Assembly: GCA_041657885.1 (NCBI GenBank)
Contig: JBBABB010000002.1
Span: 121,095 to 185,094 of the forward strand
Direction: 5' to 3'
Source: Minisyncoccota bacterium
Lineage (GTDB): Bacteria; Patescibacteriota; Minisyncoccia; Phycocordibacterales; UBA9973
DNA: 64,000 nucleotides
Made by a program: the position numbers and the translations under genes
Notes under the pieces: model-generated
The model's database searches: none
Told to the model about the DNA's origin: nothing
The model's input: only the letters and a program-made list of their open reading frames with translations
Shown here: one piece after another, positions 1 to 64,000 of the stretch
How the letters are laid out: each line of letters opens with the position of its first letter
Position numbering within the stretch: position 1 is the stretch's first letter

Positions 1-1335
1 ATGAATAAGACAGGCACTTTTACTTTTAAAGCTACGAAAATTGGACAGGAGACAATGTTAGCTCAGATTATTAAACTAGTCCAAGAAGCACAAGGCAGTA
101 AAGCCCCAATACAGCGTTTAGCTGATTTAGTCTCTTCTTATTTTGTGCCCGTCGTCATAATGCTTGCCATTCTCACTTTTGCTATTTGGTATATTTTTGG
201 ACCAACCCCTACTCTTCTATTTGCAATACTAAATACTGTAGCAGTGCTTATTATCGCTTGCCCATGTGCTATGGGACTCGCTACTCCAACTGCAATTATG
301 GTAGGAACTGGTAAGGGCGCAGAACACGGTATTTTAATTAAAGATGCAGAAAGTTTAGAAATCGCACACAAAATCAATACAATTATTTTTGATAAAACTG
401 GTACTCTTACTAAGGGAAAGCCAGAAGTAACCGATATTATTCCTATTGATAAAAGTGTAAGTAGTGATGAATTATTAAAATTAGCAGGGTCAATAGAGCA
501 GGGCTCGGAGCATTCATTAGCTGAAGCTATTGTAAAAGAAGCGGAAAATAAGAAACTTGTTCTATCCAAAGTTGAAAAATTTCAAGCGATTCCTGGACAC
601 GGGGTAGAAGGAATTATTGGTGGAAAAAGAATTGTGTTTGGAAATAAGAGATTAATGGATAAAGAAAACATTAATATAAATAATGCCTTAAATGAAATAA
701 GTGAAATGGAAAATAATGGTAAAACAGTTATGATGATTGGTACTAATAATAAACTCGTGGGATTAATTGCTGTAGCTGACATTATTAAAGAAAGTGCTCA
801 AGAGGGATTGATTGCGCTACAGAAACTTGGTATTGAAGTTGTTATGATTACTGGAGATAATCAAAGAACAGCCAAGGCTATTGGACAAAAACTAGGCATC
901 ACTAGAATTCTTGCGGAGGTATTGCCAGATCAAAAAGAAATAGAAGTACGAAAGATTCAAGCAGAGGGTAAAGTGGTAGCCATGGTTGGAGATGGTATCA
1001 ATGATGCTCCAGCTCTTGCAGCTGCCGATGTTGGAATAGCTATGGGAACAGGAACAGATGTCGCAATTGAAGCGGCTGATATTACTCTCATCAATAAAGA
1101 TTTAAGATCCGTAGCTGCTGCAATAGTTTTATCAAAGAAAACAATGAGAACCATCCGTCTAAATCTTTTTTGGGCATTTGGCTATAATGTGATTCTAATT
1201 CCTGTGGCAATGGGAGCTCTTTACCCATTATTTCATATTTTATTAAGTCCAATATTTGCATCTGTCGCTATGGCCACAAGCTCTATATCTGTCGTCGGAA
1301 ATTCACTTTTGCTTAAGAAAAAAAAGATAGTTTAG
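1..1335 (+). CDS. copA: Heavy-metal (Cu+) translocating P-type ATPase, C-terminal part (5' truncated by window edge)
   Basis: Transmembrane CPC motif (IIACPCAMGLATP), phosphorylation motif DKTGTLT, hinge GDGINDAP, C-terminal TM helices; ORF runs from window position 1. Confidence 0.9.
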   Translation: MNKTGTFTFKATKIGQETMLAQIIKLVQEAQGSKAPIQRLADLVSSYFVPVVIMLAILTFAIWYIFGPTPTLLFAILNTVAVLIIACPCAMGLATPTAIMVGTGKGAEHGILIKDAESLEIAHKINTIIFDKTGTLTKGKPEVTDIIPIDKSVSSDELLKLAGSIEQGSEHSLAEAIVKEAENKKLVLSKVEKFQAIPGHGVEGIIGGKRIVFGNKRLMDKENININNALNEISEMENNGKTVMMIGTNNKLVGLIAVADIIKESAQEGLIALQKLGIEVVMITGDNQRTAKAIGQKLGITRILAEVLPDQKEIEVRKIQAEGKVVAMVGDGINDAPALAAADVGIAMGTGTDVAIEAADITLINKDLRSVAAAIVLSKKTMRTIRLNLFWAFGYNVILIPVAMGALYPLFHILLSPIFASVAMATSSISVVGNSLLLKKKKIV

Positions 1336-1366
1336 AAATAAGAATCGTGCTAATATAATAATACAT

Positions 1367-1813
1367 ATGAATTCCATATTAAAAAATAATAAAATCTGGA
1401 AAATAGTGTTGATATTAACCGCAATCTTTTTCTTATGGGTTAGTACTTTTGGATTACTCTACCATATAGATGAAATGAAATCTGAAATAGAAAAAAATGC
1501 TTGTTTATTTAGCTCCTCTTCAAATGGAGGGTGCGCCATGAATTTTTCAGAACATATTGCTTTTTGGCAAGAAATGACATTAAGCTTACCCCAAAATATA
1601 ATTGACGCAATCAGTGCTCTTTTATTAATGATTGCATTAGTTGCGGTAGCTATTTTCTATAAAGATTATATTTTTGAATTTTTTAAAAATATTACATTCC
1701 AATTCAGGCTTTATATAAAAGAACACCCGCAAATAAATCTTTTTAATTATTTAAAAGAAGTTTTTTCTAGCGGTATTCTTAATACAAAAATATACAAATT
1801 AGCAACAATATAG
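1367..1813 (+). CDS. Hypothetical membrane protein
   Basis: 148-aa ORF with hydrophobic N-terminal and central segments; no recognisable motif. Confidence 0.3.
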   Translation: MNSILKNNKIWKIVLILTAIFFLWVSTFGLLYHIDEMKSEIEKNACLFSSSSNGGCAMNFSEHIAFWQEMTLSLPQNIIDAISALLLMIALVAVAIFYKDYIFEFFKNITFQFRLYIKEHPQINLFNYLKEVFSSGILNTKIYKLATI

Positions 1814-1912
1814 TTTTGCGGATTTATCAATTTTAGTTTGGTCACTTTTGATAAATAAAAACCGCAAGGCTTTTTTGTTTGCGTATTTATTAAATAATTT
1901 ATATTAAATAAA

Positions 1913-2404
1913 ATGAAAAAAACTATTATTATTACTCTCCTCATTGTAGTTGGTCTCATTGGTCTTATATGGTTGGGAAGTAAAAATCAAAAAGCTCCAG
2001 TACAAAATACTGGAATTAAAAGTGTTTTAACTACATCCCTAGATGTATATGATTTTGGAAAAATTTCTATGAAAAATGGAAATGTAATTAAAGATTTCAC
2101 TATTACAAATCCTACAGATAAAGACATTCTTCTTTCTTCTGTTTCAACTTCTTGTATGTGTACTAATGCATTTATTGTCAATCCTAATGGCACTAAAAAG
2201 GGGCCTTTTGGAATGTCAGGCATGGGTTATATTCCTCCAGCCAATGAAACAATCAAGGCTGGTGGAAGTAGTACTATTCAAGTTGTCTATGATCCTAATG
2301 CTCATGGTCCTGCAGGTGTAGGATTTATAGATAGATTTATCACTCTAGTTGATGAAAGTGGAAATGAGCTTCAAATTGAAATAAAAGCAACAGTAACCCC
2401 TTAA
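1913..2404 (+). CDS. Secreted DUF1573-like protein
   Basis: N-terminal signal/TM; DFGKI...G..IKDFTITN...SCMCT pattern resembles the DUF1573 consensus (FDFG..G..F.F.N.G..PL.I..V..SCGCT). Confidence 0.45.
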   Translation: MKKTIIITLLIVVGLIGLIWLGSKNQKAPVQNTGIKSVLTTSLDVYDFGKISMKNGNVIKDFTITNPTDKDILLSSVSTSCMCTNAFIVNPNGTKKGPFGMSGMGYIPPANETIKAGGSSTIQVVYDPNAHGPAGVGFIDRFITLVDESGNELQIEIKATVTP

Positions 2405-2410
2405 AAAATT

Positions 2411-3190
2411 ATGAAAAAAACATTAATAACATTAACAATAATTATTCTAGTTATTTTAGGAATAATTTTCTTAAAAAATAGTTCTGGTACTTCGTCATTA
2501 ATTTGGAATTTAAGTAATAGTGGAGCTTGGCTTTTACCTCTTGTTTTAGTTTCTGCTCTACTTGATAGTGTTCATCCATGTTCATTCTCAATCCTTCTTA
2601 TCACAATCGCATTTCTATTTGGAATGCAATTGACTAGAAAGAAAATCCTGCAGATTGGTGGAATATATATCGCTGGAATATTTACAGCCTATTTTTTGAT
2701 TGGTCTTGGAATTCTAAAAGTTCTACATTTGTTCAATACACCACACTTTATGGGAAAGCTTGGCGCGACTCTGTTAATCGCTTTTGGATTAATAAATATT
2801 CTCAGTCAACTTTTCCCAAAGTTCCCTATAAAGCTTAAAATTCCTTCCATATCTCATACAACAATGGGTCGGCTTATGGAAAAAGCTTCATTTCCTGCGG
2901 CATTTGGACTTGGGTTACTAGTAGGTGTATGTCAATTCCCTTGTATGGGTGGACCATACTTAATGGTTATAGGACTATTGAAAGATCAAGTTACATATCT
3001 AGCTGGTTCTAGCTATCTATTACTTTATAATTTAATTTTAATTATTCCTCTTGTTGCTGTTCTTTGGGTATCGGCCGATAAGATGATTGTAAATAAGGTG
3101 CAAGAATGGAAGAAAACAAATTTAAGAGGTTTAAAGTTTTGGGCGGGTCTTGCAATGATTATTATCGGTATCTTAATTTTCTTTATCTAA
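2411..3190 (+). CDS. CcdA/DsbD-family thiol-disulfide transporter-like membrane protein
   Basis: Polytopic membrane protein with two TM-embedded Cys motifs (HPCSFSIL and FPCMGGPYL) arranged like the two redox Cys of CcdA/DsbD. Confidence 0.5.
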   Translation: MKKTLITLTIIILVILGIIFLKNSSGTSSLIWNLSNSGAWLLPLVLVSALLDSVHPCSFSILLITIAFLFGMQLTRKKILQIGGIYIAGIFTAYFLIGLGILKVLHLFNTPHFMGKLGATLLIAFGLINILSQLFPKFPIKLKIPSISHTTMGRLMEKASFPAAFGLGLLVGVCQFPCMGGPYLMVIGLLKDQVTYLAGSSYLLLYNLILIIPLVAVLWVSADKMIVNKVQEWKKTNLRGLKFWAGLAMIIIGILIFFI

Positions 3191-3280
3191 ATATATGAAC
3201 CCCGTTAGAAGTTCAATAAACATTAGCGGGGCAATAAAAAGTAATGATTACTATTATTAACATTAATCTAAAAAATAAAT

Positions 3281-3793
3281 ATGAAAACTTCTAACGGGGT
3301 GAAAACAAAAAAACCAACAATGGATGAATTCTTAAGTAAAATAGAAAATCTTAAAGAAAAAGCTGGGGTTGATCTTTCAACAACAGAAGACTTAAGTTTG
3401 GCAGTGATGAATTTAATTAGTTTAGAAGAACATTTCTTTTTTACTGGAGTTAAATTAAAAAAAGACGAATATTTTAACACCTCAAATGAGATTCGAGAAC
3501 TTCGAAAAGGATTATTAAAAGAATTAATGCCAAATCACGAAGGAGAAACGTGGTGCATATCAAAACATTTACTCTCTACTACAATGCGTCTTATTGAAGT
3601 CGGCAATAAGCTTTCATCAGATGGTAAAAAAGAAGAGGCAAAAAAAATGTTTGAGAAGGCTTACAAAGTTTACTCAATATTTTGGGCTCTAAAGTTAAAA
3701 TTATTAGATGGTCAATTAATAAAAGATACAGCAAAAGGCAGTTCTAACCTCGAAGATTTGGTTGGTAAACTTGCTAATTGCTGTAACGAATAA
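3281..3793 (+). CDS. Hypothetical protein
   Basis: 170-aa ORF, charged helical composition, no recognisable motif. Confidence 0.35.
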   Translation: MKTSNGVKTKKPTMDEFLSKIENLKEKAGVDLSTTEDLSLAVMNLISLEEHFFFTGVKLKKDEYFNTSNEIRELRKGLLKELMPNHEGETWCISKHLLSTTMRLIEVGNKLSSDGKKEEAKKMFEKAYKVYSIFWALKLKLLDGQLIKDTAKGSSNLEDLVGKLANCCNE

Positions 3794-3800
3794 ATAATGA

Positions 3801-3842
3801 CCACATGTCCGACATGGGGTTAGCCCCATGTCGGACATGTGG
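3801..3842. repeat. Perfect GC-rich palindrome (19-bp arms, 4-nt loop) between two genes
   Basis: ccacatgtccgacatgggg ttag ccccatgtcggacatgtgg read directly; immediately after the stop at 3791-3793; the ORF-track start at 3805 lies inside it. Confidence 0.8.
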
Positions 3843-3852
3843 ACGAATATAT

Positions 3853-4875
3853 ATGGAAAATAAAAATGAAGAACAAATAGTAATAATAGAAGAAATTTCT
3901 GAAGAAAAAATAACTTCTGAGCCAGTAATTAAAAAGAGTCAAATTATTCAATCAAGTATTTTAATAGTTGCCATTATTATTTCCAGTTTTTTAGGATATA
4001 CAGTTGGAGTAAAAACTGGAGCTCAACAATTAGTAAAAGGGTCCAATCAAGAAAACCTCCTCGTATCAAAGCTGGAAGAAAAAGTATTACCATCTAAGGG
4101 AGTAACACTACCAGTAACTTGGGGGAACCTCGGAGTGAAATTAGCGGAAGCAGGAGTAATAGATGCAGATAAATTCAAAACTATCTATGAACAGAGAGGT
4201 CAATATACAGAAGAGAATAGAAAGTTACTTGAAGGAATAGGTAATGGAAATATAAAAATAACAAATGAAAATTCTGGTTATTTACTTAATCTATTCTGGG
4301 CTTTAGGTTTAGCAAATAAAAATGAAATTTTAGAAAAAGGTGAAATGATGGATCCTAGATATGGTGGAGCAGGTAATTTTGCTTCTACTGGCGGTTGGAC
4401 TATTGCAAAAGGTAACGCAATGGATCACTACAGTAAACATATAATGTTTAATCTAACCCCTGAGCAACAGGCTCTAGTAGACAAAGTTTCTCGTGGTATC
4501 TATAGACCATGTTGTGGAAACTCGGTTCATTTTCCTGATTGTAATCACGGAATGGCAATGCTGGGACTTTTGGAGTTAATGGCTTCACAAGGTGCAAGTG
4601 AACAAGAGATGTGGAAGACAGCTTTGATTGTAAATTCTTACTGGTTTCCAGATACTTATCTAACAATAGCAACTTATATGAAAGGAAAGGGTATTGATTG
4701 GAAAGATGTTAATCCACAAGAAATATTAGGAGCAGAATATTCTAGTTCACAAGGTTATGCAAATATTTCCGCACAGGTTACAAAACCAGAACAGTCACAA
4801 CAACAAGGTGGTGGGTGTGATGTAGGAGGAGCTCCCGCACCACAACAGCAGAAACAGGTTGGATGTGGGGTATAA
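3853..4875 (+). CDS. Hypothetical membrane-anchored Cys/Gln-rich protein (start moved to ATG 3853; track ORF 3805 begins inside the palindrome)
   Basis: One N-terminal TM helix then soluble domain; CCGNSVHFPDCNHG motif; Gln/Gly-rich C-terminus ending in GCGV. Confidence 0.4.
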   Translation: MENKNEEQIVIIEEISEEKITSEPVIKKSQIIQSSILIVAIIISSFLGYTVGVKTGAQQLVKGSNQENLLVSKLEEKVLPSKGVTLPVTWGNLGVKLAEAGVIDADKFKTIYEQRGQYTEENRKLLEGIGNGNIKITNENSGYLLNLFWALGLANKNEILEKGEMMDPRYGGAGNFASTGGWTIAKGNAMDHYSKHIMFNLTPEQQALVDKVSRGIYRPCCGNSVHFPDCNHGMAMLGLLELMASQGASEQEMWKTALIVNSYWFPDTYLTIATYMKGKGIDWKDVNPQEILGAEYSSSQGYANISAQVTKPEQSQQQGGGCDVGGAPAPQQQKQVGCGV

Positions 4876-4917
4876 TTAGTATATAGGTCGATCTTAAAAA
4901 AATAATTTAATTAATTT

Positions 4918-5091
4918 ATGTTTAACCTATTCAAAGAAAAATGTCCCATTTGTAAAATGGAACTACAAAAAGGAAAAGTTTATCCCGAAGAATCTGGTAA
5001 AAAGTTTTGTTCAGAGAATTGTAAAACAGAATACACACAACAGTTAGCTGACGGAAAATCACAACATTCTGGTGGTGGATGTTGCCATTAA
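4918..5091 (+). CDS. Small TRASH/YHS-like metal-binding protein (57 aa, below the ORF-track threshold)
   Basis: MFNLFKEKCPICKMELQKGKVYPEESGKKFCSENCKTEYTQQLADGKSQHSGGGCCH: C-x2-C...C-x3-C arrangement like TRASH/YHS domains plus C-terminal GGGCCH; sits in a metal/redox gene neighbourhood. Confidence 0.45.
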   Translation: MFNLFKEKCPICKMELQKGKVYPEESGKKFCSENCKTEYTQQLADGKSQHSGGGCCH

Positions 5092-5132
5092 AAATAGTCG
5101 AAAATTATAAAATAATTAGTAAAAATTGAAAT

Positions 5133-5405
5133 ATGGAAAAACTATCTTTGAAATCTTACGGCTGGAAATGTGTTCTTGGGTCTGAAATAGTTTATGTTTT
5201 ATGTCTTATTGGTGGATTTATCCCATTACGTAGTATAAGAGGGACAGAATTACATCATGCTCTCTTTGAAACTCTTCCAGGTTTTACTTGGATAAGTTTT
5301 GAGAGCGTAATACTTGGTGCATTTTATATGTTTGTATTTGCCTGGATATTTGCTTGGTATATGGTCTGGATGCATAATTCAAGTTTAATAAATAAAAACA
5401 AATAA
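5133..5405 (+). CDS. Hypothetical small membrane protein
   Basis: 90-aa ORF with two hydrophobic helices. Confidence 0.25.
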   Translation: MEKLSLKSYGWKCVLGSEIVYVLCLIGGFIPLRSIRGTELHHALFETLPGFTWISFESVILGAFYMFVFAWIFAWYMVWMHNSSLINKNK

Positions 5406-5406
5406 T

Positions 5407-5688
5407 ATGCATAATCACGAGAACAAACAAGGCCGAGGAATAATGTGGATGATGATGATTTGTTGTGTTGTGCCAATTGTTTTGCTTCTTGTTTTTGGTG
5501 TAGGGAATAGTGCTAGTAATATAGGAGGAAATTCAAAATGGATCATCTGGATTGTAATTGCAATAATGATAGGATCTCATTTATTTATGATGAGAAAACC
5601 TCATAAAAATTCTAATAAAGAAACTGAAATATTAAAAGAAGGAGAAGAAGAAAAGGTTAAAAATAATTCAAGTAATAGTTGTCATTAA
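5407..5688 (+). CDS. Hypothetical small membrane protein (His-rich N-terminus, CC pair)
   Basis: MHNHENKQGRGIMWMMMICCVVP...; two TM segments. Confidence 0.25.
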   Translation: MHNHENKQGRGIMWMMMICCVVPIVLLLVFGVGNSASNIGGNSKWIIWIVIAIMIGSHLFMMRKPHKNSNKETEILKEGEEEKVKNNSSNSCH

Positions 5689-5694
5689 ATTGAT

Positions 5695-6135
5695 ATGTCC
5701 AATAGCATTATAAAATCAGTTCTGTATGGGATACTCGCAAGCGCTATTCTACTTGGAATTTATTTTGCGATACTAACGTTTGTATCAGGCTGGGGCTTTA
5801 CTCAAGAGCAATTTGCGGACTATTGGTATTTTATTATTAGTTTAACGATAGGTTTTGGAATTCAGATTTCACTATATCAATACATTAAAAGTTTAGTGCA
5901 TTGTGGACGAGGTATGGGGAAAGTGGTGGGTGTATCCGGCACCACTTCCACCGCAGCTATGATTTCCTGTTGCGCTCATTATTTAGTTAATTTAGTACCC
6001 ATTCTAGGAGTGACTGGGCTTGTTAGTTTTATCGCACAGTATCAAGTTAAATTATTTTGGATAGGTATTTTTTTTAACACTGTTGGTATTCTATATATGG
6101 CAAATAGAATTATTAAATTTAAAAAGCAACTATGA
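5695..6135 (+). CDS. Hypothetical polytopic membrane protein with Cys motifs
   Basis: HCGRG and SCCAHYLVNL motifs within TM regions; possible metal-handling membrane protein. Confidence 0.3.
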   Translation: MSNSIIKSVLYGILASAILLGIYFAILTFVSGWGFTQEQFADYWYFIISLTIGFGIQISLYQYIKSLVHCGRGMGKVVGVSGTTSTAAMISCCAHYLVNLVPILGVTGLVSFIAQYQVKLFWIGIFFNTVGILYMANRIIKFKKQL

Positions 6136-6596
6136 AAAACACAGTAGTAACAATTTTATCAATAGTCGCATTTGTAGGAGGGTTTCTTGCTCTTTTTCTT
6201 AGTGGTCCAGTAGAAAAAAAGACACCAGTTACCAATCAAGCAATTCAACAAACAAATATAAAGCAAAATTTGGAATCTAAAACCGACGAGCAATTAGCAG
6301 TGACTGTTACCGTAACTCCTGTTGATATTTCTCCCGTATTACCAGAATGGAAATTTAATATTGTGATGAACAATCATGAAATTGAGCTTAATCAAGATTT
6401 AGTTAAAAATACCATATTAGTAGATAACGAAGGTAAAGAATATAAACCATTACGATGGGAAGGTGCAGAACCAGATGGGCACCACAGAGAGGGGGTATTA
6501 ATATTTAAAGCAATAACACCTAATCCTAAATCAATTGAATTAAAAATTTCTGGGATTAAAGAAGTAGTAAGAAGTTTTATTTGGCAACTTAATTAA
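6132..6596 (+). CDS. Hypothetical secreted protein
   Basis: N-terminal signal anchor, then a soluble domain without a recognisable motif. Confidence 0.3.
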   Translation: MKNTVVTILSIVAFVGGFLALFLSGPVEKKTPVTNQAIQQTNIKQNLESKTDEQLAVTVTVTPVDISPVLPEWKFNIVMNNHEIELNQDLVKNTILVDNEGKEYKPLRWEGAEPDGHHREGVLIFKAITPNPKSIELKISGIKEVVRSFIWQLN

Positions 6597-6615
6597 CAAA
6601 ATAATATAAAATATT

Positions 6616-7248
6616 ATGACAACAACATCAGGTTATGGATTATGGGGGTTAGTATTATTAAATACGGCAATATTTCTTATTTTTGCCTTTAGTTTTACCC
6701 ACCCAAAGACAAAAAGAGATTGGAGATCTTTTGGAGCTTTTGGAGCTTTTATAGTGGCCCTTTTTACAGAAATGTATGGATTCCCTTTAACTATTTATTT
6801 TTTCTCTGGAACATTAACAAAGTATTTTCCTAATATCGACTGGCTTAGTCACAATAATGGACATCTATGGGAATCATTATTGGGATTAAAAGGAGATCCG
6901 CATTTTAATATAATACATACTTTAAGTAGTGTATTTATTATTGTTGGTTTTATAATTATAGCAAGTGCGTGGAGGGTATTATATAAATCACAACAGGAGC
7001 ATACTCTTGCAGTAGATGGTATGTATAAATATATTAGACATCCTCAATATATTGGTTTTGTGTTGGTTATGGTTGGATTTCTTTTACAATGGCCAACTAT
7101 ATTAACATTGGCAATGTTTCCTATTTTAGTTTTTATGTATACACGTCTTTCTTATAGAGAAGAGAAGGAAATGGAAAAAGAATTTGGAGAAGAATATAGA
7201 GTTTATAAGAACAAAGTTCCTGCGTTTATTCCTAGACTCAAGAGGTAA
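6616..7248 (+). CDS. Isoprenylcysteine carboxyl methyltransferase (ICMT/PEMT-like) family membrane protein
   Basis: C-terminal signature RHPQYIGFVLVMVGFLLQWP...EEKEMEKEFGEEYRVYKNKVP typical of the ICMT family. Confidence 0.7.
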   Translation: MTTTSGYGLWGLVLLNTAIFLIFAFSFTHPKTKRDWRSFGAFGAFIVALFTEMYGFPLTIYFFSGTLTKYFPNIDWLSHNNGHLWESLLGLKGDPHFNIIHTLSSVFIIVGFIIIASAWRVLYKSQQEHTLAVDGMYKYIRHPQYIGFVLVMVGFLLQWPTILTLAMFPILVFMYTRLSYREEKEMEKEFGEEYRVYKNKVPAFIPRLKR

Positions 7249-7273
7249 AATATGGTATAATTAACACGTAATT

Positions 7274-7672
7274 ATGAAAAATCTTTTATTAATATTTTTT
7301 ATTGGTTTTATTGGGTTTAGCCTTCTGGGGCTTGGTTTTTCTGATATGGGGCCAAATCATAAAGGGGGATGTATCGCCTCTACTTTAGATGGGACATCTT
7401 GTCCAACTAGTAGTACTGATTTCATAGAGCATCATATTTCAGCTTGGCAAGATTTTACAACTACATTACTCTCACCAATTTTTAATATGTTTTTGTTTTT
7501 TTCTTTCTTATTTATTATATTAATTTTCATATTTTTATATTTTAAAAATAAACTTTTACAAGATTCAAGATTTATACTCAAAAATTTAAAAAATTTAGCT
7601 TTTAATTATTTTTATAATAAAAGAAAAGTTATCTCTTGGCTTTCTCTCTTAGAACTGAGCCCAGCCATATAG
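7274..7672 (+). CDS. Hypothetical membrane protein
   Basis: 132-aa ORF with TM segments and a GCIASTLDGTSCPTS motif. Confidence 0.25.
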   Translation: MKNLLLIFFIGFIGFSLLGLGFSDMGPNHKGGCIASTLDGTSCPTSSTDFIEHHISAWQDFTTTLLSPIFNMFLFFSFLFIILIFIFLYFKNKLLQDSRFILKNLKNLAFNYFYNKRKVISWLSLLELSPAI

Positions 7673-7803
7673 TTAAGCATAAATGAAAGTAAATCTTTCT
7701 TTTGTGCTTCTTAATATCCTTAATACGGGTATTTTTGTTTGTTTACTAACTTAATCAAAGAGCCGCCTACACTTAACAGTTATGGCGAGCCGAAGAAAAT
7801 TAT

Positions 7804-8670
7804 ATGGAAACATTAGTAGGAATATCGTTAGTAGCCGCATTCGTAGCTGGAGTCGCAGCACTTTTTGCACCATGCTGTATCACAGTATTGCTTCCATCCT
7901 ATCTAGGAAATATTTTCAGAGAAAAATATAAAATTTTCTTCATGACTTTTATTTTTTTCCTAGGAATAGCAACTGTCTTTGTGCCAATTGGTTTAGGGTT
8001 TTCTGCTTTAGCTCAATTTTTTAGTAAATATCATAATGCAATATTTACTATCGGTGGAATTTTCTTAGTTGTGTTAGGAATAATAATGCTTTTAGGCAAG
8101 AAGTTTGCTCGACCAACTTCTATTCGAGATGGAATGAGACGACATGTTTCTTCTGTCTATGTTCTCGGTATTTTCTCAGCCATAGCCACAACTTGTTGTG
8201 CTCCAGTGTTAGCAGGAGTTCTAACCCTCTCATTAACAAGTGGCACAATTGTTTGGGGAGTACTATATACATTGGCATATGTTTTAGGAATGACTTTGCC
8301 ATTGTTCATCATTGCCGCATTTCTCGATAAAGTAGACTTGGCAGAAAAATTTACTAATGCCAAGAGAAATATATCTATGAGAATTGGTAGTTTCAGTTGG
8401 AAAATTTCTGTTTCCGAATTAATCTCCGGACTCATCTTTTTATTGATGGGTGGTTATATCACTTATTTAGCTTTCAGAAATAAATTATTTGTTCATTCAG
8501 ATTATCAACTAAATATGAATTTATATAATGCCAAATTCTTAAAATCTATAAATGGATTTATAACAGCAGTTCCTGAATACATATGGGCGCTTCTATTTAT
8601 CGGAATAGTTATACTCATATCGTATGTGTTCATTAATCAAAATAATAAAAAAAATAAAAAACATGAATAA
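7804..8670 (+). CDS. CcdA/DsbD-like membrane protein (second copy)
   Basis: APCCITVLLPSYLG resembles the CcdA SPCvLPLLPaYL motif; second Cys motif TTCCAPVLAGV further along. Confidence 0.45.
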   Translation: METLVGISLVAAFVAGVAALFAPCCITVLLPSYLGNIFREKYKIFFMTFIFFLGIATVFVPIGLGFSALAQFFSKYHNAIFTIGGIFLVVLGIIMLLGKKFARPTSIRDGMRRHVSSVYVLGIFSAIATTCCAPVLAGVLTLSLTSGTIVWGVLYTLAYVLGMTLPLFIIAAFLDKVDLAEKFTNAKRNISMRIGSFSWKISVSELISGLIFLLMGGYITYLAFRNKLFVHSDYQLNMNLYNAKFLKSINGFITAVPEYIWALLFIGIVILISYVFINQNNKKNKKHE

Positions 8671-9331
8671 TCAAAATCAAAAACCACTAATATTTTCAAT
8701 TATTATTCTTTCAATAGTAATACTATTTTTAGGATACTTTCTGATTAAAAATCCTTCACAAGGACCAAGTGACAGCTCCCAAACTGCTAGTGTTAATAAC
8801 AATACCACTTCTAATCCACATGATCACAGTGGAGCATCTACTCCAGTCAATAGCGAACAACTAAATTCCCTAATAGGAAAAACAATGCCCTCTATCTCAT
8901 TGACAGATAAAGATGGAAAGGTATATACGACTAATGATTTTAAGGGCAAAAATACTGTTCTTTTCTTTAATGAAGGTCTTATGTGTTATCCTGCTTGTTG
9001 GAATCAAATGGCAGCATTTGGTGATGACGCAAGATTTAGTAATGATACAACCCAAGCTATTTCTGTTGTTGTAGATTCTGCAGAAGATTGGCAAACAGCA
9101 ATTGATAAAATGCCAGAACTTGCAAAAACTCTAACTATGTTTGATGCAAATGCTAATACTTCTAGAGAACTCGGATTATTGACAACAGCTTCTTCAATGC
9201 ACAGAGGTTCATTGCCAGGACATACCTACATAGTAATAGATAAAGAAGGAATAGTCAGATATGTATTTGATGACCCAAATATGGCAATTGCAAATGATAT
9301 GTTGTTTGATATAATAGGAGAATTAAAGTAA
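8660..9331 (+). CDS. Thioredoxin-fold redoxin (TlpA/ResA/AhpC-TSA-like), membrane anchored
   Basis: N-terminal TM helix; GKNTVLFFNEGLMCYPAC motif typical of the redoxin family; start taken at the internal Met because the track ORF overlaps the upstream gene. Confidence 0.5.
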   Translation, partial: NMNNQNQKPLIFSIIILSIVILFLGYFLIKNPSQGPSDSSQTASVNNNTTSNPHDHSGASTPVNSEQLNSLIGKTMPSISLTDKDGKVYTTNDFKGKNTVLFFNEGLMCYPACWNQMAAFGDDARFSNDTTQAISVVVDSAEDWQTAIDKMPELAKTLTMFDANANTSRELGLLTTASSMHRGSLPGHTYIVIDKEGIVRYVFDDPNMAIANDMLFDIIGELK

Positions 9332-9376
9332 TAAATTATTGTAAAAGGTAATTTTTTGTGCTAGAGTGTATACCTG

Positions 9377-10390
9377 ATGTTAAAAAAATATACACTTCAT
9401 GTAACTGGTACTCATTGTCCTTCATGCAAAATTTTGCTTGAGGATATTTTGAGTGAACAGGACTTTGTCAAAAATGGAAAAGTTAATTTAAAGAGAGAAA
9501 TTGTTGAAATTGAAACAGACACAGAAAAAAGTGCCGAGGAAGTTGTAAATATTTTAAATGATAAAATAAAAACAAATGGCTATTTTCTTTCTGTGGATAA
9601 AATGATGAAAGAAAAGGAGAGTGATGATATTATTTGGAAAGCTATACCTATCGGTTTAGGTTTTCTTATACTATTTTTCCTCTTGCAAAAATCAGGTATT
9701 TTAAATCTAGGTATTGGTAGTCAAACTACTCCAGCAACAAGTTTCATAATTGGAATTATTGCTTCACTTTCTAGTTGTCTTGCCATTGTTGGAGGACTTG
9801 TACTTTCATTATCAGCAAAGGTAGTCCAAGATGACAATAAATCAACAAAAAAACCTTTTATCCTTTTCCACGCAGGGCGATTATTTGGATTTGCCATCTT
9901 AGGTGGAATTCTTGGCTTGATTGGGGAAGCAATTGGAATTAACTTTTTGTTCTCTGCAATTTTAGGACTTCTAGCTTCTACTGTGATGATATTGCTCGGA
10001 TTTAACTTATTAGGAATATTTAAGAAAAATAAAATAACTCTACCAAGTAATATTTTTTCTTTTTTTAGAAGAGTAGAACATGCAACTTGGGCTCCAATTT
10101 TAATTGGTTTGGGAACTTTCTTTTTACCTTGTGGTTTTACTCAATCAATGCAAATTTCAGCACTCTCTAGTGGGTCATTCGTGTCGGGATTTCTGATAAT
10201 GTTTTCATTTGCACTTGGAACTTTACCGGTGCTCGCATTACTTTCATTTGGCTCGTTTTCTTTTGCTCATTCCAAACATGCACCACTCTTTTTCAAATCT
10301 GCTGGAGTTGTCGTGGTTGGGCTTGGGATATTTGCACTTTTAGCAGGGCTAGCAGGAGTCGGAATTATTAATCCTTTATTCAATTTATAA
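9377..10390 (+). CDS. HMA (heavy-metal-associated) domain fused to a polytopic membrane domain
   Basis: N-terminal HVTGTHCPSCK matches the HMA GMxCxxC site; membrane domain carries SSCLAIVGG and FLPCGFTQS Cys motifs. Confidence 0.45.
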   Translation: MLKKYTLHVTGTHCPSCKILLEDILSEQDFVKNGKVNLKREIVEIETDTEKSAEEVVNILNDKIKTNGYFLSVDKMMKEKESDDIIWKAIPIGLGFLILFFLLQKSGILNLGIGSQTTPATSFIIGIIASLSSCLAIVGGLVLSLSAKVVQDDNKSTKKPFILFHAGRLFGFAILGGILGLIGEAIGINFLFSAILGLLASTVMILLGFNLLGIFKKNKITLPSNIFSFFRRVEHATWAPILIGLGTFFLPCGFTQSMQISALSSGSFVSGFLIMFSFALGTLPVLALLSFGSFSFAHSKHAPLFFKSAGVVVVGLGIFALLAGLAGVGIINPLFNL

Positions 10391-10397
10391 TAAATAT

Positions 10398-10799
10398 ATG
10401 AACAAAACCGCTTTAGTTATTATAATAGTTGGACTTGTCATCGGCATTGGCATTATTTTCATTGGAGGTTCAAGAGGAAATAATAATACGAATACAACAA
10501 AAAATACACAAGTTAAAAATACAGAAATAAAAGATGGCACTCAATATATCACTATTGATGCTAAGGGAGGATATTCACCAAAAATTTCCACAGCTAAAGC
10601 CGGGATTCCAACAAAACTTATCGTAAAAACAAATGGAACATATGATTGTTCCGCAGCGCTTCGAATAAGTTCTATCGGTTTCCAAAAAATTCTCAAGAAT
10701 ACTGGGGAAGAGGTAATTGACCTCGGAACGCCAAAAGCAGGCCCATTTCAAGGCGTCTGCGGAATGGGAATGTATAGTTTTAACGTGGAGTTTGAGTAA
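10398..10799 (+). CDS. Small secreted Cys/Met-motif protein (possible metal-binding)
   Basis: Signal anchor; YDCSAALRIS...GVCGMGMYSF motif. Confidence 0.3.
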   Translation: MNKTALVIIIVGLVIGIGIIFIGGSRGNNNTNTTKNTQVKNTEIKDGTQYITIDAKGGYSPKISTAKAGIPTKLIVKTNGTYDCSAALRISSIGFQKILKNTGEEVIDLGTPKAGPFQGVCGMGMYSFNVEFE

Positions 10800-10804
10800 A
10801 AAAG

Positions 10805-10825
10805 AAAAACCCGAAAGGGTTTTTC
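10805..10825. terminator. Bidirectional rho-independent terminator between convergent genes
   Basis: aaaaaccc gaaa gggttttt hairpin with flanking A/T runs, between the + gene ending at 10799 and the - gene ending at 10911. Confidence 0.6.
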
Positions 10826-10910
10826 TTTCTTTGGCGGGGGTCTTTGAGTTTCGGATCCATTTATAGCTATATCTAAATCCATCTATTTATAAAGCCCCCA
10901 ACCTTTCCTT

Positions 10911-11924
10911 TTATAATCTAATTTCTTCAAACGGATCTTTGATTGTTATTCTTCCGGTTTCAGCATCACCTAGTCCTGCATATAAAATTGCTGTTCCATC
11001 ACCATTGCGTATTAGACCACCAGGAAAAATAATGTCATCAAGCTCTGGTCTTTTTGCTTTACCATTTGGAAAATTCTTTCTTGTCGCAATAATTTCCATA
11101 GGTGAAGCACTTTTTGTTTTAGGATCATAAATAAATGCCATTGCATAATAGTGTTTACCTTTTTCATCTTGATAAGCGATATGTCCAATAACACCAATCC
11201 TTCCATCTGATAATAAATGTAATTCATTTGCTCCACCCCATTCTCCTTCAGGGAATTGATTCTCTATTATTTCTGCATTATTTAAAATATCTTTTTTCTT
11301 TAAATCATCAAGACTATCTATTTCCATATAACCAATTTTTCCTTTACCGCCTATTTCACCCTGAGGTCTTGTAAAAACCCCAATCTTTCCATTTGGAAGA
11401 GAAATAAGACGAATGTCTTTCATTGTGTCTGGTCCAACAGCAAATTGTTCAAGTGAAGCTGTATCTTTCCCGCGATAAAATATTGTTCTATAGCTTTTAT
11501 GATTTGGATTTTCTTCTGTTGAATCAGGGTATACTTCAACTCCACCTATGATTAATTCATCTCCGATGTGTGTAGCAAATCCATCTTCCATTTTGAATTT
11601 TGGTTGTTCATTTGCTAGACACCAACCCCCATCTTTCTTTTCAAAAAGCATAACTTGAGAATCATCTATCTCTTCCGTCTTTTCCACACGTCCCGTCACA
11701 AATACTTTATCTCCAATATAAAATGGGGCTGAAATATTATAGACATCATATCCGTCAACTCCTTCGAATTGAAGTTTTTCTCCTTGTGGAATTTCTTTTT
11801 TATCAAAATCATTTATAAGACCAATACAATGTGCAAATAGTGGTTCTTGAGATACTTCTCGAGATGTTATATGTTCATTTTCGGTTACAATATTTTTCAT
11901 TGCATCATTTAAATTTTCGTTCAT
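10911..11924 (-). CDS. Beta-propeller glycosidase-like hypothetical protein (DUF1861-like?)
   Basis: 337-aa soluble protein with repeated G-rich beta-strand blocks; family assignment from memory only. Confidence 0.3.
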   Translation of the reverse strand: MNENLNDAMKNIVTENEHITSREVSQEPLFAHCIGLINDFDKKEIPQGEKLQFEGVDGYDVYNISAPFYIGDKVFVTGRVEKTEEIDDSQVMLFEKKDGGWCLANEQPKFKMEDGFATHIGDELIIGGVEVYPDSTEENPNHKSYRTIFYRGKDTASLEQFAVGPDTMKDIRLISLPNGKIGVFTRPQGEIGGKGKIGYMEIDSLDDLKKKDILNNAEIIENQFPEGEWGGANELHLLSDGRIGVIGHIAYQDEKGKHYYAMAFIYDPKTKSASPMEIIATRKNFPNGKAKRPELDDIIFPGGLIRNGDGTAILYAGLGDAETGRITIKDPFEEIRL

Positions 11925-11984
11925 TTTTTAATGATATACTTATGTTAGCAAAAACCCTATATTCTATTCTGTGGAAATTACCCA

Positions 11985-12002
11985 TTTAGAGCTAGCTCTA
12001 AA
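11985..12002. terminator. Perfect 18-bp palindrome downstream of tRNA-Ser (likely terminator hairpin)
   Basis: tttagagctagctctaaa is its own reverse complement; an imperfect hairpin tagctaac...gttagct follows. Confidence 0.4.
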
Positions 12003-12038
12003 TCCCTAGCTAACGACACATGTCGTGTTAGCTGTCAA

Positions 12039-12128
12039 TGGCGGAAGCGGTGAGATTCGAACTCACGAGGAGCTTTCACCCCTAACAGTTTTCAAGACTG
12101 TCTCGTTAGACCACTCCGACACGCTTCC
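12039..12128 (-). tRNA. tRNA-Ser (anticodon UGA), CCA encoded
   Basis: Reverse complement reads GGAAGCGTGTCGGAGTGGTCTAACGAGACAGTCTTGAAAACTGTTAGGGGTGAAAGCTCCTCGTGAGTTCGAATCTCACCGCTTCCGCCA: 7-bp acceptor stem, anticodon loop CTTGAAA, long variable arm, GTTCGAATC T-loop. Confidence 0.85.
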
Positions 12129-12218
12129 GAGTTTTACATTACTTCATTTTCATCTTTTTTTCAAGCTTTATAATAAATAGAAAAACAGGTTCACATAACC
12201 TGTTTTTCTATAACCATT

Positions 12219-12446
12219 TTAAATTTTTGATTTAAATACACGAACTATATCCTTTGGTGTCTTCTTTGCTACGTAGAATATATATATAATATCTAAAATT
12301 GCAAAAGTATTTAATATTAAAAGTGCTATAAACCAACGCTTATTTCTTGTGCGCGATGCTGTCCAAAGAGCATAACCTTTCCAAGGGAGGACCCAAACTA
12401 TAGATATAATAAAAAGCCAGATATTGTTTTGTAAAAATGTTTCCAT
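12219..12446 (-). CDS. Hypothetical small membrane protein
   Basis: 75-aa ORF with two TM helices. Confidence 0.3.
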   Translation of the reverse strand: METFLQNNIWLFIISIVWVLPWKGYALWTASRTRNKRWFIALLILNTFAILDIIYIFYVAKKTPKDIVRVFKSKI

Positions 12447-12499
12447 ATGACCAGTATATCAATAATATCTTTTTGTGGCAATTATGATAATATTGAAGT

Positions 12500-12928
12500 A
12501 TGCGTTATTTGGGTATAGATTATGGGTCCAAAAGGGTAGGGTTATCACTTTCTGACGAAGAGGGACATATAGCTTTCCCATATAAAATAATCAAAAATGA
12601 CCTTGCGTTGGTGGATAAAATACATAATATATGTGGCGAGGAAGAAGTTTCGGCGATTGTCCTTGGTGAGTCACATGATTTGTCAGGGAAACCAAATAAA
12701 ATAATGGGAAGTATTGAAGAATTCAAAAGAAATTTAGAAACGGAACTTGACTTACCAATTTATTTTGAGAAAGAATTTATGACTTCAATCTTTGCTCGTG
12801 GGAATGATGGGAAAGTCGCCTTATCGACGACCCGCCGAAGAGGCGGAAAAATAGATAAAAAAATAGATGATTCCGCCGCGGCATTAATTCTCCAAAGATT
12901 TTTAGATAGAAAAAATAATAAAAAGTAA
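12500..12928 (+). CDS. ruvX: Holliday-junction resolvase-like protein YqgF/RuvX
   Basis: N-terminal MRYLGIDYGSKRVGLSLSD signature of the YqgF/RuvX family; C-terminal DSAAAALILQRFLD. Confidence 0.8.
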   Translation: MRYLGIDYGSKRVGLSLSDEEGHIAFPYKIIKNDLALVDKIHNICGEEEVSAIVLGESHDLSGKPNKIMGSIEEFKRNLETELDLPIYFEKEFMTSIFARGNDGKVALSTTRRRGGKIDKKIDDSAAALILQRFLDRKNNKK

Positions 12929-12952
12929 TTTATAATTAATAATAAAAAATAT

Positions 12953-14671
12953 ATGGAAACAAAAAACTGCCAGAATTGTAAAAAAGAGTTCACTATCGAG
13001 CCAGATGATTTTTTATTTTACGAAAAAATAAAAGTTCCTCCGCCAACTTTTTGTCCGGAGTGTCGATATATCCACCGACTTTTGGATAGGAACGAATACA
13101 ATTTGTATAAAAGAAAATGTAATGCAACGAGTAAAGATATTATTTCCATCTATCGGCCGGAGATGCCATTCCCGGTCTATGAACAAGAATATTGGAAGTC
13201 CGACGCCTGGGATCCGACGAAGTATGGACGTGATTTTGATTTTACCAGGCCATTTTTCGAACAATTTGAAGAACTTCGCCGTGTTGTGCCACATTTGGCA
13301 ATGGTTAATTCGAGTAGCACCAACAGTGAATATACAAACCAGTCTCAAGATAATAAGGACTGCTATATGCTTGTCACGAGTAATCAATGTGAAAAGTGTA
13401 TGTATGGGAGCTGGTGTCAACAAAGCTGTTATTTTTTGAGTGACTGCTATATGGTACAAAAAAGCGAATTTTGTTATGAATGTATTAATCTCACAAAATG
13501 TTCACGATGTGCTTGGGCATATGATTGCTCTGATTGTGTAAATGTGTACTTTTCAAGTGATTGCCGAGGGTGTATTGATTGTTTCGGTTGTGTTGGGCTT
13601 CGAAGTAAACAGTATCATTTTTTAAACGAAAACATTGGGAAAGCTGAGTATGAAAAGAAAGTTAAGGAAAATGCCTGGAGTAGAAATTTTATAAAGGATT
13701 CAAAGGAAAAATTTTTCAAACTTCGCGCTAGTATTCCCGTAAAGTTTTATCATGGTTCACAGGTTCAAAACTCGACAGGAGACTATATAGAGAATTCACA
13801 AAATATGAATTATTCATTTAATTGTCGAGATAATAAAGACACAGCTTACATGCAGGATGCTTGGGAAAAAACGGAAGATTGTATGGATTGCACGGAAATA
13901 ATTGTTGGACAATTATCATACGAAATTCAAGGCGTCGAGAGACCGAGCAGATCAATGGTGGCAAGAAGTTGTTTTAATACGATAACCGATTCATGTTATT
14001 GTGATATGTGTTTTGGGGTTCGGGAATGCTTTGGTTGTTTCGGTCTTAAACATAACGAATATTGCATTTTAAATAAACAATACACTAAAGAAGAATATTT
14101 TAAATTAAAAGGTGAAGTTATCGAGCATATGAGGAAAACAAAAGAGTGGGGCAAATATTTTCCGTCCAATGTTTCGCCATTTGCCTATAATGAATCTATG
14201 GCCCAGGATTACTTTCCGCTTACGCGTGATGAAGCCATAAAAAAAGGATATACATGGTATGACCGACCACCACGCGATTACGGGATAACTCTTTCGGCAA
14301 AAGATTTACCTGAAACGTTTAATGATATAAAAGAAAATATTGAAGAGGAAACAATACAATGTTTCTCGCAAAATTCTAACCAAAAAGAAAAATACACTTT
14401 GTGTACAACAGCATTCAAAATAACATCACTTGAATTAACTTTGTATAAAATGCTTAATTTGCCTATTCCGGAGAAATGTTTCCCTTGTCGAAGACAAGAC
14501 AGATTTGCTCTCCGCAACCCGCGCCGACTTTGGCACCGAACATGTATGTGTGACAAGAAAGGGCACTTTCATGGTGAAAATAAATGCCAAGTGGAATTTG
14601 AGACTTCATATGCACCCGAGAGACCGGAGATTATTTATTGCGAAAGTTGTTACCAGAAGGAAGTGTATTAA
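12953..14671 (+). CDS. Cysteine-rich paralog 1 of 5 (zinc-ribbon-like N- and C-termini, internally duplicated CxxC-repeat core)
   Basis: N-terminus CQNCKKEFTIEPDDFLFYEKIKVPPPTFCPECR, C-terminus CFPCRRQDRFALRNPRRLWHRTCM...ETSYAPERPEIIYCESCYQKEVY; two internal blocks each ending C.GC.GL..K.Y..LN..YTKEEY; homologous along the full length to the ORFs at 33493, 41537, 43883, 48078. Confidence 0.75.
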   Translation: METKNCQNCKKEFTIEPDDFLFYEKIKVPPPTFCPECRYIHRLLDRNEYNLYKRKCNATSKDIISIYRPEMPFPVYEQEYWKSDAWDPTKYGRDFDFTRPFFEQFEELRRVVPHLAMVNSSSTNSEYTNQSQDNKDCYMLVTSNQCEKCMYGSWCQQSCYFLSDCYMVQKSEFCYECINLTKCSRCAWAYDCSDCVNVYFSSDCRGCIDCFGCVGLRSKQYHFLNENIGKAEYEKKVKENAWSRNFIKDSKEKFFKLRASIPVKFYHGSQVQNSTGDYIENSQNMNYSFNCRDNKDTAYMQDAWEKTEDCMDCTEIIVGQLSYEIQGVERPSRSMVARSCFNTITDSCYCDMCFGVRECFGCFGLKHNEYCILNKQYTKEEYFKLKGEVIEHMRKTKEWGKYFPSNVSPFAYNESMAQDYFPLTRDEAIKKGYTWYDRPPRDYGITLSAKDLPETFNDIKENIEEETIQCFSQNSNQKEKYTLCTTAFKITSLELTLYKMLNLPIPEKCFPCRRQDRFALRNPRRLWHRTCMCDKKGHFHGENKCQVEFETSYAPERPEIIYCESCYQKEVY

Positions 14672-14677
14672 AATATT

Positions 14678-14854
14678 ATGACTAATTTTCAAACAATTAA
14701 AAAACGAGCTTTTAAAAATAAAGCAGTCAAAAAAGCATATGATGATTTAAATCTTCCAATGTTTTCAGAAATTACTAATATAAATACTTATTCTAAAAGC
14801 TTTTCTTTTTTAAAAAAAGAGCCAGATATTTATTCAACTTCAAAAATAAAATAA
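14678..14854 (+). CDS. Possible small Lys-rich ORF (58 aa) just downstream of paralog 1
   Basis: ATG 7 nt after the upstream stop; MTNFQTIKKRAFKNKAVKKAYDDL...; below the track threshold, no motif. Confidence 0.15.
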   Translation: MTNFQTIKKRAFKNKAVKKAYDDLNLPMFSEITNINTYSKSFSFLKKEPDIYSTSKIK

Positions 14855-14871
14855 TGTTGTATAATTAATTT

Positions 14872-15255
14872 ATGGAATACGTATCATTTGAAGAATTCAA
14901 AAAAATGGATATAAGGGTGGGAACGATTAGAGAGGTGGAAACCATTCCAGAAACTGACAAACTTTTACGTTGCCAGATTGATTTCGGACCCTCCTTCGCT
15001 TCTGGTGAAGCTACGGCGGGCGAAGGAAGTGAACCCAGATCAAATTTAGTGCAAATTATTTCTGGAATTCGTGAATCTTATCCAGATTATGAAAAATTAA
15101 TTGGCAAACAAGTTTTATATATTGTAAATCTAGAGCCGAGAATTATTAAAGGATTTGAATCAAATGGAATGCTCCTGGCGATTGATGACCCAGACGGTAA
15201 ATCAGTGTTTTTAATCCCAGAAGTTGAAGTTGTCCCGGGAAGTCGTATCCACTAG
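14872..15255 (+). CDS. csaA: tRNA-binding domain protein (CsaA/Trbp111-like, EMAP-type OB fold)
   Basis: FKKMDIRVGTIREVETIPETDKLLRCQIDFG...GKQVLYIVNLEPRIIKGFESNGMLLA matches the tRNA-binding domain found in CsaA and the MetRS C-terminus. Confidence 0.65.
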   Translation: MEYVSFEEFKKMDIRVGTIREVETIPETDKLLRCQIDFGPSFASGEATAGEGSEPRSNLVQIISGIRESYPDYEKLIGKQVLYIVNLEPRIIKGFESNGMLLAIDDPDGKSVFLIPEVEVVPGSRIH

Positions 15256-15265
15256 AAATTTAATA

Positions 15266-15307
15266 CCAAGGACGGTCCTTGGGGAAGCCCTCTTAAGGAC
15301 CGTCCTT
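15266..15307. repeat. Two palindromic copies of AAGGAC(C/G)GTCCTT (hairpin/terminator or operator-like)
   Basis: ccaaggacggtccttgg at 15266-15282 and aaggaccgtcctt at 15295-15307, followed by tttt; the same core aggaccgtcct recurs at 41478-41490. Confidence 0.5.
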
Positions 15308-15314
15308 TTAAAAT

Positions 15315-15911
15315 ATGTTAGACCCAATTTTAATTATTAAAGCAGTCGGAATCATAGGAGTAATCCTTATTGTTTTTGCTGAGACCGGATTATTCTTTGG
15401 TTTTTTCTTTCCAGGGGACTCTTTGCTTTTTACGGCTGGGATTTTTGCTTCACAGGGATATTTTAGTATTGAAATACTTTTGATTGGGTGTATAATTGCG
15501 GCTATTTTAGGAGATAGTTTTGGTTATTGGTCTGGTAAAAAATACGGGCGTAAATTATTTGATAGAGATTCCGGTTTTTTCTTTAAGAGAAAACGCTTAT
15601 ATGATGCCGAGGTTTTTTATGAAAAACATGGAAAATCGACTATTATAATTGCGCGTTTTGTTCCGGTCGTTCGCACCTTTGCTCCGATTGTTGCAGGGAT
15701 TGGAAATATGAGTTATTTATCATTTATTTCTTATAATATTTTTGGTGGGATTTTTTGGGTTTCGGGGATGCTTTTGTTGGGGTATTTCTTGGGCAGTATA
15801 ATCCCAAATCCTGATGTTTATATTATCCCAATTGCTTTTTTGATAATTGTTTTATCCTTCATTCCCATTATTTTCAAAATGATACATTTTAAGTTCAAAA
15901 GACAATCTTAA
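15315..15911 (+). CDS. DedA/SNARE-associated family membrane protein
   Basis: GLFFGFFFPGDSLLFTAG motif and overall topology typical of DedA/YqaA. Confidence 0.7.
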   Translation: MLDPILIIKAVGIIGVILIVFAETGLFFGFFFPGDSLLFTAGIFASQGYFSIEILLIGCIIAAILGDSFGYWSGKKYGRKLFDRDSGFFFKRKRLYDAEVFYEKHGKSTIIIARFVPVVRTFAPIVAGIGNMSYLSFISYNIFGGIFWVSGMLLLGYFLGSIIPNPDVYIIPIAFLIIVLSFIPIIFKMIHFKFKRQS

Positions 15912-15953
15912 GGTCTTTTATATAATCTTAGAGTATCGTATAATAGTATTGTA

Positions 15954-17597
15954 ATGAAAAGATTATATAATCACTATTTTCCAACACCGCCATACTTAGC
16001 TATGAACTCTTGCGCGATTGATATTTCTGACCAATCTATTAAGTATGGAGAACTTATAACCACCACCTCTGGTCTTCGTCTCGGTAAATATGGTAAAGAG
16101 AAAATTCCAGAAGGGGTAGTTGTTTCTGGTAAAATTGAGAAGGAGGAAGAGTTAATAAGTATATTAAAAAAAATAAAAGAAAAAGAGAATCTTCATTTTA
16201 TCAGAGTATCGCTCCCTGAAGAACAGATGTATCTATTTACATTATCTTTGCCCAAAACAGGTAATGATGATTTGCGGGAGATAATACTCCTTCAAATAGA
16301 AGAGCATATTCCTCTTAAAGCACCGGATTCATTATTTAATTATGATATTATATCGGAAGATAATCAAAATATTTTAGTTGAAGTTGTAGCAATGGCACGC
16401 GTTACTATTGAAAGTTATCTGTCTGTTTTCAATAGAGCAGGATTGGTTCCGATCTCTTTTGAACTTGAAGCGCAAGCTATAGCTCGAGCCGTTATTCCTA
16501 ATTGCGACACTAATCCTGTTATGATAGTTGATTTCGGTGATACTAAAACTGGCATTTCTATATCTAATAATGGGCGTGTCTTTCTAACGACCACTTTATC
16601 AATTGGTGGAATAGACCTGACAAATATGATTGCTAAAAATTTCTCTTTGTCATTTCTAGAAGCGGAGAAAATGAAACACGAATATGGTCTTGAGGAGGGG
16701 TCAAAAGCCAAAGATATTTTCCCCGCTATATTAAATGGAATTTCTGTCTTACGAGATGAAATGGACAAACAATATGTATATTGGGGGACACATAACAATA
16801 GTAATAATACAAAAAATAGTCAGATAAATCACATAATACTTTGTGGAGGAGATGCGAACTTGGCAGGTCTAGCCGATTACTTGGAGTTGAGTATGAAAAT
16901 AAAAGTAGAAAACGCAAATGTTTGGGTTAATATTTTAAATACAGAAAATTCAGTTCCGGAAATGTCTTTTGAAGAATCGCTTGGTTATGCAACTGTGTTA
17001 GGATTAGCACTTGGTGGATATATGTATAAATTGCAATCGGTAATAAATATTTTACCCCATAAAGAAAAAAGGTTCCTTCGTAGGGAGTATTGGATGAGAT
17101 TTTTTACAATAATGTTAAATTTCGTAGCATTAATGGGAGTACTCGCAACTTTTTTATTGTTTCCATCGTATTTTCTTTCACAATCAAAAGAAAATTTATT
17201 TGAAAGTAGACTTGAAATATTTAATAAAGAAAACCCTGACCTTACAAACAGTAATATAGACAAAATTATAAGTGATATTAATTCAAGATTAGAAATGTTG
17301 AATAAGGCGGAAACTCCCTATCAAGTTAGTGATAAGGTCTTAAACAATATTTTGTCTAGTCGTACCAGTGGTATAACTTTTTCTCAGATACTTTTTAATA
17401 AAACAACAACAATAAAAAAAGTAACGACAAACACTTCTATTTTAGAGGTTCATGGAGTTGCAAATAATCGAGATTCACTACGAAATTTTAAAACAGCCCT
17501 AGACAATAATCCAAATTTTTCTGAGGTTAATTTACCGATTTCAAATTTTCTTGAAAAATCAGACCTTAATTTTACAATTTCAATAACAATAAAGTAA
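15954..17597 (+). CDS. pilM: Type IV pilus assembly protein PilM fused to a PilN-like C-terminal region
   Basis: ~350-aa actin-like ATPase fold region, then one TM helix and a PilN-like periplasmic coiled region; followed by a pilO-like gene. Confidence 0.55.
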   Translation: MKRLYNHYFPTPPYLAMNSCAIDISDQSIKYGELITTTSGLRLGKYGKEKIPEGVVVSGKIEKEEELISILKKIKEKENLHFIRVSLPEEQMYLFTLSLPKTGNDDLREIILLQIEEHIPLKAPDSLFNYDIISEDNQNILVEVVAMARVTIESYLSVFNRAGLVPISFELEAQAIARAVIPNCDTNPVMIVDFGDTKTGISISNNGRVFLTTTLSIGGIDLTNMIAKNFSLSFLEAEKMKHEYGLEEGSKAKDIFPAILNGISVLRDEMDKQYVYWGTHNNSNNTKNSQINHIILCGGDANLAGLADYLELSMKIKVENANVWVNILNTENSVPEMSFEESLGYATVLGLALGGYMYKLQSVINILPHKEKRFLRREYWMRFFTIMLNFVALMGVLATFLLFPSYFLSQSKENLFESRLEIFNKENPDLTNSNIDKIISDINSRLEMLNKAETPYQVSDKVLNNILSSRTSGITFSQILFNKTTTIKKVTTNTSILEVHGVANNRDSLRNFKTALDNNPNFSEVNLPISNFLEKSDLNFTISITIK

Positions 17598-17602
17598 ATA
17601 AA

Positions 17603-18166
17603 ATGAAAAAAAATCAAACAACTCTAATATTAATATTTTCAATCATTGCTACTATTCTAGCAATCTGTCTTTTCTTTTTTTTGTTGAAAGTTATTAAAAA
17701 TAAAAATCAACAAGCCTCTGTCGTTTTTACAACACTAGAAAAAAAGATAAGAGAAAAAGAAAATACAATAATGTTTGCTGAAAAAGTCGCAGAAATTAAA
17801 TTGCTCCAAGATTCTGTAAATAGTTACTTCGTAGACCCTAATAGGATAGATATATTTGTTGGATATTTAGAAGAAATAGGCTCAAGTGTTGGTGGAGAGG
17901 TGATAGTTCAAAGTATTGAAGTACCACTAAAAACTAAAAGTATAATTTCATTTAAATTATCAATACTGGGAACATTCGAAGAAGTGATGAAAACGATTGC
18001 TCTTTTAGAAAATATCCCATATCAAATTGATATTACGCAGGTATATTTAAATAAAGATATAATACAAGGAACACAAGGAGATGTTAAAGATGTTAAAAAA
18101 GAGAAAGTTGTAGAAATACCAACATGGCAGGCAGATATTTCTTTTAATATTTTAAGTTCAGATTAA
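17603..18166 (+). CDS. PilO-like pilus assembly protein
   Basis: N-terminal TM anchor plus periplasmic domain; position directly after pilM/N. Confidence 0.4.
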   Translation: MKKNQTTLILIFSIIATILAICLFFFLLKVIKNKNQQASVVFTTLEKKIREKENTIMFAEKVAEIKLLQDSVNSYFVDPNRIDIFVGYLEEIGSSVGGEVIVQSIEVPLKTKSIISFKLSILGTFEEVMKTIALLENIPYQIDITQVYLNKDIIQGTQGDVKDVKKEKVVEIPTWQADISFNILSSD

Positions 18167-18170
18167 TTTT

Positions 18171-18491
18171 ATGAAAACATTTTTATTAAAAATTAAAAAT
18201 ATAACAAAAGGCCTCCTTTCTTTTAGAAAAATAAATCCACATAATCATTGGAAGAATTTACTACATGTTTTCTTTATATTGGTCATTATATTAATAATAT
18301 TTAGTTTTTATCTTTTATTTGAAATAAAAAATCAACAAATATTTCAGATTACAACTAAGCCAGTAGAAACAACAGGTTTAATGAATGAAAAATTATTAAA
18401 AAAAGTAACCGAATCGTTTGATAATAAATTAATAAAAGAAAAAGAAATAAGAGAAGGTTTAGTTTCTTATAAAGATCCAAGTATAAATTAA
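18171..18491 (+). CDS. Hypothetical membrane-anchored protein (possibly pilus-associated)
   Basis: 106 aa, single TM; gene order only. Confidence 0.25.
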   Translation: MKTFLLKIKNITKGLLSFRKINPHNHWKNLLHVFFILVIILIIFSFYLLFEIKNQQIFQITTKPVETTGLMNEKLLKKVTESFDNKLIKEKEIREGLVSYKDPSIN

Positions 18492-18532
18492 ATCTTGAAA
18501 TTTGATTAAAATGTGATAGTATATCATTACTT

Positions 18533-18605
18533 GCGCGATTAGCTCAGTTGGTAGAGCAATCCGTTTACACCGGAAAGGTCGTAGGTTCGAGTCCTACATC
18601 GCGCA
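18533..18605 (+). tRNA. tRNA-Val (anticodon UAC)
   Basis: GCGCGAT acceptor, GCTCAGTTGGTAGAGC D-arm, anticodon loop TTTACAC, T-arm GTAGGTTCGAGTCCTAC, acceptor ATCGCGC, discriminator A. Confidence 0.85.
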
Positions 18606-18704
18606 CAAAATCTGGGAGATTTTGTGCGAGCCGGAGCACGTCGGCGCGAGGCGGGGTCGCGCAAAAATTCAGCAGAATTTTATGTGTGACCACAAGTATT
18701 TCCT

Positions 18705-18776
18705 GCCCCTGTAGTTAAATGGATATAACTACGGACTTCTAAGCCGTTATTGCAGGTTCGATTCCTGCCGGGGGCA
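18705..18776 (+). tRNA. tRNA-Arg (anticodon UCU)
   Basis: GCCCCTG acceptor (one G-U pair), anticodon loop CTTCTAA, T-arm GCAGGTTCGATTCCTGC, acceptor CGGGGGC, discriminator A. Confidence 0.75.
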
Positions 18777-18781
18777 CAATT

Positions 18782-19624
18782 ATGAAAAAATTAAAAATTC
18801 TTTTTGAGGACAAAAATGTAATGGTTATAGATAAACCAGCGGGTATTGCAGTCCATGCCGATGCTCATACAAAAGAGAAAGATATAACCATGGCAGACCT
18901 TATTCTTGATTATGATAAAAAATTAGAAAAAGTGGGGGAGCCCATGGTTGTAGAATATATGGGCAAAGAAATAAAAATAAAACGTCCCGGTATTGTACAT
19001 CGATTAGACAGAGAAACTTCTGGTGTTTTACTTGTGGCCAAGAATCAAAAAACTTTTCTTTTCTTAAAAGAACAATTTCAAAATCACAAAATTAAAAAAG
19101 TTTACCAGATGTTTGTTTATGGTTTTGTTTCTGACCCGAAAGCTTCACTTGCGACGGGGAGAAGGGGAGTTATCAATGTCCCGATTGGACGCTCTCAGAA
19201 AGACATTCGCGCATATACGGCCGGGCGTGGAGCCAGGGAGCCATTGAAAGAAGCAGTAACGGAATATATTATTTTAAATAGATTTGAAACAGACCCTTCC
19301 CCAACCCCTTCCCTTGGCAGGGACGGGGCAAATTCAAACAAAGAAACTAAATTTTCTTATGTAGAAGCGTATCCTAAAACTGGTCGCACTCATCAAATAC
19401 GGGTTCATATGAGATACATCAATCATCCAGTAGTTTCTGACCCGCTTTATCGTGGGGCAAAAGAAAAAGCTCTAGGCATGAAGCGCCTTGCGCTTCATGC
19501 TTGTTCCATAACATTTTCTCTCCCTGCCTGCGCAGGCAGGCCAAGTGGTGAAGTTAAAACTATTGAATCACCTCTTCCAGCTGATTTCAAAAAAGTGATA
19601 AAAGAATATCTTCCATTAAAATAG
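18782..19624 (+). CDS. RluA-family pseudouridine synthase
   Basis: Catalytic motif HRLDRETSGVLLVAK, followed by HQIRVH; contains a Pro/Ser-rich insertion. Confidence 0.8.
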   Translation: MKKLKILFEDKNVMVIDKPAGIAVHADAHTKEKDITMADLILDYDKKLEKVGEPMVVEYMGKEIKIKRPGIVHRLDRETSGVLLVAKNQKTFLFLKEQFQNHKIKKVYQMFVYGFVSDPKASLATGRRGVINVPIGRSQKDIRAYTAGRGAREPLKEAVTEYIILNRFETDPSPTPSLGRDGANSNKETKFSYVEAYPKTGRTHQIRVHMRYINHPVVSDPLYRGAKEKALGMKRLALHACSITFSLPACAGRPSGEVKTIESPLPADFKKVIKEYLPLK

Positions 19625-19776
19625 CTTTTTTCGAAATGCACGGATATTTTTCTGTTGAAAAATTCCTCGTGCTCGGCTCGACAGCCTCCCAAGGCATTTC
19701 TCTAAAACTATTTTAATTACAGATATTAGGGGGATTGCTTAAAGAGAGCTTATGTGATAAAGTAAAACCCATGGAT

Positions 19777-19896
19777 CCCGTACGAAGTCTGCCAGTTTGT
19801 CTTTAAAAAGTACGGGAATTATTAATTTATAAGAGTTTATTTTTTATTAAAATTAATTAAAGTACGAAAATCTAAAGATTTTCTACTTCGTACGGG
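19777..19896 (+). promoter_or_regulatory. Candidate structured 5' leader of rplS: 12-nt inverted repeat whose 3' arm abuts the start codon
   Basis: cccgtacgaagt (19777-19788) and acttcgtacggg (19885-19896), followed by ATG at 19897; gtacg recurs 4 times in the leader. Confidence 0.35.
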
Positions 19897-20319
19897 ATGG
19901 AAATAACAGAAAAACAATTCACTCCAGTAAAACAAGAATCTCGGAAGAAGCTTGATTTTAAAGCAGGCGATACTGTTCGTGTTTGGAATAAGATTTTAGA
20001 AAAAGGTAAAACTCGTTTACAGGCTTTTGAAGGACTTGTTCTTTCTCGTAAACACGGAACTGAATCAGGAGCTACATTTACAATAAGAAAAGTTGCATCA
20101 GGTGTTGGGGTTGAGCGTATTTTCCCCTTATATTCTCCAAATGTTGATAAAATTGAAATAATTAGAAAATCAAAAACTCGCAGAAGTAAACTCTACTATA
20201 TAAGAACAAAAGCAGTGAAAGAAGTTAAAAAAAGATTAAAGAGTGTAACTCTTTCCGCTAAAAAAGAACCAAAAGAAGTTGAAACAGAAGAAATTAAAAC
20301 ACCTGCCAGCCCTCTTTAG
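19897..20319 (+). CDS. rplS: 50S ribosomal protein L19 with Lys-rich C-terminal extension
   Basis: [34 protein letters not shown]...[32 protein letters not shown] is the L19 signature. Confidence 0.85.
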
Positions 20320-20337
20320 GGAGCAGGCTGGGAAGAA

Positions 20338-20374
20338 TAAAAATCCATTTCACAAAAATGGATTTTTTTGATAG
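20338..20374 (+). terminator. Rho-independent terminator after rplS
   Basis: aaaatccatttcacaaaaatggattttttt: 9-bp stem plus T-run. Confidence 0.7.
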
Positions 20375-20385
20375 AGTTTAATTAT

Positions 20386-20468
20386 GCACGAGTGGAGAAA
20401 CGGTATACTCGCTGCCTTGAGGTGGCAGTGCTCGCAAGGGCGTGGAGGTTCAAATCCTCTCTCGTGCA
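20386..20468 (+). tRNA. tRNA-Leu (anticodon GAG)
   Basis: GCACGAG acceptor, anticodon arm CTGCC TTGAGGT GGCAG, long variable arm, T-arm GAGGTTCAAATCCTC, 3' CTCGTGC A. Confidence 0.8.
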
Positions 20469-20637
20469 CAAATGAAAAAACTCATGCTTTTGTATGGGTT
20501 TTTCATTTGTGCGCGGGAGCGAGACAACTGCTTGTCTCGTGTAGAGGATTTGAAAACCTTGAGCATACAATTTAAAATTTATTAATTTTAAATTGTGCGA
20601 AAGGTGTACAGAATCTGTAAGATTCAAAAAGCGTACT

Positions 20638-20690
20638 CGCGGTCCTCTCCCGCGCACAAAAAGCTATTCGTGGTCCTCTCCCGTGCACCA
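20638..20690 (+). repeat. Two tandem degenerate copies of the tRNA-Leu 3' end (att-like scars)
   Basis: tRNA 3' end tcctctctcgtgcaca versus tcctctcccgcgcaca (20643-20658) and tcctctcccgtgcacca (20674-20690): 14 of 16 matches each; each copy also forms a 5-bp hairpin around the loop tcctctc. Confidence 0.6.
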
Positions 20691-20833
20691 ATACGGAACT
20701 CATCGGTTTTTTGGAAGCCCAAATGCGGGACCTTACACTTGGTAAAAAGTAAAAAAGTTGAATAGCATTTTTGAATCAAAAATGCTATTCTTAAAGTGTC
20801 GATTTAATTGAATTATGTTAGTATTAAATTATT

Positions 20834-22201
20834 ATGAAATACAATAAAGGTTTTGCACCAATGGTTCTTCTTTTAATTGTCCTAGGAGTGGCGGTTGTCG
20901 GGGGTGTTATATATTATACAGGCAAAAGTCCAAAAATTTTACCTCAAACTGAAGAAAATAACTCACTTCAGGAAAATCAGAATGTTGTAAATAAGCCTGT
21001 GCAAGACAATCAGATAAAAAATACTACAGATAATATTTCATATATCAAAGTTGATAAAAATAATTCTGTTGTACTTGCTAACAATTCTTTTGCTTTTGAT
21101 GTTTTTTCTAAACTTATTAAAAAGGGAGAAAACACTTTCTTTTCACCTTTTAGTATTTCAAGTGCATTTGGAATGGTATACGAAGGAGCAAATGGTAAGA
21201 CAGCCGATGAGATACAATCAGTTTTTCATTTTCCAAAAGATATTAACATTCTTAGAACTTCATTTTCTTCAATAAATAATGAAATCAATAAACCAAACAG
21301 CGACTATCAACTTACTATTGCAAATGCTCTATGGGCGCAAAAAGATTACAAGTTTTTAGATGAATATTTTTCTAATGTAGATAAATATTACAGTGGGAAA
21401 GCAACAAATCTTGATTTTAAAAATGCTACAGAGGATGCGAGATTGACTATTAATAAATGGATCGAAGATAAAACAAACAGCAAAATAAAAGATATTCTTC
21501 CTCCAAAATCTTTGGATACTATGACCAAGCTTGTTTTAACCAATGCGATTTATTTTAATGGGAAATGGGACAAGACGTTTGATAAAAAAGAGACCAAAGC
21601 CGACACCACTTTCTTGTCTGACTCTGGAAATGATATAAAGGTTAATATGATGCAACAGTCTAATGACGATAAAACAATATTTAACTATACAGAAAATGAA
21701 AATTCACAGATGTTAGAAATGCCATACAAAGGAGATAAACTATCAATGATTATTGTTCTTCCAAAGGAAAATAACATAACTTCATTTGAAAAATTATTTA
21801 CTTTATCAAATTTTGACAATTGGAAAAAAAATCTAAAAAAACAGCGTGTGAATGTTTACATACCGCAATTTAAGTTTGGCATAAAATATCTAATGGCTGA
21901 TACTTTAAAATTAATGGGTATGCCCACTGCTTTTTCAGGAAATGCCGATTTCTCTAAAATGGATGGAACAAAGGACTTGTTTATTAGCAGTGTAATTCAT
22001 CAGGCTTTTGTTGATGTTAATGAAGATGGCACAGAGGCAGCAGCTGCGACGGTTATTTCTATGAATGCTGGATCATACTTTCATGAAGGACCTGTGATAC
22101 CGACATTTTATGCCAATCATCCATTTTTGTTTGTAATTCAAGATACGACAAATGGAAATATATTATTTATAGGCAAGATTGTAAATCCTAGTTTAAAATA
22201 A
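20834..22201 (+). CDS. Serpin (serine protease inhibitor) with N-terminal signal anchor
   Basis: Serpin hinge GTEAAAATV before the reactive-centre loop, NAIYFNGKWDKTF breach motif, C-terminal HPFLFVIQD. Confidence 0.85.
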   Translation: MKYNKGFAPMVLLLIVLGVAVVGGVIYYTGKSPKILPQTEENNSLQENQNVVNKPVQDNQIKNTTDNISYIKVDKNNSVVLANNSFAFDVFSKLIKKGENTFFSPFSISSAFGMVYEGANGKTADEIQSVFHFPKDINILRTSFSSINNEINKPNSDYQLTIANALWAQKDYKFLDEYFSNVDKYYSGKATNLDFKNATEDARLTINKWIEDKTNSKIKDILPPKSLDTMTKLVLTNAIYFNGKWDKTFDKKETKADTTFLSDSGNDIKVNMMQQSNDDKTIFNYTENENSQMLEMPYKGDKLSMIIVLPKENNITSFEKLFTLSNFDNWKKNLKKQRVNVYIPQFKFGIKYLMADTLKLMGMPTAFSGNADFSKMDGTKDLFISSVIHQAFVDVNEDGTEAAAATVISMNAGSYFHEGPVIPTFYANHPFLFVIQDTTNGNILFIGKIVNPSLK

Positions 22202-22203
22202 AT

Positions 22204-22467
22204 ATGCAATTTATTATTTACTTTATCGCCGGAGTAATCCAAGATTTTCTGCTTACACTCAACTGGCGTTTTATGGCAAAAGATAAGGCCATACTAGCTT
22301 CACTTTTCTCTTTTTTGACAACAATAATTTCTTTCGTGGTTTTGTATAATATTTTAACTAAACTTGACCAAGAACGTAGTATTATTGCAATTGTTGTCTA
22401 TTCTCTTGGTATTGCGGCAGGAACATTTTTAGGGATGAAAAACAAGTTTGGTATGAAAGACAAATAA
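22204..22467 (+). CDS. Hypothetical small membrane protein
   Basis: 87 aa, two TM helices, adjacent to the serpin. Confidence 0.3.
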   Translation: MQFIIYFIAGVIQDFLLTLNWRFMAKDKAILASLFSFLTTIISFVVLYNILTKLDQERSIIAIVVYSLGIAAGTFLGMKNKFGMKDK

Positions 22468-22527
22468 CCTTGCTCTTCATTTTCTATTTGTTCTCCCATA
22501 AATCGTATTTTGTAGTATAATAGTACT

Positions 22528-23100
22528 ATGCTTAATATTTTACTTTATGTATTACAAATTCTATTATTAATTGCTTTCTTTGTTACCGTAATTCTTTTTA
22601 TATTATGGTCAATAGGAAATTTTAAAAATAAAGTACCTTTTGTAACTACCTCCAATGCTATTTTGAAAGACATAGAAAAAGCACTCGAAGTTAAAGATGA
22701 TAGTGTTGTTTATGATTTAGGCTGTGGTGATGGGCGGGTCCTTTTATATCTCTCTCGTTTTAATAGAAATGCAAGATATATTGGAATTGAAAATAGCGCG
22801 TTTCCAATTATATTAGCTAGGTTTGAATCATTTTTAAATAAGAAAAAAACGGGTAACAAAGTGGAAATTATTAACAACAATTTCTTTAAACAAGACTTAT
22901 CAGATGCTACCCATATCTTTACATATTTATATCCAAATATAATGGATGAGTTACTTCCCAAATTTGAAAAAGAAGTTAAGCCAGGTACGCGTCTAGTGTC
23001 ATTGTCATTTAAGTTTGCACACAAAACACCAATTAATGAAATTGACCTAAAAAGGAGTAAATATAAACTTGGGCGCAAATTATATGTCTACCAATTTTAG
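22528..23100 (+). CDS. Class I SAM-dependent methyltransferase with N-terminal TM anchor
   Basis: Motif I VVYDLGCGDGRVLLYL; Rossmann-type spacing of later motifs. Confidence 0.5.
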   Translation: MLNILLYVLQILLLIAFFVTVILFILWSIGNFKNKVPFVTTSNAILKDIEKALEVKDDSVVYDLGCGDGRVLLYLSRFNRNARYIGIENSAFPIILARFESFLNKKKTGNKVEIINNNFFKQDLSDATHIFTYLYPNIMDELLPKFEKEVKPGTRLVSLSFKFAHKTPINEIDLKRSKYKLGRKLYVYQF

Positions 23101-23195
23101 TTTGAAGTGGACATGACTCGATTATTAAATCTCGCTGGACTGCATTTTTAACAAAATGGTTACATTTTAAAAAAATGGGAGTATAATGAAACTAT

Positions 23196-25526
23196 ATGAC
23201 AACCTCTGAATTAATTTCTTATATAAGAAAACAAATCAACAATAATATATCAAGGGATTTAATAATATCTAAACTTATTGAGGTGGGATGGCACAGGGAA
23301 GATATAAATGAAGGTTTTTTGAGTGTTGACCAATATCGTGAACCGCTAGAAGGAGATAATCTATTTGAGGCAAAAAAAGAACTACCCAAAATGGAAGTTT
23401 TTAATATAGAAATTCCCAAGGTAGAAACTCCTATAGCAGAAACACCAAAAATAGAAATCCCTAAAATAGATATTTTTAATATAGAAACCCCCGTAGTAGA
23501 AACCCCCGTAGTAGAAACACCCGTAGTAGAAACACCCGTAGTAGAAACCCCCGTAGTAGAAACCCCCGTAGTAGAAACCCCCGTAGTAGAAACCCCCGTA
23601 GTAGAAACCCCCGTAGTAGAAACCCCCGTAGTAGAAACCCCTAAAGTGTGGACTCCAATGAAGGTACCAATAATAGAAAAGTCGCAAGTAGAGGTTAGTG
23701 ATTTAGATTTGAAAACAGAAACAACCAAGATAGCAATTCAGAACCTAGAATTATCACCCCTACAGGGGATTTCTCATGCCTACGGCAGACCTCCCGAAGG
23801 GATCGGTCGTAGAGAGACAACCCAAAAAGAAGAAACCAAAAGCGAAGAACTCCTCCCGACTCTTATGCCTAAAGCGGTTGTTGATTCTTTTGGTTCTATT
23901 AATAGAGCCAACTTAATAAAAACAGAAGATGATACAATTGTCTCTAATGAAACTCCCAAAAGTTATTTAATTAATAATTTACCCAAAATAGCAATGCTCT
24001 CTTCTTATAAGAATGATTTATTATCTGCAACTAAAATAAAAGAAGAAATTGTTAAAAAGAAAGGTTTTAAAACAATTAAATGGGTTATTGTTGCACTTGT
24101 AGTTATTTTAATATCTCTAGCTGTGTGGGTATTTGCAAGTGGATATATAAATATTAAAAATCTGAATCTCCCTTTTATTAAGAAAGACCCAAGGGTCTTA
24201 TTGTTAAATAATTCAAAAGTTTTATCTTCTTTAAAATCATATAAAACAGAGACGAACATAGAAATTTTATCGCCTTCTTTTGCAAATATTGCCTCTGGGC
24301 TTATAAGTGGAGAAGCCATACCTTCACCGGATAAGGACTCTATTTCTATTAATGTTTTAGGATTAATTAATAAAAATGGACAAGGTGTATTCTCTGATAA
24401 TTTTGTGACAATTAAGGGTTCTTTATTGCCAGATTACATTACTACAGATATAAAAAATAATAGCTTAGATTTATTTATCTCTATTCCAGATCTTAGTCAG
24501 GTTATAAATGAGAATGCACCAGAACCAACCGTAGTTAAAATAAATGAGCAACAATTTGAGTTAGTTCCACCCTTATTCTCTCCAAATATTGAATTGCAAC
24601 TTAAAAAAATAAATATTTATAAAATCCTATCAAGCGGAATGCCATCTTATATTAACAATGACACACTAAGTGTTTATGATGAATTTATTAATAGTGTAGA
24701 TATAGTAGCAAAGGGACAAGAAAATATTAAGGGCATAGATACTTATCATTATTCAATAAATACTGATAGGCAATTAGCAAAAAATCTTTTAAATAAAATT
24801 TCTGATAATTTTATATTAAATCTTTCGGGTGATGATAAAGATAATTTGGCTCAAATTTTGGGCTCAATTACAATAGATTCATTGGAAATTTGGGTTGGGA
24901 AAGGAGATAATAATATTTATCAATATAATGTGGTTCTTGATGTGCCATTATCAAAAATTATAGGTTTTGAGGATAGAAGTATTGGAGATAATCAGTTAAG
25001 AATTACTTGGAAAACGACTTATTATGATTTTAATATATCAAATAATATATCCATACCAGATACATCTACTGCCATTACAGATTTTGTAAATGGTGTTAAG
25101 GAGACGAAAATAAAAAATGATGTTTCCTCTTTTAAACAACTTGCAACAAGTTTGTTCAATGCAGAAGGTGCTTATGGGAAAAAATCAAACTCAAGCGGTA
25201 GTTGTATGAACCCGAGTTCTGGTTCGTTATTTTCACCCACTGGTCATATTAAAGGTGTAACTACAACCACAGCAGTTAGCTCCATATCAGTATTATTAAA
25301 TAAAGTTTTAGGAATAACTGGTGGGGCTGGTTTCTGTTACTCCACACCAAAAGCTTGGTCATTTACAATTCCAATCTCTGATAATTATGCTCAAGCTTCT
25401 ATTCCAGTGGGAGGTTATACATCTTTCTTTTGTATTGACAGTACTGGTTCTACACAAGACCTTACAACTCCTCCAACTGGTGTCGTTTGTCTACCTAAGG
25501 TTAATCTTCCAAAGGAAGGTAATTAA
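23196..25526 (+). CDS. Large repeat-containing membrane/surface protein
   Basis: 776 aa; 10 tandem PVVET repeats, one TM helix around residue 300, large Ser/Thr/Asn-rich C-terminal domain. Confidence 0.45.
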   Translation: MTTSELISYIRKQINNNISRDLIISKLIEVGWHREDINEGFLSVDQYREPLEGDNLFEAKKELPKMEVFNIEIPKVETPIAETPKIEIPKIDIFNIETPVVETPVVETPVVETPVVETPVVETPVVETPVVETPVVETPVVETPVVETPKVWTPMKVPIIEKSQVEVSDLDLKTETTKIAIQNLELSPLQGISHAYGRPPEGIGRRETTQKEETKSEELLPTLMPKAVVDSFGSINRANLIKTEDDTIVSNETPKSYLINNLPKIAMLSSYKNDLLSATKIKEEIVKKKGFKTIKWVIVALVVILISLAVWVFASGYINIKNLNLPFIKKDPRVLLLNNSKVLSSLKSYKTETNIEILSPSFANIASGLISGEAIPSPDKDSISINVLGLINKNGQGVFSDNFVTIKGSLLPDYITTDIKNNSLDLFISIPDLSQVINENAPEPTVVKINEQQFELVPPLFSPNIELQLKKINIYKILSSGMPSYINNDTLSVYDEFINSVDIVAKGQENIKGIDTYHYSINTDRQLAKNLLNKISDNFILNLSGDDKDNLAQILGSITIDSLEIWVGKGDNNIYQYNVVLDVPLSKIIGFEDRSIGDNQLRITWKTTYYDFNISNNISIPDTSTAITDFVNGVKETKIKNDVSSFKQLATSLFNAEGAYGKKSNSSGSCMNPSSGSLFSPTGHIKGVTTTTAVSSISVLLNKVLGITGGAGFCYSTPKAWSFTIPISDNYAQASIPVGGYTSFFCIDSTGSTQDLTTPPTGVVCLPKVNLPKEGN
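23483..23642 (+). repeat. Tandem 15-bp repeat (about 10 copies) encoding (PVVET)n inside the CDS
   Basis: cccgtagtagaaacc / cccgtagtagaaaca units repeated head to tail, in frame. Confidence 0.85.
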
Positions 25527-25625
25527 CATTTTTATAAAATTTAATTTTATGGGAGACCCTAGATTTATGGGCGTTTTTTTGGTATAACTGTGTAATCACT
25601 CCAGTTTTAATATGGAGTAATTATG

Positions 25626-25700
25626 GTGCCTATAGTGTAATGGTTAGCACTAGGGTTTGTGGAACCTTCAGTTCGAGTTCAAATCTCGATAGGCACCCCA
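25626..25700 (+). tRNA. tRNA-His (anticodon GUG) with G-1 and encoded CCA
   Basis: Extra 5' G, acceptor GTGCCTA, anticodon loop TTGTGGA, T-arm CGAGTTCAAATCTCG, 3' TAGGCAC C CCA. Confidence 0.8.
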
Positions 25701-25727
25701 AAATAAAACCTGTGCTATAATCTATTT

Positions 25728-26234
25728 ATGCAACAAGGAACAAAAAACCCTAAAAGTTTGAAGTTAAACAAAAAAAAAGTAGTTATGGTCAGTGGTGGAT
25801 TTGACCCTATTCACATTGGGCATATTCGTTATATACAAGCAGCAAAGAAACTCGGCGATACATTAATTGTGGTTATTAATAATGATAATTGGCTTCGAAA
25901 AAAGAAAGGGAAGGAATTTATGCCCGCGGTTGAAAGGAAAGAAATTATTGAAGCCATATCGGGAGTTGATGAGGTTGTTATATCAAGTCACACTAAAAAT
26001 ACAAAAGATATGAGTGTTTGTAGAGAATTGATAAAAATAAAACCAAATGTTTTTGCAAACGGAGGCGATAGGAATAAAAAGAATGCGGGAGACCCAGAAT
26101 CTTCTTTGTGTAAAGATATAAATATGTGTAAAAGTTTGGGCATTGAAATGGTTTATAATGTTGGTAGAGGAGGTAAAGTAAGAAGTTCTTCCGAATTATT
26201 AAAAGAATATTCAAAACATATCAAATCAAAATAA
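25728..26234 (+). CDS. Cytidylyltransferase-like nucleotidyltransferase (TagD/RfaE-domain-II-like)
   Basis: VSGGFDPIHIGHIRYI matches the HxGH nucleotidyltransferase motif; about 165 aa. Confidence 0.55.
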   Translation: MQQGTKNPKSLKLNKKKVVMVSGGFDPIHIGHIRYIQAAKKLGDTLIVVINNDNWLRKKKGKEFMPAVERKEIIEAISGVDEVVISSHTKNTKDMSVCRELIKIKPNVFANGGDRNKKNAGDPESSLCKDINMCKSLGIEMVYNVGRGGKVRSSSELLKEYSKHIKSK

Positions 26235-26235
26235 T

Positions 26236-26886
26236 ATGAATATTTATAAAATTAATATTCCTAAATCTGTCATTACCCTTGCTATCCTTGCTATAGTGCT
26301 TAATCTTTTGCGCATTATTATTTGGGGAAAAATGTCTTTTGTTTATATTTTGTGGAATATATTTTTGGCTTTTATTCCTTTTATTATTAGTTCACTTCTT
26401 TTATCATTTTTAAATGAGGGGAAATTAAAAAAAATAATATTTATTTTTGGTATTATTCTATGGCTGATATTTATTCCCAATGCCCCTTATTTAATCACTG
26501 ATTTCATTCATCTTGGTACCACTCGCTCCATTCCTATAATTTATGACACATTACTACTTTTCAGTTCAGCATCAGTTGGTTTAATCCTTGGTTTTTTCTC
26601 ATTGTTTCATATTGAGCAAATTATTAAAATGCGATTATCAAAAAGAAAAACATCTATAATAATAGGAATAATTATACTCATAATTAGTTTTGGTATATAT
26701 TTAGGAAGGTTTTTGCGTTTCAATAGTTGGGATGTTTTTATAAATCACACTTCTTTAATTAAAAATGTTTGGAAAATATTTTCTCAATCAAAAACTCACA
26801 TAGAAGTATATCTTTACACCCTCCTTTTCTTTGTCTTTTTAGCCTTATCTTATAAGGCTTGGAAATATTCAAATACGAAACAATAA
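26236..26886 (+). CDS. Hypothetical polytopic membrane protein
   Basis: 216 aa with 5-6 TM helices, no motif. Confidence 0.3.
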   Translation: MNIYKINIPKSVITLAILAIVLNLLRIIIWGKMSFVYILWNIFLAFIPFIISSLLLSFLNEGKLKKIIFIFGIILWLIFIPNAPYLITDFIHLGTTRSIPIIYDTLLLFSSASVGLILGFFSLFHIEQIIKMRLSKRKTSIIIGIIILIISFGIYLGRFLRFNSWDVFINHTSLIKNVWKIFSQSKTHIEVYLYTLLFFVFLALSYKAWKYSNTKQ

Positions 26887-26905
26887 ACTTATATAACACA
26901 ATTTA

Positions 26906-27277
26906 TTGTGTTATACTCAAGGAATGAAGGACAATCTTGATATTTATGAAGAAAAAAGGCCATGGGGTCTTTTCCGCAGGTTCACAAATAATGAAATCTC
27001 AACTGTCAAAATTGTTACAGTTATGCCGAATGAAGAACTTAGTTTGCAAAGTCATAAGAATCGTTGCGAGTTTTGGCATGTTATTTCAGGTAATGGAACT
27101 GTTGAAATAGGGGAAGTTAAGAAAAATACAGTTGTAGGAGATGAACATGAGATAAAAGTGGGCGAAAAGCACCGTCTTTCCGCAGGCCCCGATGGGATTC
27201 AAGTGTTAGAGATTGCTATTGGAAATTTCGATGAGAGTGATATAGTTCATTATGAGGACAAGTATGGAAGAGTTTAA
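26906..27277 (+). CDS. Cupin-domain protein
   Basis: SLQSHKNRCEFWHVISGNG fits cupin motif 1, G(x)5HxH(x)3-4E(x)6G. Confidence 0.5.
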   Translation: MCYTQGMKDNLDIYEEKRPWGLFRRFTNNEISTVKIVTVMPNEELSLQSHKNRCEFWHVISGNGTVEIGEVKKNTVVGDEHEIKVGEKHRLSAGPDGIQVLEIAIGNFDESDIVHYEDKYGRV

Positions 27278-27282
27278 TATTT

Positions 27283-28518
27283 ATGGCAAAAAAAACTAAA
27301 ATTAAAACTAAAAAAGTTACAAAAAAAATCGCCTCATCGGCGACCCGCCGAAAAGGAGGGGTTTTTAAAGTGGCTAAAAAAACAAAAACCATCTCCGCCA
27401 AGGCTATGGCGAGCCGAAGAAAAATAATAAAAAAGAAGAAAATAACAAAAAAATTAGAAGAGCCAATAAAGCTTAAAAAATCATGGCAGAATCCGATTAT
27501 TAATCCAAGTTTTTATTCTTGGGAATCCCAAGCTGTTTTTAACCCAGCTGTTGTGTCTTCTGGTGGTAGGGTACATCTTTTTTATCGAGCTTTGGGAGAA
27601 GATGGAATCTCTCGCATAGGATATGCTTCAAGTAAAGATGGTATCAATTTTAACGAACGACTTCTTTATCCAGTCTATTTTGTACAAAATGTTGAAGAAA
27701 TGAAAAAACATTGGCCATATACTTCTCCCGCAAGACCTTCCTATGATAATGCACTTTATGTTTCAGGTGGGGGGTGGGGTGGTTGCGAAGACCCTCGGAC
27801 AGTATTGATAGATGGAACTATATATATGACCCTTAATATTTTTAATGGGTGGGATTCTATGCGAGTAGCAGTAGTTTCAATTAAAGAAGAGGACTTGTTA
27901 AATAAAAAATGGTTTTGGAATAATTTTTCTTATCTTTCCCACGAAGGTGATAGACAAAAGAATTGGGTTTTATTCCCTGAGAAAATTAATGGCAAATTCG
28001 CAATTTTTCACAACCTAGATAAAGGTGATTCAACAAGAGTTTCTATTGCTTTTGTAAACAACCTTGATACGTCGGAGACTCCATCTGGGCGTGATGCCCC
28101 CGACCCTCATACACTACCTGACCACATAGTAGCTTGGCACAAACGTACACGCAGTGCTGCTTCACCACCAATCAAAACTAAAGACGGCTGGCTCCTTCTA
28201 TATCATGCTATGGATAAAGATGGTTCAAACCGCTATAAATTAGGCGCACTTTTACTTGACCTAAAAAATCCTGAAAAAGTTCTTTATCGAGCGCAACATC
28301 CTATTCTTGAACCAGAGGAATGGTATGAAAACGATTGGAAACCAGGCATTATATATGCAAGTGGAGCTGTGGTAAAGGATGGAAAACTTTTAGTATATTA
28401 TGGCGGGGGAGATAAACATATCGGGGTAGCTTCAATTATGCTTTCTGATTTAATAAATAGTATAAAGAAAAATGGTAGAGTTAAACTAGAAAAAAATAAA
28501 GAACTAAGGTTTGAATAA
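27283..28518 (+). CDS. GH130-family glycoside phosphorylase-like protein with Lys-rich N-terminal tail
   Basis: NPAVVS...FYRALG...GYASSKDG and GWGGCEDPR blocks typical of GH130 (DUF377) beta-propellers; first ~60 aa are KKTK-rich; an alternative start at Met 27406 is possible. Confidence 0.6.
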   Translation: MAKKTKIKTKKVTKKIASSATRRKGGVFKVAKKTKTISAKAMASRRKIIKKKKITKKLEEPIKLKKSWQNPIINPSFYSWESQAVFNPAVVSSGGRVHLFYRALGEDGISRIGYASSKDGINFNERLLYPVYFVQNVEEMKKHWPYTSPARPSYDNALYVSGGGWGGCEDPRTVLIDGTIYMTLNIFNGWDSMRVAVVSIKEEDLLNKKWFWNNFSYLSHEGDRQKNWVLFPEKINGKFAIFHNLDKGDSTRVSIAFVNNLDTSETPSGRDAPDPHTLPDHIVAWHKRTRSAASPPIKTKDGWLLLYHAMDKDGSNRYKLGALLLDLKNPEKVLYRAQHPILEPEEWYENDWKPGIIYASGAVVKDGKLLVYYGGGDKHIGVASIMLSDLINSIKKNGRVKLEKNKELRFE

Positions 28519-28524
28519 AATTTT

Positions 28525-30465
28525 ATGTATGTAGTAAAAAGATCAGAACATAATCCAATTCTTGTTCCTAATAAAAATCATTACTGGGAAGAGTTTGCAA
28601 CTTTTAATATGTGTCCAATAAAGAAAGGGAAAATAATTTATGGACTTTACAGGGCTATATCAGCAATAGATAAAATAGCCACACAACAACAAACTTCAAT
28701 TATTGGTATTGGTAAGAGTAAAGATGGAATTCATTTTGAAGAGCGCATGCCATTCATTTTCCCGCAAGAGCCATGGGAAGTACACGGATGTGAAGACCCA
28801 CGCGTAACTTACTTTGAAGGGAAATATTATATTTTCTACACTGCTTTGTCCGATTACCCTTTTACTGCAGAAAATATCAAAGTTGGAGTTGCTATATCAA
28901 AAGATTTAAGAAAAATTGACAAGCGTCGTTTAGTAACTCCTTTTAATGCGAAAGCCATGACACTTTTTCCAGAGCGAATAAATGGAAAGATAACTGTTAT
29001 TTTTTCAGCTCATACTGATATTCCTCCAGCAAAAGTTTCAATCGCACAATTTGATAGAATAGAACAATTGTGGGATAAGTCATTTTGGGAAGAATGGATG
29101 AAAAATATAGATAAACACACCGTGGATTTCCGTCGAAATCCGTATGACCATTTAGAAATTGGTGCACCTCCTATTAAAACTAAATATGGGTGGATACTTA
29201 TCTATTCACATATTCAAAATTATTTTCAATCACCAGAAAATTTAGACCGCATTTTTGGTATTGAAGTACTTCTCCTTGATATTAATGACCCGACAAAAAT
29301 TTGTGGTAGAACCAGGGGTCCCATTTTAACCCCAGGAGAATCTTATGAATTATCAGGATATGTTTCTAATGTTATTTTCCCATCAGGTGCCTTAGTGGAA
29401 AAAGATAAGTTGAGTATTTATTATGGAGCAGCTGATACCACCACCTGTGTGGCTTATGTTAGCTTAAAAGATTTAATTGGAAGTATGTATATTGAAACCT
29501 CAGATGATTGGAGATTTAAACGCGGGTTAACAAATCCAATAATAACTCCTAAGATAGAAAATGGATGGGAAGCAAAAGCAACTTTTAATCCGGCGGCAAT
29601 ATATCTTGAAGGGAAAATCCACATTTTATATCGGGCTCTTTCAAATGAGAATACTTCCTTTATTGGTTATGCGACTAGCCAGGATGGTTTTAGTATTTTA
29701 GAGAGATTTCCAACCCCTGTTTATATACCTCGGGAAGATTTTGAAATGAAAAAAATTTCAAACGGGAACTCTGGTTGTGAAGACCCTCGCATAACGCAAA
29801 TTGGGAAGAATCTTTACCTTTGTTATACAGCTTATGATAGTATAGGACCCCCAAGGGTCGCTATATCTTCTATTTCAATAAAGGATTTTCTTGCTCGAGA
29901 ATGGAACTGGAGTAAACCAGCACTCATCACACCACCTGGATTTGATGATAAAGATACTTGTATTTTCCCCGAGAAATTAAAAGATGGATATTTTGTTCTA
30001 CATAGAGTCGGGAATGAAATGTGTGGTGATTATTTAAGAACACTTGATTTTAATAATAACACCATTAAAAAATGTATTCGTATCATAGGACCCCGCATGA
30101 ATTCCTGGGATGGACTGAAGGTTGGTATTTCTGCTCCACCAATTAAAACGAAATATGGATGGCTGCTTCTTTATCATGGAGTTTCAAAAAGCCATAACAC
30201 TTATAGAATAGGGATTGTCCTTCTTAATCTTAAGGATCCAGCTATTGTGATAGCTCGTTCATCTGATGCCATTTTTGAACCAGAAGAACCGTATGAGAAA
30301 GTTGGTATTGTTAATAATGTTGTTTTTCCTTGCGGAATGATTTTGAAAGGGGACTTACTATATATTTATTACGGTGGAGGAGATAAAGTGGTAGGGGTGG
30401 CGACAATGAAGCTCTCAATAGTCCTCGGAGCACTCGTCCGTGGTTCTAAATTTAATAAAATCTAA
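28525..30465 (+). CDS. Tandem double GH130-domain protein
   Basis: Two successive propeller units each carrying the CEDPR motif (HGCEDPRVTYF and SGCEDPRITQI) and YYGGGD/YYGAAD C-terminal blocks. Confidence 0.6.
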   Translation: MYVVKRSEHNPILVPNKNHYWEEFATFNMCPIKKGKIIYGLYRAISAIDKIATQQQTSIIGIGKSKDGIHFEERMPFIFPQEPWEVHGCEDPRVTYFEGKYYIFYTALSDYPFTAENIKVGVAISKDLRKIDKRRLVTPFNAKAMTLFPERINGKITVIFSAHTDIPPAKVSIAQFDRIEQLWDKSFWEEWMKNIDKHTVDFRRNPYDHLEIGAPPIKTKYGWILIYSHIQNYFQSPENLDRIFGIEVLLLDINDPTKICGRTRGPILTPGESYELSGYVSNVIFPSGALVEKDKLSIYYGAADTTTCVAYVSLKDLIGSMYIETSDDWRFKRGLTNPIITPKIENGWEAKATFNPAAIYLEGKIHILYRALSNENTSFIGYATSQDGFSILERFPTPVYIPREDFEMKKISNGNSGCEDPRITQIGKNLYLCYTAYDSIGPPRVAISSISIKDFLAREWNWSKPALITPPGFDDKDTCIFPEKLKDGYFVLHRVGNEMCGDYLRTLDFNNNTIKKCIRIIGPRMNSWDGLKVGISAPPIKTKYGWLLLYHGVSKSHNTYRIGIVLLNLKDPAIVIARSSDAIFEPEEPYEKVGIVNNVVFPCGMILKGDLLYIYYGGGDKVVGVATMKLSIVLGALVRGSKFNKI

Positions 30466-30466
30466 C

Positions 30467-30494
30467 CCTAGATAGGGCTTTAGGCCCTATCTAG
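30467..30494. terminator. Perfect 12-bp-stem hairpin after the GH130 gene (member of a recurring agataggg...ccctatct palindrome family)
   Basis: cctagatagggc ttta gccctatctagg; a second hairpin agggcctgaaaagccct plus T-run at 30529-30552. Confidence 0.5.
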
Positions 30495-30563
30495 GAGGAG
30501 GTGCAATTTAGGGATTAATTTGATAGTATAAGTGAAGGGCCTGAAAAGCCCTTTATTTCATTT

Positions 30564-32336
30564 ATGGAGAAAGATTATTCAAATTTACATAGAGGCCTTG
30601 TCATTAAATGTTATTGGCAAGTTATGAGAAAATTCAAGTTTTCGTTTTTTACTGTTATATTGGGGTCTATTATTTTTTCAGGTATTGGTATTTATATTCC
30701 ATTACAATTTCTAAAACTTTGGAATGTACTAAGTACAAATAATTTTAATCTTGTTACACAAGCTCGAGGCGTTGTAGTAATTATTTTTGTATTAGGATTA
30801 GCAGGTTGGGTTGTCAAAAGAATTACTGAATTTGTTTTTGCATACTTCCAAGCAAACGTTATGGCTGGTTTACGTGCCCAAGCATTTTCATATATGATGG
30901 GGCACTCTCATTCTTTCTTCGCCAATAATTTTGGTGGTTCGCTCACCCAAAGAATAAATAAATATGCTAGAGCTTTTGAGAGATTAACAGATAAATTAGT
31001 TGGTGATGGAATTCCTCTCGTTGTCAAATCTATCGGAATTATAATTGCTATTTATACTCTTATCCCTAAATATGCTCTCATTTTATCTATTTTTTGTGTT
31101 GTATTTTTATTGACTGCTTTAATATATACACGATTAAAACTTAAATTTGATGTAATCGCAGCTCGTGCTGATACAAAAACGTATGGAGTTCTAGCTGATT
31201 CAATTGGTAATCATTCTTCTATTCAACTTTTTGCTGGGCATAATTATGAAAATGAGAAAGCAGAAGAAGTGATAAAAGATCAGAAAACAAAGACAGTTTT
31301 TAATTGGTACTTATGGAATGGGTTAGGAGCAATCGAAGGGCTTTATTCTACAGTAATTTATTTTATTGTTTTTTGGGTAGCTATTGGTGATTGGAAGCTT
31401 GGACTTATTGGGTTACCAGTTATGGTTTTGATACAAGGATATTTAGCTGGTTTGATAGAAAGCCTTTGGAGTTTCGCTGGGTTAGTTCGTGCTTTTTATG
31501 ATGGCTTTGCTGATGCCCAAGAAATGGCGCTTATCCTTGATACTCCGTACGGAGTAAAAGATAAAGTTACAAAGATTTTAGAAAATACAAAAGGGGAAGT
31601 TGTTTTTGACAATGTCACTTACATTTATGAAAAAAATAAAACCAAAGTATTTGATGATTTTTCACTTACAATACCAAGAGGACAAAAGATTGCAGTTGTC
31701 GGTTCATCTGGAGCAGGGAAGTCAACATTTGTGAATTTACTGATGAGATTATTTAATTTAACTTCCGGTAGAATTTTAATTGATGGTATAGACATAAGTT
31801 CAGTTTCTCAAAATAACTTACGTGAGCAAATTGGTTTTGTTCCCCAAGACCCAGTTTTATTTCACAGGACATTGATGGAGAATATTCGTTATGGTAAACG
31901 TAGTGCAACTGACGAAGAAGTAAAAAATGCGGCAAATTTAGCTCATTGTGATGATTTTATTGGTAGATTACCTCTTGGGTATGATACATTTGTTGGCGAA
32001 CGTGGAATCAAACTCTCAGGAGGAGAACGTCAGCGTGTAGCAATTGCTCGTGCAATTCTCAAAGATGCAACAATATTAGTGCTTGATGAAGCAACATCAG
32101 CTCTTGATTCAGAATCAGAGATGCTTATTCAAGATGCGCTTCGTAATCTAATTAAAAACAAAACGACAATCGTGATTGCACATCGGCTTTCGACAGTTCG
32201 TGTGATGGATAGAATTATTGTTATTGAGAATGGGAAAATTATTGAGGATGATACACATGAACAATTAATAAATAAAGATGAAGGTGTCTACAAAAAACTC
32301 TGGGATTTACAAGCCGGAGGATTTACTATAAATTAA
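30564..32336 (+). CDS. ABC exporter, fused permease and ATPase (MsbA-like)
   Basis: Six N-terminal TM helices; Walker A GSSGAGKST, ABC signature LSGGERQRVAIARA, Walker B ILVLDEATSALD. Confidence 0.85.
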   Translation: MEKDYSNLHRGLVIKCYWQVMRKFKFSFFTVILGSIIFSGIGIYIPLQFLKLWNVLSTNNFNLVTQARGVVVIIFVLGLAGWVVKRITEFVFAYFQANVMAGLRAQAFSYMMGHSHSFFANNFGGSLTQRINKYARAFERLTDKLVGDGIPLVVKSIGIIIAIYTLIPKYALILSIFCVVFLLTALIYTRLKLKFDVIAARADTKTYGVLADSIGNHSSIQLFAGHNYENEKAEEVIKDQKTKTVFNWYLWNGLGAIEGLYSTVIYFIVFWVAIGDWKLGLIGLPVMVLIQGYLAGLIESLWSFAGLVRAFYDGFADAQEMALILDTPYGVKDKVTKILENTKGEVVFDNVTYIYEKNKTKVFDDFSLTIPRGQKIAVVGSSGAGKSTFVNLLMRLFNLTSGRILIDGIDISSVSQNNLREQIGFVPQDPVLFHRTLMENIRYGKRSATDEEVKNAANLAHCDDFIGRLPLGYDTFVGERGIKLSGGERQRVAIARAILKDATILVLDEATSALDSESEMLIQDALRNLIKNKTTIVIAHRLSTVRVMDRIIVIENGKIIEDDTHEQLINKDEGVYKKLWDLQAGGFTIN

Positions 32337-32393
32337 TTCCAGATAGAGGCTTGGACTTTATCTAGAGTTTAAATCTCTATTTGGGAGTGCAAT

Positions 32394-33320
32394 TTATAAA
32401 GTTATTTCTTTATTTTTATTTATAGATTTAAAAAAGAAATAACCAAATATAAGGAAAGTAATAAGTGGTGATATATAATATGGTATTTCTATTCCAAAAG
32501 AATCACAAAGCATTATTAGTCCAAGAACAAATATAGAATACATTGCTCCATTTTTTAGATAAATATATTTCTTTATTCTTTCTATATTACTTACTGTAAG
32601 TTTTCTGAGAACAAAGGCTCCAAGACCGTTGCCGAGGATAATAAGTGGGACAGATAAGGTGAAAGCAAAAGCTCCGAGTACTCCGTCTACGGAAAAAGTT
32701 GCGTCAATTATTTCAAGATAGAAAATTTTACTCAAATCATTCATTTTATTTTCACTTGAGAGTAATTTTTTTTCTCCTCTTTCCGCATTTTCTTTAAATC
32801 CATGAGTTATGAAAAATGCAGTTGATCCTACTACCGCTGAAAATGCGAGCATTGGGTTTATTTTTAATGAAAACCAAACAACCAAAGCGAGTATTATGGA
32901 GACAATTGCAAAAAACCAAACTCCGTGGTTGAAGAAGAATTTTTCATGGCGCAGGCCAAAGTTTTTTGTTTCAAGAAATAACCAGTGAAAGAATAAGAAT
33001 ATTAAAAATATTCCTCCTCCAAGAAGTAAAATAGGGGAAGCGCTTTCAATAGCAGTGTGAACACTTGGGTCGTTTGAAAATGTTGCTGTTAATGCTCCTA
33101 TGGGGCCAAGAGATGGCATTGCAACCCAAACTATAACCCATGGCAAAAGTCCACGTATCATGAAAACAGCAAAAAGAAACCCCCAAAAAAGAAACCACTT
33201 ACGAGCACGTCTGCTCATTGTTCCTAATACTTCGGCATTTATGACAGCGTTGTCTATACTTGAAATTATTTCAAAAAGACAAAGACCTAAAACTGTAATT
33301 ATTAGTGTTCCAATTTGCAT
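32394..33320 (-). CDS. TerC-family (DUF475-type) integral membrane protein
   Basis: Duplicated motifs ISSIDNAVINAEVL and IIDATFSVDGVLGAFAFT resemble the TerC SIDNA repeats. Confidence 0.6.
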   Translation of the reverse strand: MQIGTLIITVLGLCLFEIISSIDNAVINAEVLGTMSRRARKWFLFWGFLFAVFMIRGLLPWVIVWVAMPSLGPIGALTATFSNDPSVHTAIESASPILLLGGGIFLIFLFFHWLFLETKNFGLRHEKFFFNHGVWFFAIVSIILALVVWFSLKINPMLAFSAVVGSTAFFITHGFKENAERGEKKLLSSENKMNDLSKIFYLEIIDATFSVDGVLGAFAFTLSVPLIILGNGLGAFVLRKLTVSNIERIKKYIYLKNGAMYSIFVLGLIMLCDSFGIEIPYYISPLITFLIFGYFFFKSINKNKEITL

Positions 33321-33406
33321 ATTTTACTATTATACATATTTTAATGAATATATAGAAATTATATCTTTGTATAAGTCTTTTTTCATAGGTCAGACCTGCA
33401 CAAGAC

Positions 33407-33448
33407 CACCTTACATTTAAGAAACGGCCGTTTCTTAAATGTAAGGTG
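33407..33448. promoter_or_regulatory. Perfect 42-bp palindrome in the divergent promoter region between terC-like and paralog 2
   Basis: caccttacatttaagaaacg gc cgtttcttaaatgtaaggtg: 20-bp arms that are exact reverse complements. Confidence 0.8.
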
Positions 33449-33492
33449 CATCTAATTGGACAAAATTAATATTTGAGCTACAATTTAATCAT

Positions 33493-35211
33493 ATGAAAAG
33501 TGAAGCAAAAAATTGTCAGAATTGTAAAAAAGACTTTGTTATCGAGCCGGATGATTTTTCATTTTATGAAAAAATAAAAGTTCCACCGCCAACTTTTTGC
33601 CCGGAGTGTCGGGGGATGAGAAGAATGGTGTGGAGGAATGAGAGAATTTTTTATCATAGGACATGCAATCTTTGTGGGATAAAGGTAATTTCGGTATTCG
33701 GGAATAAAGATATTAAGGTGTATTGTCAGAAATGTTGGTGGGGAGATGGCTGGGATGGATTAGAGTACGAGCAAGATTATGATTTCTCAAAGAGTTTTTT
33801 TGAGCAATATAAAAATCTATTTAGAAACGTTCCACAGATTAATTTAAATGGTCACGCAACAAACAAAAATTCAGATTACGTTAATTATATAGTTCAAGCG
33901 AATAATTCTTATTATTGTTTTGGGGGAGGATACTTGGATAATATTATGTTTTCTACTGTTGGAGTTAGAATGAAAGATTCAGCAGAAATATATTTTTCAA
34001 TGGATTGTGAGTTTTGTTATGAAATACTAAATTGCCAAAAATGTTATAGAATTTATTATGGGAATAATTTGAGAGATTGTCTCGATAGTTATTTTTTACA
34101 AGATTGCGTGAATTGCAATGAATGTATATTGTCGTGTAACTTGCGCAACAAACAATATGTGTTTAGAAATGAACAATTGACGAGAGAAGAGTATTTGATG
34201 AAAAAAGAGGAATTTTTAATTCTGTTTAGAAAAGATGTTTCATTGTTAAAAAATGAATTTAAAAAAATAGTATTAGAAAAACCAAAAAAGTTTGCAAATA
34301 TATTGAAATCAGAATTTTCAACAGGAGATAATATAACCGAAAGTTCAAAAGTTTATGATTCTTTTAATGTTTCAAAAACTGAAAATTGTAAATACTCTCA
34401 AGATATAGTCGGCGTGGCCCATGATGTTTACGACAGTACTAGTATCGGCCTGGGATTAGAACGAGTGTATGAATCAATGTCAGTAAGCATGAATATAACA
34501 GATGTGAATTTTTCAGTAATAGTAAGAAGTGCATCATATAAATTAAATTATTCTTTTTCTATGCATGCATCTTCTAATTGTTTCGGTTGTGTAGGATTAA
34601 AAAGTAAATCTTATTGCATCCTCAACCGCCAATACACCAAAGAAGAATACGAAGAATTAGTTCCAAAGATCATCCAGCATATGAACGATATGCCCTACAT
34701 AGATAGCAAAGGAAGAATATACAAATATGGAGAGTTTTTTCCAAGTGAACTATCACCATTCTGTTACAACGAGACAATCGCCCAAGAGTATTTTCCTTTG
34801 ACTAAAGAACAAGCTCTACAACAAGGTTACAAATGGAAGGAGAAAGAAGAAAGAAACTACCAAATAGACATTAAAAATGAAGATATCCCTGATAATATTA
34901 AAGATATAACTGATGATATCATCGGTAAAGTCATAGAATGCTCTCACAAAGGCACCTGTAACCAACAATGTACCGAAGCCTTCAAGATAATCCCCGAAGA
35001 ACTCCAATTCTACCGTCGTATGAACCTTCCATTACCAAGACTTTGTCCCAACTGTCGGCACTATGAACGTCTAGCTCAACGTAATCCTATGAAATTATGG
35101 CATAGGAAGTGTATGCATGAGGGTTGTACCAATGAATTTGAGACGAATTATGCCCCAGAGAGACCCGAAATCATTTATTGTGAGAAATGTTATCAAAAAG
35201 AGGTGTATTAA
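33493..35211 (+). CDS. Cysteine-rich paralog 2 of 5
   Basis: Same architecture as 12953; N-terminus CQNCKKDFVIEPDDFSFYEKIKVPPPTFCPECR, C-terminus ...NYAPERPEIIYCEKCYQKEVY. Confidence 0.75.
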   Translation: MKSEAKNCQNCKKDFVIEPDDFSFYEKIKVPPPTFCPECRGMRRMVWRNERIFYHRTCNLCGIKVISVFGNKDIKVYCQKCWWGDGWDGLEYEQDYDFSKSFFEQYKNLFRNVPQINLNGHATNKNSDYVNYIVQANNSYYCFGGGYLDNIMFSTVGVRMKDSAEIYFSMDCEFCYEILNCQKCYRIYYGNNLRDCLDSYFLQDCVNCNECILSCNLRNKQYVFRNEQLTREEYLMKKEEFLILFRKDVSLLKNEFKKIVLEKPKKFANILKSEFSTGDNITESSKVYDSFNVSKTENCKYSQDIVGVAHDVYDSTSIGLGLERVYESMSVSMNITDVNFSVIVRSASYKLNYSFSMHASSNCFGCVGLKSKSYCILNRQYTKEEYEELVPKIIQHMNDMPYIDSKGRIYKYGEFFPSELSPFCYNETIAQEYFPLTKEQALQQGYKWKEKEERNYQIDIKNEDIPDNIKDITDDIIGKVIECSHKGTCNQQCTEAFKIIPEELQFYRRMNLPLPRLCPNCRHYERLAQRNPMKLWHRKCMHEGCTNEFETNYAPERPEIIYCEKCYQKEVY

Positions 35212-35410
35212 AATTCTCCTCTTGAGGTGAAGTTGGGTTGGGACCCAACTGTAAAACCTTTTGAGATATCTTTGTAATCAAAGTATCCAAAAGGTGTACT
35301 GCTCCTGTAAGGAGTACCCGCTAATGCGGGGGAGGTGGATGAATTTAATTCTGGATTAATTCATCCACCCCGTCTTTTGAGTACAAAATTCACCCCTCAA
35401 GAGGGGAATA
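35212..35410 (+). ncRNA. Conserved ~190-nt structured element, copy A (candidate ncRNA or 3'UTR element), directly after the paralog 2 stop
   Basis: About 93% identical to 45605-45792. Predicted closing helix cctcttgagg/cctcaagagg, hairpins agttggg..cccaact, ccttttg..caaaagg, cccgc taat gcggg, ggtggat..atccacc; the differences from copy B include compensatory pairs. Confidence 0.5.
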
Positions 35411-35499
35411 AATTTTGATCCAAAAATATGCTACCGCAGAACGATTATTTAGGGGACTTTTCAAAAAATATTGACTAATATCAAGCATCTTTTTATAAT

Positions 35500-35560
35500 A
35501 GCCATTTTTCTAGATATCCACTTGTTTTAAATTTTACAATAGGGGTATAATGTAATCCCA
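35500..35560 (+). promoter_or_regulatory. Putative sigma70-like promoter for the RNR gene
   Basis: The -10-like element ggggtataatgt about 45 nt upstream of ATG 35600, in an AT-rich intergenic region; positions approximate. Confidence 0.25.
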
Positions 35561-35599
35561 AAGTATTTTGTGTTAAATTATTAACTAATTTTTTAAAAT

Positions 35600-37975
35600 A
35601 TGCCTTCAAAAAAGAAAGTATCCAGCGTGAAAAAAAATGTGAAAAGGGTCGTCACAAAAAATTCTCCAGTTGCAGAAACAAAAAAATCAATTAAGAATAT
35701 TTTTATTAAAAGCGTTCAAAAAAGGGATGGTACAATCGTTCCTTTTGATATAGAAAAAGTAACGAATGCTATTAATAAAGCTATGCTTTCAAGTGGTGAA
35801 GGTTCTTCAAAAGAAGCGGAGCTTGTTGCCAATGGTGTTTTGATGGAATTAGTTAAAATTGCTAAAAAACACAAGAATTTTATTCCATCTGTTGAAGGAA
35901 TTCAGGATACAGTTGAACAAGAATTAATGTTGTCTGATTATGTGAAAACTTCTAAGCATTACATTCTTTATCGTGAAGAAAGAGCAAGACTAAGAGCTCA
36001 TAGCATAACTGTTCCAGTCCATTTGAAAAAGTTAGCAGATGAAAGCAAAAAATATTTTAGAACTTCCCTTGGTGAATTTGTTTATTACCGAAGTTATTCG
36101 AAGTGGATTAAAGAAGAGGGTAGACGTGAGACATGGATTGAGACAGTTAACCGTTATATGGATTTCATGAAAAAAAATCTTGGCAACAAATTAAAAGCAC
36201 ATGAGTATGATGAGGTTAGAGATTACATTTTGAAAAACAAAGCAATGCCTTCTATGAGATTGTTGCAATTTGCCGGTCGTGCTGCAGAAGCGACAAATGT
36301 TTGTGCATATAATTGCTCATTTATTGCACCTGAGAGTTTCCAAGACATTGCAGAGATAATGTACATATCAATGTGTGGCACTGGTGCTGGTTGGTCAGTG
36401 GAAAGTGAAAATGTTCAAAAGCTTCCACAAATAAAAGTTCAAACAGGCCAGAAACTCGCGACTCATATTATAGATGATAGTAAAGAGGGTTGGGCAGATG
36501 CATTTTCTCTTGGTATAAGCACTTGGGCAGATGGGAAAGATATTGATTTTGATTTTTCAAAACTTCGTCCAGCTGGAGCTCGTCTTATGACCATGGGGGG
36601 CAAAAGTTCAGGACCTGACCCATTACGTAAACTTCTCGGATTTACCCGCAAGAAAATATTTACGAAGCAAGGACGTCGTCTCTCAAATCTAGATGTTCAC
36701 GATATTATTTGTATGGTGGGGGATTGTGTTGTTTCTGGTGGAGTTAGAAGGAGTGCCATGATTTCACTTTCCGATTTAGATGATAATGATATAAGAGATT
36801 CTAAAAAAGGTCAATTTTACCTTACAGATCCTCATAGATCTCTGGCTAACAACTCAGCTGTCTATATGCGAAAACCTCCAGCAACGCAGTTTTTAGATGA
36901 ATGGATTTCATTAATGAAGTCAGGTTCTGGGGAAAGAGGAATATTTAATCGTGGATCACTTGCTAAAACTTTACCAAAACGCCGAATTGATTATTTAAAA
37001 GAAGAAGGATATTTTGATGCATCTGGAGAAAATATTATAGGAATTCTTGGAACAAATCCGTGTGGAGAAATAATTTTGCGCTCAAAACAATTTTGTAATT
37101 TATCAGAAGTTATTTGTAGAGAGGATGACACAAAAGAAAGTTTATTAGAAAAAGTCAGAATAGCAACAATTTTGGGGACTTATCAATCAACTTTAACCAA
37201 TTTCCCATATCTTTCAAAAGCATGGGCAAATAATTGTGCTGCCGAAAGATTGCTTGGGGTATCTCTCACTGGTCAATGGGATAATAAAATTGTTCGTAAT
37301 GCGGAAGTTTTGAAAATATTGAAGAATGAAGCGATAAGAGTAAATAAAGTTTATGCTAAGCGTTTTGAAATTAATACTTCTAATGCTATCACTTGTGTAA
37401 AGCCATCAGGAACAGTTTCTAAAACATTTGATACTGGTTCTGGAATGCACCCAAGACACGCTCCTTACTATATACAACGCATTCGTATTTCTTCAACCGA
37501 TTCATTATTTAAAATGTTGAAAGACCAAGGAGTACCTTATCATCCAGAAGTTGGTCAATCAATGGAAGATGCAAATACTTATGTTCTTGAATTTCCAATG
37601 AAGTCACCCGTCGGGTCAATTTTCAAAGACGACATTTCTTCTATTGAACAATTGGAACATTGGAAATTGGTAAAAGAAAATTATACCGAACATAATCCAT
37701 CTGTGACTATTTCTGTCGGAGATGATGAATGGCTTAAAGTTGCTCATTGGGTTTATGAGAATTGGGATATTGTTGGAGGGTTGTCATTCTTGCCAAGATC
37801 AAATCATGTTTACCAACTTGCACCTTATGAAGAAATAACTAGAGAACAATATGAAACTTTGATGAAGAAATTTCCAACGATTGATTATTCAAAAATTATT
37901 ACTTATGAAAAAGTAGATGAAACTGAAGTAAAAAGAGAACTCGCTTGTATTTCTGGAGTTTGTGATATAGTGTAA
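35600..37975 (+). CDS. Ribonucleotide reductase catalytic subunit with N-terminal ATP-cone; NPCGE active-site motif suggests class II (adenosylcobalamin-dependent, NrdJ-like)
   Basis: ATP-cone VQKRDGTIVPFDIEKVTNAI; active-site GTNPCGEIIL; C-terminal redox pair CISGVC; no small-subunit gene nearby. Confidence 0.7.
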   Translation: MPSKKKVSSVKKNVKRVVTKNSPVAETKKSIKNIFIKSVQKRDGTIVPFDIEKVTNAINKAMLSSGEGSSKEAELVANGVLMELVKIAKKHKNFIPSVEGIQDTVEQELMLSDYVKTSKHYILYREERARLRAHSITVPVHLKKLADESKKYFRTSLGEFVYYRSYSKWIKEEGRRETWIETVNRYMDFMKKNLGNKLKAHEYDEVRDYILKNKAMPSMRLLQFAGRAAEATNVCAYNCSFIAPESFQDIAEIMYISMCGTGAGWSVESENVQKLPQIKVQTGQKLATHIIDDSKEGWADAFSLGISTWADGKDIDFDFSKLRPAGARLMTMGGKSSGPDPLRKLLGFTRKKIFTKQGRRLSNLDVHDIICMVGDCVVSGGVRRSAMISLSDLDDNDIRDSKKGQFYLTDPHRSLANNSAVYMRKPPATQFLDEWISLMKSGSGERGIFNRGSLAKTLPKRRIDYLKEEGYFDASGENIIGILGTNPCGEIILRSKQFCNLSEVICREDDTKESLLEKVRIATILGTYQSTLTNFPYLSKAWANNCAAERLLGVSLTGQWDNKIVRNAEVLKILKNEAIRVNKVYAKRFEINTSNAITCVKPSGTVSKTFDTGSGMHPRHAPYYIQRIRISSTDSLFKMLKDQGVPYHPEVGQSMEDANTYVLEFPMKSPVGSIFKDDISSIEQLEHWKLVKENYTEHNPSVTISVGDDEWLKVAHWVYENWDIVGGLSFLPRSNHVYQLAPYEEITREQYETLMKKFPTIDYSKIITYEKVDETEVKRELACISGVCDIV

Positions 37976-38007
37976 AATAATTAAAAATTAAGAATTAAAA
38001 ATTAATA

Positions 38008-38532
38008 ATGAGAAACGGAATCAAATATGTTATTGCTTTTTTAGTTGTGTTAGTTATCAGACTGATGCCTTTTCGAGCACCAAATGTGGAGCCAATCATG
38101 GCAGTGATTATGCCATTCGGAAAAGTTTACGGAGGAATTATGGCTTTTATATTTGGGTTCCTTAGTATTGTTTTGTTTGACTCTGTAACGTCTGGCATAG
38201 GTATCTGGACCCTTGTCACCGCTCTTGCTTACGGTTTTGTGGGGTTAGGAGCTTATTTTTACTTCAAAAATCGCTCAGGATGGAAAAGTTATGCTTCTTA
38301 TGCAATTATAGCCACAATTCTATATGACGTATTGACTGGTCTTACTATTGGTCCATTGTTTTTCCACCAGTCATTCATGGTATCATTAGTAGGTCAGGTT
38401 CCGTTTACTGCTATGCACTTGCTTGGAAATGTTTCTTTTGCTATAGTTCTATCACCAGTAATTGAAAGATGGATAGTAAAAGAAAATATTTCAGAATCAA
38501 AAATAATGACAAGAGAGATAGTCAAGGTTTAG
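38008..38532 (+). CDS. Small polytopic membrane protein, possibly an ECF-transporter S-component-like vitamin transporter
   Basis: 174 aa, 5-6 TM helices, size and topology like ECF S components; no diagnostic motif. Confidence 0.3.
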   Translation: MRNGIKYVIAFLVVLVIRLMPFRAPNVEPIMAVIMPFGKVYGGIMAFIFGFLSIVLFDSVTSGIGIWTLVTALAYGFVGLGAYFYFKNRSGWKSYASYAIIATILYDVLTGLTIGPLFFHQSFMVSLVGQVPFTAMHLLGNVSFAIVLSPVIERWIVKENISESKIMTREIVKV

Positions 38533-38559
38533 TTTATTTAACAATCGAATACCTATTAT

Positions 38560-38722
38560 GTTTGGAAGTGAGGTTTAATTCCTCCACTGTGCCGCAACGG
38601 TAAAGTCCAACGCTAAGTGCGTTTAGGAACAAGTCCGATCTTAATATAATAGCGTTTGTCCCGAGCAGGAGAATACTTACTTTGTATTTTAAAAAACTTC
38701 TGCATGTGTAGGAGTTTTTTTT
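38560..38722 (+). promoter_or_regulatory. Candidate cobalamin riboswitch (aptamer plus terminator/SD-sequestering hairpin) upstream of the DUF4430 gene
   Basis: UGGAAGUGAGGUUUAAUUCC...CACUGUGCC GCAA CGG UAAAGUCC resembles cobalamin-riboswitch core elements (GGGAA..GGUG.AA.UCC...CACUG.CC..GG.GGGAAGUC in E. coli btuB); terminator cttctgc atgt gtaggag + T8 at 38697-38722 contains the AGGAG SD. Confidence 0.4.
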
Positions 38723-38733
38723 GATTTATATTT

Positions 38734-39171
38734 ATGAAAAATAATAAAAAAATTTCCATAGCATTTATAATATTTTCTATTTTATTTATAGGTTTTTTCT
38801 ATTATTTTAATTTTCAGATAGGGGTTAAACTCCTATCTGAGGTACAGAAAGGGCCTAAGGCCCTATCTGTGAAGAATGTAGAAGTTTCTTTAAATGTTTT
38901 AGATAAAAAATACGAAGTAGAAATAAGAGAGGACTCATCTGTTTTTGAAGTTATGCAGAAAATACAAGAAGAAAGTATGGGGAATAATTTATTTAGTTTT
39001 AAATACAGAGAACATCCGGGGTTAGGAATTTTTATAAATGAGATAAATGGTAAAAAAGGAGGAGAAGGTGGGTATTGGATTTATTATGTAAATGGGGAAG
39101 AAGCTAACATCGGAGTTTCTAATTATAAAATTAATAATGGAGATATAATCTCTTGGAAATATGAAAAATAA
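38734..39171 (+). CDS. DUF4430-like secreted protein (transcobalamin/intrinsic-factor beta-domain-like, putative B12 binding)
   Basis: N-terminal signal anchor; ~100-aa domain with the GGYWIYYVNGE...NNGDIISWKY C-terminal block characteristic of DUF4430. Confidence 0.45.
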   Translation: MKNNKKISIAFIIFSILFIGFFYYFNFQIGVKLLSEVQKGPKALSVKNVEVSLNVLDKKYEVEIREDSSVFEVMQKIQEESMGNNLFSFKYREHPGLGIFINEINGKKGGEGGYWIYYVNGEEANIGVSNYKINNGDIISWKYEK

Positions 39172-40984
39172 AATTATTTTTGCAATAATGTTTATTGCAT
39201 TCGCATTGTCTTTTGTTTTACCTGTTTTCGCTGATACAAAAATTAATTTACAAATAAAAACAAATACTCAAACAATTTATGATAGTGAAATAACTGTAAC
39301 CCCTTGCGATAGTGAAAGTGATGGAATATTAAAAGAGACTCCATATTGTGCACTTGCACAGTCTGGTACACCGAGTGATTGGACGGGCTTATGGGTGAAC
39401 TCTATAAATAATATAATCAATAATGATAATGGTAACGGCGCATATTGGATGTGGCTTGCAAATTTAAACATTGATACTAGCCCAACTTCTCCATATTCTC
39501 TCTCCTCTAAGCAATATATTTTACAAGGTAATGATAATATACTCTTTTACTATAATACAAACCCTCTTGATATATCTGTTGATAATGAAAATCCAAAAGT
39601 TGGGGAGAGTATAAAAATAACTGGGAAAGAATTAGGTCTGGATTCATCATGGAATCCTTTATGGAATAAAGCTATTGGTGGGAAAGTAGTAATTAATGGA
39701 GAAGAACACGAATTAAATGAAAATGGTGAATTTCTGTTTGAAATAATAAATGAAGATAGTCTTTTAATAAAAATAAAAAAAGAGAATTTTATTGATTCAA
39801 GAGAAGTAACAATAACACCGGAGAAAATTAGAAGGAGCAGTGGAAGCAGAGCAGGATCTTATATCAACACAAGTGTAATAGAAAAATCGTTTTCTGTAGC
39901 TAATGCGATTTTATTTTTATCTCAAAATCAACAAAATGATAGGTCATATGGTTTACCCATGTACACTGACTGGGTAGCGATAGCGGTATCAGCAGGAGAT
40001 AATTCTAATCTGAAATTAAGTATAACAAATTATTTAAAATCAAATTCTATAAATTCATCTATTCTTACAGATAATGAAAGGCGTGCTATGTCCTTAATGG
40101 CTCTTGGAATTAATCCATACATAGGAACTGATGTAAATTATATTAAGAAAATTACTGATAATTTTGATGGAATACAATTCGGAGATAATTCACTTATAAA
40201 TGATGACATCTTTGCTTTGATTGTTCTTAAAAATGCAGGCTATACTATAAATGATGAAATAATTATAAAAGATATAAATTATATAATTTCAAAACAATTT
40301 TTAGATGGTTCGTGGGGAAATGTTGATATGACTTCTGCTGGTATTCAAGCGTTAAGAAGTTTTGAAAATATTGTTTTAGTACCAGAATCTATTTCAAAAG
40401 CAGAAAATTATTTGATTTCAAGTCAAGAACCTGACGGGGGATTTGGTAATTCATTTTCAACTTCTTGGGCATTACAGTCATTACAAAATAATGACCAGAT
40501 TTTAAAAGCTCTGAAATATTTAACTTCAAAGCAAGAAGTAGATGGAGGAATGGAAAGCATTGATGTAGACATAAATACTCGTATTTGGGTGACTGCTTAT
40601 GTAATACCTGCCATGCTTCATAAACCTTGGAATGAAATTTTAAATAATTTTCCTAAAGAAATAGTATTAGATGATTCTGTTCCGACAAAAATAGAAGATA
40701 AAAAAATTATTGAGGTTCCCAAAATAAAAAATATAAGGAAGTCCAACTTCCTTAAAATCTCTGGAAGCCTGCCCGACGACGGCAAGGCGGGTTCGACTTC
40801 CAGAAATTCTGAATCTTTATCAAAAAATTTAGAAGAAAAGGACATTTCAGTTAATCCATTATCAGTAAGTGCTATTGGATCTAATCAAAATAATAATAGT
40901 GGCACATTTTTCCCTGTAATTTATAGAATTTTACAAAAAATAAGAATTCCATTTGTGTGGCTTTGGGTTCACCTTGGTTTTTGA
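39161..40984 (+). CDS. Secreted alpha/alpha-toroid (prenyltransferase/terpene-cyclase-like repeat) protein with C-terminal hydrophobic anchor
   Basis: Signal peptide; four repeats of the QxxDGGWG type (LSQNQQNDRSYGL, QFLDGSWGN, SQEPDGGFGN, SKQEVDGGME) typical of the alpha6/alpha6 barrel fold shared with the transcobalamin alpha-domain. Confidence 0.45.
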   Translation: MKNKIIFAIMFIAFALSFVLPVFADTKINLQIKTNTQTIYDSEITVTPCDSESDGILKETPYCALAQSGTPSDWTGLWVNSINNIINNDNGNGAYWMWLANLNIDTSPTSPYSLSSKQYILQGNDNILFYYNTNPLDISVDNENPKVGESIKITGKELGLDSSWNPLWNKAIGGKVVINGEEHELNENGEFLFEIINEDSLLIKIKKENFIDSREVTITPEKIRRSSGSRAGSYINTSVIEKSFSVANAILFLSQNQQNDRSYGLPMYTDWVAIAVSAGDNSNLKLSITNYLKSNSINSSILTDNERRAMSLMALGINPYIGTDVNYIKKITDNFDGIQFGDNSLINDDIFALIVLKNAGYTINDEIIIKDINYIISKQFLDGSWGNVDMTSAGIQALRSFENIVLVPESISKAENYLISSQEPDGGFGNSFSTSWALQSLQNNDQILKALKYLTSKQEVDGGMESIDVDINTRIWVTAYVIPAMLHKPWNEILNNFPKEIVLDDSVPTKIEDKKIIEVPKIKNIRKSNFLKISGSLPDDGKAGSTSRNSESLSKNLEEKDISVNPLSVSAIGSNQNNNSGTFFPVIYRILQKIRIPFVWLWVHLGF

Positions 40985-41027
40985 TATATGGATTACCATA
41001 TAACAACAGCACTCAGACACCAAACAA

Positions 41028-41453
41028 ATGAATACAATTCATTTGCTTGAGCCCCTCGTTTGTTGTTATAATACCGCCATGCAAACAAAATTCATTGTAT
41101 TTATAGTATTGGTAGTTTTTCTTGTTGGAGGTTTTGGTATTTATATGGGTTTAAAACCAGAAACACCTAGTAAATTAGATGGTTTTGCTCAATGTTTGAA
41201 ATCTTCTGGAGCAGAGTTTTATGGTGCATTTTGGTGTATTCATTGTCAAGAACAGAAAGCAGAATTTGGTACATCTTCAAAATATCTTCCCTACGTTGAA
41301 TGTGCTAATCCAGACAATACTCAAAAACAGATTTGTATTGATAAAAAAATTGAAGGTTATCCAACTTGGATTTTTGCTGATGGGACAAGACTTTCAGGAA
41401 AATTATCTTTTGAAACTTTAGCTGAAAAAACACAGTGCATTCTGCCTCAATAA
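41028..41453 (+). CDS. Membrane-anchored thioredoxin-like protein (CxxC); true start probably Met at 41078
   Basis: TM helix then FWCIHCQEQKAEFG CxxC active site. Confidence 0.5.
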   Translation: MNTIHLLEPLVCCYNTAMQTKFIVFIVLVVFLVGGFGIYMGLKPETPSKLDGFAQCLKSSGAEFYGAFWCIHCQEQKAEFGTSSKYLPYVECANPDNTQKQICIDKKIEGYPTWIFADGTRLSGKLSFETLAEKTQCILPQ

Positions 41454-41477
41454 ATTACTATTCGGGGATTATTATCC

Positions 41478-41490
41478 AGGACCGTCCTGT
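41478..41490. repeat. Third copy of the AGGACCGTCCT palindrome
   Basis: ccaggaccgtcctg after the thioredoxin gene stop; same core as 15266-15307. Confidence 0.4.
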
Positions 41491-41499
41491 GTAGTATGT

Positions 41500-41528
41500 T
41501 TGCTTGAGTGGTGATATTGTGGTATAAT
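41500..41528 (+). promoter_or_regulatory. Sigma70-type promoter for paralog 3 (near-leaderless transcript)
   Basis: ttgctt, 17 nt, tataat; the -10 ends 8 nt before ATG 41537. Confidence 0.4.
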
Positions 41529-41536
41529 ATAAATAT

Positions 41537-43252
41537 ATGAAGAATGAAATTAAAAGCTGTCAAAACTGCAAGCTTCAATTTACAATTGAGTCCGATGATT
41601 TTTCATTTTACGAAAAAATTAAAGTTCCTCCACCAACTTTTTGTTCTGAGTGCAGGATGAAAGCACGTTATGCTTTTCGTAGTCAGACATCTCTATATAG
41701 AAGAATTTGTGACCTTTGTAAAGTAAGTATTATATCTATGTATGATTCAGATAAACCATTTCCAGTATATTGTCGAGATTGCTTTTATGGAGATAAATGG
41801 GATGCCACTTCATATGAACAGGATTATGATTTTGATAAATCATTTTTTGAGCAATTTAAAGAGTTAATGAATAAAACTCCACGAATTGCACTCATAGGGA
41901 CTAATAAGATAAATAGTGATTATACGACGCATTGCAGTGATATTAAAAATTGTTATTTATGTTTTAGTATTGGTCATTCCGAAGATTGTTTTTATCTAGG
42001 TCCTCAGTGTGTTAATGATAAGAATTGTTCTTCTTGCTCGATAACAAGATTTTCTGAATGGTCTTATATGCTTGTTGATTGTGAACAATGTTATAAAGTG
42101 AGTTTTTCTCAAATTTCTGTTAACTGTATTGAATCAATGTTTTTGTATGATTGTAGAAATTGTCAAAATTGTTTGGGTTGTACTAACTTAAGAAATAAGA
42201 ATTATTTTATTCTTAATCAACAATACACTAAGGAAGAATATTTAGTTAAGAAAAAAGAGTTAGCCCTTAATACATTTGATGGTTTTGAAAAATTCAAAAA
42301 AGAGTTTGAAAATTTAAAGAAAATATCCCTTCATAAATATTCTAGTGTAACTAATTCAAAAGATTGTACTGGTGATAACATTATTAATTCTCGAAACTGC
42401 AAAAATTGTTTCGTTATTTATGATTCAGAGAATACAAAATACAGTTATATCTGCAATAAAGCAAAAGAATGTATGGATGTTACTCATGTTTATCCATCTT
42501 CCGAATTTTCTTATTATTCCATTGCTCCTATTTATTCAAGTAAAATATACTTTTCTTCATTTATACAGTCGAATAGTTATGATATGTGGTATTCTGATAA
42601 TTGTTATACTTCTCATGATTGTTTTGGTTCAATATCTTTAAAAAATAAAAGTTATTGTATTTTAAATAAGCAATATACAGAAGAAGAATATTTTAAATTA
42701 AAGGAAAAGATAATTTTTCAGATGAGTTCTGTGCCATATTTAGGTAAGAATAATAGAGTTTATAATTTTGGTGATTTTTTCCCGTTTGAAATAAGTCCTT
42801 TTGATTATAATGAAAGTGTTCTTCAGGAATATTTTCCATTAACGAAAGAAGAAATTTTAAAAAGTGGATATTCTTGGCATGATCCTATTAATAAATCTTA
42901 CGAAATATCTATAAAAGCAGAAGATTTATCTTTACGTATTCAAGAAATTGGAGATGATATAATAAAAGAAACAATAGAGTGCGAACATAAAGGAAATTGT
43001 GCACATAATTGTAGTACAGCTTTTCGTATTTTACCAGATGAAATGCAAATTTATAAAACACTTGAAGTTCCTATCCCCAAATTATGTCAAAATTGTCGTT
43101 ATGCGGAAAGAATTTCATTAAGAAATCCAATGAAACTCTGGCATCGGTCTTGTATGAAAGAAGGGTGTATTAATGAATTTGAGACCTCTTATGCGCCAGG
43201 AAGGCCTGAAATTGTTTATTGTGAGAATTGTTATAATAAAGAAATATATTGA
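41537..43252 (+). CDS. Cysteine-rich paralog 3 of 5
   Basis: N-terminus CQNCKLQFTIESDDFSFYEKIKVPPPTFCSECR, C-terminus ...SYAPGRPEIVYCENCYNKEIY; same internal blocks. Confidence 0.75.
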   Translation: MKNEIKSCQNCKLQFTIESDDFSFYEKIKVPPPTFCSECRMKARYAFRSQTSLYRRICDLCKVSIISMYDSDKPFPVYCRDCFYGDKWDATSYEQDYDFDKSFFEQFKELMNKTPRIALIGTNKINSDYTTHCSDIKNCYLCFSIGHSEDCFYLGPQCVNDKNCSSCSITRFSEWSYMLVDCEQCYKVSFSQISVNCIESMFLYDCRNCQNCLGCTNLRNKNYFILNQQYTKEEYLVKKKELALNTFDGFEKFKKEFENLKKISLHKYSSVTNSKDCTGDNIINSRNCKNCFVIYDSENTKYSYICNKAKECMDVTHVYPSSEFSYYSIAPIYSSKIYFSSFIQSNSYDMWYSDNCYTSHDCFGSISLKNKSYCILNKQYTEEEYFKLKEKIIFQMSSVPYLGKNNRVYNFGDFFPFEISPFDYNESVLQEYFPLTKEEILKSGYSWHDPINKSYEISIKAEDLSLRIQEIGDDIIKETIECEHKGNCAHNCSTAFRILPDEMQIYKTLEVPIPKLCQNCRYAERISLRNPMKLWHRSCMKEGCINEFETSYAPGRPEIVYCENCYNKEIY

Positions 43253-43415
43253 ATTAGTAATTACTAATTATAATTGTTCTTTAATAGGTTTAAATTATAA
43301 GTACTACCTAGTCGAGGTAGTATCAATTTATTAGTAAATTTTAGCTACCTACGCCACCTCCTCAGTACAAGACTACGGCGAGTCAAGGTGTGCTACGGCG
43401 AGCCGAAGAAATTAT

Positions 43416-43841
43416 ATGCTTTACGAAACAGTACAAAAAGAGGATAAAGAGATTGTTTTTGTTTATACAACATGTGGAAGTATAGAAGAAGCAAGGTCAA
43501 TAGGTCTTTCTGCCATAAAAGAAAGATTGGCCATTTCTGCGGATTATTGGCTTATCAATTCAATATATCCATGGAAAGGTGTTATCCAAGAGATAGGTCA
43601 GTGTATGCTTATGTTTGCAACGCAGAAAACCTTAAGTGACAAGTTAATCAAACATATAGAAGCAGAGCATTCATACAGTGTTCCAATTATTATAAGGAGT
43701 GAGACATCTTTGACAAATCAGGAGTATGCTTTTTGGGTAGATAATACACTAACAGGCAAAGAGGAATATATCACCGAAGCCGAAGAACAACTTAAAAAGA
43801 AAAATGAGGAAGTAGGGTATCATTATGATAGACTTAAGTAA
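43416..43841 (+). CDS. cutA: Divalent-cation tolerance protein CutA-like
   Basis: VFVYTTCGSIEEARSIGLSAIKERLAISADYW...PWKGVIQE...HSYSVPIII pattern of the CutA1 family. Confidence 0.65.
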   Translation: MLYETVQKEDKEIVFVYTTCGSIEEARSIGLSAIKERLAISADYWLINSIYPWKGVIQEIGQCMLMFATQKTLSDKLIKHIEAEHSYSVPIIIRSETSLTNQEYAFWVDNTLTGKEEYITEAEEQLKKKNEEVGYHYDRLK

Positions 43842-43882
43842 TAGTAAGAGAGAATTAAGAATTAAGAATTAAGAATTGAGAA
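43842..43882. repeat. AT-rich heptamer tandem repeat (gaattaa/gaattga, about 5 units) upstream of paralog 4
   Basis: agagaattaagaattaagaattaagaattgagaattgg; related aattaagaatta strings at 37990 and 63130. Confidence 0.6.
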
Positions 43883-45604
43883 TTGGAATACCAATCAACA
43901 ATAAAACAGTGTCAAAATTGCAAGAATGACTTCACCATTGAGTCCGATGATTTTTCATTTTATGAAAAAATAAAGGTTCCTGCCCCAACTTTTTGTCCGG
44001 AGTGCCGTATGATAAGAAGAATGACTTGGAGGAATGAAAGGTCTTTTTTTAAAAGGGATTGTGATTTTACTGGTAAACCGATAATCACAATGTTCCATCC
44101 TGAAGCTAATGTAAAAATATATGATCATGATGTTTGGTGGAGTGATAAATGGGAACCAACTGATTACGGCATGGATTATGATTTTTCTCGACCGTTCTTT
44201 AAGCAATATCAAGAACTTTTGTCTAAAGTTCCGCTTCAAAACTTAGGAAATAATCGTTGCATTAATTCCCCATATTGTAACCATTGTGCTGACTGTAAAA
44301 ATTGTTATTTAGTTTATGCTTCTTATCTGGCTGAAGATATTTTATATTCTCAAGGGGCTGGTTCTTTAAAAAGTTGTATTGACACTTATTCAATTATGAA
44401 ATCGGAGCAATGTTATGAAGACGTTCTTTGTGATTCTCTATATCAGGTCAATTTTTCTTTTGGCTCTGATCAATCAATTAATTCTTCTTTTTTGAAAGAA
44501 TGTATAAATTGTCAAGAATGTATCTGTTGTATAAATCTTCGTAATAAAAAATATTGTATTTTTAATAAGCAATATACCAAAGAAGAATATTTAAAAATTA
44601 AAGAAAGTTTAGATTTTGGAAGTTATAAAGTATTGTCTGAATTTAAAAAACAATATAAAGAATTCATTCTTAAATTTCCTTGCAAATATGCTGGAATATT
44701 AAAATCTCCTGATTCATCTGGGGATTGTATTTTAAATTCAAAAAATGTAAAACAGTCTTTTGATATTTACGGCGATATTGAAGATTCAAAATATGTAGCT
44801 CATGGTTTAGGGGCTAAAGACAGTTATGATGTTTATGGTTTTGGAGCTGGAGCTTTTCTTTTGTATGAGGGAGTAGATATTGGTATTAGGGGATCCAATA
44901 ATTATTTTTGCGTTCTTAATCATGGAAGCATTAATACTCAATATACTTATATGTGCTATAATGCCAAAAATCTTTTTGGTTGTATTGGTATAAGAAAAGG
45001 AGAATATTGTATTTTAAATAAAAAATATTCTAAAGAAAAATATGAAGAATTGGTTCCTAAAATAATAGAACATATGAACAATATGCCTTACATAGATAAT
45101 AAGGGTAGAATCTATAAATATGGAGAATTTTTTCCATCAGAATTAAGTCCATTTGCTTACAACGAAACCATAGCACAAGAATATTTTCCTAAAACAAAAA
45201 ACGAAATAGAAAACGATGGATATTTGTACAGAAAATCTCCCAAAAGGGAATATAAAACGACTATAAATTCTAAAGATTTACTAGATAATATAAATGAAGT
45301 AAATGATAATATCATAGATGAAATTATCGCTTGCCCAAATAATGGCAATGAATTAACCTTATGTACACAAGCATATCGCATAGTTAAAGATGAATTAACT
45401 TTTTTAAGAAGATATAATATCGCCTTACCGCGTTACTGTCCTAATTGCAGACACTATGAACGCCTATCTCAAAGAAATCCTATGAAATTATGGCACCGAA
45501 AATGCATGAAGGAAGGATGTAATAATGAATTTGAGACAAGTTATGCCCCAGAAAGGCCCGAGATTATTTATTGTGAGAAGTGCTATCAGAAGGAAGTGTA
45601 TTAA
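43883..45604 (+). CDS. Cysteine-rich paralog 4 of 5
   Basis: N-terminus CQNCKNDFTIESDDFSFYEKIKVPAPTFCPECR, C-terminus ...SYAPERPEIIYCEKCYQKEVY; a block near residues 388-440 is almost identical in protein to paralog 2. Confidence 0.75.
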   Translation: MEYQSTIKQCQNCKNDFTIESDDFSFYEKIKVPAPTFCPECRMIRRMTWRNERSFFKRDCDFTGKPIITMFHPEANVKIYDHDVWWSDKWEPTDYGMDYDFSRPFFKQYQELLSKVPLQNLGNNRCINSPYCNHCADCKNCYLVYASYLAEDILYSQGAGSLKSCIDTYSIMKSEQCYEDVLCDSLYQVNFSFGSDQSINSSFLKECINCQECICCINLRNKKYCIFNKQYTKEEYLKIKESLDFGSYKVLSEFKKQYKEFILKFPCKYAGILKSPDSSGDCILNSKNVKQSFDIYGDIEDSKYVAHGLGAKDSYDVYGFGAGAFLLYEGVDIGIRGSNNYFCVLNHGSINTQYTYMCYNAKNLFGCIGIRKGEYCILNKKYSKEKYEELVPKIIEHMNNMPYIDNKGRIYKYGEFFPSELSPFAYNETIAQEYFPKTKNEIENDGYLYRKSPKREYKTTINSKDLLDNINEVNDNIIDEIIACPNNGNELTLCTQAYRIVKDELTFLRRYNIALPRYCPNCRHYERLSQRNPMKLWHRKCMKEGCNNEFETSYAPERPEIIYCEKCYQKEVY

Positions 45605-45792
45605 AATTCTCCTCTTGAGGTGAAGTTGGGTTGGGACCCAACTGTAAAACCTTTTGAGATATCTTTGTAATCAAAGTATCCAAAAGGTGTACTGCTCCTG
45701 TAAGGAGTACCTGTTAATGCAGGGGAGGTGGATATATTTAACTTATCCACCCCGTCCTTTGGGTACAAAGTCCACCCCTCAAGAGGGGAATA
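45605..45792 (+). ncRNA. Conserved ~190-nt structured element, copy B, directly after the paralog 4 stop
   Basis: First 108 nt identical to copy A; remaining differences keep base-pairing (cccgc/gcggg to cctgt/gcagg; shortened ggtggat..atccacc hairpin). Confidence 0.5.
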
Positions 45793-45840
45793 AAACACAG
45801 ATTCTTATTCTTTTTTGTTTTTATTTGGTATAATATAACT

Positions 45841-47598
45841 ATGCATGTTGATGAAAAAACAATCATAGATCTTCTTGATAGTTCTGGGTTGGTTACTAAA
45901 ACAGATATTTCTGTTGCACTCAAAAAAGCTAAAGAGACCAACCAATCACTTGGTTCTATTTTGGTTTCAAGTGGTAAATTAATTGAAAAAGATTGGAATA
46001 AAATTCAAGCGATGTCACTCGGTATTCCGTTTGTCAGCTTAGAAGGGGAGAAAATTGACCCAAATGTTTTGACTTTAATTCCTGAGCCAATCGCTCGAAA
46101 TAGTAATATTATTGCTTATAAAAAAACCAATCTCGGCTTGGAAGTGGCAATGCTTGATGTAGAGAACCTTCCTGTTATTGATTTTATCAAAAAGAAAGTC
46201 GGGTTACGTATTCTTCCTCGAATAACAAGCTCTCAATCTATAAAAGAGGCACTTAATCAATATAAGAAAAGTTTACAAGCAGACTTTGAAGATATTATTA
46301 AAAAAGAAAGTAATTCTATAAAACCAATATCTAATGATGGCACTGTCGCTGAAGAAAAAACAGAAAAAGAATTAAAGGAATTAGCAGAGGATTTACCGAT
46401 TGTGAAGATTGTAGATACTCTTATTTCACACGCTATTTTTCAAGGAGCTTCAGATATACACATAGAGCCGTGTGAAGAGTCTCTCGTTATTCGCTATCGT
46501 ATAGATGGTATTTTACACGATGCGATGATTTTACCAAAAGATACAGCTTCTGGAATTGTTGCCCGTGTTAAAGTTTTGTCTAATTTAAAACTTGATGAAA
46601 AGCGTCTTCCTCAAGATGGACGTTTTAAAATTGTGAATGAACAAGGAGGTGTTTCTTTCCGTGTTTCTACATTGCCTACATATTATGGTGAGAAAACTGT
46701 TATTCGTATTTTGCGAGAAAATGCTAAGGGTTTTTCCTTAGAAGGACTTGGTTTTCATGGTGAAGCTCTTGAACGAATCCATGATGGGATGAAGAAACGC
46801 ACAGGGATGCTTCTAGCTACCGGTCCAACTGGTTCTGGTAAAACAACTACTCTCTACTCTATGCTTGATATTTTAAATACTACAGATGTAAACATTTCAA
46901 CAGTTGAAGACCCTATTGAATACCAAATGCCACGTATTAATCAAACTCAAACAAAATCTGAAATAGGTCTAACTTTTGCGAATGGTCTACGTACATTACT
47001 CCGACAAGACCCAGATATAATAATGGTCGGAGAAATTCGTGATAAAGAGACCGCATCACTTGCTATTAATGCGAGTTTGACGGGGCATCTTGTTTTATCT
47101 ACTATTCACACTAACTCTGCAGCAGGAGCAATACCGCGTATGATAGATATGGGAGTAGAACCATTTTTAATTGTTTCAACTGTTAAAACGGTTATAGCCC
47201 AAAGATTAGTTCGTAAATTGTCCGATGGAAAAGAAAAATATTTTTTAAGTGATATAGAAAAGAATGCCTTAAAAAAAATTGTGGATCTTGACCGTGTGCT
47301 TGGATTTTTGAAAGAAGAAAAAGTTGTTTCTCCTGATGCAACATGGGATATGATTCCATTTTATAAACCAAAACCAAGCGAAGAATCAAACGATGGTTAT
47401 AAGGGGCGTATTGGTATTCATGAAGTTTTAAAAGTTACCACTTCAATTAAAGAAATGATATTAAAGGGTTTATCTGTTGATGAGATAGAAAAGAGAGCCA
47501 TGGAAGAAGGAATGATGACAATGATTGAAGATGGCATATTCTTAGCGGTTCAAGGGGGAACATCAACAGAAGAAGTGCTTCGTGTTGTTTCAGAATAA
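45841..47598 (+). CDS. pilB: Type IV pilus assembly ATPase PilB (GspE family)
   Basis: N-terminal GSPII_E-N type domains, Walker A GPTGSGKTTT, Asp/His boxes, C-terminal tetracysteine-less variant. Confidence 0.85.
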   Translation: MHVDEKTIIDLLDSSGLVTKTDISVALKKAKETNQSLGSILVSSGKLIEKDWNKIQAMSLGIPFVSLEGEKIDPNVLTLIPEPIARNSNIIAYKKTNLGLEVAMLDVENLPVIDFIKKKVGLRILPRITSSQSIKEALNQYKKSLQADFEDIIKKESNSIKPISNDGTVAEEKTEKELKELAEDLPIVKIVDTLISHAIFQGASDIHIEPCEESLVIRYRIDGILHDAMILPKDTASGIVARVKVLSNLKLDEKRLPQDGRFKIVNEQGGVSFRVSTLPTYYGEKTVIRILRENAKGFSLEGLGFHGEALERIHDGMKKRTGMLLATGPTGSGKTTTLYSMLDILNTTDVNISTVEDPIEYQMPRINQTQTKSEIGLTFANGLRTLLRQDPDIIMVGEIRDKETASLAINASLTGHLVLSTIHTNSAAGAIPRMIDMGVEPFLIVSTVKTVIAQRLVRKLSDGKEKYFLSDIEKNALKKIVDLDRVLGFLKEEKVVSPDATWDMIPFYKPKPSEESNDGYKGRIGIHEVLKVTTSIKEMILKGLSVDEIEKRAMEEGMMTMIEDGIFLAVQGGTSTEEVLRVVSE

Positions 47599-47602
47599 AA
47601 AT

Positions 47603-48001
47603 ATGGAAAAAGATTTTAATAAATGGAATGATAAAAAGAAGGAAACTCATAAACTAGAAAATCAAAAGATTTTTTATGAACGTGAAGTTTGGTGGTGTAT
47701 TTTTGGTATAAATATTGGAACAGAAATAGATGGAAAACATGAACTCTTTTTAAGGCCAGCAGTTGTTGTAAGGAAATTCAATAAAGATATGGCTATTGTT
47801 GTTCCAACAACAGCACAAGTTAAATCCAATAAATATTATTTTTCAGTTTCTGGGGTTGATGAAAAAACTTATAATACCTGTCTTTCCCAAATTAAAAATA
47901 TAAGTTCTAAAAGATTATTTAGAAAAATTGGAACAATTAAAGGAGAAGATTATTTAGTTTTATTAGATAAATTATCAAAGATGATAAAAGGGACTCTCTA
48001 A
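47603..48001 (+). CDS. PemK/MazF-family endoribonuclease toxin-like protein (no cognate antitoxin seen)
   Basis: RPAVVV, VVPTTAQVK, KKIGTIKGEDYLVLLDKL align with MazF RPAVVLS / CVPCTTQSK / KKGTV..EL; start taken at ATG 47603, 5 nt after the pilB stop. Confidence 0.5.
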   Translation: MEKDFNKWNDKKKETHKLENQKIFYEREVWWCIFGINIGTEIDGKHELFLRPAVVVRKFNKDMAIVVPTTAQVKSNKYYFSVSGVDEKTYNTCLSQIKNISSKRLFRKIGTIKGEDYLVLLDKLSKMIKGTL

Positions 48002-48006
48002 ACAAC

Positions 48007-48030
48007 GAAATCCCCTTGCGGGGATTTCTC
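48007..48030 (+). terminator. Hairpin after the mazF-like gene
   Basis: gaaatcccc ttgc ggggatttc: 9-bp stem, no T-run. Confidence 0.4.
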
Positions 48031-48077
48031 AGAGGCCGAAGCCCATAATCACTATAAGTATATCAAACCTAGATATC

Positions 48078-49808
48078 ATGTCAAGCACAAAATCACAAAT
48101 CAAAATCTGTCAGAACTGTAAAAAAGACTTCATTATTGAGCCAGATGATTTTCTATTCTATGAAAAAATAAAAGTCCCTCCACCCACTTTTTGCCCGGAG
48201 TGTAGGATGATTAGAAGAATGACTTTTAGAAATGAAAGGACTCTTTATAGAAGAACTTGTGAAGCAAAGGAACATGGGGAACAAATACTTTCTGTATTTT
48301 CACCTGATAAAAAACAAAAAGTATTTTGTCATAGTGCTTGGTGGGGTGATAGCTGGGATGGAATTGAATATGCAAAAGATTATGATTTTTCAAAAACTTT
48401 TTTCTCTCAAATACAGGAATTATGGCAATCTGTCCCAGACATAGGACTTTTCAATATTAATCCAGTAAATAGTGAATATTGTAGTATAACAGAAGGTAAT
48501 AAAAATTGTTATTTAGTAATTGGTGGTGATTTTAATGAGGATACAAGGTATTCCTGTTTTATATTTCATAGCAAGGAATGTGCTGATTGCTATGGTATAT
48601 CAAAAAGCGAGTGGAATTATGAAGTTATAGATTCAATTCAAAATTATAACTTATCATACAGTCAATATTGTGAAGGTTGTTATGATAGTGTTTTTTTATT
48701 TAATTGTAAAAATTGTAGTAATTGTTTTGGTTGTACTAATTTAAATAATGGTTCTTATTCTTGGTTTAATGAACAATTAACAAAAGACGAATACAAAACA
48801 AGATTAGAAGAAATAAATTTAGGAAGTTATATCTCTATACTAAAACATAAAAAAGATTTTTATGAATTTTCGTTAAAATTTCCTAGAAAGTATTCTAGAA
48901 TACTAAGGTCTGTAAATTCTACAGGAGACAATATGGAACAAGCTAAAAATTGTAAAGAATGTTTTGGGATTTTTGATGGAGCGGAAGATTGTAGATATTT
49001 ATGGTTAATATACTCGAAAATAACGAATTCTTTTGATTCAGATCATTCAGGATTAAAATCAAATTTACTTTATGAATGTTCAACTGTCTATCCTGGCAAT
49101 ATTGTATTATTTTCACGTTTTATATTTAATGGACGCGAAGTAGAATATTCATATAATTGCCACAACTCGTCAAATATTTTTGGATGTATAGGTTTAAGAA
49201 ATAAACAATATTGTATTTTAAATAAGCAGTATTCTAAAGAAGAATATAAGGAATTAAGACTAAAAATTATAGAGCATATGAATAAAACCCCATATGTTAA
49301 TAGTGCAGGGAATATATATAAATATGGTGAATTTTTTCCAGAAGAAATTTCTCCTTTTGCTTATAATGAAACTGTAGCAAATGAATTGCTTCCATTAGGA
49401 GAAGAAAAAGTAAAAAAGAGTGGATATCTCTGGAAACAAAAGGAAGGGAAGAACTATGCAATTACAAAAAACTTTAACGATTTACCAGATAATATTAATC
49501 AAGTGGATATTTCTATAACAAAGGAAACGATACAATGTACTCACAATGGTAATTGTAATGATGGATGTTCTACAGCATTTAAAATAACAGAAGATGAATT
49601 AAATTTCTATAAAAAAATGAATATTCCATTACCAAGACTATGTTCAAATTGTAGACACTATGAAAGATTGCAAAGCAGGAATCCTATAAAGCTCTGGCAT
49701 CGAACTTGCATGAAAGAAGGGTGTAATAATGAATTTGAGACAAGCTACGCCCCAGAGAGACCGGAAATTGTGTATTGTGAGAAGTGTTATCAACAAGAGG
49801 TATATTAA
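48078..49808 (+). CDS. Cysteine-rich paralog 5 of 5
   Basis: N-terminus CQNCKKDFIIEPDDFLFYEKIKVPPPTFCPECR, C-terminus ...SYAPERPEIVYCEKCYQQEVY. Confidence 0.75.
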   Translation: MSSTKSQIKICQNCKKDFIIEPDDFLFYEKIKVPPPTFCPECRMIRRMTFRNERTLYRRTCEAKEHGEQILSVFSPDKKQKVFCHSAWWGDSWDGIEYAKDYDFSKTFFSQIQELWQSVPDIGLFNINPVNSEYCSITEGNKNCYLVIGGDFNEDTRYSCFIFHSKECADCYGISKSEWNYEVIDSIQNYNLSYSQYCEGCYDSVFLFNCKNCSNCFGCTNLNNGSYSWFNEQLTKDEYKTRLEEINLGSYISILKHKKDFYEFSLKFPRKYSRILRSVNSTGDNMEQAKNCKECFGIFDGAEDCRYLWLIYSKITNSFDSDHSGLKSNLLYECSTVYPGNIVLFSRFIFNGREVEYSYNCHNSSNIFGCIGLRNKQYCILNKQYSKEEYKELRLKIIEHMNKTPYVNSAGNIYKYGEFFPEEISPFAYNETVANELLPLGEEKVKKSGYLWKQKEGKNYAITKNFNDLPDNINQVDISITKETIQCTHNGNCNDGCSTAFKITEDELNFYKKMNIPLPRLCSNCRHYERLQSRNPIKLWHRTCMKEGCNNEFETSYAPERPEIVYCEKCYQQEVY

Positions 49809-49814
49809 AATAGG

Positions 49815-51026
49815 ATGAAGTTTAAATATAAAATACAAAATAAGAATTATGGGATATTTGAAGGGATTACTGAATCACCAGACAAATTTACTTTAGCGAG
49901 AGAGTTTCGAGAGAAAGGCAATACTCCTATTTTTATAGAAGAATTTAAAAAAAATACTAATATTTTTTCAATGAAAATAGATTTTTTAAGTAGAGTTTCT
50001 CTGGCAGAAAAAATTATGTTTACTAATAATTTAAGTGGGATGCTTACAGCAGGACTTTCTCTAAACAGAGCTTTATCTATATTAGAAAAACAATCAACAA
50101 ATTCTACTCTTGGTGATGTTTTACGTAGTTTAGAAGAAGATATAAGCAAAGGAAATACTCTTTCAGAAGGGATGAGAAAATTTCCCAAAATTTTCTCTGG
50201 AATTTTTATACCAATGGTTCACGCCGGAGAAGAATCAGGGAATCTACCGACGACGCTTACAGAAGTTGGATTGAGTCTTAAAAAATCTTATGATTTAAAC
50301 AAAAAAATAAAAGGGGCTATGACATATCCGACTATTATTATTTGCGCGATGGTCATAATTGCTATATTTATGATGATTTATGTTGTCCCGACTCTGACTA
50401 AAACATTTACAGACATGGGTTCTGAATTACCAGCATCTACCAAAATGATTATTTGGATTTCTGATTCTATTAGTCAGCATATATTTTTATTTTTATCCTT
50501 AATTGGTGCTTTTATTTTAAGTATTATTTTTCTTTTTAAAATTAAATTAGTTCGCAGATATTTTGATCGTTTTATTTTATATATTCCTGTTATTGGTAAA
50601 ATAGTTAAAGAAGTTAATACTGCTCGCACCGCAAGGACAATGTCCTCTTTATTATTATCTGGGGTAAGTATTTCCAATTCTTTATCCATAACAGAAGAAG
50701 TTCTTCAAAATATTCATTATAAGGAATTGATTCATAAATCAATTGCCTCTATAGAAAAAGGTACAGTTCTATCTGCTTCTTTTAAAGAAAATACTTTTCT
50801 CTATCCAGTAATGATGGGAGAAATGATTGAAGTTGGAGAAGAAACTGGTAATTTATCAAAAATGCTTTTAGATATTGCTAATTTTTATGAAACAGAAGTA
50901 GATAATAAAACAAAAGATTTATCAACAATTATTGAACCAGTTTTAATGCTTTTTATCGGAGCGGCTGTTGGAATTTTTGCTATTTCTATGATTAAACCAA
51001 TGTATTCGGTTATGAGTGATATTTAG
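49815..51026 (+). CDS. pilC: Type IV pilus assembly platform protein PilC (GspF family)
   Basis: Two T2SS-F-type domains with three TM helices; position after pilB. Confidence 0.8.
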   Translation: MKFKYKIQNKNYGIFEGITESPDKFTLAREFREKGNTPIFIEEFKKNTNIFSMKIDFLSRVSLAEKIMFTNNLSGMLTAGLSLNRALSILEKQSTNSTLGDVLRSLEEDISKGNTLSEGMRKFPKIFSGIFIPMVHAGEESGNLPTTLTEVGLSLKKSYDLNKKIKGAMTYPTIIICAMVIIAIFMMIYVVPTLTKTFTDMGSELPASTKMIIWISDSISQHIFLFLSLIGAFILSIIFLFKIKLVRRYFDRFILYIPVIGKIVKEVNTARTARTMSSLLLSGVSISNSLSITEEVLQNIHYKELIHKSIASIEKGTVLSASFKENTFLYPVMMGEMIEVGEETGNLSKMLLDIANFYETEVDNKTKDLSTIIEPVLMLFIGAAVGIFAISMIKPMYSVMSDI

Positions 51027-51040
51027 TAATAAATTAAATA

Positions 51041-51523
51041 ATGAATTATTTTAAAATAAAAAGAAATAAAGGTATAAGCATTATTGAAATACTCATTGTT
51101 ATTAGTATTATTGTTATAATAAGTGCTATTGCTATTCCAAACTTTTCTAAATTTCATAATCAACAAGCACTTCGTAATACAACCGAAGATGTAATTTCCT
51201 TATTGAACGAGGCAAGAAATAGTACTATTTCTTCCAAAAATTCTAATACTTATGGAGTTCACTTTCAATCAGATAAGGTTATTTTATTTGCAGGTTCGTC
51301 TTTTAATGACTCTCCATCAAACAAACAGATTAATCTTGATTCTTCCGTTATTATACCTGCGACTGGTGGAATTAATTTAAATGGTGGAGGAAGTGATATT
51401 ATCTTTGCTAGGATAACAGGGGATACCACAAATAATGGTACAATTGTTATACAACTTGTAAGTGATACCACTCAACAAAAAATTATTACTATTAGTAAAA
51501 TCGGAGTAATAGGTTCGAATTAA
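51041..51523 (+). CDS. Prepilin-type N-terminal cleavage/methylation domain protein (pilin/pseudopilin)
   Basis: KGISIIEILIVISIIVIISAIAIP prepilin motif and N-terminal hydrophobic helix. Confidence 0.6.
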   Translation: MNYFKIKRNKGISIIEILIVISIIVIISAIAIPNFSKFHNQQALRNTTEDVISLLNEARNSTISSKNSNTYGVHFQSDKVILFAGSSFNDSPSNKQINLDSSVIIPATGGINLNGGGSDIIFARITGDTTNNGTIVIQLVSDTTQQKIITISKIGVIGSN

Positions 51524-52060
51524 ATGAAAAATATTTTCAAAAAAAAGAAAAATTTGGTGTCGGGGTTTACCCCCACACCAAATTTCACAAAGAAAAGGAA
51601 TTTGGTGTGGGGGTTTACTATTATAGAAGTATTAGTAGCTTGTGTCATAATAACGACAACGACTATCGCTTTAATGTCAGCTACTTCAAAAGGGATAGAG
51701 CTTTCTAATAGAGCATTAAGACAAGTGCAAGCGAATATGCTTATGGAAGAAGGAGTTGAGGCGGTTAAATCAATAAGAGATACTAGTTGGGCGACAATTT
51801 CAGGAAAAAGTTTAAATACGAATTATTATTTATCTTTTTCAGGTGCTTGGATTCTTGGGACAACTCCAGTAGCACAAATAGATGAAATTTTTACTAGAAA
51901 AGTTATTTTCTCGGCGGTTAATCGTGATAGTAATGATGATATCGCTTCTTTCGGAATTGTTGATATAGGAATTAAAAGAGTAAATGTTATAGTTGAGTGG
52001 TCAACTCCTAGTGGAATAAATTCAAAAAGTATAACATTTTATTTAGCCAATATTTTTTAA
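51524..52060 (+). CDS. Prepilin-type protein with unusually long leader (second G-F-T site)
   Basis: Leader MKNIFKKKKNLVSGFTPTPNFTKKRNLVWGFTIIEVLV; class III signal peptide. Confidence 0.55.
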   Translation: MKNIFKKKKNLVSGFTPTPNFTKKRNLVWGFTIIEVLVACVIITTTTIALMSATSKGIELSNRALRQVQANMLMEEGVEAVKSIRDTSWATISGKSLNTNYYLSFSGAWILGTTPVAQIDEIFTRKVIFSAVNRDSNDDIASFGIVDIGIKRVNVIVEWSTPSGINSKSITFYLANIF

Positions 52061-52064
52061 TTAA

Positions 52065-52610
52065 ATGAAAACACAAAACAAAAAAGGTTTTACCCCCACA
52101 CCAAATTTCATAAAGAAAAGGAATTTGGTGTGGGGGTTTAGTATAATTGAGATTATGGTTTATTTAGCTATTTTTACCGCCCTTTCAATTTTGGTGATTA
52201 ATTCATTTATTGTTGTTTTATCTTCATTTAACACGACGAATATGAATCGTAAATTACTTGAGTCAGGTGTAGTATCTATGGAGCGTATTTCTCGAGAAAT
52301 TCGTCAGGCACAAAGTGTTGATGCTAGTAGCACTCAAACTATATTAGTTCTAAATAGTCATGATAATTTAGGGACTGTTATGGTTATTAAATTTATAAAA
52401 GAAGGCAGAGCTTTAAATCTTTACAAAAATGATATTTTGCAAGGTAATTTACTTGGAGAGAATTTATCTGTTACAAATATAATTTTTAATCGTATTACTA
52501 CAACCCAAAGTGAAGCGATAAAAATAGAAATGACTTTGCAATACTCTGGAGGAAATAAGACTAAATCGGAAAATTTTTACAATACGGTTATTTTAAGGGG
52601 TAGTTATTAA
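52065..52610 (+). CDS. Prepilin-type protein with the same long leader
   Basis: MKTQNKKGFTPTPNFIKKRNLVWGFSIIEIMV. Confidence 0.55.
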   Translation: MKTQNKKGFTPTPNFIKKRNLVWGFSIIEIMVYLAIFTALSILVINSFIVVLSSFNTTNMNRKLLESGVVSMERISREIRQAQSVDASSTQTILVLNSHDNLGTVMVIKFIKEGRALNLYKNDILQGNLLGENLSVTNIIFNRITTTQSEAIKIEMTLQYSGGNKTKSENFYNTVILRGSY

Positions 52611-52641
52611 TGGATTAGGTTCTAAAAAATAGAAATTAAAA

Positions 52642-53931
52642 ATGAAAAATAAAATTAAAATTCAAAGAAATAAAGGGGCTGCGATGATGATTGTCGTTTT
52701 ATTTTTCATGTTCATCAGCTTAACTATTTTAATTGGTATTGTAACCCCTGTTGTTCGTGAATTTAGAATTGCCGGTGATAATTTTAATTCCAAGCAAGCT
52801 TATTTTATTGCTGAATCGGGGGTAGAAGATGTGATGTATCGTTTAAAAAATAATATGGAAGTTGGTACTATCGGTGAAAGTAGGACTCTTTTTTTAGATG
52901 ATTCTTTTTTTCCTATTCCTACTGAATTTACTGACATTTTTGGGGGGCGAAAACAAATAGTAACCACAGGAGATATAAATTCAAATCAACGCAAAGTTAA
53001 TTTAATTCTTACCACTACCACTGGAGTTTCTTTTAATTATGGTGTACAGGTTGGAATAGGAGGTTTTAATTTTACTGGTAATGCTAAAGTAATTGGAAAT
53101 GTTTATTCAAATGGTAACATTACGGGTGAGAACAACGCAGCTATTACTGGCACAGCAATTTCAACAGGAACCATTAGCGGGATGACAATAGGAACAGGTA
53201 CAACTGGAAATGCAAAAGCTCATACGGTTAATAATTCTACAATTCGTGGCATAAACTATTGTCAAACTGGGACAGGAAATAATAAAGCTTGCGATACAAG
53301 CCAGCCGGATCCGATAGCGACAATAATGCCTATTTCAGACCAAAATATTTTGGATTGGAAAGAAGAGGCTTCGGTCGGCGATCCACATGTTGGTAATTAT
53401 TTACTAGATAGTAATAATACTGCTTCTCTTGGCCCAAAAGAAATAACTGGTAATTTTACAATAGATGGCAACGCAATTCTTACAATTACCGGAACTATTT
53501 GGGTTCATGGAAATATCACTATTAATAATAATGCTATAGTAAAATTATCTAACTCGTATGGAGTAAATAGCGGTGTTATTGTTGCTGATGGTAATGTAAA
53601 TTTTACTGGCAATAATAGATTTGAAGGTTCTGGACAAACTGGAAGTTATATACTTCTTGTTACCACAAGTACCTGTCCTGTTGGTCCATCTTGTGGTGGG
53701 GATAGTACTAATGCTATTACTATTGGCAATAACGCGAATGCAGTTATTCTTAATGCCCAACAAGGAACCATTTCATTTTTAAATAACGCCCAAGTGAATG
53801 AAGCAACAGCTAAAACTATCGTGGCTGAAAATAATACAATTATTACATATCTTGAAGGTCTTGCAGATGTTAATTTTTCTAGTGGGCCTTCAGGTTCATG
53901 GGGGATAGATAGCTGGCAAGAGTCAGAATAA
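52642..53931 (+). CDS. PilX-like large minor pilin / pilus tip protein with beta-helix-like repeats
   Basis: N-terminal TM helix of PilX type (KGAAMMIVVLFFMFISLTILIG), then TGN/GNA-rich repeats. Confidence 0.4.
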   Translation: MKNKIKIQRNKGAAMMIVVLFFMFISLTILIGIVTPVVREFRIAGDNFNSKQAYFIAESGVEDVMYRLKNNMEVGTIGESRTLFLDDSFFPIPTEFTDIFGGRKQIVTTGDINSNQRKVNLILTTTTGVSFNYGVQVGIGGFNFTGNAKVIGNVYSNGNITGENNAAITGTAISTGTISGMTIGTGTTGNAKAHTVNNSTIRGINYCQTGTGNNKACDTSQPDPIATIMPISDQNILDWKEEASVGDPHVGNYLLDSNNTASLGPKEITGNFTIDGNAILTITGTIWVHGNITINNNAIVKLSNSYGVNSGVIVADGNVNFTGNNRFEGSGQTGSYILLVTTSTCPVGPSCGGDSTNAITIGNNANAVILNAQQGTISFLNNAQVNEATAKTIVAENNTIITYLEGLADVNFSSGPSGSWGIDSWQESE

Positions 53932-53973
53932 TAATCCCTGTTAAAATAAGCTATTTTGTGGTATAATTGTCAA

Positions 53974-54726
53974 ATGAGGAAAATTGTTATAGCTAATTGG
54001 AAGATGAATCCGCAATCTCAAAAAGAGGCGGAAGTTTTATTTCGCGCTATAGTGAAAAGTAAAAATTCTAAAAAAATTGATGTAGTAATCTGTCCCCCAG
54101 TTTTATATATAGAAAAGCTTAATAAAATTTCTTCAAAAATGGTCTTGGGTGCCCAAAATATTTTCTATGAGAAAAAAGGTCCATTTACTGGGGAAATTTC
54201 GGCTGGAATGCTAAAAGATATAGGAGTTGAGTATATTATTATTGGACATTCAGAAAGACGCAGTCTTGGAGAAACAAATTTAGATGTAAATAAAAAAATT
54301 AAAACAGCGCTTTCTTGTGGCCTTAAGCCGGTAGTTTGTGTTGGAGAAATAGAAAGAGATGAAAATCACAAATATTTCAATATCATAAAAAATCAAATTG
54401 AGGAATGTTTAGGTGGATTGAGTAAAAGTATGCTCTCAAAAATAATTATTGCTTATGAGCCAGTGTGGGCTCTTTCGACAACTTTAGGCCACAAAGATGC
54501 TACTTCATTAGATTCTTGTGAGATGTCAATTTTTATTAAAAAAATCATTTCAGATAAATTTGGTTTGAAAATAATTATGCCAAGAATTATTTATGGTGGG
54601 TCAGTGGATGATAAAAATTGTGCCGATTTTCTAATAAATGGGGGAGTAAGTGGGGTATTAGTTGGGGGTGCAAGTTTGAACGCTGATAAATTTTTAAAAA
54701 TTATTAATATTGCAGGAATTAAATGA
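53974..54726 (+). CDS. tpiA: Triose-phosphate isomerase
   Basis: IANWKMN, IIGHSERR, AYEPVWA, GGSV motifs; start taken at MRKIVIANWKMN. Confidence 0.85.
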   Translation: MRKIVIANWKMNPQSQKEAEVLFRAIVKSKNSKKIDVVICPPVLYIEKLNKISSKMVLGAQNIFYEKKGPFTGEISAGMLKDIGVEYIIIGHSERRSLGETNLDVNKKIKTALSCGLKPVVCVGEIERDENHKYFNIIKNQIEECLGGLSKSMLSKIIIAYEPVWALSTTLGHKDATSLDSCEMSIFIKKIISDKFGLKIIMPRIIYGGSVDDKNCADFLINGGVSGVLVGGASLNADKFLKIINIAGIK

Positions 54727-55844
54727 AATCAATAAAAGATTTAAAAAATTTATTCGGGAAAAGAGTAATTTTAAGAGCAGATCTTAATGTACCAATAAAA
54801 GACGGCAAAGTTCTTGATAATTTTCGTATTAAGAAAGTAATTCCAACTATTTTATATTTACAAAAAAAAGGAGCAAAAGTTATTATAATTTCGCATATAG
54901 GAGATGATGGGAAGGAGAGTCTCTTGCCAGTAGCACAAGTTATCAAAAAATATATTAAAACAATTGAGTTTATAAAAACACCAATTTTTTCAGATGAAAC
55001 TGAAAAGAGAATAAATTCACTAAAGAAAAGAGAAATAATTCTTTTAGAAAATCTTCGCACTGAGACAGGTGAGAAAAAGAATTCTCCCTCTTTCGCCAGA
55101 GCATTGTCCCGATATGGGGAAATTTATGTAAATGATGCTTTTTCAGTTTCTCATAGGGAACATGCCTCAATTGTCGGTATTACCAAGTATCTTTCTGGGT
55201 ATGCGGGGTTGCAATTTTTAGACGAAGTAGAAAATTTATCTAAAGTTTTTAATCCAGCACATCCATTTTTATTTATTCTTGGTGGAGCAAAATTTGAAAC
55301 AAAAATTCCTTTAATTAAAAAATTCCTTCGCTCTGCTGATAACATATTTATTGGTGGTGCAATCGCCAATGATTTCTTCAGAGCGAAAGGTTATGAAGTA
55401 GGAGTATCACTAGTTGACGATGGGAACTTCCAAATACCAGTATTATTGAAAGCCAAAAATTTAATTATACCCATTGATGTCGTTGCTACTAAAAATTCTA
55501 AAAATCGTATTACTAAACCAAGTGAAGTAATATCTGATGAAAATATTGTGGATATTGGCCCACAAACCGTTTTAATTCTAAAAGATTTAATCAATAAAGC
55601 AGGATTTATTTTATGGAATGGACCACTTGGTAAATATGAAGATGGTTTTGGTGGTGCGACAGAAGAAGTTCTTAAAATTGTTTCAAAGTGTAAAGCACAG
55701 AGCGTAATTGGGGGAGGTGATATTGTCGCCTTAATTTCAAAATTAAAAATTGAAAGCAAATTAGGCTTTGTTTCAACAGGGGGTGGGGCTACTTTGGAAT
55801 TTTTAGCTAAGGGAACATTGCCAGGAATCAGAGCATTGAAATAA
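54723..55844 (+). CDS. pgk: Phosphoglycerate kinase
   Basis: RADLNVP, LLENLR..GE, NDAFSVSHREHAS, TGGGATLEFLAKG signatures. Confidence 0.9.
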   Translation: MKSIKDLKNLFGKRVILRADLNVPIKDGKVLDNFRIKKVIPTILYLQKKGAKVIIISHIGDDGKESLLPVAQVIKKYIKTIEFIKTPIFSDETEKRINSLKKREIILLENLRTETGEKKNSPSFARALSRYGEIYVNDAFSVSHREHASIVGITKYLSGYAGLQFLDEVENLSKVFNPAHPFLFILGGAKFETKIPLIKKFLRSADNIFIGGAIANDFFRAKGYEVGVSLVDDGNFQIPVLLKAKNLIIPIDVVATKNSKNRITKPSEVISDENIVDIGPQTVLILKDLINKAGFILWNGPLGKYEDGFGGATEEVLKIVSKCKAQSVIGGGDIVALISKLKIESKLGFVSTGGGATLEFLAKGTLPGIRALK

Positions 55845-56256
55845 TTTTATTTATTACGTTTTCTGCTTCTCCTTCTAGGTATTTTTTTCTTTTAGGATTT
55901 GGTAAATCATCAGTAGAGTATCTTGGTAACAAATGAATATGAAAATGTGGGATTTCTTCTCCGCTTACCCATTCTTGAACATAGTCGCATTTCATAGACT
56001 TTTTGAGTGCCAGCATCAATTTTTTTGTTAGTTTAAAAATACCAGCTATGATTTTATCATCTACTTCATACATCCAAACAATGTGTTTTTTAGGAATTAT
56101 TAAAATATGTCCATGAGAAACTGGTTGGATATCAAGGAAAGCTAAAAAGTTTTTGTCCTCAAAAATCTTATGACATGGGATTTTTCCTTTTGCTATTTTA
56201 CAAAAAATACAACTTTCTTTCGGTTCGTTCATATAATCATTATATGGTAAAATCAA
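55828..56256 (-). CDS. HIT-family (histidine triad) protein
   Basis: Histidine triad HFHIHLLPR; about 140 aa. Confidence 0.8.
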   Translation of the reverse strand: MILPYNDYMNEPKESCIFCKIAKGKIPCHKIFEDKNFLAFLDIQPVSHGHILIIPKKHIVWMYEVDDKIIAGIFKLTKKLMLALKKSMKCDYVQEWVSGEEIPHFHIHLLPRYSTDDLPNPKRKKYLEGEAENVINKIISML

Positions 56257-56260
56257 AAGT

Positions 56261-57985
56261 ATGCCAAATCATACTGAATTACTTGACATTCTTCTAACAA
56301 ATCGTGGAATATCAATAGAGGACAGAGAACGTTTTTTAAATCCATCTTTTGAAGAGCATCTTTATAATCCATATCTTATGAAGGATATGGAACGTGCAGT
56401 GGTAAGAATTTTTGAAGCGATAGAAGCAAAAGAAGAAATACTTATTTATAGTGATTATGATTGTGATGGAATTCCTTCATCTGTTATAATGCATGATTTT
56501 TTTCATAAAATTGGTTATCCTGTTTCTATTTACCCCTACACCAAAGAAAATAAAGTTTATGTAAACGCACAAGGCGCATTATTCTCTTATGGTGTGGGGG
56601 TTTATATTCCAGATCGTCATGATGAAGGCTATGGTCTACATCTAGATGCAATAGATCAATTTATTGATAGCGAGATAAAGCTTTTGATTACTTTTGATTT
56701 AGGTATCACTGCGGTTGAAGAAGTAGCGCGTGCACAAGCCGCAGGGATAGATGTCATTATTACGGACCACCATATTCCTCAAGAAGAAGTTCCGCGAGCC
56801 TATGCAATATTAAATCCAAAACAAACAGGGTGCCAATATCCTGATAAAATGCTCTGTGGAGCAGGAATTGCTTTTAAGTTGGTTCAAGCTCTAGTAAAAA
56901 AATACGGAGAATACTGGAAAATAAATAATGGTTGGGAGAAATGGTTACTTGATATGGCAGGAGTTGCAACACTTTCTGACCAGGTTCCACTTTTAGATGA
57001 GAACAGAGTACTCGCGTATTATGGATTGAAAGTTTTACGAAAAGGTCATCGCATGGGACTTGTTGAACTATTTAAAAAAGCATCTGTTGATATTACAAAA
57101 TTAAATGAAGAAGATATCACTTTTACATTAGCTCCTCGAATAAATGCAGCGAGTCGCATGGCCGATCCAATGAAAGCATTTGAACTTTTGGCTACTGTTG
57201 ATCCAGTGGATGCGCGTACACTAAGTGACCACCTTGTTAAAATAAATAATGAGAGAAAAATAATGGTTGCGCATATTATGAAAGATGTAAAAAATGTTTT
57301 ACGCAAAAGAGAAGAAAAACCACTAATTGTTATTGGTAATCCATCTTGGCGAATAGGTATTTTGGGTCTCATTGCTTCAAAAATTACAGAAGAATACAAA
57401 AAACCAGTATTTGTTTGGGGAGAAGATGGAAATGGAACTATTCGTGGGTCTTGTCGAGGTTGGGGAGATATAAATTTAGTAGAGCTTATGATGTCACTAC
57501 CAGAGAATAGTTTGCTTGATTTCGGTGGGCATAAAAATGCTGGGGGATTTTCTGTTTCTTATGAAGAAGTTCACTTCTTGGAAGAAAGATTACTAAAAGT
57601 TTTTGATGATAGTACTCAAGTGGGAGAAGATGCTAAAGATTATGTTATAGATGCCACTATTTTAATAGATGATGTTACAAATGAAAATTATAATGTTATA
57701 GAAAAACTTGCGCCATTTGGAATGGGGAATCCTAAGCCAACTTTTTTATTTAAAGGCATAAAAATATTTGCAATTAAAGAATTTGGAAAAGAGAAAAATC
57801 ATCTTGAATTAGTATTCAAAAATAGTCGCGGTTATCAAATAAAAGCAATTTCATTTTTCAAAACTCATAGTAGCTTTAAGCCCGCGCTTGTTGAAGGAAG
57901 TAGTATAAATTTGGTAGCAACCTTTGAGAAAAATAATTTTGGTGGTCGAAGCGAGCTAAGATTAAGAATTGTTGATGTTATCTAA
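56261..57985 (+). CDS. recJ: Single-stranded-DNA-specific exonuclease RecJ
   Basis: DHH family motifs DYDCDG and ITDHH, DHHA1 GGHKNAGG, C-terminal OB-like region. Confidence 0.85.
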   Translation: MPNHTELLDILLTNRGISIEDRERFLNPSFEEHLYNPYLMKDMERAVVRIFEAIEAKEEILIYSDYDCDGIPSSVIMHDFFHKIGYPVSIYPYTKENKVYVNAQGALFSYGVGVYIPDRHDEGYGLHLDAIDQFIDSEIKLLITFDLGITAVEEVARAQAAGIDVIITDHHIPQEEVPRAYAILNPKQTGCQYPDKMLCGAGIAFKLVQALVKKYGEYWKINNGWEKWLLDMAGVATLSDQVPLLDENRVLAYYGLKVLRKGHRMGLVELFKKASVDITKLNEEDITFTLAPRINAASRMADPMKAFELLATVDPVDARTLSDHLVKINNERKIMVAHIMKDVKNVLRKREEKPLIVIGNPSWRIGILGLIASKITEEYKKPVFVWGEDGNGTIRGSCRGWGDINLVELMMSLPENSLLDFGGHKNAGGFSVSYEEVHFLEERLLKVFDDSTQVGEDAKDYVIDATILIDDVTNENYNVIEKLAPFGMGNPKPTFLFKGIKIFAIKEFGKEKNHLELVFKNSRGYQIKAISFFKTHSSFKPALVEGSSINLVATFEKNNFGGRSELRLRIVDVI

Positions 57986-58010
57986 AAATATCCTTATAAA
58001 ATAAGGTTCA

Positions 58011-58019
58011 CCCCCCCCC
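58011..58019. repeat. Homopolymeric C9 tract upstream of the large secreted protein gene
   Basis: ttca ccccccccc acaaaatt, about 100 nt upstream of ATG 58119, in an otherwise AT-rich region; preceded by hairpin ccttataaaataagg. Confidence 0.8.
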
Positions 58020-58118
58020 ACAAAATTGCTATTCTTAATCTAAAAATGATATAATAAAGCCAAAATCAACGGATTATTGTTTTGGATTATTTTATTAATT
58101 AATAACAAATAAAAAATT

Positions 58119-61100
58119 ATGAAAGAAAAAATGTTTTTAAACAAACAAGTAAATGAGGGAGGAGAAGAGATTGCAAAGGAGGATAAGAATATTTTTAAAA
58201 AATTTCAAGAAAAAATCTCTAATGCTTATGAAAAATTCAAGGGCTTATCCTCACAGTTTATAAAAGCTACACTTATGGCTTCAATGATAACTCCGCCGAG
58301 TGCTTTTTCTGAAACGCAAGGTAAAGAAGTTAATAAAGAAAAACCAGAAATTGAATTTTCAATTCAAGGAGAATTATCTGGAGAAGTAGAATCAATTGAT
58401 GATAAAGATAAGAAAAAAACTTCCCTATCTGTTGAAAGGAATCAATTAGGGAATCTTGAGAAAACAGAACAGGATAAGATTGATGAAGTGATTGATAAAA
58501 AACACGAAGAAAAAGTTAAAAACAATAAAAGAGAATTTGCGAAAACACAAGAAGAGGTTGCTTCAGTTCTTAGACATGCGTTTGTTGAATACCGTGGGGT
58601 TTTCAAGACTGCAGAATCTTTCAGGGCTGCGATTAGCCATCAATATAATAATATTTTAAATGAAAAACAGATATTAGATTTATACTCAATTATTGAAACT
58701 GGATATAGTACGAATGAAAATAAAGGTAAAGATGTTGAAACTATACAAATTATTTATAATGATTTGGCTCGTTCCGGCAACCCTGATAGTAAAGGTTTTA
58801 CTGAAACCTTGGAATCAAATAGTAGTAAACCAAAAGGTATAGATAATATGTTGGGGAGAGCAACTAGAGAGGTTACAAATAATTTAAAAATATTACTCAC
58901 TCCAGTTTTTAATAAAATCCAATCAAAAGAGGTTTCTCCTATAAAGCAAGACGATGGAAGGCCTATGCCACAAAAAATGGAAGTCCCTACTGATACTCGG
59001 GAGAGATTGGGTGATATAACATTTGGTCTCGAGAAAAAAATAAATTTTACAAATGAGCAAGTAGAACAAATTGAAAAATTTATTCCAACCCTAGAGAAGC
59101 TTGATGTTAGTAGTCTTGAAAGACTAAATGATTATTTAAAACAATTCAAATCTTCTGACTTTGATAAAATAAAAATTGTTGGATTAGGACATGAAGCAGG
59201 AAAAGAATATGATTTCCATGAAATAGAGCATTTAAAACCCGGTATATACACTATTGAAGGGGGTAATTTTTATGTAACATTTGATTATGTAGAAAATGCA
59301 AAAGATGGGACAAAAGTTATAGAAAAATTCAATATGGATAATGGTAATGGATTGGGTGTTTCATTTGATAAAATAGTAAGAAATGGTACAAATGAAGGCG
59401 ATTATTCTCTTGGGGTAGATAATGTAATAATCAAATTAGACGGAATAGAAATCGAAATTGAAAAGATATCTAAATATGAAACGGAAGATGAGATAGCAGG
59501 TCAAGTAAATAATGTTACTTTTAAGATAGGTGGTTGGACTACAAAGATTAGTAATTTAGGTATGAAGTTTGACAAGTCAGGGGGTTTTGATTTGTCTAAG
59601 GTAGCTACTGATATTTGGAAAGGTAGAGATGGAGCAAGAGTTGGAGATTTACTTGAGCGTTTTGATATTGATGGTGGTATTCTAGATTTAAAAAATGAAG
59701 ATGGTTCAGTTGTTATTAATTATGATGGACAGAATCTTATATTTAATAATGCAAAAGTATTTAAAGATGAAAATGGTAATTTTAATCTCCAGAATATTAA
59801 GAGTGGGGATGGGATTGTTTACAATGGTGGATTTACTTCTTATGCAGAAGTAAATGGCCAAGGTATGACCATTGGTGCACTTGTTGATAAAGTGATTTAC
59901 GGAGGAGGGGAAGTAATGTTAAATTCTCCAGATGTTAAATTGGGTTTTTCAGCTTTGGGTGGAGCCTTTTCAATGGAATCTGGGGTTGGTTCTAATTTTG
60001 ATGAAGCTAAACTAGATCAATGTGGTAAAAAGGTAGATAGTACTTTTCAAGTTATTGGAGATAAAATAAAAAATTTCTCAGAAGTAGCAAAAAATTCAAA
60101 TGGAGGAGATTTAATTGGAAAAGGTATAGCCTTAAAGACCGATATAATTAATGATTTAGTAGAATTAGCCGACTATATTGGAAAAGAGGGAGATGTTAAA
60201 TTGGAAGACTATAAAATAATTCTTGATTTTATTAAACTATCTGAAAATTTGGTAGTCACGGGAGAAGAAGGTCCAGGAAATGATTTCTATAAATTAGAAA
60301 TATTATTTAAGGCATTAGGTAATGATTTTGGTAGAGTCGTCATAGATAAAGAATTTATTGATGGAGTAAAAGCTGGAGGATTAGATTATGCAGTTAAAAA
60401 ACTAGGCTGGGGGGAAGATGTAAAAGATGTTGGAAATAAATTTAGTGAGAAAGCCATAGATATGATTGGAGCAGATTTCTTAAATGAAAAAGCATCAGAC
60501 ATTTTTGAAGTAATTAATACTGTAAATAATGGGGGAGTAGGAGGATTATCTATTGATTCAGAAGGAAGATTCAAAGCATATTACAGTCTTGTTCAGAATC
60601 TTGAAAAATTAACAAATCATAAAATTCATGTTATTGGAACTGTTTATGCCGCACCAGGAGATTTCAATAATCACGGGCAAGTTGGATTTGTGCCTTTAGT
60701 TGATAAACCAGGAAAAGAGCAAGTAGGAATTGGTTACAATCTTGATCAAAAATTTGGAGGAGGAATACTTTTTACAAAGATTCTTGTCAAAAATGAAGAA
60801 AAGGGAAATACCCTAACTGCAATAGTTGGTGGAGGGGCTGATTTTACAACAGGAGCATTTGATATTTCTATAAGTGATGGACAAGGGAATATTTTTAAAG
60901 GTCTTTCTTTAGAAAATGCTATGAAGATGCTTGATGGTAAGGGGACAGCTGATTTTGCTCAAGAACAACTTGAACTTGCTAATAAACTTGAGAAGGGTGT
61001 GGTCATTCCACATGTTTCTCTTGGTGCTAATTTTCGTAAGGATTTTGGGGCTCAAGGTATAAAATTAGAAGCAAGTGCTTTAGTCTCTTGGATTCCTACT

Positions 61101-61304
61101 ACAAATGATATTCATCCAAACTTAGAAATTTTAGCTGAGAAAGCATTAAGTACTAAAATTACTCCAATGAGTATTGGGATCAAATTAGCCCTTAATGGAA
61201 AGCCGGGAGCTACTGTTTTAGAAAAAATGAATGAGTCTACCGCTCGGGTTTATCTTAGAGCTTCACTAAACGGGTATAATCCTAGATATAAAAAGCACCA
61301 TTAG
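58119..61304 (+). CDS. Large (1061 aa) secreted/surface protein, hypothetical
   Basis: Signal peptide (LMASMITPPSAFS), Lys/Glu-rich N-terminal region, Gly-rich beta-rich C-terminal half. Confidence 0.4.
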   Translation: MKEKMFLNKQVNEGGEEIAKEDKNIFKKFQEKISNAYEKFKGLSSQFIKATLMASMITPPSAFSETQGKEVNKEKPEIEFSIQGELSGEVESIDDKDKKKTSLSVERNQLGNLEKTEQDKIDEVIDKKHEEKVKNNKREFAKTQEEVASVLRHAFVEYRGVFKTAESFRAAISHQYNNILNEKQILDLYSIIETGYSTNENKGKDVETIQIIYNDLARSGNPDSKGFTETLESNSSKPKGIDNMLGRATREVTNNLKILLTPVFNKIQSKEVSPIKQDDGRPMPQKMEVPTDTRERLGDITFGLEKKINFTNEQVEQIEKFIPTLEKLDVSSLERLNDYLKQFKSSDFDKIKIVGLGHEAGKEYDFHEIEHLKPGIYTIEGGNFYVTFDYVENAKDGTKVIEKFNMDNGNGLGVSFDKIVRNGTNEGDYSLGVDNVIIKLDGIEIEIEKISKYETEDEIAGQVNNVTFKIGGWTTKISNLGMKFDKSGGFDLSKVATDIWKGRDGARVGDLLERFDIDGGILDLKNEDGSVVINYDGQNLIFNNAKVFKDENGNFNLQNIKSGDGIVYNGGFTSYAEVNGQGMTIGALVDKVIYGGGEVMLNSPDVKLGFSALGGAFSMESGVGSNFDEAKLDQCGKKVDSTFQVIGDKIKNFSEVAKNSNGGDLIGKGIALKTDIINDLVELADYIGKEGDVKLEDYKIILDFIKLSENLVVTGEEGPGNDFYKLEILFKALGNDFGRVVIDKEFIDGVKAGGLDYAVKKLGWGEDVKDVGNKFSEKAIDMIGADFLNEKASDIFEVINTVNNGGVGGLSIDSEGRFKAYYSLVQNLEKLTNHKIHVIGTVYAAPGDFNNHGQVGFVPLVDKPGKEQVGIGYNLDQKFGGGILFTKILVKNEEKGNTLTAIVGGGADFTTGAFDISISDGQGNIFKGLSLENAMKMLDGKGTADFAQEQLELANKLEKGVVIPHVSLGANFRKDFGAQGIKLEASALVSWIPTTNDIHPNLEILAEKALSTKITPMSIGIKLALNGKPGATVLEKMNESTARVYLRASLNGYNPRYKKHH

Positions 61305-61322
61305 AATTTTTAAAAAATTAAA

Positions 61323-61826
61323 TTGTTGGTCAAAGAAATAAAAATATACACAGATGGTTCATCACTCGGTAACCCAGGTAAGGGTGGTTGGGGAGTAGTG
61401 ATAATTAAGAATGAAGAATTAGGAATTAGAAATGAAAATTCTAATAATATTGTAGAGCTTGGGGGATATGATAAAAATACTACGAACAATCGTATGGAGC
61501 TTCAAGCTGTAATAGAAGCATTAAAATATCTCTCAGCTAGGCAAGGCCTAGCTGAAAATAAAAAGAAAGATAAAGTGAAAATTTTTGCGGATTCAAATTA
61601 TGTTCTTTTGGGTGTCACTTCATGGATTTTTAATTGGGAGAAAAATGGTTGGAGAACGGCCAATAAAAAACCCGTATTGAATCAAAATTTATGGAAAGAA
61701 TTGATTGAGTTAATAAGAAATTATGGTAATAAAATAAATTGGCAAAAAGTAAAAGGGCACTCGGGGCATGTTCACAATAATCGCGCAGATGAAATAGCTA
61801 CAAGTAAAGCATTGCTTCAAAAATAA
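61323..61826 (+). CDS. rnhA: Ribonuclease HI (TTG start)
   Basis: IYTDGSSLGNPGKGGWG, MELQAVIEAL, ADSNYV, GHSGHVHNNRADEIA catalytic signature. Confidence 0.8.
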   Translation: MLVKEIKIYTDGSSLGNPGKGGWGVVIIKNEELGIRNENSNNIVELGGYDKNTTNNRMELQAVIEALKYLSARQGLAENKKKDKVKIFADSNYVLLGVTSWIFNWEKNGWRTANKKPVLNQNLWKELIELIRNYGNKINWQKVKGHSGHVHNNRADEIATSKALLQK

Positions 61827-61834
61827 AAAAATAC

Positions 61835-63133
61835 ATGTCGAAAAAGGAAATTATTATTATAATAATTTTAATATGTGTCGCGTTAGTGCGATTTTTCTTT
61901 TTTATACCCAAAGTTCCAACATATGATAATGCTATTGGGAAAGAAGTAGAACTTGTTGGATTAGTAAATGATGATCCTGATGTGCGTTTGAAGAATCAAC
62001 ATTTAAATATAAAGTTAATAGATAAAGATGTAACTATTCTAACCATTATTAGTAGGGGAAAAGAAGTTTCTTATGGAGATAAAGTGAAAATAAGTGGAGT
62101 ACTTCTAGAGCCGGAGAATTTCACAACAAATTCTGGTAAAGAATTTAATTATAAAAGATATCTAGCAAATCAAGATATTTATTTTATGATTAAAAATGCA
62201 GATATAGAAATTATCTCACATGGGAATGGAAATAAAATAAAATCACAGCTTTACAAATTGCGGGGTTTTTTTATGAGAAATATCAACAAAGTTATTCCTA
62301 TGCCAGAAAGTGACCTAGCCAATGGTTTAGTCCTTGGTGCTCGTGGTGGTTTTGACCAAGAAACAAATAATGAATTTATATCAACTGGTACTATACACAT
62401 TATAGCTTTATCAGGTTACAACGTTTCCATTGTCGCGGAAAATGTAATGAAATTTTTCAGTTTAATTTTCTCACAAGTTGTCTCAATTATTTTTGGTATT
62501 GTTATTATTCTTTTATTTATAATAATGACTGGAGCAAGTGCTACGGCTATTCGAGCAGGAATTATGGCGACTATTATGCTTCTTGGTCGTATGACTGGTC
62601 GGAATTATCTGGCTGGTCGAGCGCTTGTCATTGCAGGACTTCTTATGATTGCTTATGACCCGAGGGTTCTAGTTGATATGTCTTTCCAATTGTCTTTCAT
62701 TGCTACAGGTGGAGTTCTTTTCATTACACCTAAAGTCATGAATTGGTTTAGATTTTTGCCAATGCGTTTTGGTTTTAGGGAAATGGTTGCAAGTACTATG
62801 GCTGCGACAATCTCTGTCTTGCCGATACTTCTTTATCTTACAGGAATTTTATCTTTGGTTTCTATCCCAGCAAATATTTTAATATTATTATTCATTCCAA
62901 CAACAATGTTTTTTGTTTTTATCACTGGAATTTTTGGTTTTATTTCACCTTTGTTATCAATACCTTTTGGTTTTATTTCTTATATTATCCTTCTATATAT
63001 TCTCTCAACTATCCACTTCCTAGGCACATTGTCATTTGCCAGTGTCACCATCCAATCTTTCCCACTTCCTCTAACAATTTTAATTTATGCATTTTTACTT
63101 TGGTGGGTATTTGGTAAGAAAATTAAGAATTAA
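61835..63133 (+). CDS. comEC: ComEC/Rec2 N-terminal part (DUF4131 + competence domain) - DNA uptake channel
   Basis: N-terminal TM/OB region then polytopic competence domain (GTIHIIALSGYNVSIV, RAGIMATIMLLGR). Confidence 0.65.
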   Translation: MSKKEIIIIIILICVALVRFFFFIPKVPTYDNAIGKEVELVGLVNDDPDVRLKNQHLNIKLIDKDVTILTIISRGKEVSYGDKVKISGVLLEPENFTTNSGKEFNYKRYLANQDIYFMIKNADIEIISHGNGNKIKSQLYKLRGFFMRNINKVIPMPESDLANGLVLGARGGFDQETNNEFISTGTIHIIALSGYNVSIVAENVMKFFSLIFSQVVSIIFGIVIILLFIIMTGASATAIRAGIMATIMLLGRMTGRNYLAGRALVIAGLLMIAYDPRVLVDMSFQLSFIATGGVLFITPKVMNWFRFLPMRFGFREMVASTMAATISVLPILLYLTGILSLVSIPANILILLFIPTTMFFVFITGIFGFISPLLSIPFGFISYIILLYILSTIHFLGTLSFASVTIQSFPLPLTILIYAFLLWWVFGKKIKN

Positions 63134-63149
63134 TAATTAAGAATTAAAA

Positions 63150-64000
63150 ATGAAATATATAAAAAAATACCTTCCATATATTTTAATCCTCTCAATTTTT
63201 GTAATTGGTTTTTTGGTTTTATATTTAACATATACAAACTCCCATAGCCAATATTTAAAAGTTGTATTTCTGGATGTTGGTCAAGGGGATGCTATTTATA
63301 TAGAAGCACCAAATGGCAGACAAATGCTTATAGATGGCGGTCCTGATGCGAAGCTCCTCTCAAGCTTGGCTCAAGTGATGCCTTTTGCTGACCGCTCAAT
63401 AGATATGATTGTGGCAACTCATGCCGATGCGGATCATATTGGCGGTTTTCCGCTATTGCTGAATAATTATAAAGTTACAAGTATTATTGAGAACGGGGCA
63501 ACTTCGGATTCCGAAGTATTTTCCAGTTTAGAAGAAAAAATTTCAAAAAATAAAATAAATAAAATTATTGCAAAGCGTGGAATGCATATAATAATAGATG
63601 AAAAGAAAAATATTTATTTAGATATTTTATTCCCTGACCGTGATGTATCAAATCTGGATAGTAATGATGGTTCAATAGTCGCAAAGCTTATATATGGAGA
63701 TAATTCTTTTATGTTTACTGGGGATGCAACTCTCTATACAGAAAATTTAATAGAATGGAATGAAAAAGAAAGCACTTTACATTCTGATGTTTTAAAATTG
63801 GCGCATCACGGCGCACGTTCGTCGTCAAGTATTTTGTGGCTTGAGAAAGTTAATCCAAGTATTGCAATTGTCTCTACTGGTAAGAATAATAATTATGGTC
63901 ACCCGCATAAAGAATTACTAGATAGGCTTTCCTCTCTTCATATTCCATTTTTAAGTACAGCTGATATTGGCAATATAATTTTCAAAAGTGATGGAGTGAA
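63150..64000 (+). CDS. comEC: ComEC C-terminal metallo-beta-lactamase domain as a separate ORF (3' truncated by window edge)
   Basis: VVFLDVGQGDAIYIE...MIVATHADADHIGG MBL signature; separated from the upstream ORF by taa taa and 16 nt. Confidence 0.6.
   Translation, partial: MKYIKKYLPYILILSIFVIGFLVLYLTYTNSHSQYLKVVFLDVGQGDAIYIEAPNGRQMLIDGGPDAKLLSSLAQVMPFADRSIDMIVATHADADHIGGFPLLLNNYKVTSIIENGATSDSEVFSSLEEKISKNKINKIIAKRGMHIIIDEKKNIYLDILFPDRDVSNLDSNDGSIVAKLIYGDNSFMFTGDATLYTENLIEWNEKESTLHSDVLKLAHHGARSSSSILWLEKVNPSIAIVSTGKNNNYGHPHKELLDRLSSLHIPFLSTADIGNIIFKSDGV

Follow-up and report, generated by a model that had tools for sequence, protein, structure and literature searches.

Why does a 64-kb stretch of DNA (the whole stretch analysed here, hereafter the window) hold five genes for long, cysteine-rich proteins of one kind, to which family do these belong, and with what might they act? 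The five open reading frames, all on the + strand, lie at 12953..14671 (paralog 1; 572 aa, 40 Cys, with a full Cys ladder), 33493..35211 (paralog 2; 572 aa, 32 Cys in total, few of them in the core; the reference for residue numbering), 41537..43252 (paralog 3; 571 aa), 43883..45604 (paralog 4; 573 aa, TTG start) and 48078..49808 (paralog 5; 576 aa, flanked, together with a PemK/MazF-like gene, by pilB and pilC).

Five paralogs and their family

The full-length homology proposed in a sequence-only reading of this DNA did not dissolve under alignment: these ORFs are homologous end to end, with 41-42% identity to copy 1 and 40-50% pairwise identity among all five, and none of five further long ORFs from the window, taken as controls, aligns to copy 1. 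A tblastn search of the 64-kb window detected no sixth copy or fragment. Paralog 1 is the most divergent copy, and its C-terminal module bears an extra CDKKGHFHGENKC insert. The nearest relatives elsewhere are 57-100% identical for paralogs 1, 2, 4 and 5, and 49% identical for paralog 3. Paralog 1 matches P0270 ('WC908_02685, Candidatus Paceibacterota bacterium') at 100% identity and belongs to a subfamily with 58-79% identity across Nomura-, Staskawicz- and Kaiserbacteria; the nearest relative of paralog 2, P0001, is 84% identical, and paralog 4 shares 75% identity with the RAAC4_OD1_1 copy in locus L037. Because every copy is closer to orthologues from other genomes than to the other four copies, the five genes are, as judged from these comparisons, real and ancient paralogs.

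We denote the Parcubacteria-specific family that contains the five paralogs FAM. It is an unnamed and unrecognised family, and profile searches against Pfam, NCBIfam and PDB yielded no confident match to a characterised family, with nothing at the curated cut-offs in Pfam or NCBIfam and no PADLOC match. The sole PDB sequence match, to CRP1 (E 3.8e-4), spans just half a LIM domain (a half-LIM-like finger), and all source names of FAM members are 'hypothetical protein'. The family comprises at least 5,218 clusters at 50% identity and is essentially confined to Parcubacteria/Paceibacterota, the tiny-genome CPR bacteria. A survey of related genomes, carried out on 80 genome loci, identified 201 FAM genes; tandem arrays comprise up to about 7 genes, and arrays reach about 12 kb. 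The strong expansion in a small genome, first remarked on for the five copies in the window, is a usual feature of the family, which is multi-copy in most genomes that have any member.

The maximum 19-residue Kyte-Doolittle hydropathy in the five paralogs is at most 1.19, with no membrane segment detected by this measure, and each N-terminus leads directly into the first CxxC, in agreement with the reported lack of a signal peptide. Given that no hydrophobic segment was found, the FAM proteins are predicted to be cytoplasmic.

Domain architecture

FAM proteins consist of a two-zinc module, two consecutive beta-solenoids, a conserved aromatic linker and a second two-zinc module. In paralog 2, the N-terminal module (aa 1-92; 33493..33768, + strand) contains site 1 (C8, C11, C36, C39) and site 2 (C58, C61, C78, C81). 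Solenoid repeat 1 (aa 93-243; 33769..34221, +) ends with the cap DC.NC..C..C.NLRNK.Y...N..YTKEEY, followed by a helix, and repeat 2 (aa 244-377; 34222..34623, +) ends with FGC.GL..K.YCILN. The cap helix and aromatic linker (aa 378-482; 34624..34938, +), with the motif NKQYTKEEY...GEFFP.E.SPF.YNET.AQEYFPLT...GY.W, precede the C-terminal module (aa 483-572; 34939..35208, +), which contains C483, C493, C518 and C521, and C540, C545, C563 and C566.

The internal tandem duplication described in the sequence-only reading was recovered by hhalign of the family profile against itself, where residues 94-241 align with 244-393 (probability 99.4%, E 1.5e-21). A second duplication, missed in that reading, relates the N-module (9-82) to the C-module (491-567; probability 97%, E 5.5e-11; hhalign). 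These profile alignments show the two zinc modules to be homologous to each other, and likewise the two solenoids. In the AF2 model of paralog 1 (pLDDT 84, pTM 0.87), two beta-solenoids lie between the end modules; the model resembles only beta-helix/solenoid folds, and a Foldseek search against PDB returned no significant match. As modelled, the solenoids are narrow beta-helices with an interior Cys/Ser/Val ladder, and each one terminates in a conserved Cys-rich cap. The density of CxxC motifs had been taken to suggest a multi-metal (Zn or Fe-S) core. This suggestion is not supported: many members have Ser, Val, Ile or Leu in place of the core cysteines, as fits a ladder that is buried.

As originally described, conservation is concentrated at the ends and the centre is divergent, with a mean pairwise identity of 0.73 for N-module site 1 and 0.81 for C-module site 2, compared with 0.32-0.37 for the two cores. 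The solenoid surfaces vary strongly between paralogs, whereas the end modules and the linker are constant. Positions N378, Y381, G413, S421, Y425 and N426 of the cap helix and linker are conserved in at least 95% of the members, and the pLDDT of this region is about 90 in a second model; the linker profile matched no known family in PDB or Pfam.

The proposal that the termini are zinc fingers gained support from matches to zf_Tbcl, zf_Tbcl_2 and LIM, which are sub-threshold but consistent (Pfam LIM was matched below threshold by 10 of 26 modules), and from an hhalign link to CxxC-x17-CxxC fingers. The CxxC-x17-CxxC domain of small proteins of Methanosarcina mazei binds Zn, as determined by ICP-MS (PMC12704099). 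Each end module is accordingly annotated as a predicted two-zinc unit that combines a zf_Tbcl-like treble clef with a CxxC-x17-CxxC-like finger, with the zinc-site geometry and coil length taken entirely from sequence spacing and the secondary-structure string. In the N-module, site 1 is zf_Tbcl-like and site 2 is CxxC-x16/17-CxxC-like; only about half of the family members retain an intact site 2, which is degenerate in paralogs 1 and 4. In the C-module, C483, C540, C545, C563 and C566 are at least 97% conserved, and the second Cys set has the spacing C-x4-C-x17-C-x2-C; the cysteines are assigned to the two zinc sites by alignment with the N-module rather than from coordinates.

Genomic context

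The neighbours of the five genes are those originally named: RuvX, TerC/DUF475, a thioredoxin-like protein, CutA1, PilB, a PemK/MazF-like protein and PilC. The accompanying statement that each copy stands alone beside unrelated genes holds for the window but not for other genomes, where FAM is tightly linked to VirD4/TraD-like ATPases and CutA1 recurs as a direct neighbour. The commonest neighbour of FAM elsewhere is a soluble VirD4/TraD/TrwB-like ATPase of the hexameric-translocase type, here denoted T4CP-like. In 28 of the 80 FAM-anchored loci, in which ATPases were scored within about 10 kb, there are 41 T4CP-like genes, all but two on the same strand as FAM and 26 directly adjacent to it, often with gaps of 0-100 bp; the other 52 loci (for example, L081, with three tandem FAM genes) contain no ATPase within that distance. 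In the reciprocal sample of 80 metagenome loci anchored on the short form (T4CPshort), FAM lies within 1.5 kb upstream in 50 of the 63 evaluable loci. The agreement among these loci may come largely from inherited synteny in one clade, as they are close orthologues (84-93% identity).

Two cluster layouts were identified, dnaK-T4CPlong-FAM(n)-rsmE(-)-T4CPshort-dnaJ-FAM, also found with Pfam annotation in L082, an independent locus with called genes, and c12-c22-FAM-FAM-T4CP-CutA-FAM-FAM; dnaK-ATPase-FAM-ATPase-dnaJ-FAM is a frequent order. The closest relatives of paralogs 1 and 4 sit inside ATPase clusters, as do relatives of paralog 4 in L063, L056 and L051. The 64-kb window itself contains no T4CP-like, DnaK or DnaJ gene, so the link to the ATPases rests on other genomes.

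The T4CP-like ATPases belong to the VirD4/TraD/HerA/FtsK group, match TrwB_AAD_bind and CedD weakly, and score far under the curated cut-offs of the TraD and VirD4 models. The long form bears a CxxC-x17-CxxC finger of the same kind as that of FAM, which aligns with FAM site 2 (88%, E 3e-6; hhalign). Previously, 5,713 VirD4-like T4CP homologues were reported in 2,918 CPR genomes, only 148 of them near virB4, and a possible exaptation of t4cp was raised (bioRxiv 10.1101/2025.01.22.634366).

Candidate functions of FAM

We tentatively propose, with less than even confidence, that FAM proteins serve these orphan ATPases in the cytoplasm as adaptors or cargo, as suggested by gene linkage and the common finger. 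Linkage of genes does not by itself indicate physical contact between their products, and the sequence fits an adaptor, a cargo protein or a regulator alike. As adaptors, the FAM proteins would be exchangeable for one another. Through their constant zinc modules and linker, they would dock to a common partner, which could be the ATPase or a nucleic acid bound by both FAM and the ATPase through the finger type that they share, and the divergent solenoid faces would give every paralog its own binding specificity. The zinc sites would be structural clamps, neither catalytic nor redox centres.

An alternative that we consider unlikely is that FAM proteins themselves bind nucleic acids, in DNA uptake or processing, transcription or RNA handling. 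Arg-rich helices following the treble-clef fingers would contact DNA or RNA, the solenoids would serve as rigid spacers or DNA-mimicking surfaces, and proximity to the ATPase would come from a nucleic-acid substrate common to both, not from a partnership between the proteins. In each module, the second CxxC is directly followed by a conserved basic motif (C..CR..RR..WRNER and CPNCRHYERL.QRNP.KLWHRKC), and the C-modules are basic (pI 7.8-8.7) in four of the five copies; however, the whole proteins are mildly acidic (pI 6.0-6.5), with acidic cores and linker, and no known DNA- or RNA-binding domain was detected at threshold in FAM. Protein binding is as common as nucleic-acid binding among zinc fingers of these types. 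The adjoining ATPases belong to a DNA-translocating group, and a transcription-related role has been suggested for CxxC-x17-CxxC proteins of M. mazei (PMC12704099). Paralogs 4 and 5 flank pilB and pilC in the window, and FAM is the upstream neighbour of pilB in L070, but pilB adjacency occurs in just 4 of the 80 loci, only once in the same orientation.

Somewhat less likely still is a role in metal or redox homeostasis or in proteostasis, in which FAM proteins, expressed together with the DnaK/DnaJ chaperones and CutA1, would store zinc, act as thiol buffers or work as stress-sensing holdases with an Hsp33-like logic. FAM proteins contain 22-49 Cys (median, 37) and up to four Zn(Cys)4 sites. 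All six CutA1 genes in the 80 loci directly adjoin FAM (three also adjoin a T4CP-like ATPase), as does the one in the window, between paralogs 3 and 4 (43416..43841, +; Pfam CutA1, E 5e-20); a thioredoxin-like gene lies beside paralog 3 and a TerC gene beside paralog 2. However, the free replacement of core Cys and their scarcity in paralog 2 imply that Cys number is not under selection, and the strict architecture, aromatic linker and ancient orthologous subfamilies point to specific binding rather than bulk buffering. In many genomes, FAM and ATPase genes are embedded between dnaK and dnaJ, but the proximity of dnaK, dnaJ and rsmE, known from the Bacillus dnaK operon, is ancestral synteny into which these genes may simply have been inserted.

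It is improbable that FAM proteins are translocated effectors or surface components, passed by a VirD4-like coupling ATPase to a type IV secretion or pilus apparatus and acting on or in the host cell of the presumed episymbionts, with the paralogs providing antigenic or target diversity. Canonical T4CPs choose substrates via C-terminal signals, and the C-terminus of FAM is near-invariant (...YCE.CYQ.EVY); there are many divergent paralogs with constant ends, individual genes are variably present between conserved flanking genes, pilB and pilC are present in the window, and CPR commonly carry T4SS and type IV pilus genes (bioRxiv 10.1101/2025.01.22.634366). However, the N-terminal membrane anchor that marks true coupling proteins is missing from the associated ATPases (maximum 19-residue hydropathy of about 1.0-1.2), which are almost never near virB4 (bioRxiv 10.1101/2025.01.22.634366), tightly zinc-clamped folded domains would probably be poor secretion substrates, the ancient paralogs, 60-84% conserved across genera, do not resemble products of an arms race, and no FAM member was found on viral contigs (IMG/VR).

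Self-assembly into bactofilin- or curli-like beta-solenoid polymers appears very improbable. The homologous end modules could provide pseudo-symmetric contacts by which subunits assemble in head-to-tail fashion, forming filaments or scaffolds in the cytoplasm, and high copy number with several paralogs could permit co-polymers, but AF2 predicts a compact, confident monomer, and no cytoskeletal gene occurs in the FAM neighbourhood. There is only a slight chance that FAM genes are selfish or defence-type accessory genes inserting between housekeeping genes, with FAM as the sensor of an anti-phage system and the HerA/TraD-like ATPase as the effector: FAM presence varies at syntenic sites (at RuvX|tRNA-binding, present in the window and L060, absent in L061 and L058; TerC|RNR and pilB|pilC are uninterrupted in L070, where, unlike at the paralog 5 site with its PemK/MazF-like toxin gene, only about 5 bp and no gene separate pilB from pilC), FAM genes that occupy one syntenic position have diverged far more (40-48% identity) than the genes on either side (62-81%), and the ATPase matches PADLOC mad8 (E 9.6e-13) and, weakly, HerA, but FAM itself has neither a PADLOC match nor a member in IMG/VR, near-identical copies are absent among the five genes, which share neither a transposase nor a flanking repeat, and the extremely conserved T4CPshort resides in a core locus, unlike defence islands.

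Comparison with known systems

The solenoids of FAM resemble the Cys-ladder antifreeze/ice-binding proteins (Tenebrio molitor 1ezg, Choristoneura 1m8n, ryegrass 3ult) and other beta-solenoids (curli CsgA 8c50, phi29 gp12 3gq7, left-handed beta-helix acyltransferases) in fold class only, with no sequence relationship (2-12% identity). Unlike FAM, which is predicted to be cytoplasmic, the antifreeze proteins are secreted and contain disulfide bonds. No hexapeptide-repeat signature or Pfam Hexapep match was detected in FAM.

The LIM domain (PF00412; CRP1 1b8t) has two consecutive zinc sites, as does the FAM module, the second half of which aligns to the second LIM finger in the PDB profile match. 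However, only half of the domain is matched, at scores under the gathering threshold; the first FAM finger is treble-clef/zf_Tbcl-like, with a long helix-containing insert, and FAM lacks the His ligand pattern.

The two-finger layout of the FAM end module is that of stand-alone proteins of CPR bacteria and archaea combining zf_Tbcl (PF13451) with CxxC-x17-CxxC (PF23477, zf_Tbcl_2), such as P0392 and the M. mazei small proteins A00184 and A01980. PF23477-type proteins are named 'CxxC-x17-CxxC domain-containing protein' by JGI and NCBI. P0392 aligns to both fingers of the FAM module (88.5%, 67 columns; hhalign), and both groups share a first finger of the form C..C...F.I....FY......P..C..CR and a second, C..C-x16/17-C..C with P...RP.(V/I)YC..C. 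The stand-alone proteins consist of the fingers alone (36-86 aa), whereas FAM has two modules with solenoids and linker, about 390 residues in all, between them. The FAM modules score below the Pfam gathering thresholds and, at the C-terminus, open the second finger with C-x4-C instead of C-x2-C.

FAM resembles neither relaxases nor any known effector or adaptor. As with type IV coupling proteins (VirD4/TrwB/TraD) and their substrates or adaptors, the FAM loci encode a VirD4/TraD-family ATPase beside the proteins that it is proposed to handle, although the Parcubacteria ATPases differ from the coupling proteins in lacking the membrane anchor, in their low scores and in their location away from virB4. 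The DotL coupling complex of Legionella includes a zinc-binding subunit, DotN, to which FAM, as a zinc-binding partner of an ATPase, would be analogous.

Five collinear paralogs in the window and their neighbours

The five ORFs that a sequence-only reading of the window had singled out as cysteine-rich paralogs are all present on the + strand, at 12953-14671, 33493-35211, 41537-43252, 43883-45604 and 48078-49808 (paralogs 1-5 of the family denoted FAM here), and encode proteins of 571-576 aa with 32-40 cysteines each; the start codon of paralog 4 is TTG. In an alignment of ten sequences, the five paralogs and, as controls, five unrelated long ORFs from the window, the paralogs proved homologous from end to end, as had been claimed: they are collinear, with 41-42% identity to copy 1, and the control ORFs remained unaligned. 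Pairwise identity among the five is 40-50% (BLASTP). The five genes take up 8.6 kb (13%) of the 64-kb window, where tblastn with all five as queries detected no sixth copy or fragment. No signal peptide had been recognized in these proteins, and none is apparent: the maximum hydropathy over 19 residues does not exceed 1.19. Because they lack a hydrophobic segment and their N-termini lead straight into the first CxxC, FAM paralogs are cytoplasmic proteins.

Pfam searches confirmed the neighbouring genes named in the same reading, namely, RuvX, TerC/DUF475, thioredoxin-like, CutA1, PilB, PemK/MazF-like and PilC, and added tRNA_bind and class II RNR. The genes of about 140 aa located upstream of each copy are not paralogs of one another; they encode RuvX, the thioredoxin-like protein, CutA1 and the MazF-like protein.

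Nearly all genes in the window (1-64000) are on the + strand, and the cumulative GC skew climbs monotonically over the same span (GC 30-35%), which fits a single replichore in a genome with strong strand bias. The Rfam scan of the window detected nothing beyond four tRNAs (12042-12128 on the - strand, 18533-18605, 18705-18776 and 25626-25697). Serpins are uncommon in bacteria, and this small Paceibacterota genome encodes a full-length one (20834-22201; 455 aa; Pfam Serpin, E 4.6e-117). Two adjacent genes of the GH130 (beta-1,4-mannooligosaccharide phosphorylase) family (27283-30465) encode proteins of 411 and 646 aa, the latter with an additional N-terminal region of about 350 aa that carries no annotation. 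Two further proteins yielded marginal matches only: one of 776 aa with a Pro-rich extensin-like stretch (23196-25526) and one of 607 aa (39161-40984) that has a signal-like segment at its N-terminus and shows weak squalene-hopene-cyclase/cobalamin-binding-like repeats. The gene for the 607-aa protein is preceded by DUF4430 and ECF-S component genes, which is suggestive of cobalamin or vitamin uptake beside the class II RNR gene.

Two duplications and a five-part architecture

Self-comparison of a profile of 46 aligned family members with hhalign recovered the internal tandem duplication described in the sequence-only reading (residues 94-241 match 244-393, probability 99.4%, E 1.5e-21; paralog 2 numbering throughout) and revealed a second duplication, in which residues 9-82 match 491-567 (probability 97%, E 5.5e-11), so that the N- and C-terminal zinc-finger-type regions are copies of one module. 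FAM consists of an N-terminal module (1-92), solenoid 1 (93-243), solenoid 2 (244-377), a cap helix with an aromatic linker (378-482), and a C-terminal module (483-572). As had been noted, the ends are conserved and the centre has diverged: among the five paralogs, identity is 73-81% in the outer fingers vs 32-37% in the solenoids. The predicted structure displays the stacked coils of short beta-strands and the internal residue ladder that define the beta-solenoid fold class, to which FAM belongs; left-handed beta-helix/hexapeptide repeats ([LIV]-G-x4, Pfam Hexapep) were not found in FAM.

The repeated multi-metal core that had been envisaged was not borne out. When 145 diverse members were aligned, the cysteine columns of the core, spaced every 9-12 residues (139, 151, 163, 175, 184, 196, 205, 208 and 211), contain Cys in only 30-75% of the sequences, with Ser, Val, Ile, Leu, Thr and Ala as substitutes; this is the pattern of a buried ladder, unlike that of obligate metal ligands. 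Strong conservation in the core is limited to the caps that close repeat 1 (C205/208/211/214) and repeat 2 (C366/C375), and these putative sites might hold a further metal. Fer4-type 4Fe-4S domains (CxxCxxCxxxCP) were not found in FAM, with a sole match to Fer4_21 in paralog 2 only (13.1 bits vs a cut-off of 35); the cap motif, C-x2-C-x2-C-x2-C, does not have the Pro of the Fer4 motif, and its repeat-2 counterpart retains only 2-3 cysteines. FAM, with its C.GC.GL cap, also did not match the DnaJ-type zinc finger (PF00684; four CxxCxGxG), in contrast to the true DnaJ neighbour found in other genomes, which carries it.

The linker (NKQYTKEEY...GEFFP.E.SPF.YNET.AQEYFPLT...GY.W) is modelled with confidence and holds many of the most conserved positions of the family (N378, Y381, G413, S421, Y425 and N426, each at least 95%). 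Its profile matched nothing in PDB or Pfam, and no catalytic constellation is obvious in it; we read the linker as a probable structural or docking element.

Zinc-finger affinities of the end modules

Each end module has eight cysteine positions that form two sites. Site 1 (CQNCKKDF.IEPDDF.FYEKIKVPPPTFCPECR) resembles Pfam zf_Tbcl, and FAM contains the zf_Tbcl pattern of two CxxC pairs around an F.(F/I)....(E/D)..FY......P..C..CR core: the N-terminal version, CQNCKKDFxIEPDDFxFYEKIKVPPPTFCPECR, is present in 5 of 5 copies, and its C-terminal counterpart is C...CTEAFKIIPEELQFY.RMNLPLPRLCPNCR. The gathering threshold of zf_Tbcl (PF13451; 24 bits) was not reached, with 14.6 bits (E 0.033) for paralog 2 and no match for the other four paralogs; 13 of 26 isolated modules matched at E<=1, below the threshold (best E 5.7e-5), and the homologue P0362 has a precomputed PF13451 match.

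Site 2 (C58-x2-C61-x16-C78-x2-C81 in the N-terminal module; C540-x4-C545-x17-C563-x2-C566, with YAPERPEIIYCEKC, in the C-terminal one) resembles the second LIM finger as well as zf_Tbcl_2. At the N-terminus, only about half of the family retains an intact site 2, and paralogs 1, 4 and 5 are among those in which it is degenerate. The zf_Tbcl_2 profile (PF23477; threshold 27 bits) matched 8 of the 26 modules, all below threshold (best E 0.0057), and Pfam LIM (PF00412; threshold 22.9 bits) matched 10. A full LIM double finger was not found in FAM, the best score being 17.9 bits with only LIM positions 16-57 matched, and a PDB profile search yielded CRP1 at E 3.8e-4, covering one finger only. Because the gathering thresholds were not reached, we do not count FAM as a formal member of zf_Tbcl, zf_Tbcl_2 or LIM.

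The 86-aa stand-alone protein P0392, which carries both PF13451 and PF23477, aligns over both fingers of the FAM module (88.5%, 67 columns), and the CxxC-x17-CxxC fingers of ATPases encoded next to FAM in other genomes, which score 48 bits with PF23477, align with site 2 (hhalign 88%, E 3e-6). The CxxC-x17-CxxC domain has been shown to bind zinc in small proteins of M. mazei by ICP-MS (PMC12704099). With the zf_Tbcl, LIM and zf_Tbcl_2 affinities and these finger alignments, the earlier description of the termini as zinc-ribbon-like can be retained in the form of zinc-finger-type modules; we regard both termini as putative zinc modules, by homology.

A large, multi-copy family confined to one lineage

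Two word-indexed searches each returned at least about 8,000 FAM matches, all of about 570 aa; the named ones among those listed are all hypothetical proteins from Nomurabacteria, Paceibacterota, Staskawicz-, Kaiserbacteria or Minisyncoccia. By an exhaustive search of representatives at 50% identity, the family amounts to at least 5,218 clusters at E<=1e-3, of which 2,231 remain at E<=1e-30, with the top 150 mostly full length (528-612 aa) apart from a few shorter fragments. At least 588 FAM loci were confirmed in a scan of one genome per species, and the named lineages among these are all Patescibacteria/Parcubacteria, with the exception of one 267,744-bp contig labelled Burkholderiales bacterium (L005, JAMPXW010000002.1). 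This contig has a typical Parcubacteria layout (T4CP-FAM-FAM-RsmE-T4CP-DnaJ-FAM-FAM-CysRS), and its label is probably wrong, the contig having probably been mis-binned. FAM also occurs in many TPA assemblies labelled 'uncultured Candidatus Saccharibacteria' (labels as given).

The five paralogs share 40-50% identity among themselves, and for four of them other genomes hold relatives that are much closer (paralog 1, 100% and 79% identity; paralog 2, 84%; paralog 4, 75%; paralog 5, 57%); for paralog 3, the closest relative elsewhere is only 49% identical. The paralogs are hence old and individually conserved. The 100% match of paralog 1 is WC908_02685 of a Candidatus Paceibacterota MAG, which places the window in that genome. 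The 80 genome loci analyzed contain 201 FAM genes; tandem arrays extend to about 12 kb (L079, L026), and L023 has six copies in 21 kb. Arrays in related genomes reach about seven copies.

Recurrent adjacency to T4CP-like ATPases and CutA1

The genes of the window do not recur near FAM elsewhere, save in a few syntenic relatives, and were dropped as candidate conserved neighbours. De novo clustering of all ORFs in the 80 loci identified a P-loop ATPase, CutA1 and DnaK/DnaJ. The ATPase is the commonest neighbour (41 genes in 28 of 80 loci): all but two of the genes are co-stranded with FAM, 26 are directly adjacent to it, and the gaps are often 0-100 bp. It passes the Pfam cut-offs for TrwB_AAD_bind, T4SS-DNA_transf, DUF87 and TraG-D_C but scores only 41-51 bits with the NCBIfam TraD and VirD4-like models (cut-offs 250-648), and no hydrophobic segment was found in it. 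Given the missed NCBIfam cut-offs and the lack of a membrane anchor, we denote this ATPase T4CP-like rather than a canonical T4CP. It comes in two forms: T4CPshort has about 485-510 aa, whereas T4CPlong has about 690-1,000 aa and combines a significant zf_Tbcl_2 finger (48 bits, E 9.5e-13) with an extended low-complexity tail. CutA1 is directly adjacent to FAM in 6 of 6 cases among the 80 loci and also adjoins FAM in the window; no T4CP-like, DnaK or DnaJ gene is encoded within the 64 kb of the window.

Two layouts are recurrent. The first is PaaX(-) DnaK T4CPlong FAM(1-4) RsmE(-) T4CPshort DnaJ FAM, also found in L082 with independent gene calls and Pfam annotation; L081 carries three tandem FAM genes and no ATPase. 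In a reciprocal check, 80 metagenome loci were anchored on T4CPshort (84-93% identity to the query), of which 63 had sufficient flanks: FAM is located within 1.5 kb upstream of T4CPshort in 50 of these 63, and DnaJ follows T4CPshort in most loci that extend far enough. As these loci are close orthologues, the agreement mainly shows that the locus is highly stable within one clade. The second layout, c12 c22 FAM FAM T4CP CutA FAM FAM YggT T4CP(-), comes from other lineages and is the more independent evidence for the FAM-ATPase link.

T4CPshort itself is unusually conserved, at 84-93% identity over 483 aa across many metagenomes (L083-L162; for example, L090 10001-11500), and the spacer preceding it usually carries only an extended -10 box of the TGnTAAAAT type. 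Clusters c12 and c22 (L020 807-2156 and 2162-2674; also L035, L023, L027 and L036) are two membrane-anchored proteins that recur upstream of the FAM/ATPase clusters in the second layout. The larger, of about 450 aa, has a TM helix at the N-terminus and the motif ...SELATIYHIP... at the C-terminus; the smaller has about 170 aa. Neither matched Pfam or NCBIfam; the two could provide the membrane component that the ATPase system lacks.

Variable presence of FAM genes and a GC-rich element

Comparison of syntenic loci showed that individual FAM genes are present or absent between conserved neighbours. The RuvX|tRNA_bind site holds paralog 1 in the window, a FAM gene in L060 and none in L061 or L058, and the TerC|RNR site holds paralog 2 in the window and nothing in L070. 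The pilB/pilC stretch usually is a contiguous pilus operon; the two genes are about 5 bp apart in L070 (11775-14754), and the PemK/MazF-like gene and paralog 5, located between them in the window (47582-49808), are an insertion into this operon. Linkage of FAM to pilB/pilC is rare in other genomes and was discarded as a general feature. FAM genes in the same position are 40-48% identical vs 62-81% for the flanking genes, which suggests that paralogs at a given site have been replaced or have diverged fast. Neither a transposase nor a repeat shared by all five FAM genes was found.

Two copies of a GC-rich structured element of about 195 nt, 94% identical to each other (35213-35414 and 45606-45796, + strand), begin about 2 nt past the stop codons of paralogs 2 and 4, genes that are only 49% identical. 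The element folds at -98.5 kcal/mol (RNAfold; z = -10.5), shows a compensatory change in one stem (CCCGC/GCGGG vs CCTGT/GCAGG), and has inverted repeats as its 15-nt ends (ATTCTCCTCTTGAGG ... CCTCAAGAGGGGAAT). It matches no Rfam family (best manA, 16 bits, E 0.056). A covariance model detected versions of about 86-96 nt, with matches on both strands, between FAM and the ATPase gene in a few other genomes (L063 11736-11822, L104 2186-2281, L129 6540-6626, L158 9902-9987 and L114 5125-5211). Among 48 FAM-to-ATPase spacers extracted, about half of them only 17-43 nt long, four (plus L063) carry the element, so a conserved 3' regulatory RNA of FAM was rejected as a general feature; the element resembles an optional MITE/REP-like palindromic insert or terminator more than a fixed regulatory RNA.

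Possible functions of FAM

Parcubacteria genomes are well under 1 Mb, and that organisms with so little DNA keep many old, conserved paralogs makes it likely that FAM serves something central to their biology. The constant ends and the linker would dock to a common partner, and the variable solenoid faces would confer paralog-specific binding, from which we tentatively infer that FAM may be an adaptor or cargo of the orphan T4CP-like ATPases. A broader version is more doubtful: FAM and the soluble, finger-bearing VirD4/TraD-like ATPases would form an unrecognised, Parcubacteria-specific machine, a hexameric translocase with interchangeable zinc-capped beta-solenoid adaptors (5 to >10 per genome) that select protein or nucleic-acid substrates, operon-wired to dnaK-dnaJ in many lineages.

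Autonomous nucleic-acid binding by FAM is unlikely. A metal, redox or proteostasis role appears less likely still. We consider it improbable that FAM proteins are translocated effectors, and very improbable that they form a polymer scaffold. We give hardly any credence to selfish or defence genes. FAM was not found on viral contigs (IMG/VR), and a PADLOC-DB search at E<=0.1 matched none of the five paralogs to any family.

The link of FAM to the T4CP-like ATPases bears on a published puzzle, the thousands of coupling-protein homologues located away from any secretion system in CPR bacteria: a survey of 2,918 CPR genomes counted 5,713 VirD4-like T4CP homologues, with only 148 of them close to virB4, and its authors raised exaptation of t4cp as a possibility (bioRxiv 10.1101/2025.01.22.634366). 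If the machine reading is true, it would provide a function for thousands of these orphan 'T4CP' genes. FAM represents a very large, conserved and unexplained investment in minimal genomes, and the ATPase and FAM, with the CxxC-x17-CxxC finger in common, are a concrete pair that makes the orphan coupling-protein question directly testable; the domain boundaries are now defined for expression, metal analysis and structure determination.

The family had not been recognised in the sequence-only reading, and Pfam, NCBIfam, PADLOC and PDB sequences, queried with full proteins and with profiles of the end modules and the linker, yielded nothing above threshold: no curated Pfam or NCBIfam model covers FAM, and PDB gives no anchor. 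Our literature search found no description of the family or of its partnership with the ATPase. The kinds of building blocks, small zinc fingers and a beta-solenoid, are already known. Nothing described so far corresponds to FAM as a family, to its arrangement in five parts, to its linker or to the pairing with soluble VirD4/TraD-like ATPases.

Follow-up and report, generated by a model that had tools for sequence, protein, structure and literature searches.

Two sequences lying directly past the stop codons of two paralogous Cys-rich genes in the 64-kb window (the whole stretch of DNA analyzed here) have the appearance of a structured RNA, and the locus thus raises the question of whether they are RNA elements dedicated to these genes or parts of something that moves. 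We favor the latter, at a probability of roughly 0.8: the two sequences are probably sister copies of a non-autonomous palindromic mobile repeat and not a dedicated regulatory RNA. The copies, of 197 nt (copy A) and 186 nt (copy B), lie with their adjoining genes and junctions as follows:

33493 to 35211, + strand: Cys-rich paralogue 2, a complete gene coding for 572 aa, with copy A past its stop
35209 to 35213, + strand: left junction TAAAA of copy A, including the stop TAA; with TAAAT at 35409-35413, a candidate target-site duplication
35213 to 35409, + strand: copy A of the palindromic repeat, a doublet of Type A that carries the nested insert, 257 bits with covariance model R1
43883 to 45604, + strand: Cys-rich paralogue 4, 573 aa, with copy B past its stop
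45602 to 45606, + strand: left junction TAAAA of copy B, with an identical TAAAA at 45791-45795
45606 to 45791, + strand: copy B, sister of copy A; the nested insert is shared, H5 is shorter, and H4 and H6 are variants; 238 bits

The copies align with a mean column identity of 94% and match completely over columns 1 to ~110 from the stop codon, in keeping with the near-identity (~93%, first 108 nt identical) reported in the first-pass annotation. The start just past the stop codon that it had described also holds: the core (A)TTCTCC... sets in 1-2 nt after the TAA in both copies (35209-35211 for copy A, 45602-45604 for copy B). The conserved core of copy A is A-TTCTCC...GGGGAA-T, with the ends set by the flank profile of the wider repeat family described below, in which position -1 is A and position +1 is T in ~92% of 51 elements; similarity between the copies stops directly past GGGGAATAAA. 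A pattern search of the 64-kb window allowing up to three mismatches returned these two matches (against ~0.01 expected) and no third copy.

Both copies are predicted to fold exceptionally well, with z-scores against shuffled sequences of about -10 to -12 (copy A folds as RNA at -98.5 kcal/mol with z = -11.5, copy B at -91.1 kcal/mol with z = -9.5). Folding extends to the minus strand of the element (z = -9.6) and to copy A treated as DNA (-57.1 kcal/mol, z = -11.7). The closing helix proposed earlier is thereby recovered as 15-16 bp of ttctcctcttgagg paired with cctcaagaggggaa around six hairpins, and the pair-preserving differences between the copies are equally real: RNAalifold identifies three pairs in which both partners are exchanged (cccgc/gcggg has C-G replaced by U-A, the ggtggat hairpin has G-C replaced by A-U at its base, and the last hairpin has U-A replaced by C-G) and one further difference, C-G to U-G. 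The internal parts are:

35213 to 35227, + strand: left terminal inverted repeat (ATTCTCCTCTTGAGG), which supplies the 5' strand of the closing helix and is the same in 33 of 33 short Type A copies
35228 to 35312, + strand: nested 85-nt insert X of copy A (hairpins H1, H2 and H3), inside the left arm
45621 to 45705, + strand: nested insert X of copy B, matching the insert of copy A with 100% identity
35317 to 35330, + strand: variable hairpin H4, CCCGC-TAAT-GCGGG in copy A and CCTGT-TAAT-GCAGG in copy B
35331 to 35371, + strand: hairpin H5, whose stem (GGAGGTGGA / TCCACCCC) is conserved and whose AT-rich loop varies; the half-elements join in this loop
35364 to 35409, + strand: right-hand module M-> (TCCACCCCG, variable hairpin H6, CACCCCTCAAGAGGGGAAT), which defines the family
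35393 to 35409, + strand: right terminal inverted repeat, within M->

None of the RNA classes considered accounts for this fold. The Rfam comparison proposed in the first pass produced no family match, with Rfam 15 at gathering thresholds returning only tRNAs across the whole window. The best score in a permissive scan of 35150-35480 (331 nt) went to the manA RNA (RF01745), likewise a multi-hairpin RNA of similar length; its 16.4 bits fall short of the gathering threshold, 55.2 (E = 0.04), the conserved strands that form the pseudoknot are missing, and this is a chance match. ARAGORN placed five tRNAs elsewhere in the window and no tRNA or tmRNA at either copy. Repeats of diversity-generating retroelements, integron attC sites, retron RNAs, and TnpB-type omega/guide RNAs were set aside, there being no reverse transcriptase, integrase, or TnpB nearby, no Pfam match for the Cys-rich genes, and no adenine specificity in the A/B differences.

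The gene context points away from a fixed partnership. The window codes for five Cys-rich paralogues (ending at 14671, 35211, 43252, 45604, and 49808) and not four, with the copies following paralogues 2 and 4; paralogue 2 matches no Pfam or NCBIfam family. The element is absent past the stops of paralogues 1, 3, and 5 (three of the five in the window) and past those of the four closest orthologues (L200, 84% aa; L201, 78%; L202, 75%; L001, 77%), and it occurs in one of 79 homologous genome loci, where it lies away from the gene. Long match spans in some homologous loci, considered as possible gene insertions, are tandem arrays of paralogues. Two element-free sites and one downstream signal lie as follows:

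14663 to 14680, + strand: empty site, the end of paralogue 1 (GTGTATTAAAAT) followed by ATTATG and the next gene; element absent
49800 to 49817, + strand: empty site, the end of paralogue 5 (GTATATTAAAAT) followed by AGGATG and the next gene; element absent
35471 to 35499, + strand: promoter-like TTGACT-17-TATAAT for the downstream ribonucleotide reductase gene, by consensus match only

The element-free paralogue sites read TATTAAAAT, as against TAAAA/TAAAA around copy B and TAAAA/TAAAT around copy A. As for the target-site duplications whose search had been suggested, the window copies present candidates; permutation tests across the family, in AT-rich flanks, are marginal, and the L197 and UvrB copies have no clear duplication. 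The promoter-like match would, as a consensus match, mean that the upstream transcription unit ends with copy A at its 3' side. Given that the element lies between the stop codon and the next gene, with this match beyond copy A, it is probably transcribed as a 3'UTR.

The coding sequences upstream bear on the age of the two copies. Paralogues 2 and 4 are 50% identical overall as proteins; their two most conserved 30-codon blocks have an amino acid identity of 0.90 and a nucleotide identity of 0.79-0.82, and third-position identity at identical residues is ~0.5, including the last 36 codons up to the stop, versus 100% over the next ~110 nt. The first-pass annotation had rightly noted this contrast and read it as conservation of the element beyond that of synonymous sites. 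We instead read it as the mark of recent copying: with saturation of synonymous sites all the way to the stop, an identity of 94-100% would reflect a recent event and not purifying selection on an RNA.

Judged from their sequence, the window copies are members of a large modular palindromic repeat family widespread in the Patescibacteria (CPR). With a covariance model built from both copies, a short form of ~90 nt was recovered from a Paceibacterota genome (L071), and a pattern of the 3' module matched at least 119 metagenome stretches and one viral contig; Hainich groundwater is one source with many copies. The building block M-> is ~40 nt long and consists of TCCACCCCG, a variable perfect hairpin, and CACCCCTCAAGAGGGGAAT; its 156 instances contain 93 distinct inner hairpins, whose mean MFE is -4.8 kcal/mol versus -1.3 for shuffles and whose stems are 98% Watson-Crick (8 G-U among 433 pairs). 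Modules occur singly or as doublets, in which a reverse and a forward M-> are joined via an AT-rich loop to give symmetric (Type B) or asymmetric (Type A) forms, and one contig (L157) has five modules within 3.4 kb. The 63 full-length doublets recovered are 76-132 nt long apart from the window copies. Type A (~76-103 nt) has a left arm of the form AATTCTCCTCTTGAGGAGTA-[hairpin]-GGAGGTGGA, and combines near-invariant arms, unchanged in 33 of 33 copies from many samples, with variable hairpins paired almost purely by Watson-Crick pairs; H4 alone takes 25 distinct sequences across the family, nearly all with perfect stems. Family-wide, ATTCTCCTCTTGAGG represents the right-hand module in a reversed and diverged copy, and it agrees with the reverse complement ATTCCCCTCTTGAGG at 14 of 15 positions, constituting true terminal inverted repeats; some family members end in GGGGAATTTTTTT. 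The arms are nearly invariant across dozens of unrelated contexts. The first pass's own alternative, an outer helix formed by the terminal inverted repeats of a mobile element, is the better reading.

The window copies are Type A elements with the 85-nt insert X in the left arm, and among the 63 full-length family members they alone carry it. A relative of the insert lies outside any Type A element (L123, 142-241, - strand), with the same three hairpins, three compensatory pairs, and no Rfam match; scans of viral contigs gave an unrelated phage hairpin or nothing. Read directly from the sequence, insert X places a stop codon in the reading frame of the family. Pairing across the family has no consistent strand asymmetry, though G-U pairs in H4 are slightly commoner on the sense strand (8 vs 1). 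The near-pure Watson-Crick stems and the folding of both strands fit a DNA palindrome better than a selected RNA. A Shine-Dalgarno-like GGAGGTGGAT was considered as the start of a small ORF and dismissed, the start codon not being conserved across copies.

Type A elements prefer the left flank T(T/A)AA|A, and 16 of 38 lie 1-57 nt past a co-oriented stop codon, versus 2-5 past opposite-strand genes. Others are read as parts of genes, in frame within UvrB, PheT, PurD, a UvrD-like helicase, and RsmA, with sense orientation outnumbering antisense 12:1. The in-gene translation is always N/D-SPLEEY..GGGG..STPS..TPQEGN, and 9 of 10 in-gene copies belong to the frame-preserving length class (p = 3.6e-4), whereas all three length classes are represented among the post-stop copies; the single antisense in-gene copy still has an open reading frame. 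Comparison of UvrB with PDB 9gy7_E places 35 inserted residues between the adjacent residues 428 and 429, and the insertion points in essential enzymes are surface-loop positions. A peptide-profile search for proteins with the in-frame insert (a word-index search) gave five short matches from 51 candidates. The post-stop and sense-orientation biases could point to an RNA-level or translation-linked role beyond a target preference or a replication-strand bias.

The one gene recurrently bracketed by modules codes for a DUF559 protein, a Vsr-like PD-(D/E)XK nuclease (Pfam PF04480, E = 4e-22); no transposase was seen next to modules. Eight loci found via the module pattern alone have an adjoining DUF559 gene whose product is 67-100% identical to the L157 copy. 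Among the best 120 of 1512 DUF559 homologues, named as Ca. Nomurabacteria, Paceibacterota, or Parcubacteria, 93 start with the M->-encoded peptide and 91 end in ..FPS, i.e., the reverse module in frame with its TGA. The DNA of L203 and L204 confirms this bracketing by M-> and a reverse module, with the ORF typically starting just upstream of M-> and ending within the reverse module. The subfamily sequence is 75-100% conserved across many samples, and the entire unit of DUF559 and modules also occurs in frame inside hsdS, the type I restriction specificity subunit, in two near-identical contigs representing one locus (L154, L136). The physical association makes the DUF559 protein a candidate mobilizing enzyme, an activity that we infer. 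Neither a transposase nor a DUF559 gene is found in the 64-kb window, and mobilization in this genome is therefore inferred. We tentatively suggest that modules and DUF559 might form one undescribed selfish system, in which a REPIN-like repeat would be mobilized or homed by a Vsr-like PD-(D/E)XK nuclease rather than by an HUH transposase, spreading through the Patescibacteria and habitually taking up places in frame within essential genes and precisely at stop codons. Since Vsr enzymes make their nicks at T-G mismatches, one might speculate that the nuclease recognizes the T-G and A-C mismatches that are conserved in the folded stem of Type A.

Given these observations, we propose that a Type A element gained a second small structured element, insert X, in its left arm, and that this composite was then copied within this genome. 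It would have landed at TAAAA, including the stop codon, in two of the five Cys-rich paralogues, at the common junction GTGTATTAAAAT. The hairpins and compensatory differences would then be properties of the repeat family, with mobilization probably depending on the stems within folded single-stranded or cruciform DNA and the variable hairpin cassettes probably swapped between family members. When co-transcribed, the element would form a very stable 3'UTR structure that could incidentally block 3' exonucleases or aid termination, making an incidental, exapted role as terminator or stabilizer possible.

A different account would make the element a selected, cis-acting 3'UTR RNA of the Cys-rich genes, such as a terminator, an exonuclease block, or the binding site of the zinc-ribbon protein itself. 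The very stable fold with its pair-preserving differences, the position directly past the stop (ahead of a promoter-like match for copy A), and the excess of Type A copies past co-oriented stops all agree with it. Moreover, two of the 36 Type A copies besides those in the window follow homologues of the same Cys-rich family (metagenome contigs L129 and L197), and the 3' hairpin of copy A, CCCCTCAAGAGGGG followed by AATAAATTTT, passes a simple terminator-like scan. However, copy B has no terminator-like tail in that scan, the stems are nearly devoid of G-U pairs, and the element is translated in frame within unrelated genes. Its absence from four orthologues and three of five paralogues, and its non-adjacent position in the one gene-bearing locus out of 79, further argue against a dedicated partner. 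We hence consider this account unlikely: what survives of the first pass's small RNA or 3'UTR cis element is a real, discrete, folding sequence that is probably part of a 3'UTR, but unlikely to be dedicated to the gene. The in-gene copies might alternatively be RNA-level intervening sequences that are excised, by themselves or enzymatically, from the mRNA. The compact, highly conserved organization with a long closing helix joining both ends, the 12:1 sense bias, and the surface-loop insertion points are compatible with such excision; nevertheless, in-gene copies stay open and in frame as untranslated copies do not, even the antisense one is open, no ribozyme or intron family matches, and the window copies lie past complete genes, all of which renders it extremely improbable.

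It is also very unlikely that the copies were left by a segmental duplication, or by gene conversion between the paralogues, and not by a mobile element. They do share their position relative to paralogous genes and the otherwise unique insert X, and ~100 nt of ~80% identical coding sequence upstream could seed conversion. However, a segmental duplication including the coding sequence, which the first pass had named as potentially overturning its reading, is contradicted by the codon-aligned identity profile, which drops to synonymous saturation precisely at the stop; the profile likewise speaks against a gene-conversion tract extending into the coding sequence. Homology is absent downstream of GGGGAATAAA, and the same element with the same ends recurs in hundreds of unrelated places. 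With an identity of only 50% between the paralogous proteins, an ancient duplication is no explanation for an element identity of 94-100%. Conversion confined exactly to the element is a possible route for the second copy, which may have arisen in this manner rather than through two insertions, and would leave the nature of the element as a mobile repeat unchanged.

These elements mimic textbook structured RNAs in their extreme folding z-score, their compensatory changes, and their position in the 3'UTR. Such mimicry will mislead ncRNA screens in CPR/Patescibacteria genomes, so recognition of the family prevents false RNA calls. It is also of note that a hairpin repeat adding 25-35 residues to enzymes such as UvrB, PheT, and PurD is tolerated in the streamlined genomes of ultrasmall bacteria. 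Our literature searches on the motif, DUF559 mobile elements, and palindromic elements in CPR turned up nothing specific.

The IS200/IS605 elements, which have subterminal hairpins and a TnpA (Y1) partner and insert 3' of a fixed short target without duplicating it, invite comparison through the left flank T(T/A)AA|A and the orientation bias; no TnpA was seen here, and the family has true terminal inverted repeats. Bacterial MITEs (Correia/NEMIS, BOX, RUP, SPRITE, and ERIC) are small and non-coding, with terminal inverted repeats and stable transcript structure, and display insertion near gene ends, nesting, and occasional in-frame fusions (PMC10969869). The window copies and the family are similarly non-coding and well below the MITE size of ~500 bp, and their terminal repeats agree at 14 of 15 positions and do not vary over 33 copies; unlike MITEs, the interior comprises independent hairpins and not one long foldback, and no parent insertion sequence with matching terminal repeats was found. 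I-Bth0305I and I-Ssp6803I are Vsr-like/PD-(D/E)XK homing endonucleases, which DUF559 resembles in being a small stand-alone gene of the restriction-endonuclease fold, once in frame within a host gene, but from which it differs in having no surrounding intron or intein, its link to the modules being purely positional. The REPIN/RAYT systems similarly combine a short palindromic unit, single or as inverted doublets with long hairpins and dispersed in many copies, with a single-copy-type gene flanked by inverted units, the REP-RAYT-REP arrangement reportedly described by Bertels and Rainey in 2011 and by Nunvar in 2010. In contrast to these, the flanked gene here codes for a Vsr-like PD-(D/E)XK protein and not an HUH Y1 transposase, many elements lie in frame inside genes and are not strictly extragenic, and the arms are nearly identical across many environmental samples instead of being species-specific.

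Alongside MITEs and REPINs, the closest analogues are the RPEs of Rickettsia, palindromic repeats of ~100-150 bp that are intergenic as well as in frame in many housekeeping genes, leaving the host protein intact (PMC10969869). Type A elements are likewise both intergenic and in frame in genes with a conserved peptide; this likeness, drawn from descriptions of RPEs, is functional only, and the family differs in being hosted by Patescibacteria and in its modular build with swappable perfect hairpin cassettes. It would thus amount to a second, independent instance of the RPE phenomenon, once more in a reduced-genome lineage. We know of no enzyme that mobilizes RPEs, whereas here a candidate partner gene is physically linked in the family, and its bracketing by modules offers, in DUF559, a concrete candidate for how such repeats move, a question that faces RPEs and many MITEs alike.

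The two near-identical folding elements, copies A and B, each behind the stop codon of a gene for a Cys-rich protein, are best explained, with a probability of about 0.8, as copies of a non-autonomous palindromic mobile repeat. The features concerned are:

Core 35213-35409, + strand: copy A of the repeat, beginning 1-2 nt past the TAA of the gene at 33493-35211
45606-45791, + strand: copy B of the repeat, beginning 1-2 nt past the TAA of the gene at 43883-45604
35228-35312, + strand: insert X of copy A, 85 nt inside the left arm, hairpins H1-H3
45621-45705, + strand: insert X of copy B, 85 nt inside the left arm, hairpins H1-H3
L123 142-241, - strand: relative of insert X on an unrelated contig, following a toxin-like gene and not within a Type A (asymmetric doublet) element
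~12950-14671: Cys-rich paralogue 1, ~572 aa
33493-35211: Cys-rich paralogue 2, ~572 aa
41537-43252: Cys-rich paralogue 3, ~572 aa
43883-45604: Cys-rich paralogue 4, ~572 aa
48078-49808: Cys-rich paralogue 5, ~572 aa

Copies A and B align with 94% mean column identity, with no difference in the ~110 aligned columns counted from the stop codon, and loose pattern searches returned no third copy in the window (G+C 33%). Both are predicted to form six hairpins inside a 15-16 bp closing helix (RNA fold of copy A, -98.5 kcal/mol, z = -11.5; of copy B, -91.1 kcal/mol, z = -9.5), and in the RNAalifold comparison three pairs differ on both sides and one goes from C-G to U-G, which bears out the first-pass annotation's observation of two similar folding copies after stops. 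Its further proposal of a regulatory RNA (a small RNA or a 3'UTR cis element) draws support from this stable fold and the pair-preserving changes, but the absence of the element from orthologues and from three paralogues, together with recent copying, speaks against it. The minus strand folds nearly as well (z = -9.6), as does copy A folded as DNA (z = -11.7); a weak terminator-like tail is seen in copy A and none was found in copy B. The Rfam check that had been suggested revealed no catalogued RNA at the element: with Rfam 15 at gathering thresholds, tRNAs alone were reported across the whole window, and ARAGORN gave nothing at either copy. A manA identity, reached in a permissive Rfam scan at 16 bits against a threshold of 55 bits, is noise. 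No description of the repeat family was found in Rfam or the searchable literature.

The Cys-rich proteins have thousands of homologues (named sources being Ca. Nomurabacteria, Paceibacterota, and other Patescibacteria), which, like the proteins themselves, lack any Pfam or NCBIfam annotation. In the five paralogues the N- and C-terminal regions have a zinc-ribbon-like repeat (C-x2-C ... FY ... P.P..CP.CR) in common, and in related genomes the gene occurs in tandem arrays, usually of 2-5 genes. The element is variably present among these genes: it is absent from the four closest orthologues (75-84% protein identity), where the TAA is followed by unrelated sequence, from paralogue 3, and from paralogues 1 and 5, where the next gene follows immediately and the 3' ends read GT(G/A)TATTAAAAT, as at the filled sites. 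Among 79 homologue-bearing genome loci only one, in a Paceibacterota genome (L071), has the element, 2.9 kb from the matched homologue. Its ends are discrete, with the A/B homology ending past GGGGAATAAA. A codon alignment of paralogues 2 and 4 gives a third-position identity of ~0.5, counted where the residue is the same, over the final 36 codons, and the next ~110 nt are identical; this change exactly at the stop rules out an old duplication or conversion tract including the coding sequence, and the high A/B identity therefore reflects recent copying. Across its junctions copy B reads TAAAA[TTCTCC...GGGGAA]TAAAA, and copy A reads TAAAA[...]TAAAT. Taken with the empty-site sequence, this is consistent with a target duplication of 4-5 bp at the stop codon; family-wide, flanks are AT-rich and the test for such duplications is marginal. 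Two metagenome copies (L129, L197) also lie directly after a homologue of the Cys-rich gene, which suggests a target preference for its conserved 3' end. The intergenic region after the element-less paralogue 3 (43290-43400) holds a different hairpin (TACTACCTAGTCGAGGTAGTA) and, in a GC-rich stretch, several occurrences of a CTACGGCGAG motif.

Copies A and B belong to a wider family. A covariance model built from them recovered a short form of ~90 nt at L071 7668-7763, with the same ends as the window copies and ~86 internal nucleotides missing, while the pattern CCACCCC-N(10-30)-CCCCTCAAGAGGGG matched one viral contig and at least 119 metagenome stretches from sources including groundwater, digesters, lakes, and termite gut. 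The forward module consists of (T)CCACCCCG, a variable hairpin, and CACCCCTCAAGAGGGGAAT; it occurs in symmetric doublets (Type B: reverse module, loop, forward module) and asymmetric ones (Type A: AATTCTCCTCTTGAGGAGTA-[hairpin]-GGAGGTGGA-[AT-rich loop]-forward module). We parsed 38 Type A copies, including both window copies; in the 33 distinct short ones the arms are invariant, and variation lies in the loop and inside the hairpins. The inner hairpins (93 distinct among 156 module instances) have a mean MFE of -4.8 kcal/mol, versus -1.3 for shuffles, and are 98% Watson-Crick, with G-U in 8 of 433 pairs; the Type A hairpins H4 and H6 show no consistent strand asymmetry. Such variable, near-purely Watson-Crick hairpins without consistent strand asymmetry are what a DNA palindrome shows, and are atypical of an RNA stem under selection.

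Among 63 full-length doublets, the window copies alone exceed 132 nt. The relative of insert X on L123 has the same three hairpins with three compensatory pairs, and no Rfam match; since it stands outside any Type A element, insert X is a small structured element in its own right, a second one lying within the repeat, and because it is common to both window copies, these are sisters that were copied in this lineage. L123 (Ga0209515_10088320, 2132 nt) consists roughly of a ~1.06-kb unit repeated twice in tandem, each unit comprising a small gene that resembles an antitoxin, a toxin-like gene read as MazF/PemK-like, and a gene's proline-rich C-terminal end with one repeat module within it; the insert X relative is complete in the first unit, and only its 3' ~40 nt are kept in the second. 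A small circular element could account for this contig, as could a tandem duplication.

Elsewhere, 16 of the 38 Type A copies lie 1-57 nt past the stop of a co-oriented ORF, and only 2-5 follow an opposite-strand gene. Thirteen lie within an ORF on their own strand (for several, the ORF is short and perhaps not a gene), all read in one frame (N/D-SPLEEY..GGGG..STPS..TPQEGN). Hosts could be identified as UvrB (at the same site in two contigs), PheT, PurD, a UvrD-like helicase, and RsmA/KsgA; against a solved structure, UvrB has 35 extra residues between adjacent residues 428 and 429. The frame-preserving length class accounts for 9 of 10 copies in the longer ORFs (p = 3.6e-4), and all three classes are represented among post-stop copies; the in-gene copies are thus translated rather than spliced out. 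In one homologous protein the element sits antisense at the same site with the frame still open.

Other inserts of this kind were also seen. A 65-nt perfect hairpin (GGGTTTACCCCCACACCAAATTTC...GAAATTTGGTGTGGGGGTTTAC; window 51563-51627 and 52086-52150, 92% identity), each copy in frame with a prepilin-like gene (..GFTPTPNFTKKRNLVWGFTIIEV..) and close to its N-terminus, looks like a palindromic in-frame insert of a different family. Single modules lie in frame in three paralogous or orthologous genes (L155 3692-3730 and 6572-6610; L156 4024-4062; ..FGKKI-PPRLTSSATPQEGN-LRIDVS..), in what by peptide reading is a putative C-terminal secretion-sorting domain. Short GC-rich hairpin-encoding inserts of other types (e.g., ..APTGALRGKPVARSLGG.., ..PSFAKASEGR.., ..PLLPGEGRGEV.., ..SPQPSPDRGG..) occur in these same element-bearing proteins of L175, L084 (UvrB), L147 (RsmA, helicase), L160, L110, and L105, so that these genomes seem to harbour several families of palindromic insert that lie in frame. 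GC-rich hairpins related to these other types are also found beside modules in L071, L080, L131, L141, L142, and L145. Further repeats in the window are ~20 tandem 15-nt units (GTAGTAGAAACCCCC; 23392-23691), apparently within a coding region and encoding a repeated five-residue peptide, and an AT-rich motif of AATTAAGAATTAA-type repeats just upstream of start codons (37967-38024, 43841-43898, 52614-52659, 61404-61449, 63109-63166), which might represent a promoter or leader feature common to these genes.

In loci recovered solely via the module pattern, many small genes directly adjoining modules code for DUF559 (Pfam PF04480), a Vsr-like PD-(D/E)XK nuclease. A domain-only search gave 1512 homologues; the best 120 of these are 75-100% identical (Patescibacteria where named), 93 of them having the start peptide encoded by the forward module (..STPS-x-HPSRGE-WNP..) and 91 a C-terminal ..FPS, which corresponds to the reverse module translated in frame as far as the TGA within CTCTTGAGG. 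This module-DUF559-reverse module arrangement was confirmed in the DNA of two contigs (L203, L204), the downstream partner in L203 being a complete reversed Type A element. In two others (L154, L136) a specificity gene of a type I restriction system contains the whole unit in frame and without a stop codon (Methylase_S, DUF559, remainder of the gene). The unit directly follows rpoD in two different contigs (L157 1527-1662; L204 1998-2070) and, at L203 2001-2556, lies in a type IV pilus cluster, flanked by a pilM-like gene on one side and a pilB-like ATPase gene on the other; a pilB-like ATPase gene is also immediately downstream of copy B. The 64-kb window contains no DUF559 gene, so the link to copies A and B is indirect.

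We propose that the repeat might be mobilized via folded DNA, with the predicted DUF559 nuclease as the candidate enzyme. A preferred target of T(T/A)AA-A would naturally direct insertion to TAA stop codons, the sense bias might result from replication-strand or transcription-linked insertion, and copies in a 3'UTR could act as terminators or stabilizers. The closest described systems are the Rickettsia palindromic elements, REPINs with RAYT transposases, and bacterial MITEs (PMC10969869); the repeat works like each of these but fails the defining tests of each. The module-DUF559 unit parallels the flanking-unit layout of REP-RAYT-REP, with a different enzyme class, and, if the DUF559 link is functional, the family-level features could set this repeat apart as a new variant.

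Follow-up and report, generated by a model that had tools for sequence, protein, structure and literature searches.

What role does a putative B12-dependent enzyme of DNA-precursor synthesis play beside an RNA switch that senses B12 and governs two surface proteins built of human transcobalamin-type parts? This question is raised by a locus of a Candidatus Paceibacterota (Paceibacteria; CPR/Patescibacteria) bacterium with a tiny genome, analysed here within a 64,000-nt stretch of its DNA (the window). All of the features named in a preliminary description of the locus were found in their places, the ORF positions agreeing exactly, and their occurrence is far above chance expectation. The features are presented in Table 1.

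Table 1. Features of the putative B12 acquisition locus (window positions)
Feature	Position	Strand	Evidence
Probable promoter region of the RNR/ECF-S-like transcription unit	35471..35551	+	Sigma-70-like match and conserved motif; putative function
Class II (AdoCbl-dependent) ribonucleotide reductase (RNR), monomeric RTPR type, N-terminal ATP-cone; 791 aa	35600..37975	+	Pfam, TIGR02505, 1L1L alignment
Polytopic membrane protein (ECF-S-like, 174 aa), candidate permease for corrinoids	38008..38532	+	PF07155; predicted substrate
AdoCbl (cobalamin) riboswitch aptamer	38536..38678	+	RF01482, 47.6 bits, E 1.3e-6
Intrinsic terminator (riboswitch expression platform)	38691..38728	+	13-pair stem, then T-run
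Solo SLBB/DUF4430 protein, transcobalamin beta-domain fold, N-terminal membrane anchor; 145 aa	38734..39171	+	PF14478, AF2, Foldseek
Secreted SLBB-Ig-toroid protein, 607 aa	39161..40984	+	Sec signal peptide (VFA/DT), conserved C-terminal tail
N-terminal divergent SLBB/DUF4430 domain, residues ~25-134	39233..39562	+	AF2, hhalign, homologues
Ig-like beta-sandwich spacer domain, residues ~135-222	39563..39826	+	AF2 strands over 135-218
Toroid (alpha6/alpha6), residues ~244-495; candidate alpha domain for corrinoid binding	39890..40645	+	12 helices (AF2)
Membrane-anchored thioredoxin-like protein, syntenic accessory	41028..41453 (probable start 41079)	+	Thioredoxin 8.9e-5, CxxC motif

The RNR had been proposed to be of the B12-dependent class II, and alignment bears this out. 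The protein contains the ATP-cone (4.2e-21), RNR_Alpha (2.2e-11) and class II insertion (RNR-II_ins_dom, 2e-4) domains, and its top family is TIGR02505 (RTPR; 2e-84), with a score of 284 bits that lies under the equivalog cut-off of 340. The closest solved relative is the RTPR of Lactobacillus leichmannii (1L1L; E 1.4e-43). The alignment spans almost the whole catalytic region, including GTNPCGEI, in which the TNPCGE loop carries the active-site (thiyl-radical) Cys, and the C-terminal CxxxxC pair, both common to the two enzymes; the N-terminal ATP-cone, in contrast, is absent from 1L1L. On sequence grounds the enzyme is assigned to class II, the AdoCbl-dependent RNRs, as a monomeric RTPR. The putative promoter upstream of its gene comprises the top sigma-70-like match of the region (TTGACT-17-TATAAT, 35471-35499, 11/12) and the motif GGGGTATAAT (35542-35551), which is kept upstream of the RNR gene in three loci (L001, L008 and L009).

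The leader located directly 5′ of the two candidate binder genes, initially described as riboswitch-like, consists of a cobalamin riboswitch and, behind it, an intrinsic terminator. The window copy was not called at the Rfam gathering score (50 bits), of which it is 2.4 bits short, and was found in E-value mode; the riboswitches of orthologous loci (56.8, 51.7 and 50.4 bits) are above this threshold. A purpose-built model recovered it from 65 of the 82 related loci, in every case upstream and on the same strand as the genes. Covariation was pronounced, with 92.6% of cells paired versus ~45% in slid controls and compensatory changes at 21 of 31 pairs. Among the 67 loci with enough flank, 59 have the riboswitch immediately before the solo SLBB gene, as does L083 (by Rfam); in 2 loci it is placed between the solo SLBB and toroid genes. 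The terminator (38691-38720) is conserved: both of its stem arms covary across L001, L003, L007 and L009, and with the 5′ arm an invariant GCAGGAG (38664-38670) could form an antiterminator (-10.4 kcal/mol). This arrangement suggests the logic of an off-switch.

The solo SLBB protein was expected to be a DUF4430 protein equivalent to the beta domain of transcobalamin, and it proved to belong to this family and not to an unrelated one (PF14478, 1.1e-15). Its AF2 model (pLDDT 83) consists of a helix (residues 6-28) and a beta-grasp domain (residues 48-144) with a hairpin after the helix. The best Foldseek match of the model is the human transcobalamin beta domain (5no0; E 9.7e-8), on which it superposes with a TMt of 0.81 and an rmsd of 1.9 Å, and the best PDB match of the family profile is the haptocorrin beta domain.

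The next gene shares 11 nt with the solo SLBB gene and encodes the 607-aa protein (AF2 model, pLDDT 82), whose signal peptide and C-terminal tail are conserved across 46 homologues. The predicted secreted protein with four QxxDGGWG-type toroid repeats was recovered: Q-x-x-D-G-like repeats occur at residues 257, 379, 422 and 458, in a toroid that AF2 places at residues 246-493. It has 12 helices, and the even-numbered ones begin with polar and aromatic residues that are invariant. The N-terminal domain gave no Pfam match in the window protein itself. It was recognized as a divergent SLBB domain by (i) its AF2 topology (b-b-a-hairpin-b-b), (ii) hhalign comparison with the DUF4430 family (E 6.9e-5), (iii) Pfam DUF4430 matches above gathering at the corresponding position of six homologues, and (iv) an HMM of the domain, which also matches solo SLBB genes. 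It carries a conserved Cys49/Cys63 pair. The Ig-like domain is missing from shorter (~490-510 aa) homologues. The suggestion that the locus encodes the two halves of a transcobalamin as separate genes was therefore upheld in part: beta- and alpha-type folds do lie on two genes, but the 607-aa protein has its own SLBB and Ig-like domains, so the pair is beta plus (beta-Ig-alpha) and not a clean split.

Relatives of the locus are present in 288 species-level genomes, and 80 loci, nearly all from Patescibacteria, were fetched. The solo SLBB gene lies upstream of the toroid gene in 74 of these 80, with 11-nt overlaps, and the order riboswitch, solo SLBB, SLBB-toroid is conserved across Patescibacteria. 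The RNR gene is adjacent and on the same strand in 32/64 loci, and neither it nor the S-like gene is adjacent in 28/64.

The small ECF-S-like protein reported upstream of the riboswitch is indeed encoded there, 3′ of the RNR gene. Its match to PF07155 (ECF-ribofla_trS; 1.2e-5) is borderline (25.9 bits, cut-off 26.7). Its orthologues (64-71% identity) contain PF07155, and some are annotated as 'ECF transporter S component'. The gene is adjacent in 23/64 loci and accompanies the RNR gene (22/23) and not the binder genes. In 22 loci its place is between the RNR gene and the riboswitch; in 2 it lies 3′ of the toroid gene, inside the riboswitch-controlled unit. Its position 5′ of the riboswitch, its linkage to the RNR gene and its borderline Pfam score count against the B12-permease reading. 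Neither EcfT nor EcfA turned up in the scanned ORFs of the window. BtuM of Thiobacillus is an S-component working without an ECF module, and the protein described here may do likewise. Like BtuM and ECF-CbrT of L. delbrueckii (PMC5997447), it is a small polytopic S-component-like membrane protein in a B12 context. It differs from them in that it has no similar solved protein at E<=10, and thus no detectable similarity to any solved S-component, and in its RibU-type Pfam family, and from BtuM in lacking a conserved BtuM-type Cys.

It is probable that the locus serves the acquisition and use of B12 (corrinoid), with a riboswitch-controlled surface capture module supplying the RNR. The same reading had been advanced in the preliminary description, and the beta-domain fold, the class II RNR, the cobalamin riboswitch and the single secreted toroid barrel support it. 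Transcription reaching the terminator could come through from the RNR/ECF-S-like unit, or a separate promoter could drive it. When AdoCbl is sufficient, its binding by the aptamer would allow the terminator to form, and transcription would halt ahead of the binder genes; under B12 shortage, read-through would place two tethered proteins on the external face of the membrane. The corrinoid would then be enclosed, as in transcobalamin, intrinsic factor and haptocorrin, between one face of the toroid and a beta-grasp domain, and the second SLBB domain of the pair might act in first capture or as a relay to a permease. Hand-over to a membrane permease, with the neighbouring ECF-S-like protein as leading candidate, would be followed by adenosylation and use as the RNR cofactor. 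Within this scheme, binding by the pair and the membrane step in particular are inferred.

Surface capture of B12 is familiar from Bacteroides, in which the high-affinity lipoproteins BtuG and BtuH are encoded behind cobalamin riboswitches and feed a membrane transporter. The logic of surface-tethered corrinoid binders under riboswitch control is the same, but BtuG, a beta-propeller, and BtuH have unrelated folds and deliver to an outer-membrane TonB-dependent transporter. Similar in composition are transcobalamin, intrinsic factor and haptocorrin (PF01122 alpha plus PF14478 beta; PDB 2BB5, 2PMV, 4KKI), which are extracellular and share both building blocks. They are, however, soluble and ordered alpha-linker-beta, whereas both window proteins are membrane-tethered and riboswitch-regulated, the 607-aa protein is ordered beta-Ig-alpha, and an extra beta domain is carried by a separate polypeptide.

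The same function was predicted by comparative analysis for Gram-positive homologues by Burroughs, Balaji, Iyer and Aravind in 2007 (PMC1796856), whose SLBB-toroid operons, predicted to scavenge B12, include a further, paralogous SLBB gene, and who considered this clade a Gram-positive innovation. Those systems resemble the window locus in the secreted fusion of SLBB and alpha/alpha toroid (the toroid being C-terminal, as in the Bacillus example), in Ig-fold fusions, in the second extracellular SLBB gene of the operon, in the predicted scavenging role, and in hosts without B12 synthesis, as may hold for the present bacterium. CbiO/CbiQ-type ECF energising genes are usual there, whereas none is nearby here; instead, the adjoining genes encode a class II RNR and a lone S-like protein, and the lineage is Patescibacteria. 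A split pair is known from Lactobacillus (Latilactobacillus) sakei, in which the adjacent genes of the secreted transcobalamin beta-like and alpha-like proteins Lsa1839/Lsa1840 accompany an ECF transporter (Lsa1836-1838), with a proposed tetrapyrrole hand-over to the transporter and a claimed role in haem uptake (bioRxiv 10.1101/864751). The window locus likewise has an ECF-S-like protein encoded beside the pair, but it has a cobalamin riboswitch and no ECF A/T genes nearby, whereas the L. sakei ECF module is complete, and its alpha protein also carries a beta domain. Given the 2007 prediction and the L. sakei pair, this kind of system is already known; the idea of B12 capture is not new, and the Patescibacteria locus joins the predicted bacterial transcobalamin-like systems.

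Three other readings have to be weighed. The public annotation of the 607-aa protein ('prenyltransferase/squalene oxidase repeat-containing protein') implies an extracytoplasmic class II terpene-cyclase-like or prenyltransferase-like enzyme whose link with B12 is regulatory only, which we consider highly improbable. Its top Pfam, NCBIfam and PDB sequence matches are indeed squalene-hopene cyclase repeats (SQHop_cyclase_C, 4e-6, in 44/46 family members), while Cobalamin_bind (PF01122; 1.5e-4) scores 21.3 against a cut-off of 25 and matches 19/46. The fold search, with class II terpene cyclases at 2e-7 (drimenyl diphosphate synthases being best), complement TED domains, and the alpha domains of transcobalamin, haptocorrin and intrinsic factor at 2e-6 to 8e-5, does not tell transcobalamin apart from the other two. 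An invariant N-D-D-I-F-A-L motif reads DNDD, a DxDD match, in 20/46 homologues, and an enzymatic role is therefore formally possible. Against it, there is one barrel of ~250 residues versus two in the cyclases, the first position of DxDD varies among the homologues (Ile in the 607-aa protein), and DDxxD is absent, as are conserved Cys or His residues that could form a zinc site; the intact Asp-rich motifs expected of a true prenyltransferase are thus missing. The Sec signal peptide and surface tether, the fusion to and pairing with B12-type SLBB domains, and the cobalamin riboswitch also speak for a binder, as does the close homologue P0055, for the C-terminal third of whose toroid haptocorrin is the best PDB match.

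If the protein is a binder, it might act alone, its N-terminal SLBB domain closing on its own toroid as a circularly permuted transcobalamin, with the solo SLBB protein as a separate membrane-proximal shuttle passing B12 from binder to permease. This is a possibility to be taken seriously, though less likely than not. Both domain types are present in one chain, some relatives have two N-terminal SLBB copies, a lone beta domain can hold cyanocobalamin, as in the structure of the isolated human transcobalamin domain (5np4), and a second paralogous extracellular SLBB was noted in the operons of Burroughs et al. (PMC1796856). However, the N-terminal SLBB domain is far more divergent than the solo one and is missed by Pfam, the toroid lies beyond an Ig domain and a disordered linker, and the 11-nt gene overlap suggests that the two proteins are made together in stoichiometric amounts. 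The ligand, in turn, is unlikely to be another tetrapyrrole (such as haem) or an incomplete corrinoid (e.g. cobinamide). The L. sakei study connects a homologous beta/alpha pair, encoded in an ECF operon, with haem uptake (bioRxiv 10.1101/864751), Burroughs et al. allowed for 'B12 or its precursors' (PMC1796856), and haptocorrin is a universal corrinoid binder (title of 4kki); but the AdoCbl riboswitch controls the binder genes in ~90% of loci, the adjacent RNR is predicted to require AdoCbl, and no haem-related genes were seen among the window ORFs scanned.

The thioredoxin-like protein might, speculatively, also belong to the B12 system. A homologue is located directly 3′ of the toroid gene in 30/80 loci, usually with DsbB next.

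The locus combines a gene of an adenosylcobalamin (AdoCbl)-dependent ribonucleotide reductase (RNR), a cobalamin riboswitch followed by a terminator, and genes of two exported proteins carrying transcobalamin-type domains, and this set is tightly conserved. The preliminary description had read it as a split transcobalamin-like pair placed behind a B12 riboswitch, a class II RNR and an ECF-S-like transporter. That finding is real and its interpretation essentially right, with one structural correction (a beta protein plus a beta-Ig-alpha protein); the ORF positions it contained agreed exactly with our ORF map of the window. Public proteins that are 100% identical carry the label Candidatus Paceibacterota, which identifies the organism as a CPR/Patescibacteria bacterium.

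Position, strand and size of the features of the B12 locus, of the domains of the 607-aa protein and of other elements of the window
Feature	Position	Strand	Size	Remarks
Motif GGGGTATAAT(N5)CCC	35542-35559			~50 nt 5' of the RNR start
RNR ORF	35600-37975	+	791 aa	
S-like ORF	38008-38532	+	174 aa	
Intergenic gap, S-like ORF to solo SLBB ORF			201 nt	
AdoCbl riboswitch aptamer	38536-38678			RF01482
Terminator	38691-38720			13-pair hairpin and T-run
Solo SLBB ORF	38734-39171	+	145 aa	
Toroid ORF	39161-40984	+	607 aa	11-nt overlap with the solo SLBB ORF
Trx-like ORF	41028-41453	+	141 aa	
607-aa protein, Sec signal peptide	residues 1 to ~24			conserved (VFA|DT)
607-aa protein, beta domain	residues 26-131			
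607-aa protein, Ig-like sandwich	residues 135-218			
607-aa protein, short disordered linker	residues ~223-243			pLDDT <50 at 225-239
607-aa protein, toroid	residues 246-493			12 helices
607-aa protein, disordered linker	residues 503-584		~80 residues	
607-aa protein, short C-terminal helix	residues 585-604			conserved
607-aa protein, C-terminal tail	residues 585-607 (40913-40981)			conserved
Cys-rich paralogues	12953-14671, 33493-35211, 41537-43252, 43883-45604, 48078-49808; possibly also 56261-57985		~572 aa	
Non-coding element, two copies	35212-35412, 45605-45794		~200 nt	
ORF with tandem repeats	23196-25526		776 aa	repeats at 23392-23691
Repeat with long hairpin, two copies	51563-51627, 52086-52150		65 nt	
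Adjacent ORFs without known function	51524-52060, 52065-52610			
Serpin	20834-22201			full length

The class II assignment proposed for the RNR was correct. Its top NCBIfam family is TIGR02505 (adenosylcobalamin-dependent ribonucleoside-triphosphate reductase; 2e-84), with a score below the equivalog cut-off (284 vs 340 bits), and the closest solved structure is the RTPR of L. leichmannii (1L1L; 1.4e-43), which aligns over nearly the whole catalytic part. Both the active-site Cys loop (GTNPCGEI) and the C-terminal redox pair (C-x4-C) match those of 1L1L. Pfam revealed an N-terminal ATP-cone (4.2e-21), RNR_Alpha and a weak match to the class II insertion domain (PF21995; 2e-4), which is found in orthologues at E ≤1e-5. 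No NrdB-like, radical-generating subunit is present among the approximately 47 window ORFs, a subset of the total, that were scanned with Pfam. Judged by its sequence, the enzyme is a monomeric, AdoCbl-dependent reductase of the RTPR type with an added ATP-cone. The GGGGTATAAT(N5)CCC motif upstream of its gene, which is kept in three related loci (L001, L008 and L009), is either a -10 box inside a small hairpin or an operator.

A search of the window with Rfam at gathering score reported only tRNAs and no riboswitch; its detection required the E-value mode and the inspection of orthologous loci. The leader described as riboswitch-like in the preliminary description then proved to be a cobalamin riboswitch, as indicated by a match to the AdoCbl model RF01482 (clan CL00101; 47.6 bits vs a threshold of 50, E 1.3e-6), by scores of 56.8, 51.7 and 50.4 bits (all above threshold) and 40.6 bits in the equivalent gap of orthologous loci, and by covariation. 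In a more distant locus (L005) the AdoCbl-II model RF01689 was passed. A covariance model of our own, built from six copies, found the riboswitch in 65 of 82 related loci, always upstream and on the coding strand. Among 64 distinct sequences, 92.6% of the pair cells are standard (37-47% in slid controls) and double compensatory changes occur in 21 of the 31 pairs. The terminator lies directly 3' of the aptamer, and both arms of its stem covary among the orthologues. When the 3' arm of the terminator is withheld, its 5' arm can instead pair with GCAGGAG, an invariant sequence at the aptamer's 3' edge (-10.4 kcal/mol), and a terminator/antiterminator off-switch is therefore plausible. Since the aptamer begins only 4 nt past the stop codon of the S-like gene and the sites that most resemble promoters precede the RNR gene, the riboswitch may act within a longer transcript.

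The protein encoded by the first of the two binder genes, described earlier as DUF4430-like, belongs to this family (PF14478; 58.2 bits vs a gathering score of 23.8, E 1.1e-15) and adopts a predicted transcobalamin beta-domain fold. Its AF2 model (pLDDT 83) shows an N-terminal helix (residues 6-28), in which no obvious cleavage site was seen, followed by strands at residues 48-55 and 58-65, a helix (70-81), a hairpin (89-94/98-104) and two further strands (113-119 and 138-144). [quoted passage not shown] The 15 top Foldseek matches of the model are all transcobalamin or haptocorrin, the best being the isolated human transcobalamin beta domain (5no0; E 9.7e-8, TMt 0.81, rmsd 1.9 Å), and a search of PDB sequences with the family profile placed the haptocorrin beta domain on top.

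The domain layout of the 607-aa protein was established from its AF2 model (pLDDT 82) and an alignment of 46 homologues. The four Q-x-x-D-G repeats noticed previously are real. The N-terminal domain was missed by the Pfam DUF4430 model; several observations indicate that, by sequence comparison and modeling, it is a second, divergent SLBB: (i) its predicted order of elements (b-b-a-hairpin-b-b) is that of the solo SLBB protein, (ii) it aligns with the DUF4430 family across the YW...N and Y.I..GD motifs (hhalign E 6.9e-5), (iii) PF14478 scores above its cut-off at the equivalent N-terminal position in six homologues, and (iv) in most loci the solo SLBB genes are also detected by an HMM of this domain. 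The two genes therefore do not encode two clean halves of a transcobalamin, as had been proposed: the 607-aa protein has an SLBB of its own, and the pair is a beta protein plus a beta-Ig-alpha protein. Relatives with two tandem N-terminal SLBB-like domains before the toroid are encoded in five loci (L058, L063, L065, L073 and L077).

The conserved tail of the 607-aa protein, located after the long low-complexity linker, occurs across the homologues in the forms PF.WLW.HLGF, FSWLL.KL[GS]F or NWF..LL.KIFSIF. A classical TM helix would be longer and less basic, and the tail may therefore constitute an anchor or a lineage-specific sorting signal. In one related locus (L070), a match to a group I intron that exceeds the gathering score (61.3 bits) is located just 3' of the toroid gene (4829-5078, - strand).

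The toroid could be either a corrinoid binder or an enzyme of the class II terpene cyclase or prenyltransferase type, and public databases annotate the 607-aa protein in the latter sense ('prenyltransferase/squalene oxidase repeat' or 'terpene cyclase/mutase family'). Searches by sequence and by predicted fold do not discriminate between the two. The Pfam model Cobalamin_bind (PF01122) remains below its gathering score in the 607-aa protein (21.3 vs 25 bits) and is passed by the homologues P0055, P0072 and P0115; within the 46 family members, SQHop_cyclase_C is matched by 44, TED by 21 and Cobalamin_bind by 19 (the last at E<1e-3). The AF2 model shows an alpha6/alpha6 barrel of the kind that the PF01122 alpha domain requires, and its Foldseek matches intermix class II cyclases (2e-7), complement TED domains, and transcobalamin, haptocorrin and intrinsic factor (2e-6 to 8e-5). 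For P0055, a close homologue, the best toroid match in the PDB is haptocorrin, with the motifs GN(S/T)FST...ALQ and (V/I)PA(L/M)..K aligned.

Against an enzyme speak the single predicted barrel of ~250 residues, whereas class II cyclases have two (beta-gamma) or an alpha/beta heterodimer is formed, and the Sec signal, whereas terpene cyclases and prenyltransferases are intracellular. The 607-aa protein also lacks a DDxxD motif, and its toroid contains no conserved Cys or His that could form a Zn site. The position of the class II DxDD motif is occupied by I-N-D-D; however, N-D-D is invariant across the 46 homologues and 20 of them have D-N-D-D at this site, which weakens the argument. The missing DxDD, true for the 607-aa protein itself, was therefore rejected as a clean argument against catalysis. 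The invariant polar and aromatic residues of the toroid (Y268, D270, W271, D304, R307, N347-D349, D389, T391, W436, W476, T478 and Y480) are placed by the alignment and the model at the N-terminal ends of even-numbered helices, and should therefore share one face of the barrel, as for a ligand site. The public annotation of this family is misleading, and its re-annotation is possible.

A relative was found in 288 genomes when one genome per GTDB species was scanned. We fetched 80 loci, almost all from Patescibacteria (a few with evidently doubtful bin labels). The solo SLBB gene lies directly 5' of the toroid gene in 74 of these 80, the remainder being mostly cut off, and is itself directly preceded by the riboswitch in 59 of the 67 loci with room for it; Rfam added a further case (L083), and in two loci the riboswitch is located between the two genes. 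The RNR gene is found upstream on the same strand in 32/64 loci and the S-like gene in 23/64, 22 of which also have the RNR gene; in two others (L049 and L060) the S-like gene is placed 3' of the toroid gene, within the switched unit. These counts show that the invariant core consists of the riboswitch, the solo SLBB and the SLBB-toroid gene, and that the RNR and S-like genes are frequent, not obligatory, neighbors. The order RNR, S-like, riboswitch, SLBB, SLBB-toroid, Trx-like, (DsbB) is common to six metagenomic loci. The locus indicates a dedicated, presumably B12-repressed surface-capture module that is widespread in Patescibacteria.

Downstream of the toroid gene, in the window as in 30/80 loci (among them L001, 7740-8670; L007, 8068-9004; L009, 7763-8704), lies a gene encoding a membrane-anchored thioredoxin-like CxxC protein. 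In relatives it is usually followed by a DsbB gene, whereas the window has no DsbB at the corresponding place. Since a conserved Cys49/Cys63 pair is present in the N-terminal SLBB of the 607-aa protein, the thioredoxin-like protein may be a dedicated disulfide-forming accessory.

The S-like membrane protein scores just under the cut-off of PF07155 (25.9 vs 26.7 bits). This family is precomputed in most of its orthologues, some of which are named ECF S components, and these orthologues share 64-71% identity (41-60% for the toroid protein in the same loci). A profile search of the PDB yielded no match at E ≤10 and so linked the protein to no solved S-component (such as CbrT, BtuM or RibU). Neither EcfT/EcfA nor cobalamin-synthesis or adenosyltransferase genes were detected by Pfam among the ~47 scanned ORFs, which form part of the window's complement, and EcfT/EcfA are also missing from the neighboring genes of loci L001-L009.

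The components suggest the following mechanism. When B12 is sufficient, transcription would be terminated before the binder genes; when it is scarce, the binders would be made. The tethered proteins would hold the corrinoid between the toroid and one of the SLBB domains, in the manner of transcobalamin, intrinsic factor and haptocorrin, and would deliver it to a permease (probably the S-like protein), with the cofactor finally supplied to the RNR. Since the transcobalamin beta domain is able to hold cyanocobalamin even when isolated (5np4, among the Foldseek matches), the solo SLBB protein could equally be a relay of the corrinoid. In a more specific version, which we regard as rather doubtful, Patescibacteria would use a minimal B12 import route that depends on binding proteins: a solitary ECF-S-like permease operating without EcfT/EcfA would take the corrinoid from two membrane-tethered transcobalamin-type binders, and the mid-operon terminator would stop transcription after the RNR and permease genes at high B12 and permit read-through to the binder genes at low B12. 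If this were true, it would break the rule that S-component transporters use no extracytoplasmic binding proteins, and would define the way in which ultra-small episymbionts acquire the single cofactor needed by their only RNR. CPR bacteria (Patescibacteria), with their minimal genomes, are dependent on other cells. The locus indicates that scavenged B12 is required for the supply of deoxyribonucleotides, at least for that provided by this RNR.

In eukaryotic cobalamin carriers a single chain contains the alpha domain followed by the beta domain, in contrast to the beta-Ig-alpha arrangement and the separate beta protein found here. Burroughs et al. (2007; PMC1796856), who defined the SLBB superfamily, found SLBB and toroid domains fused in both possible orders in bacteria, as well as fusions with Ig domains and operons encoding a second, paralogous SLBB protein that is extracellular; they also noted CbiO/CbiQ neighbors and presence in B12 non-producers, and predicted B12 scavenging. 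In an ECF operon of L. sakei, separate beta-like and alpha-like genes were assigned to haem (Verplaetse et al., bioRxiv 10.1101/864751). Our literature search revealed no description of the system from Patescibacteria, also when Patescibacteria were combined with the cobalamin riboswitch, and for characterized bacterial SLBB-toroid binders it yielded only the analysis of 2007 and the study on L. sakei. This kind of system has already been predicted computationally and the understanding of how it works is left unchanged. With this family, the bacterial relatives of animal transcobalamin are no longer confined to Firmicutes, a point relevant to the bacterial origin proposed for the animal carriers (PMC1796856); the family also offers small, stable candidates for corrinoid-binding reagents.

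Several other elements of the window were observed. The Cys-rich paralogues (at least five copies in 64 kb) have zinc-ribbon-like N- and C-termini (CQNCK...CPECR ... CPNCRHYER ... CEKCYQKEVY) and no significant match in Pfam, NCBIfam or PDB; they flank the B12 locus in the window and in L001, L008 and L009. The two copies of the non-coding element (88-100% identity) are more conserved than the adjoining paralogous coding ends. Its terminal inverted repeats (CTCCTCTTGAGGTG ... CACCCCTCAAGAGGGG) and GC-rich hairpins make it look like a MITE-like insertion. It was rejected as a leader RNA of the RNR gene, because it does not occur at this position in the orthologous loci, recurs after another gene and has terminal inverted repeats.

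The 776-aa protein, with only a weak extensin-like match, contains a V-E-T-P-V-type repeat, for which a 15-nt unit (TAGAAACCCCCGTAG) is repeated ~16 times in tandem. The two copies of the 65-nt repeat, placed at the 5' ends of the adjacent ORFs without known function, are 92% identical and contain a perfect long hairpin (CCCCCACACCAAATT...AATTTGGTGTGGGGG). This CPR genome also encodes a serpin (PF00079; 4.6e-117).
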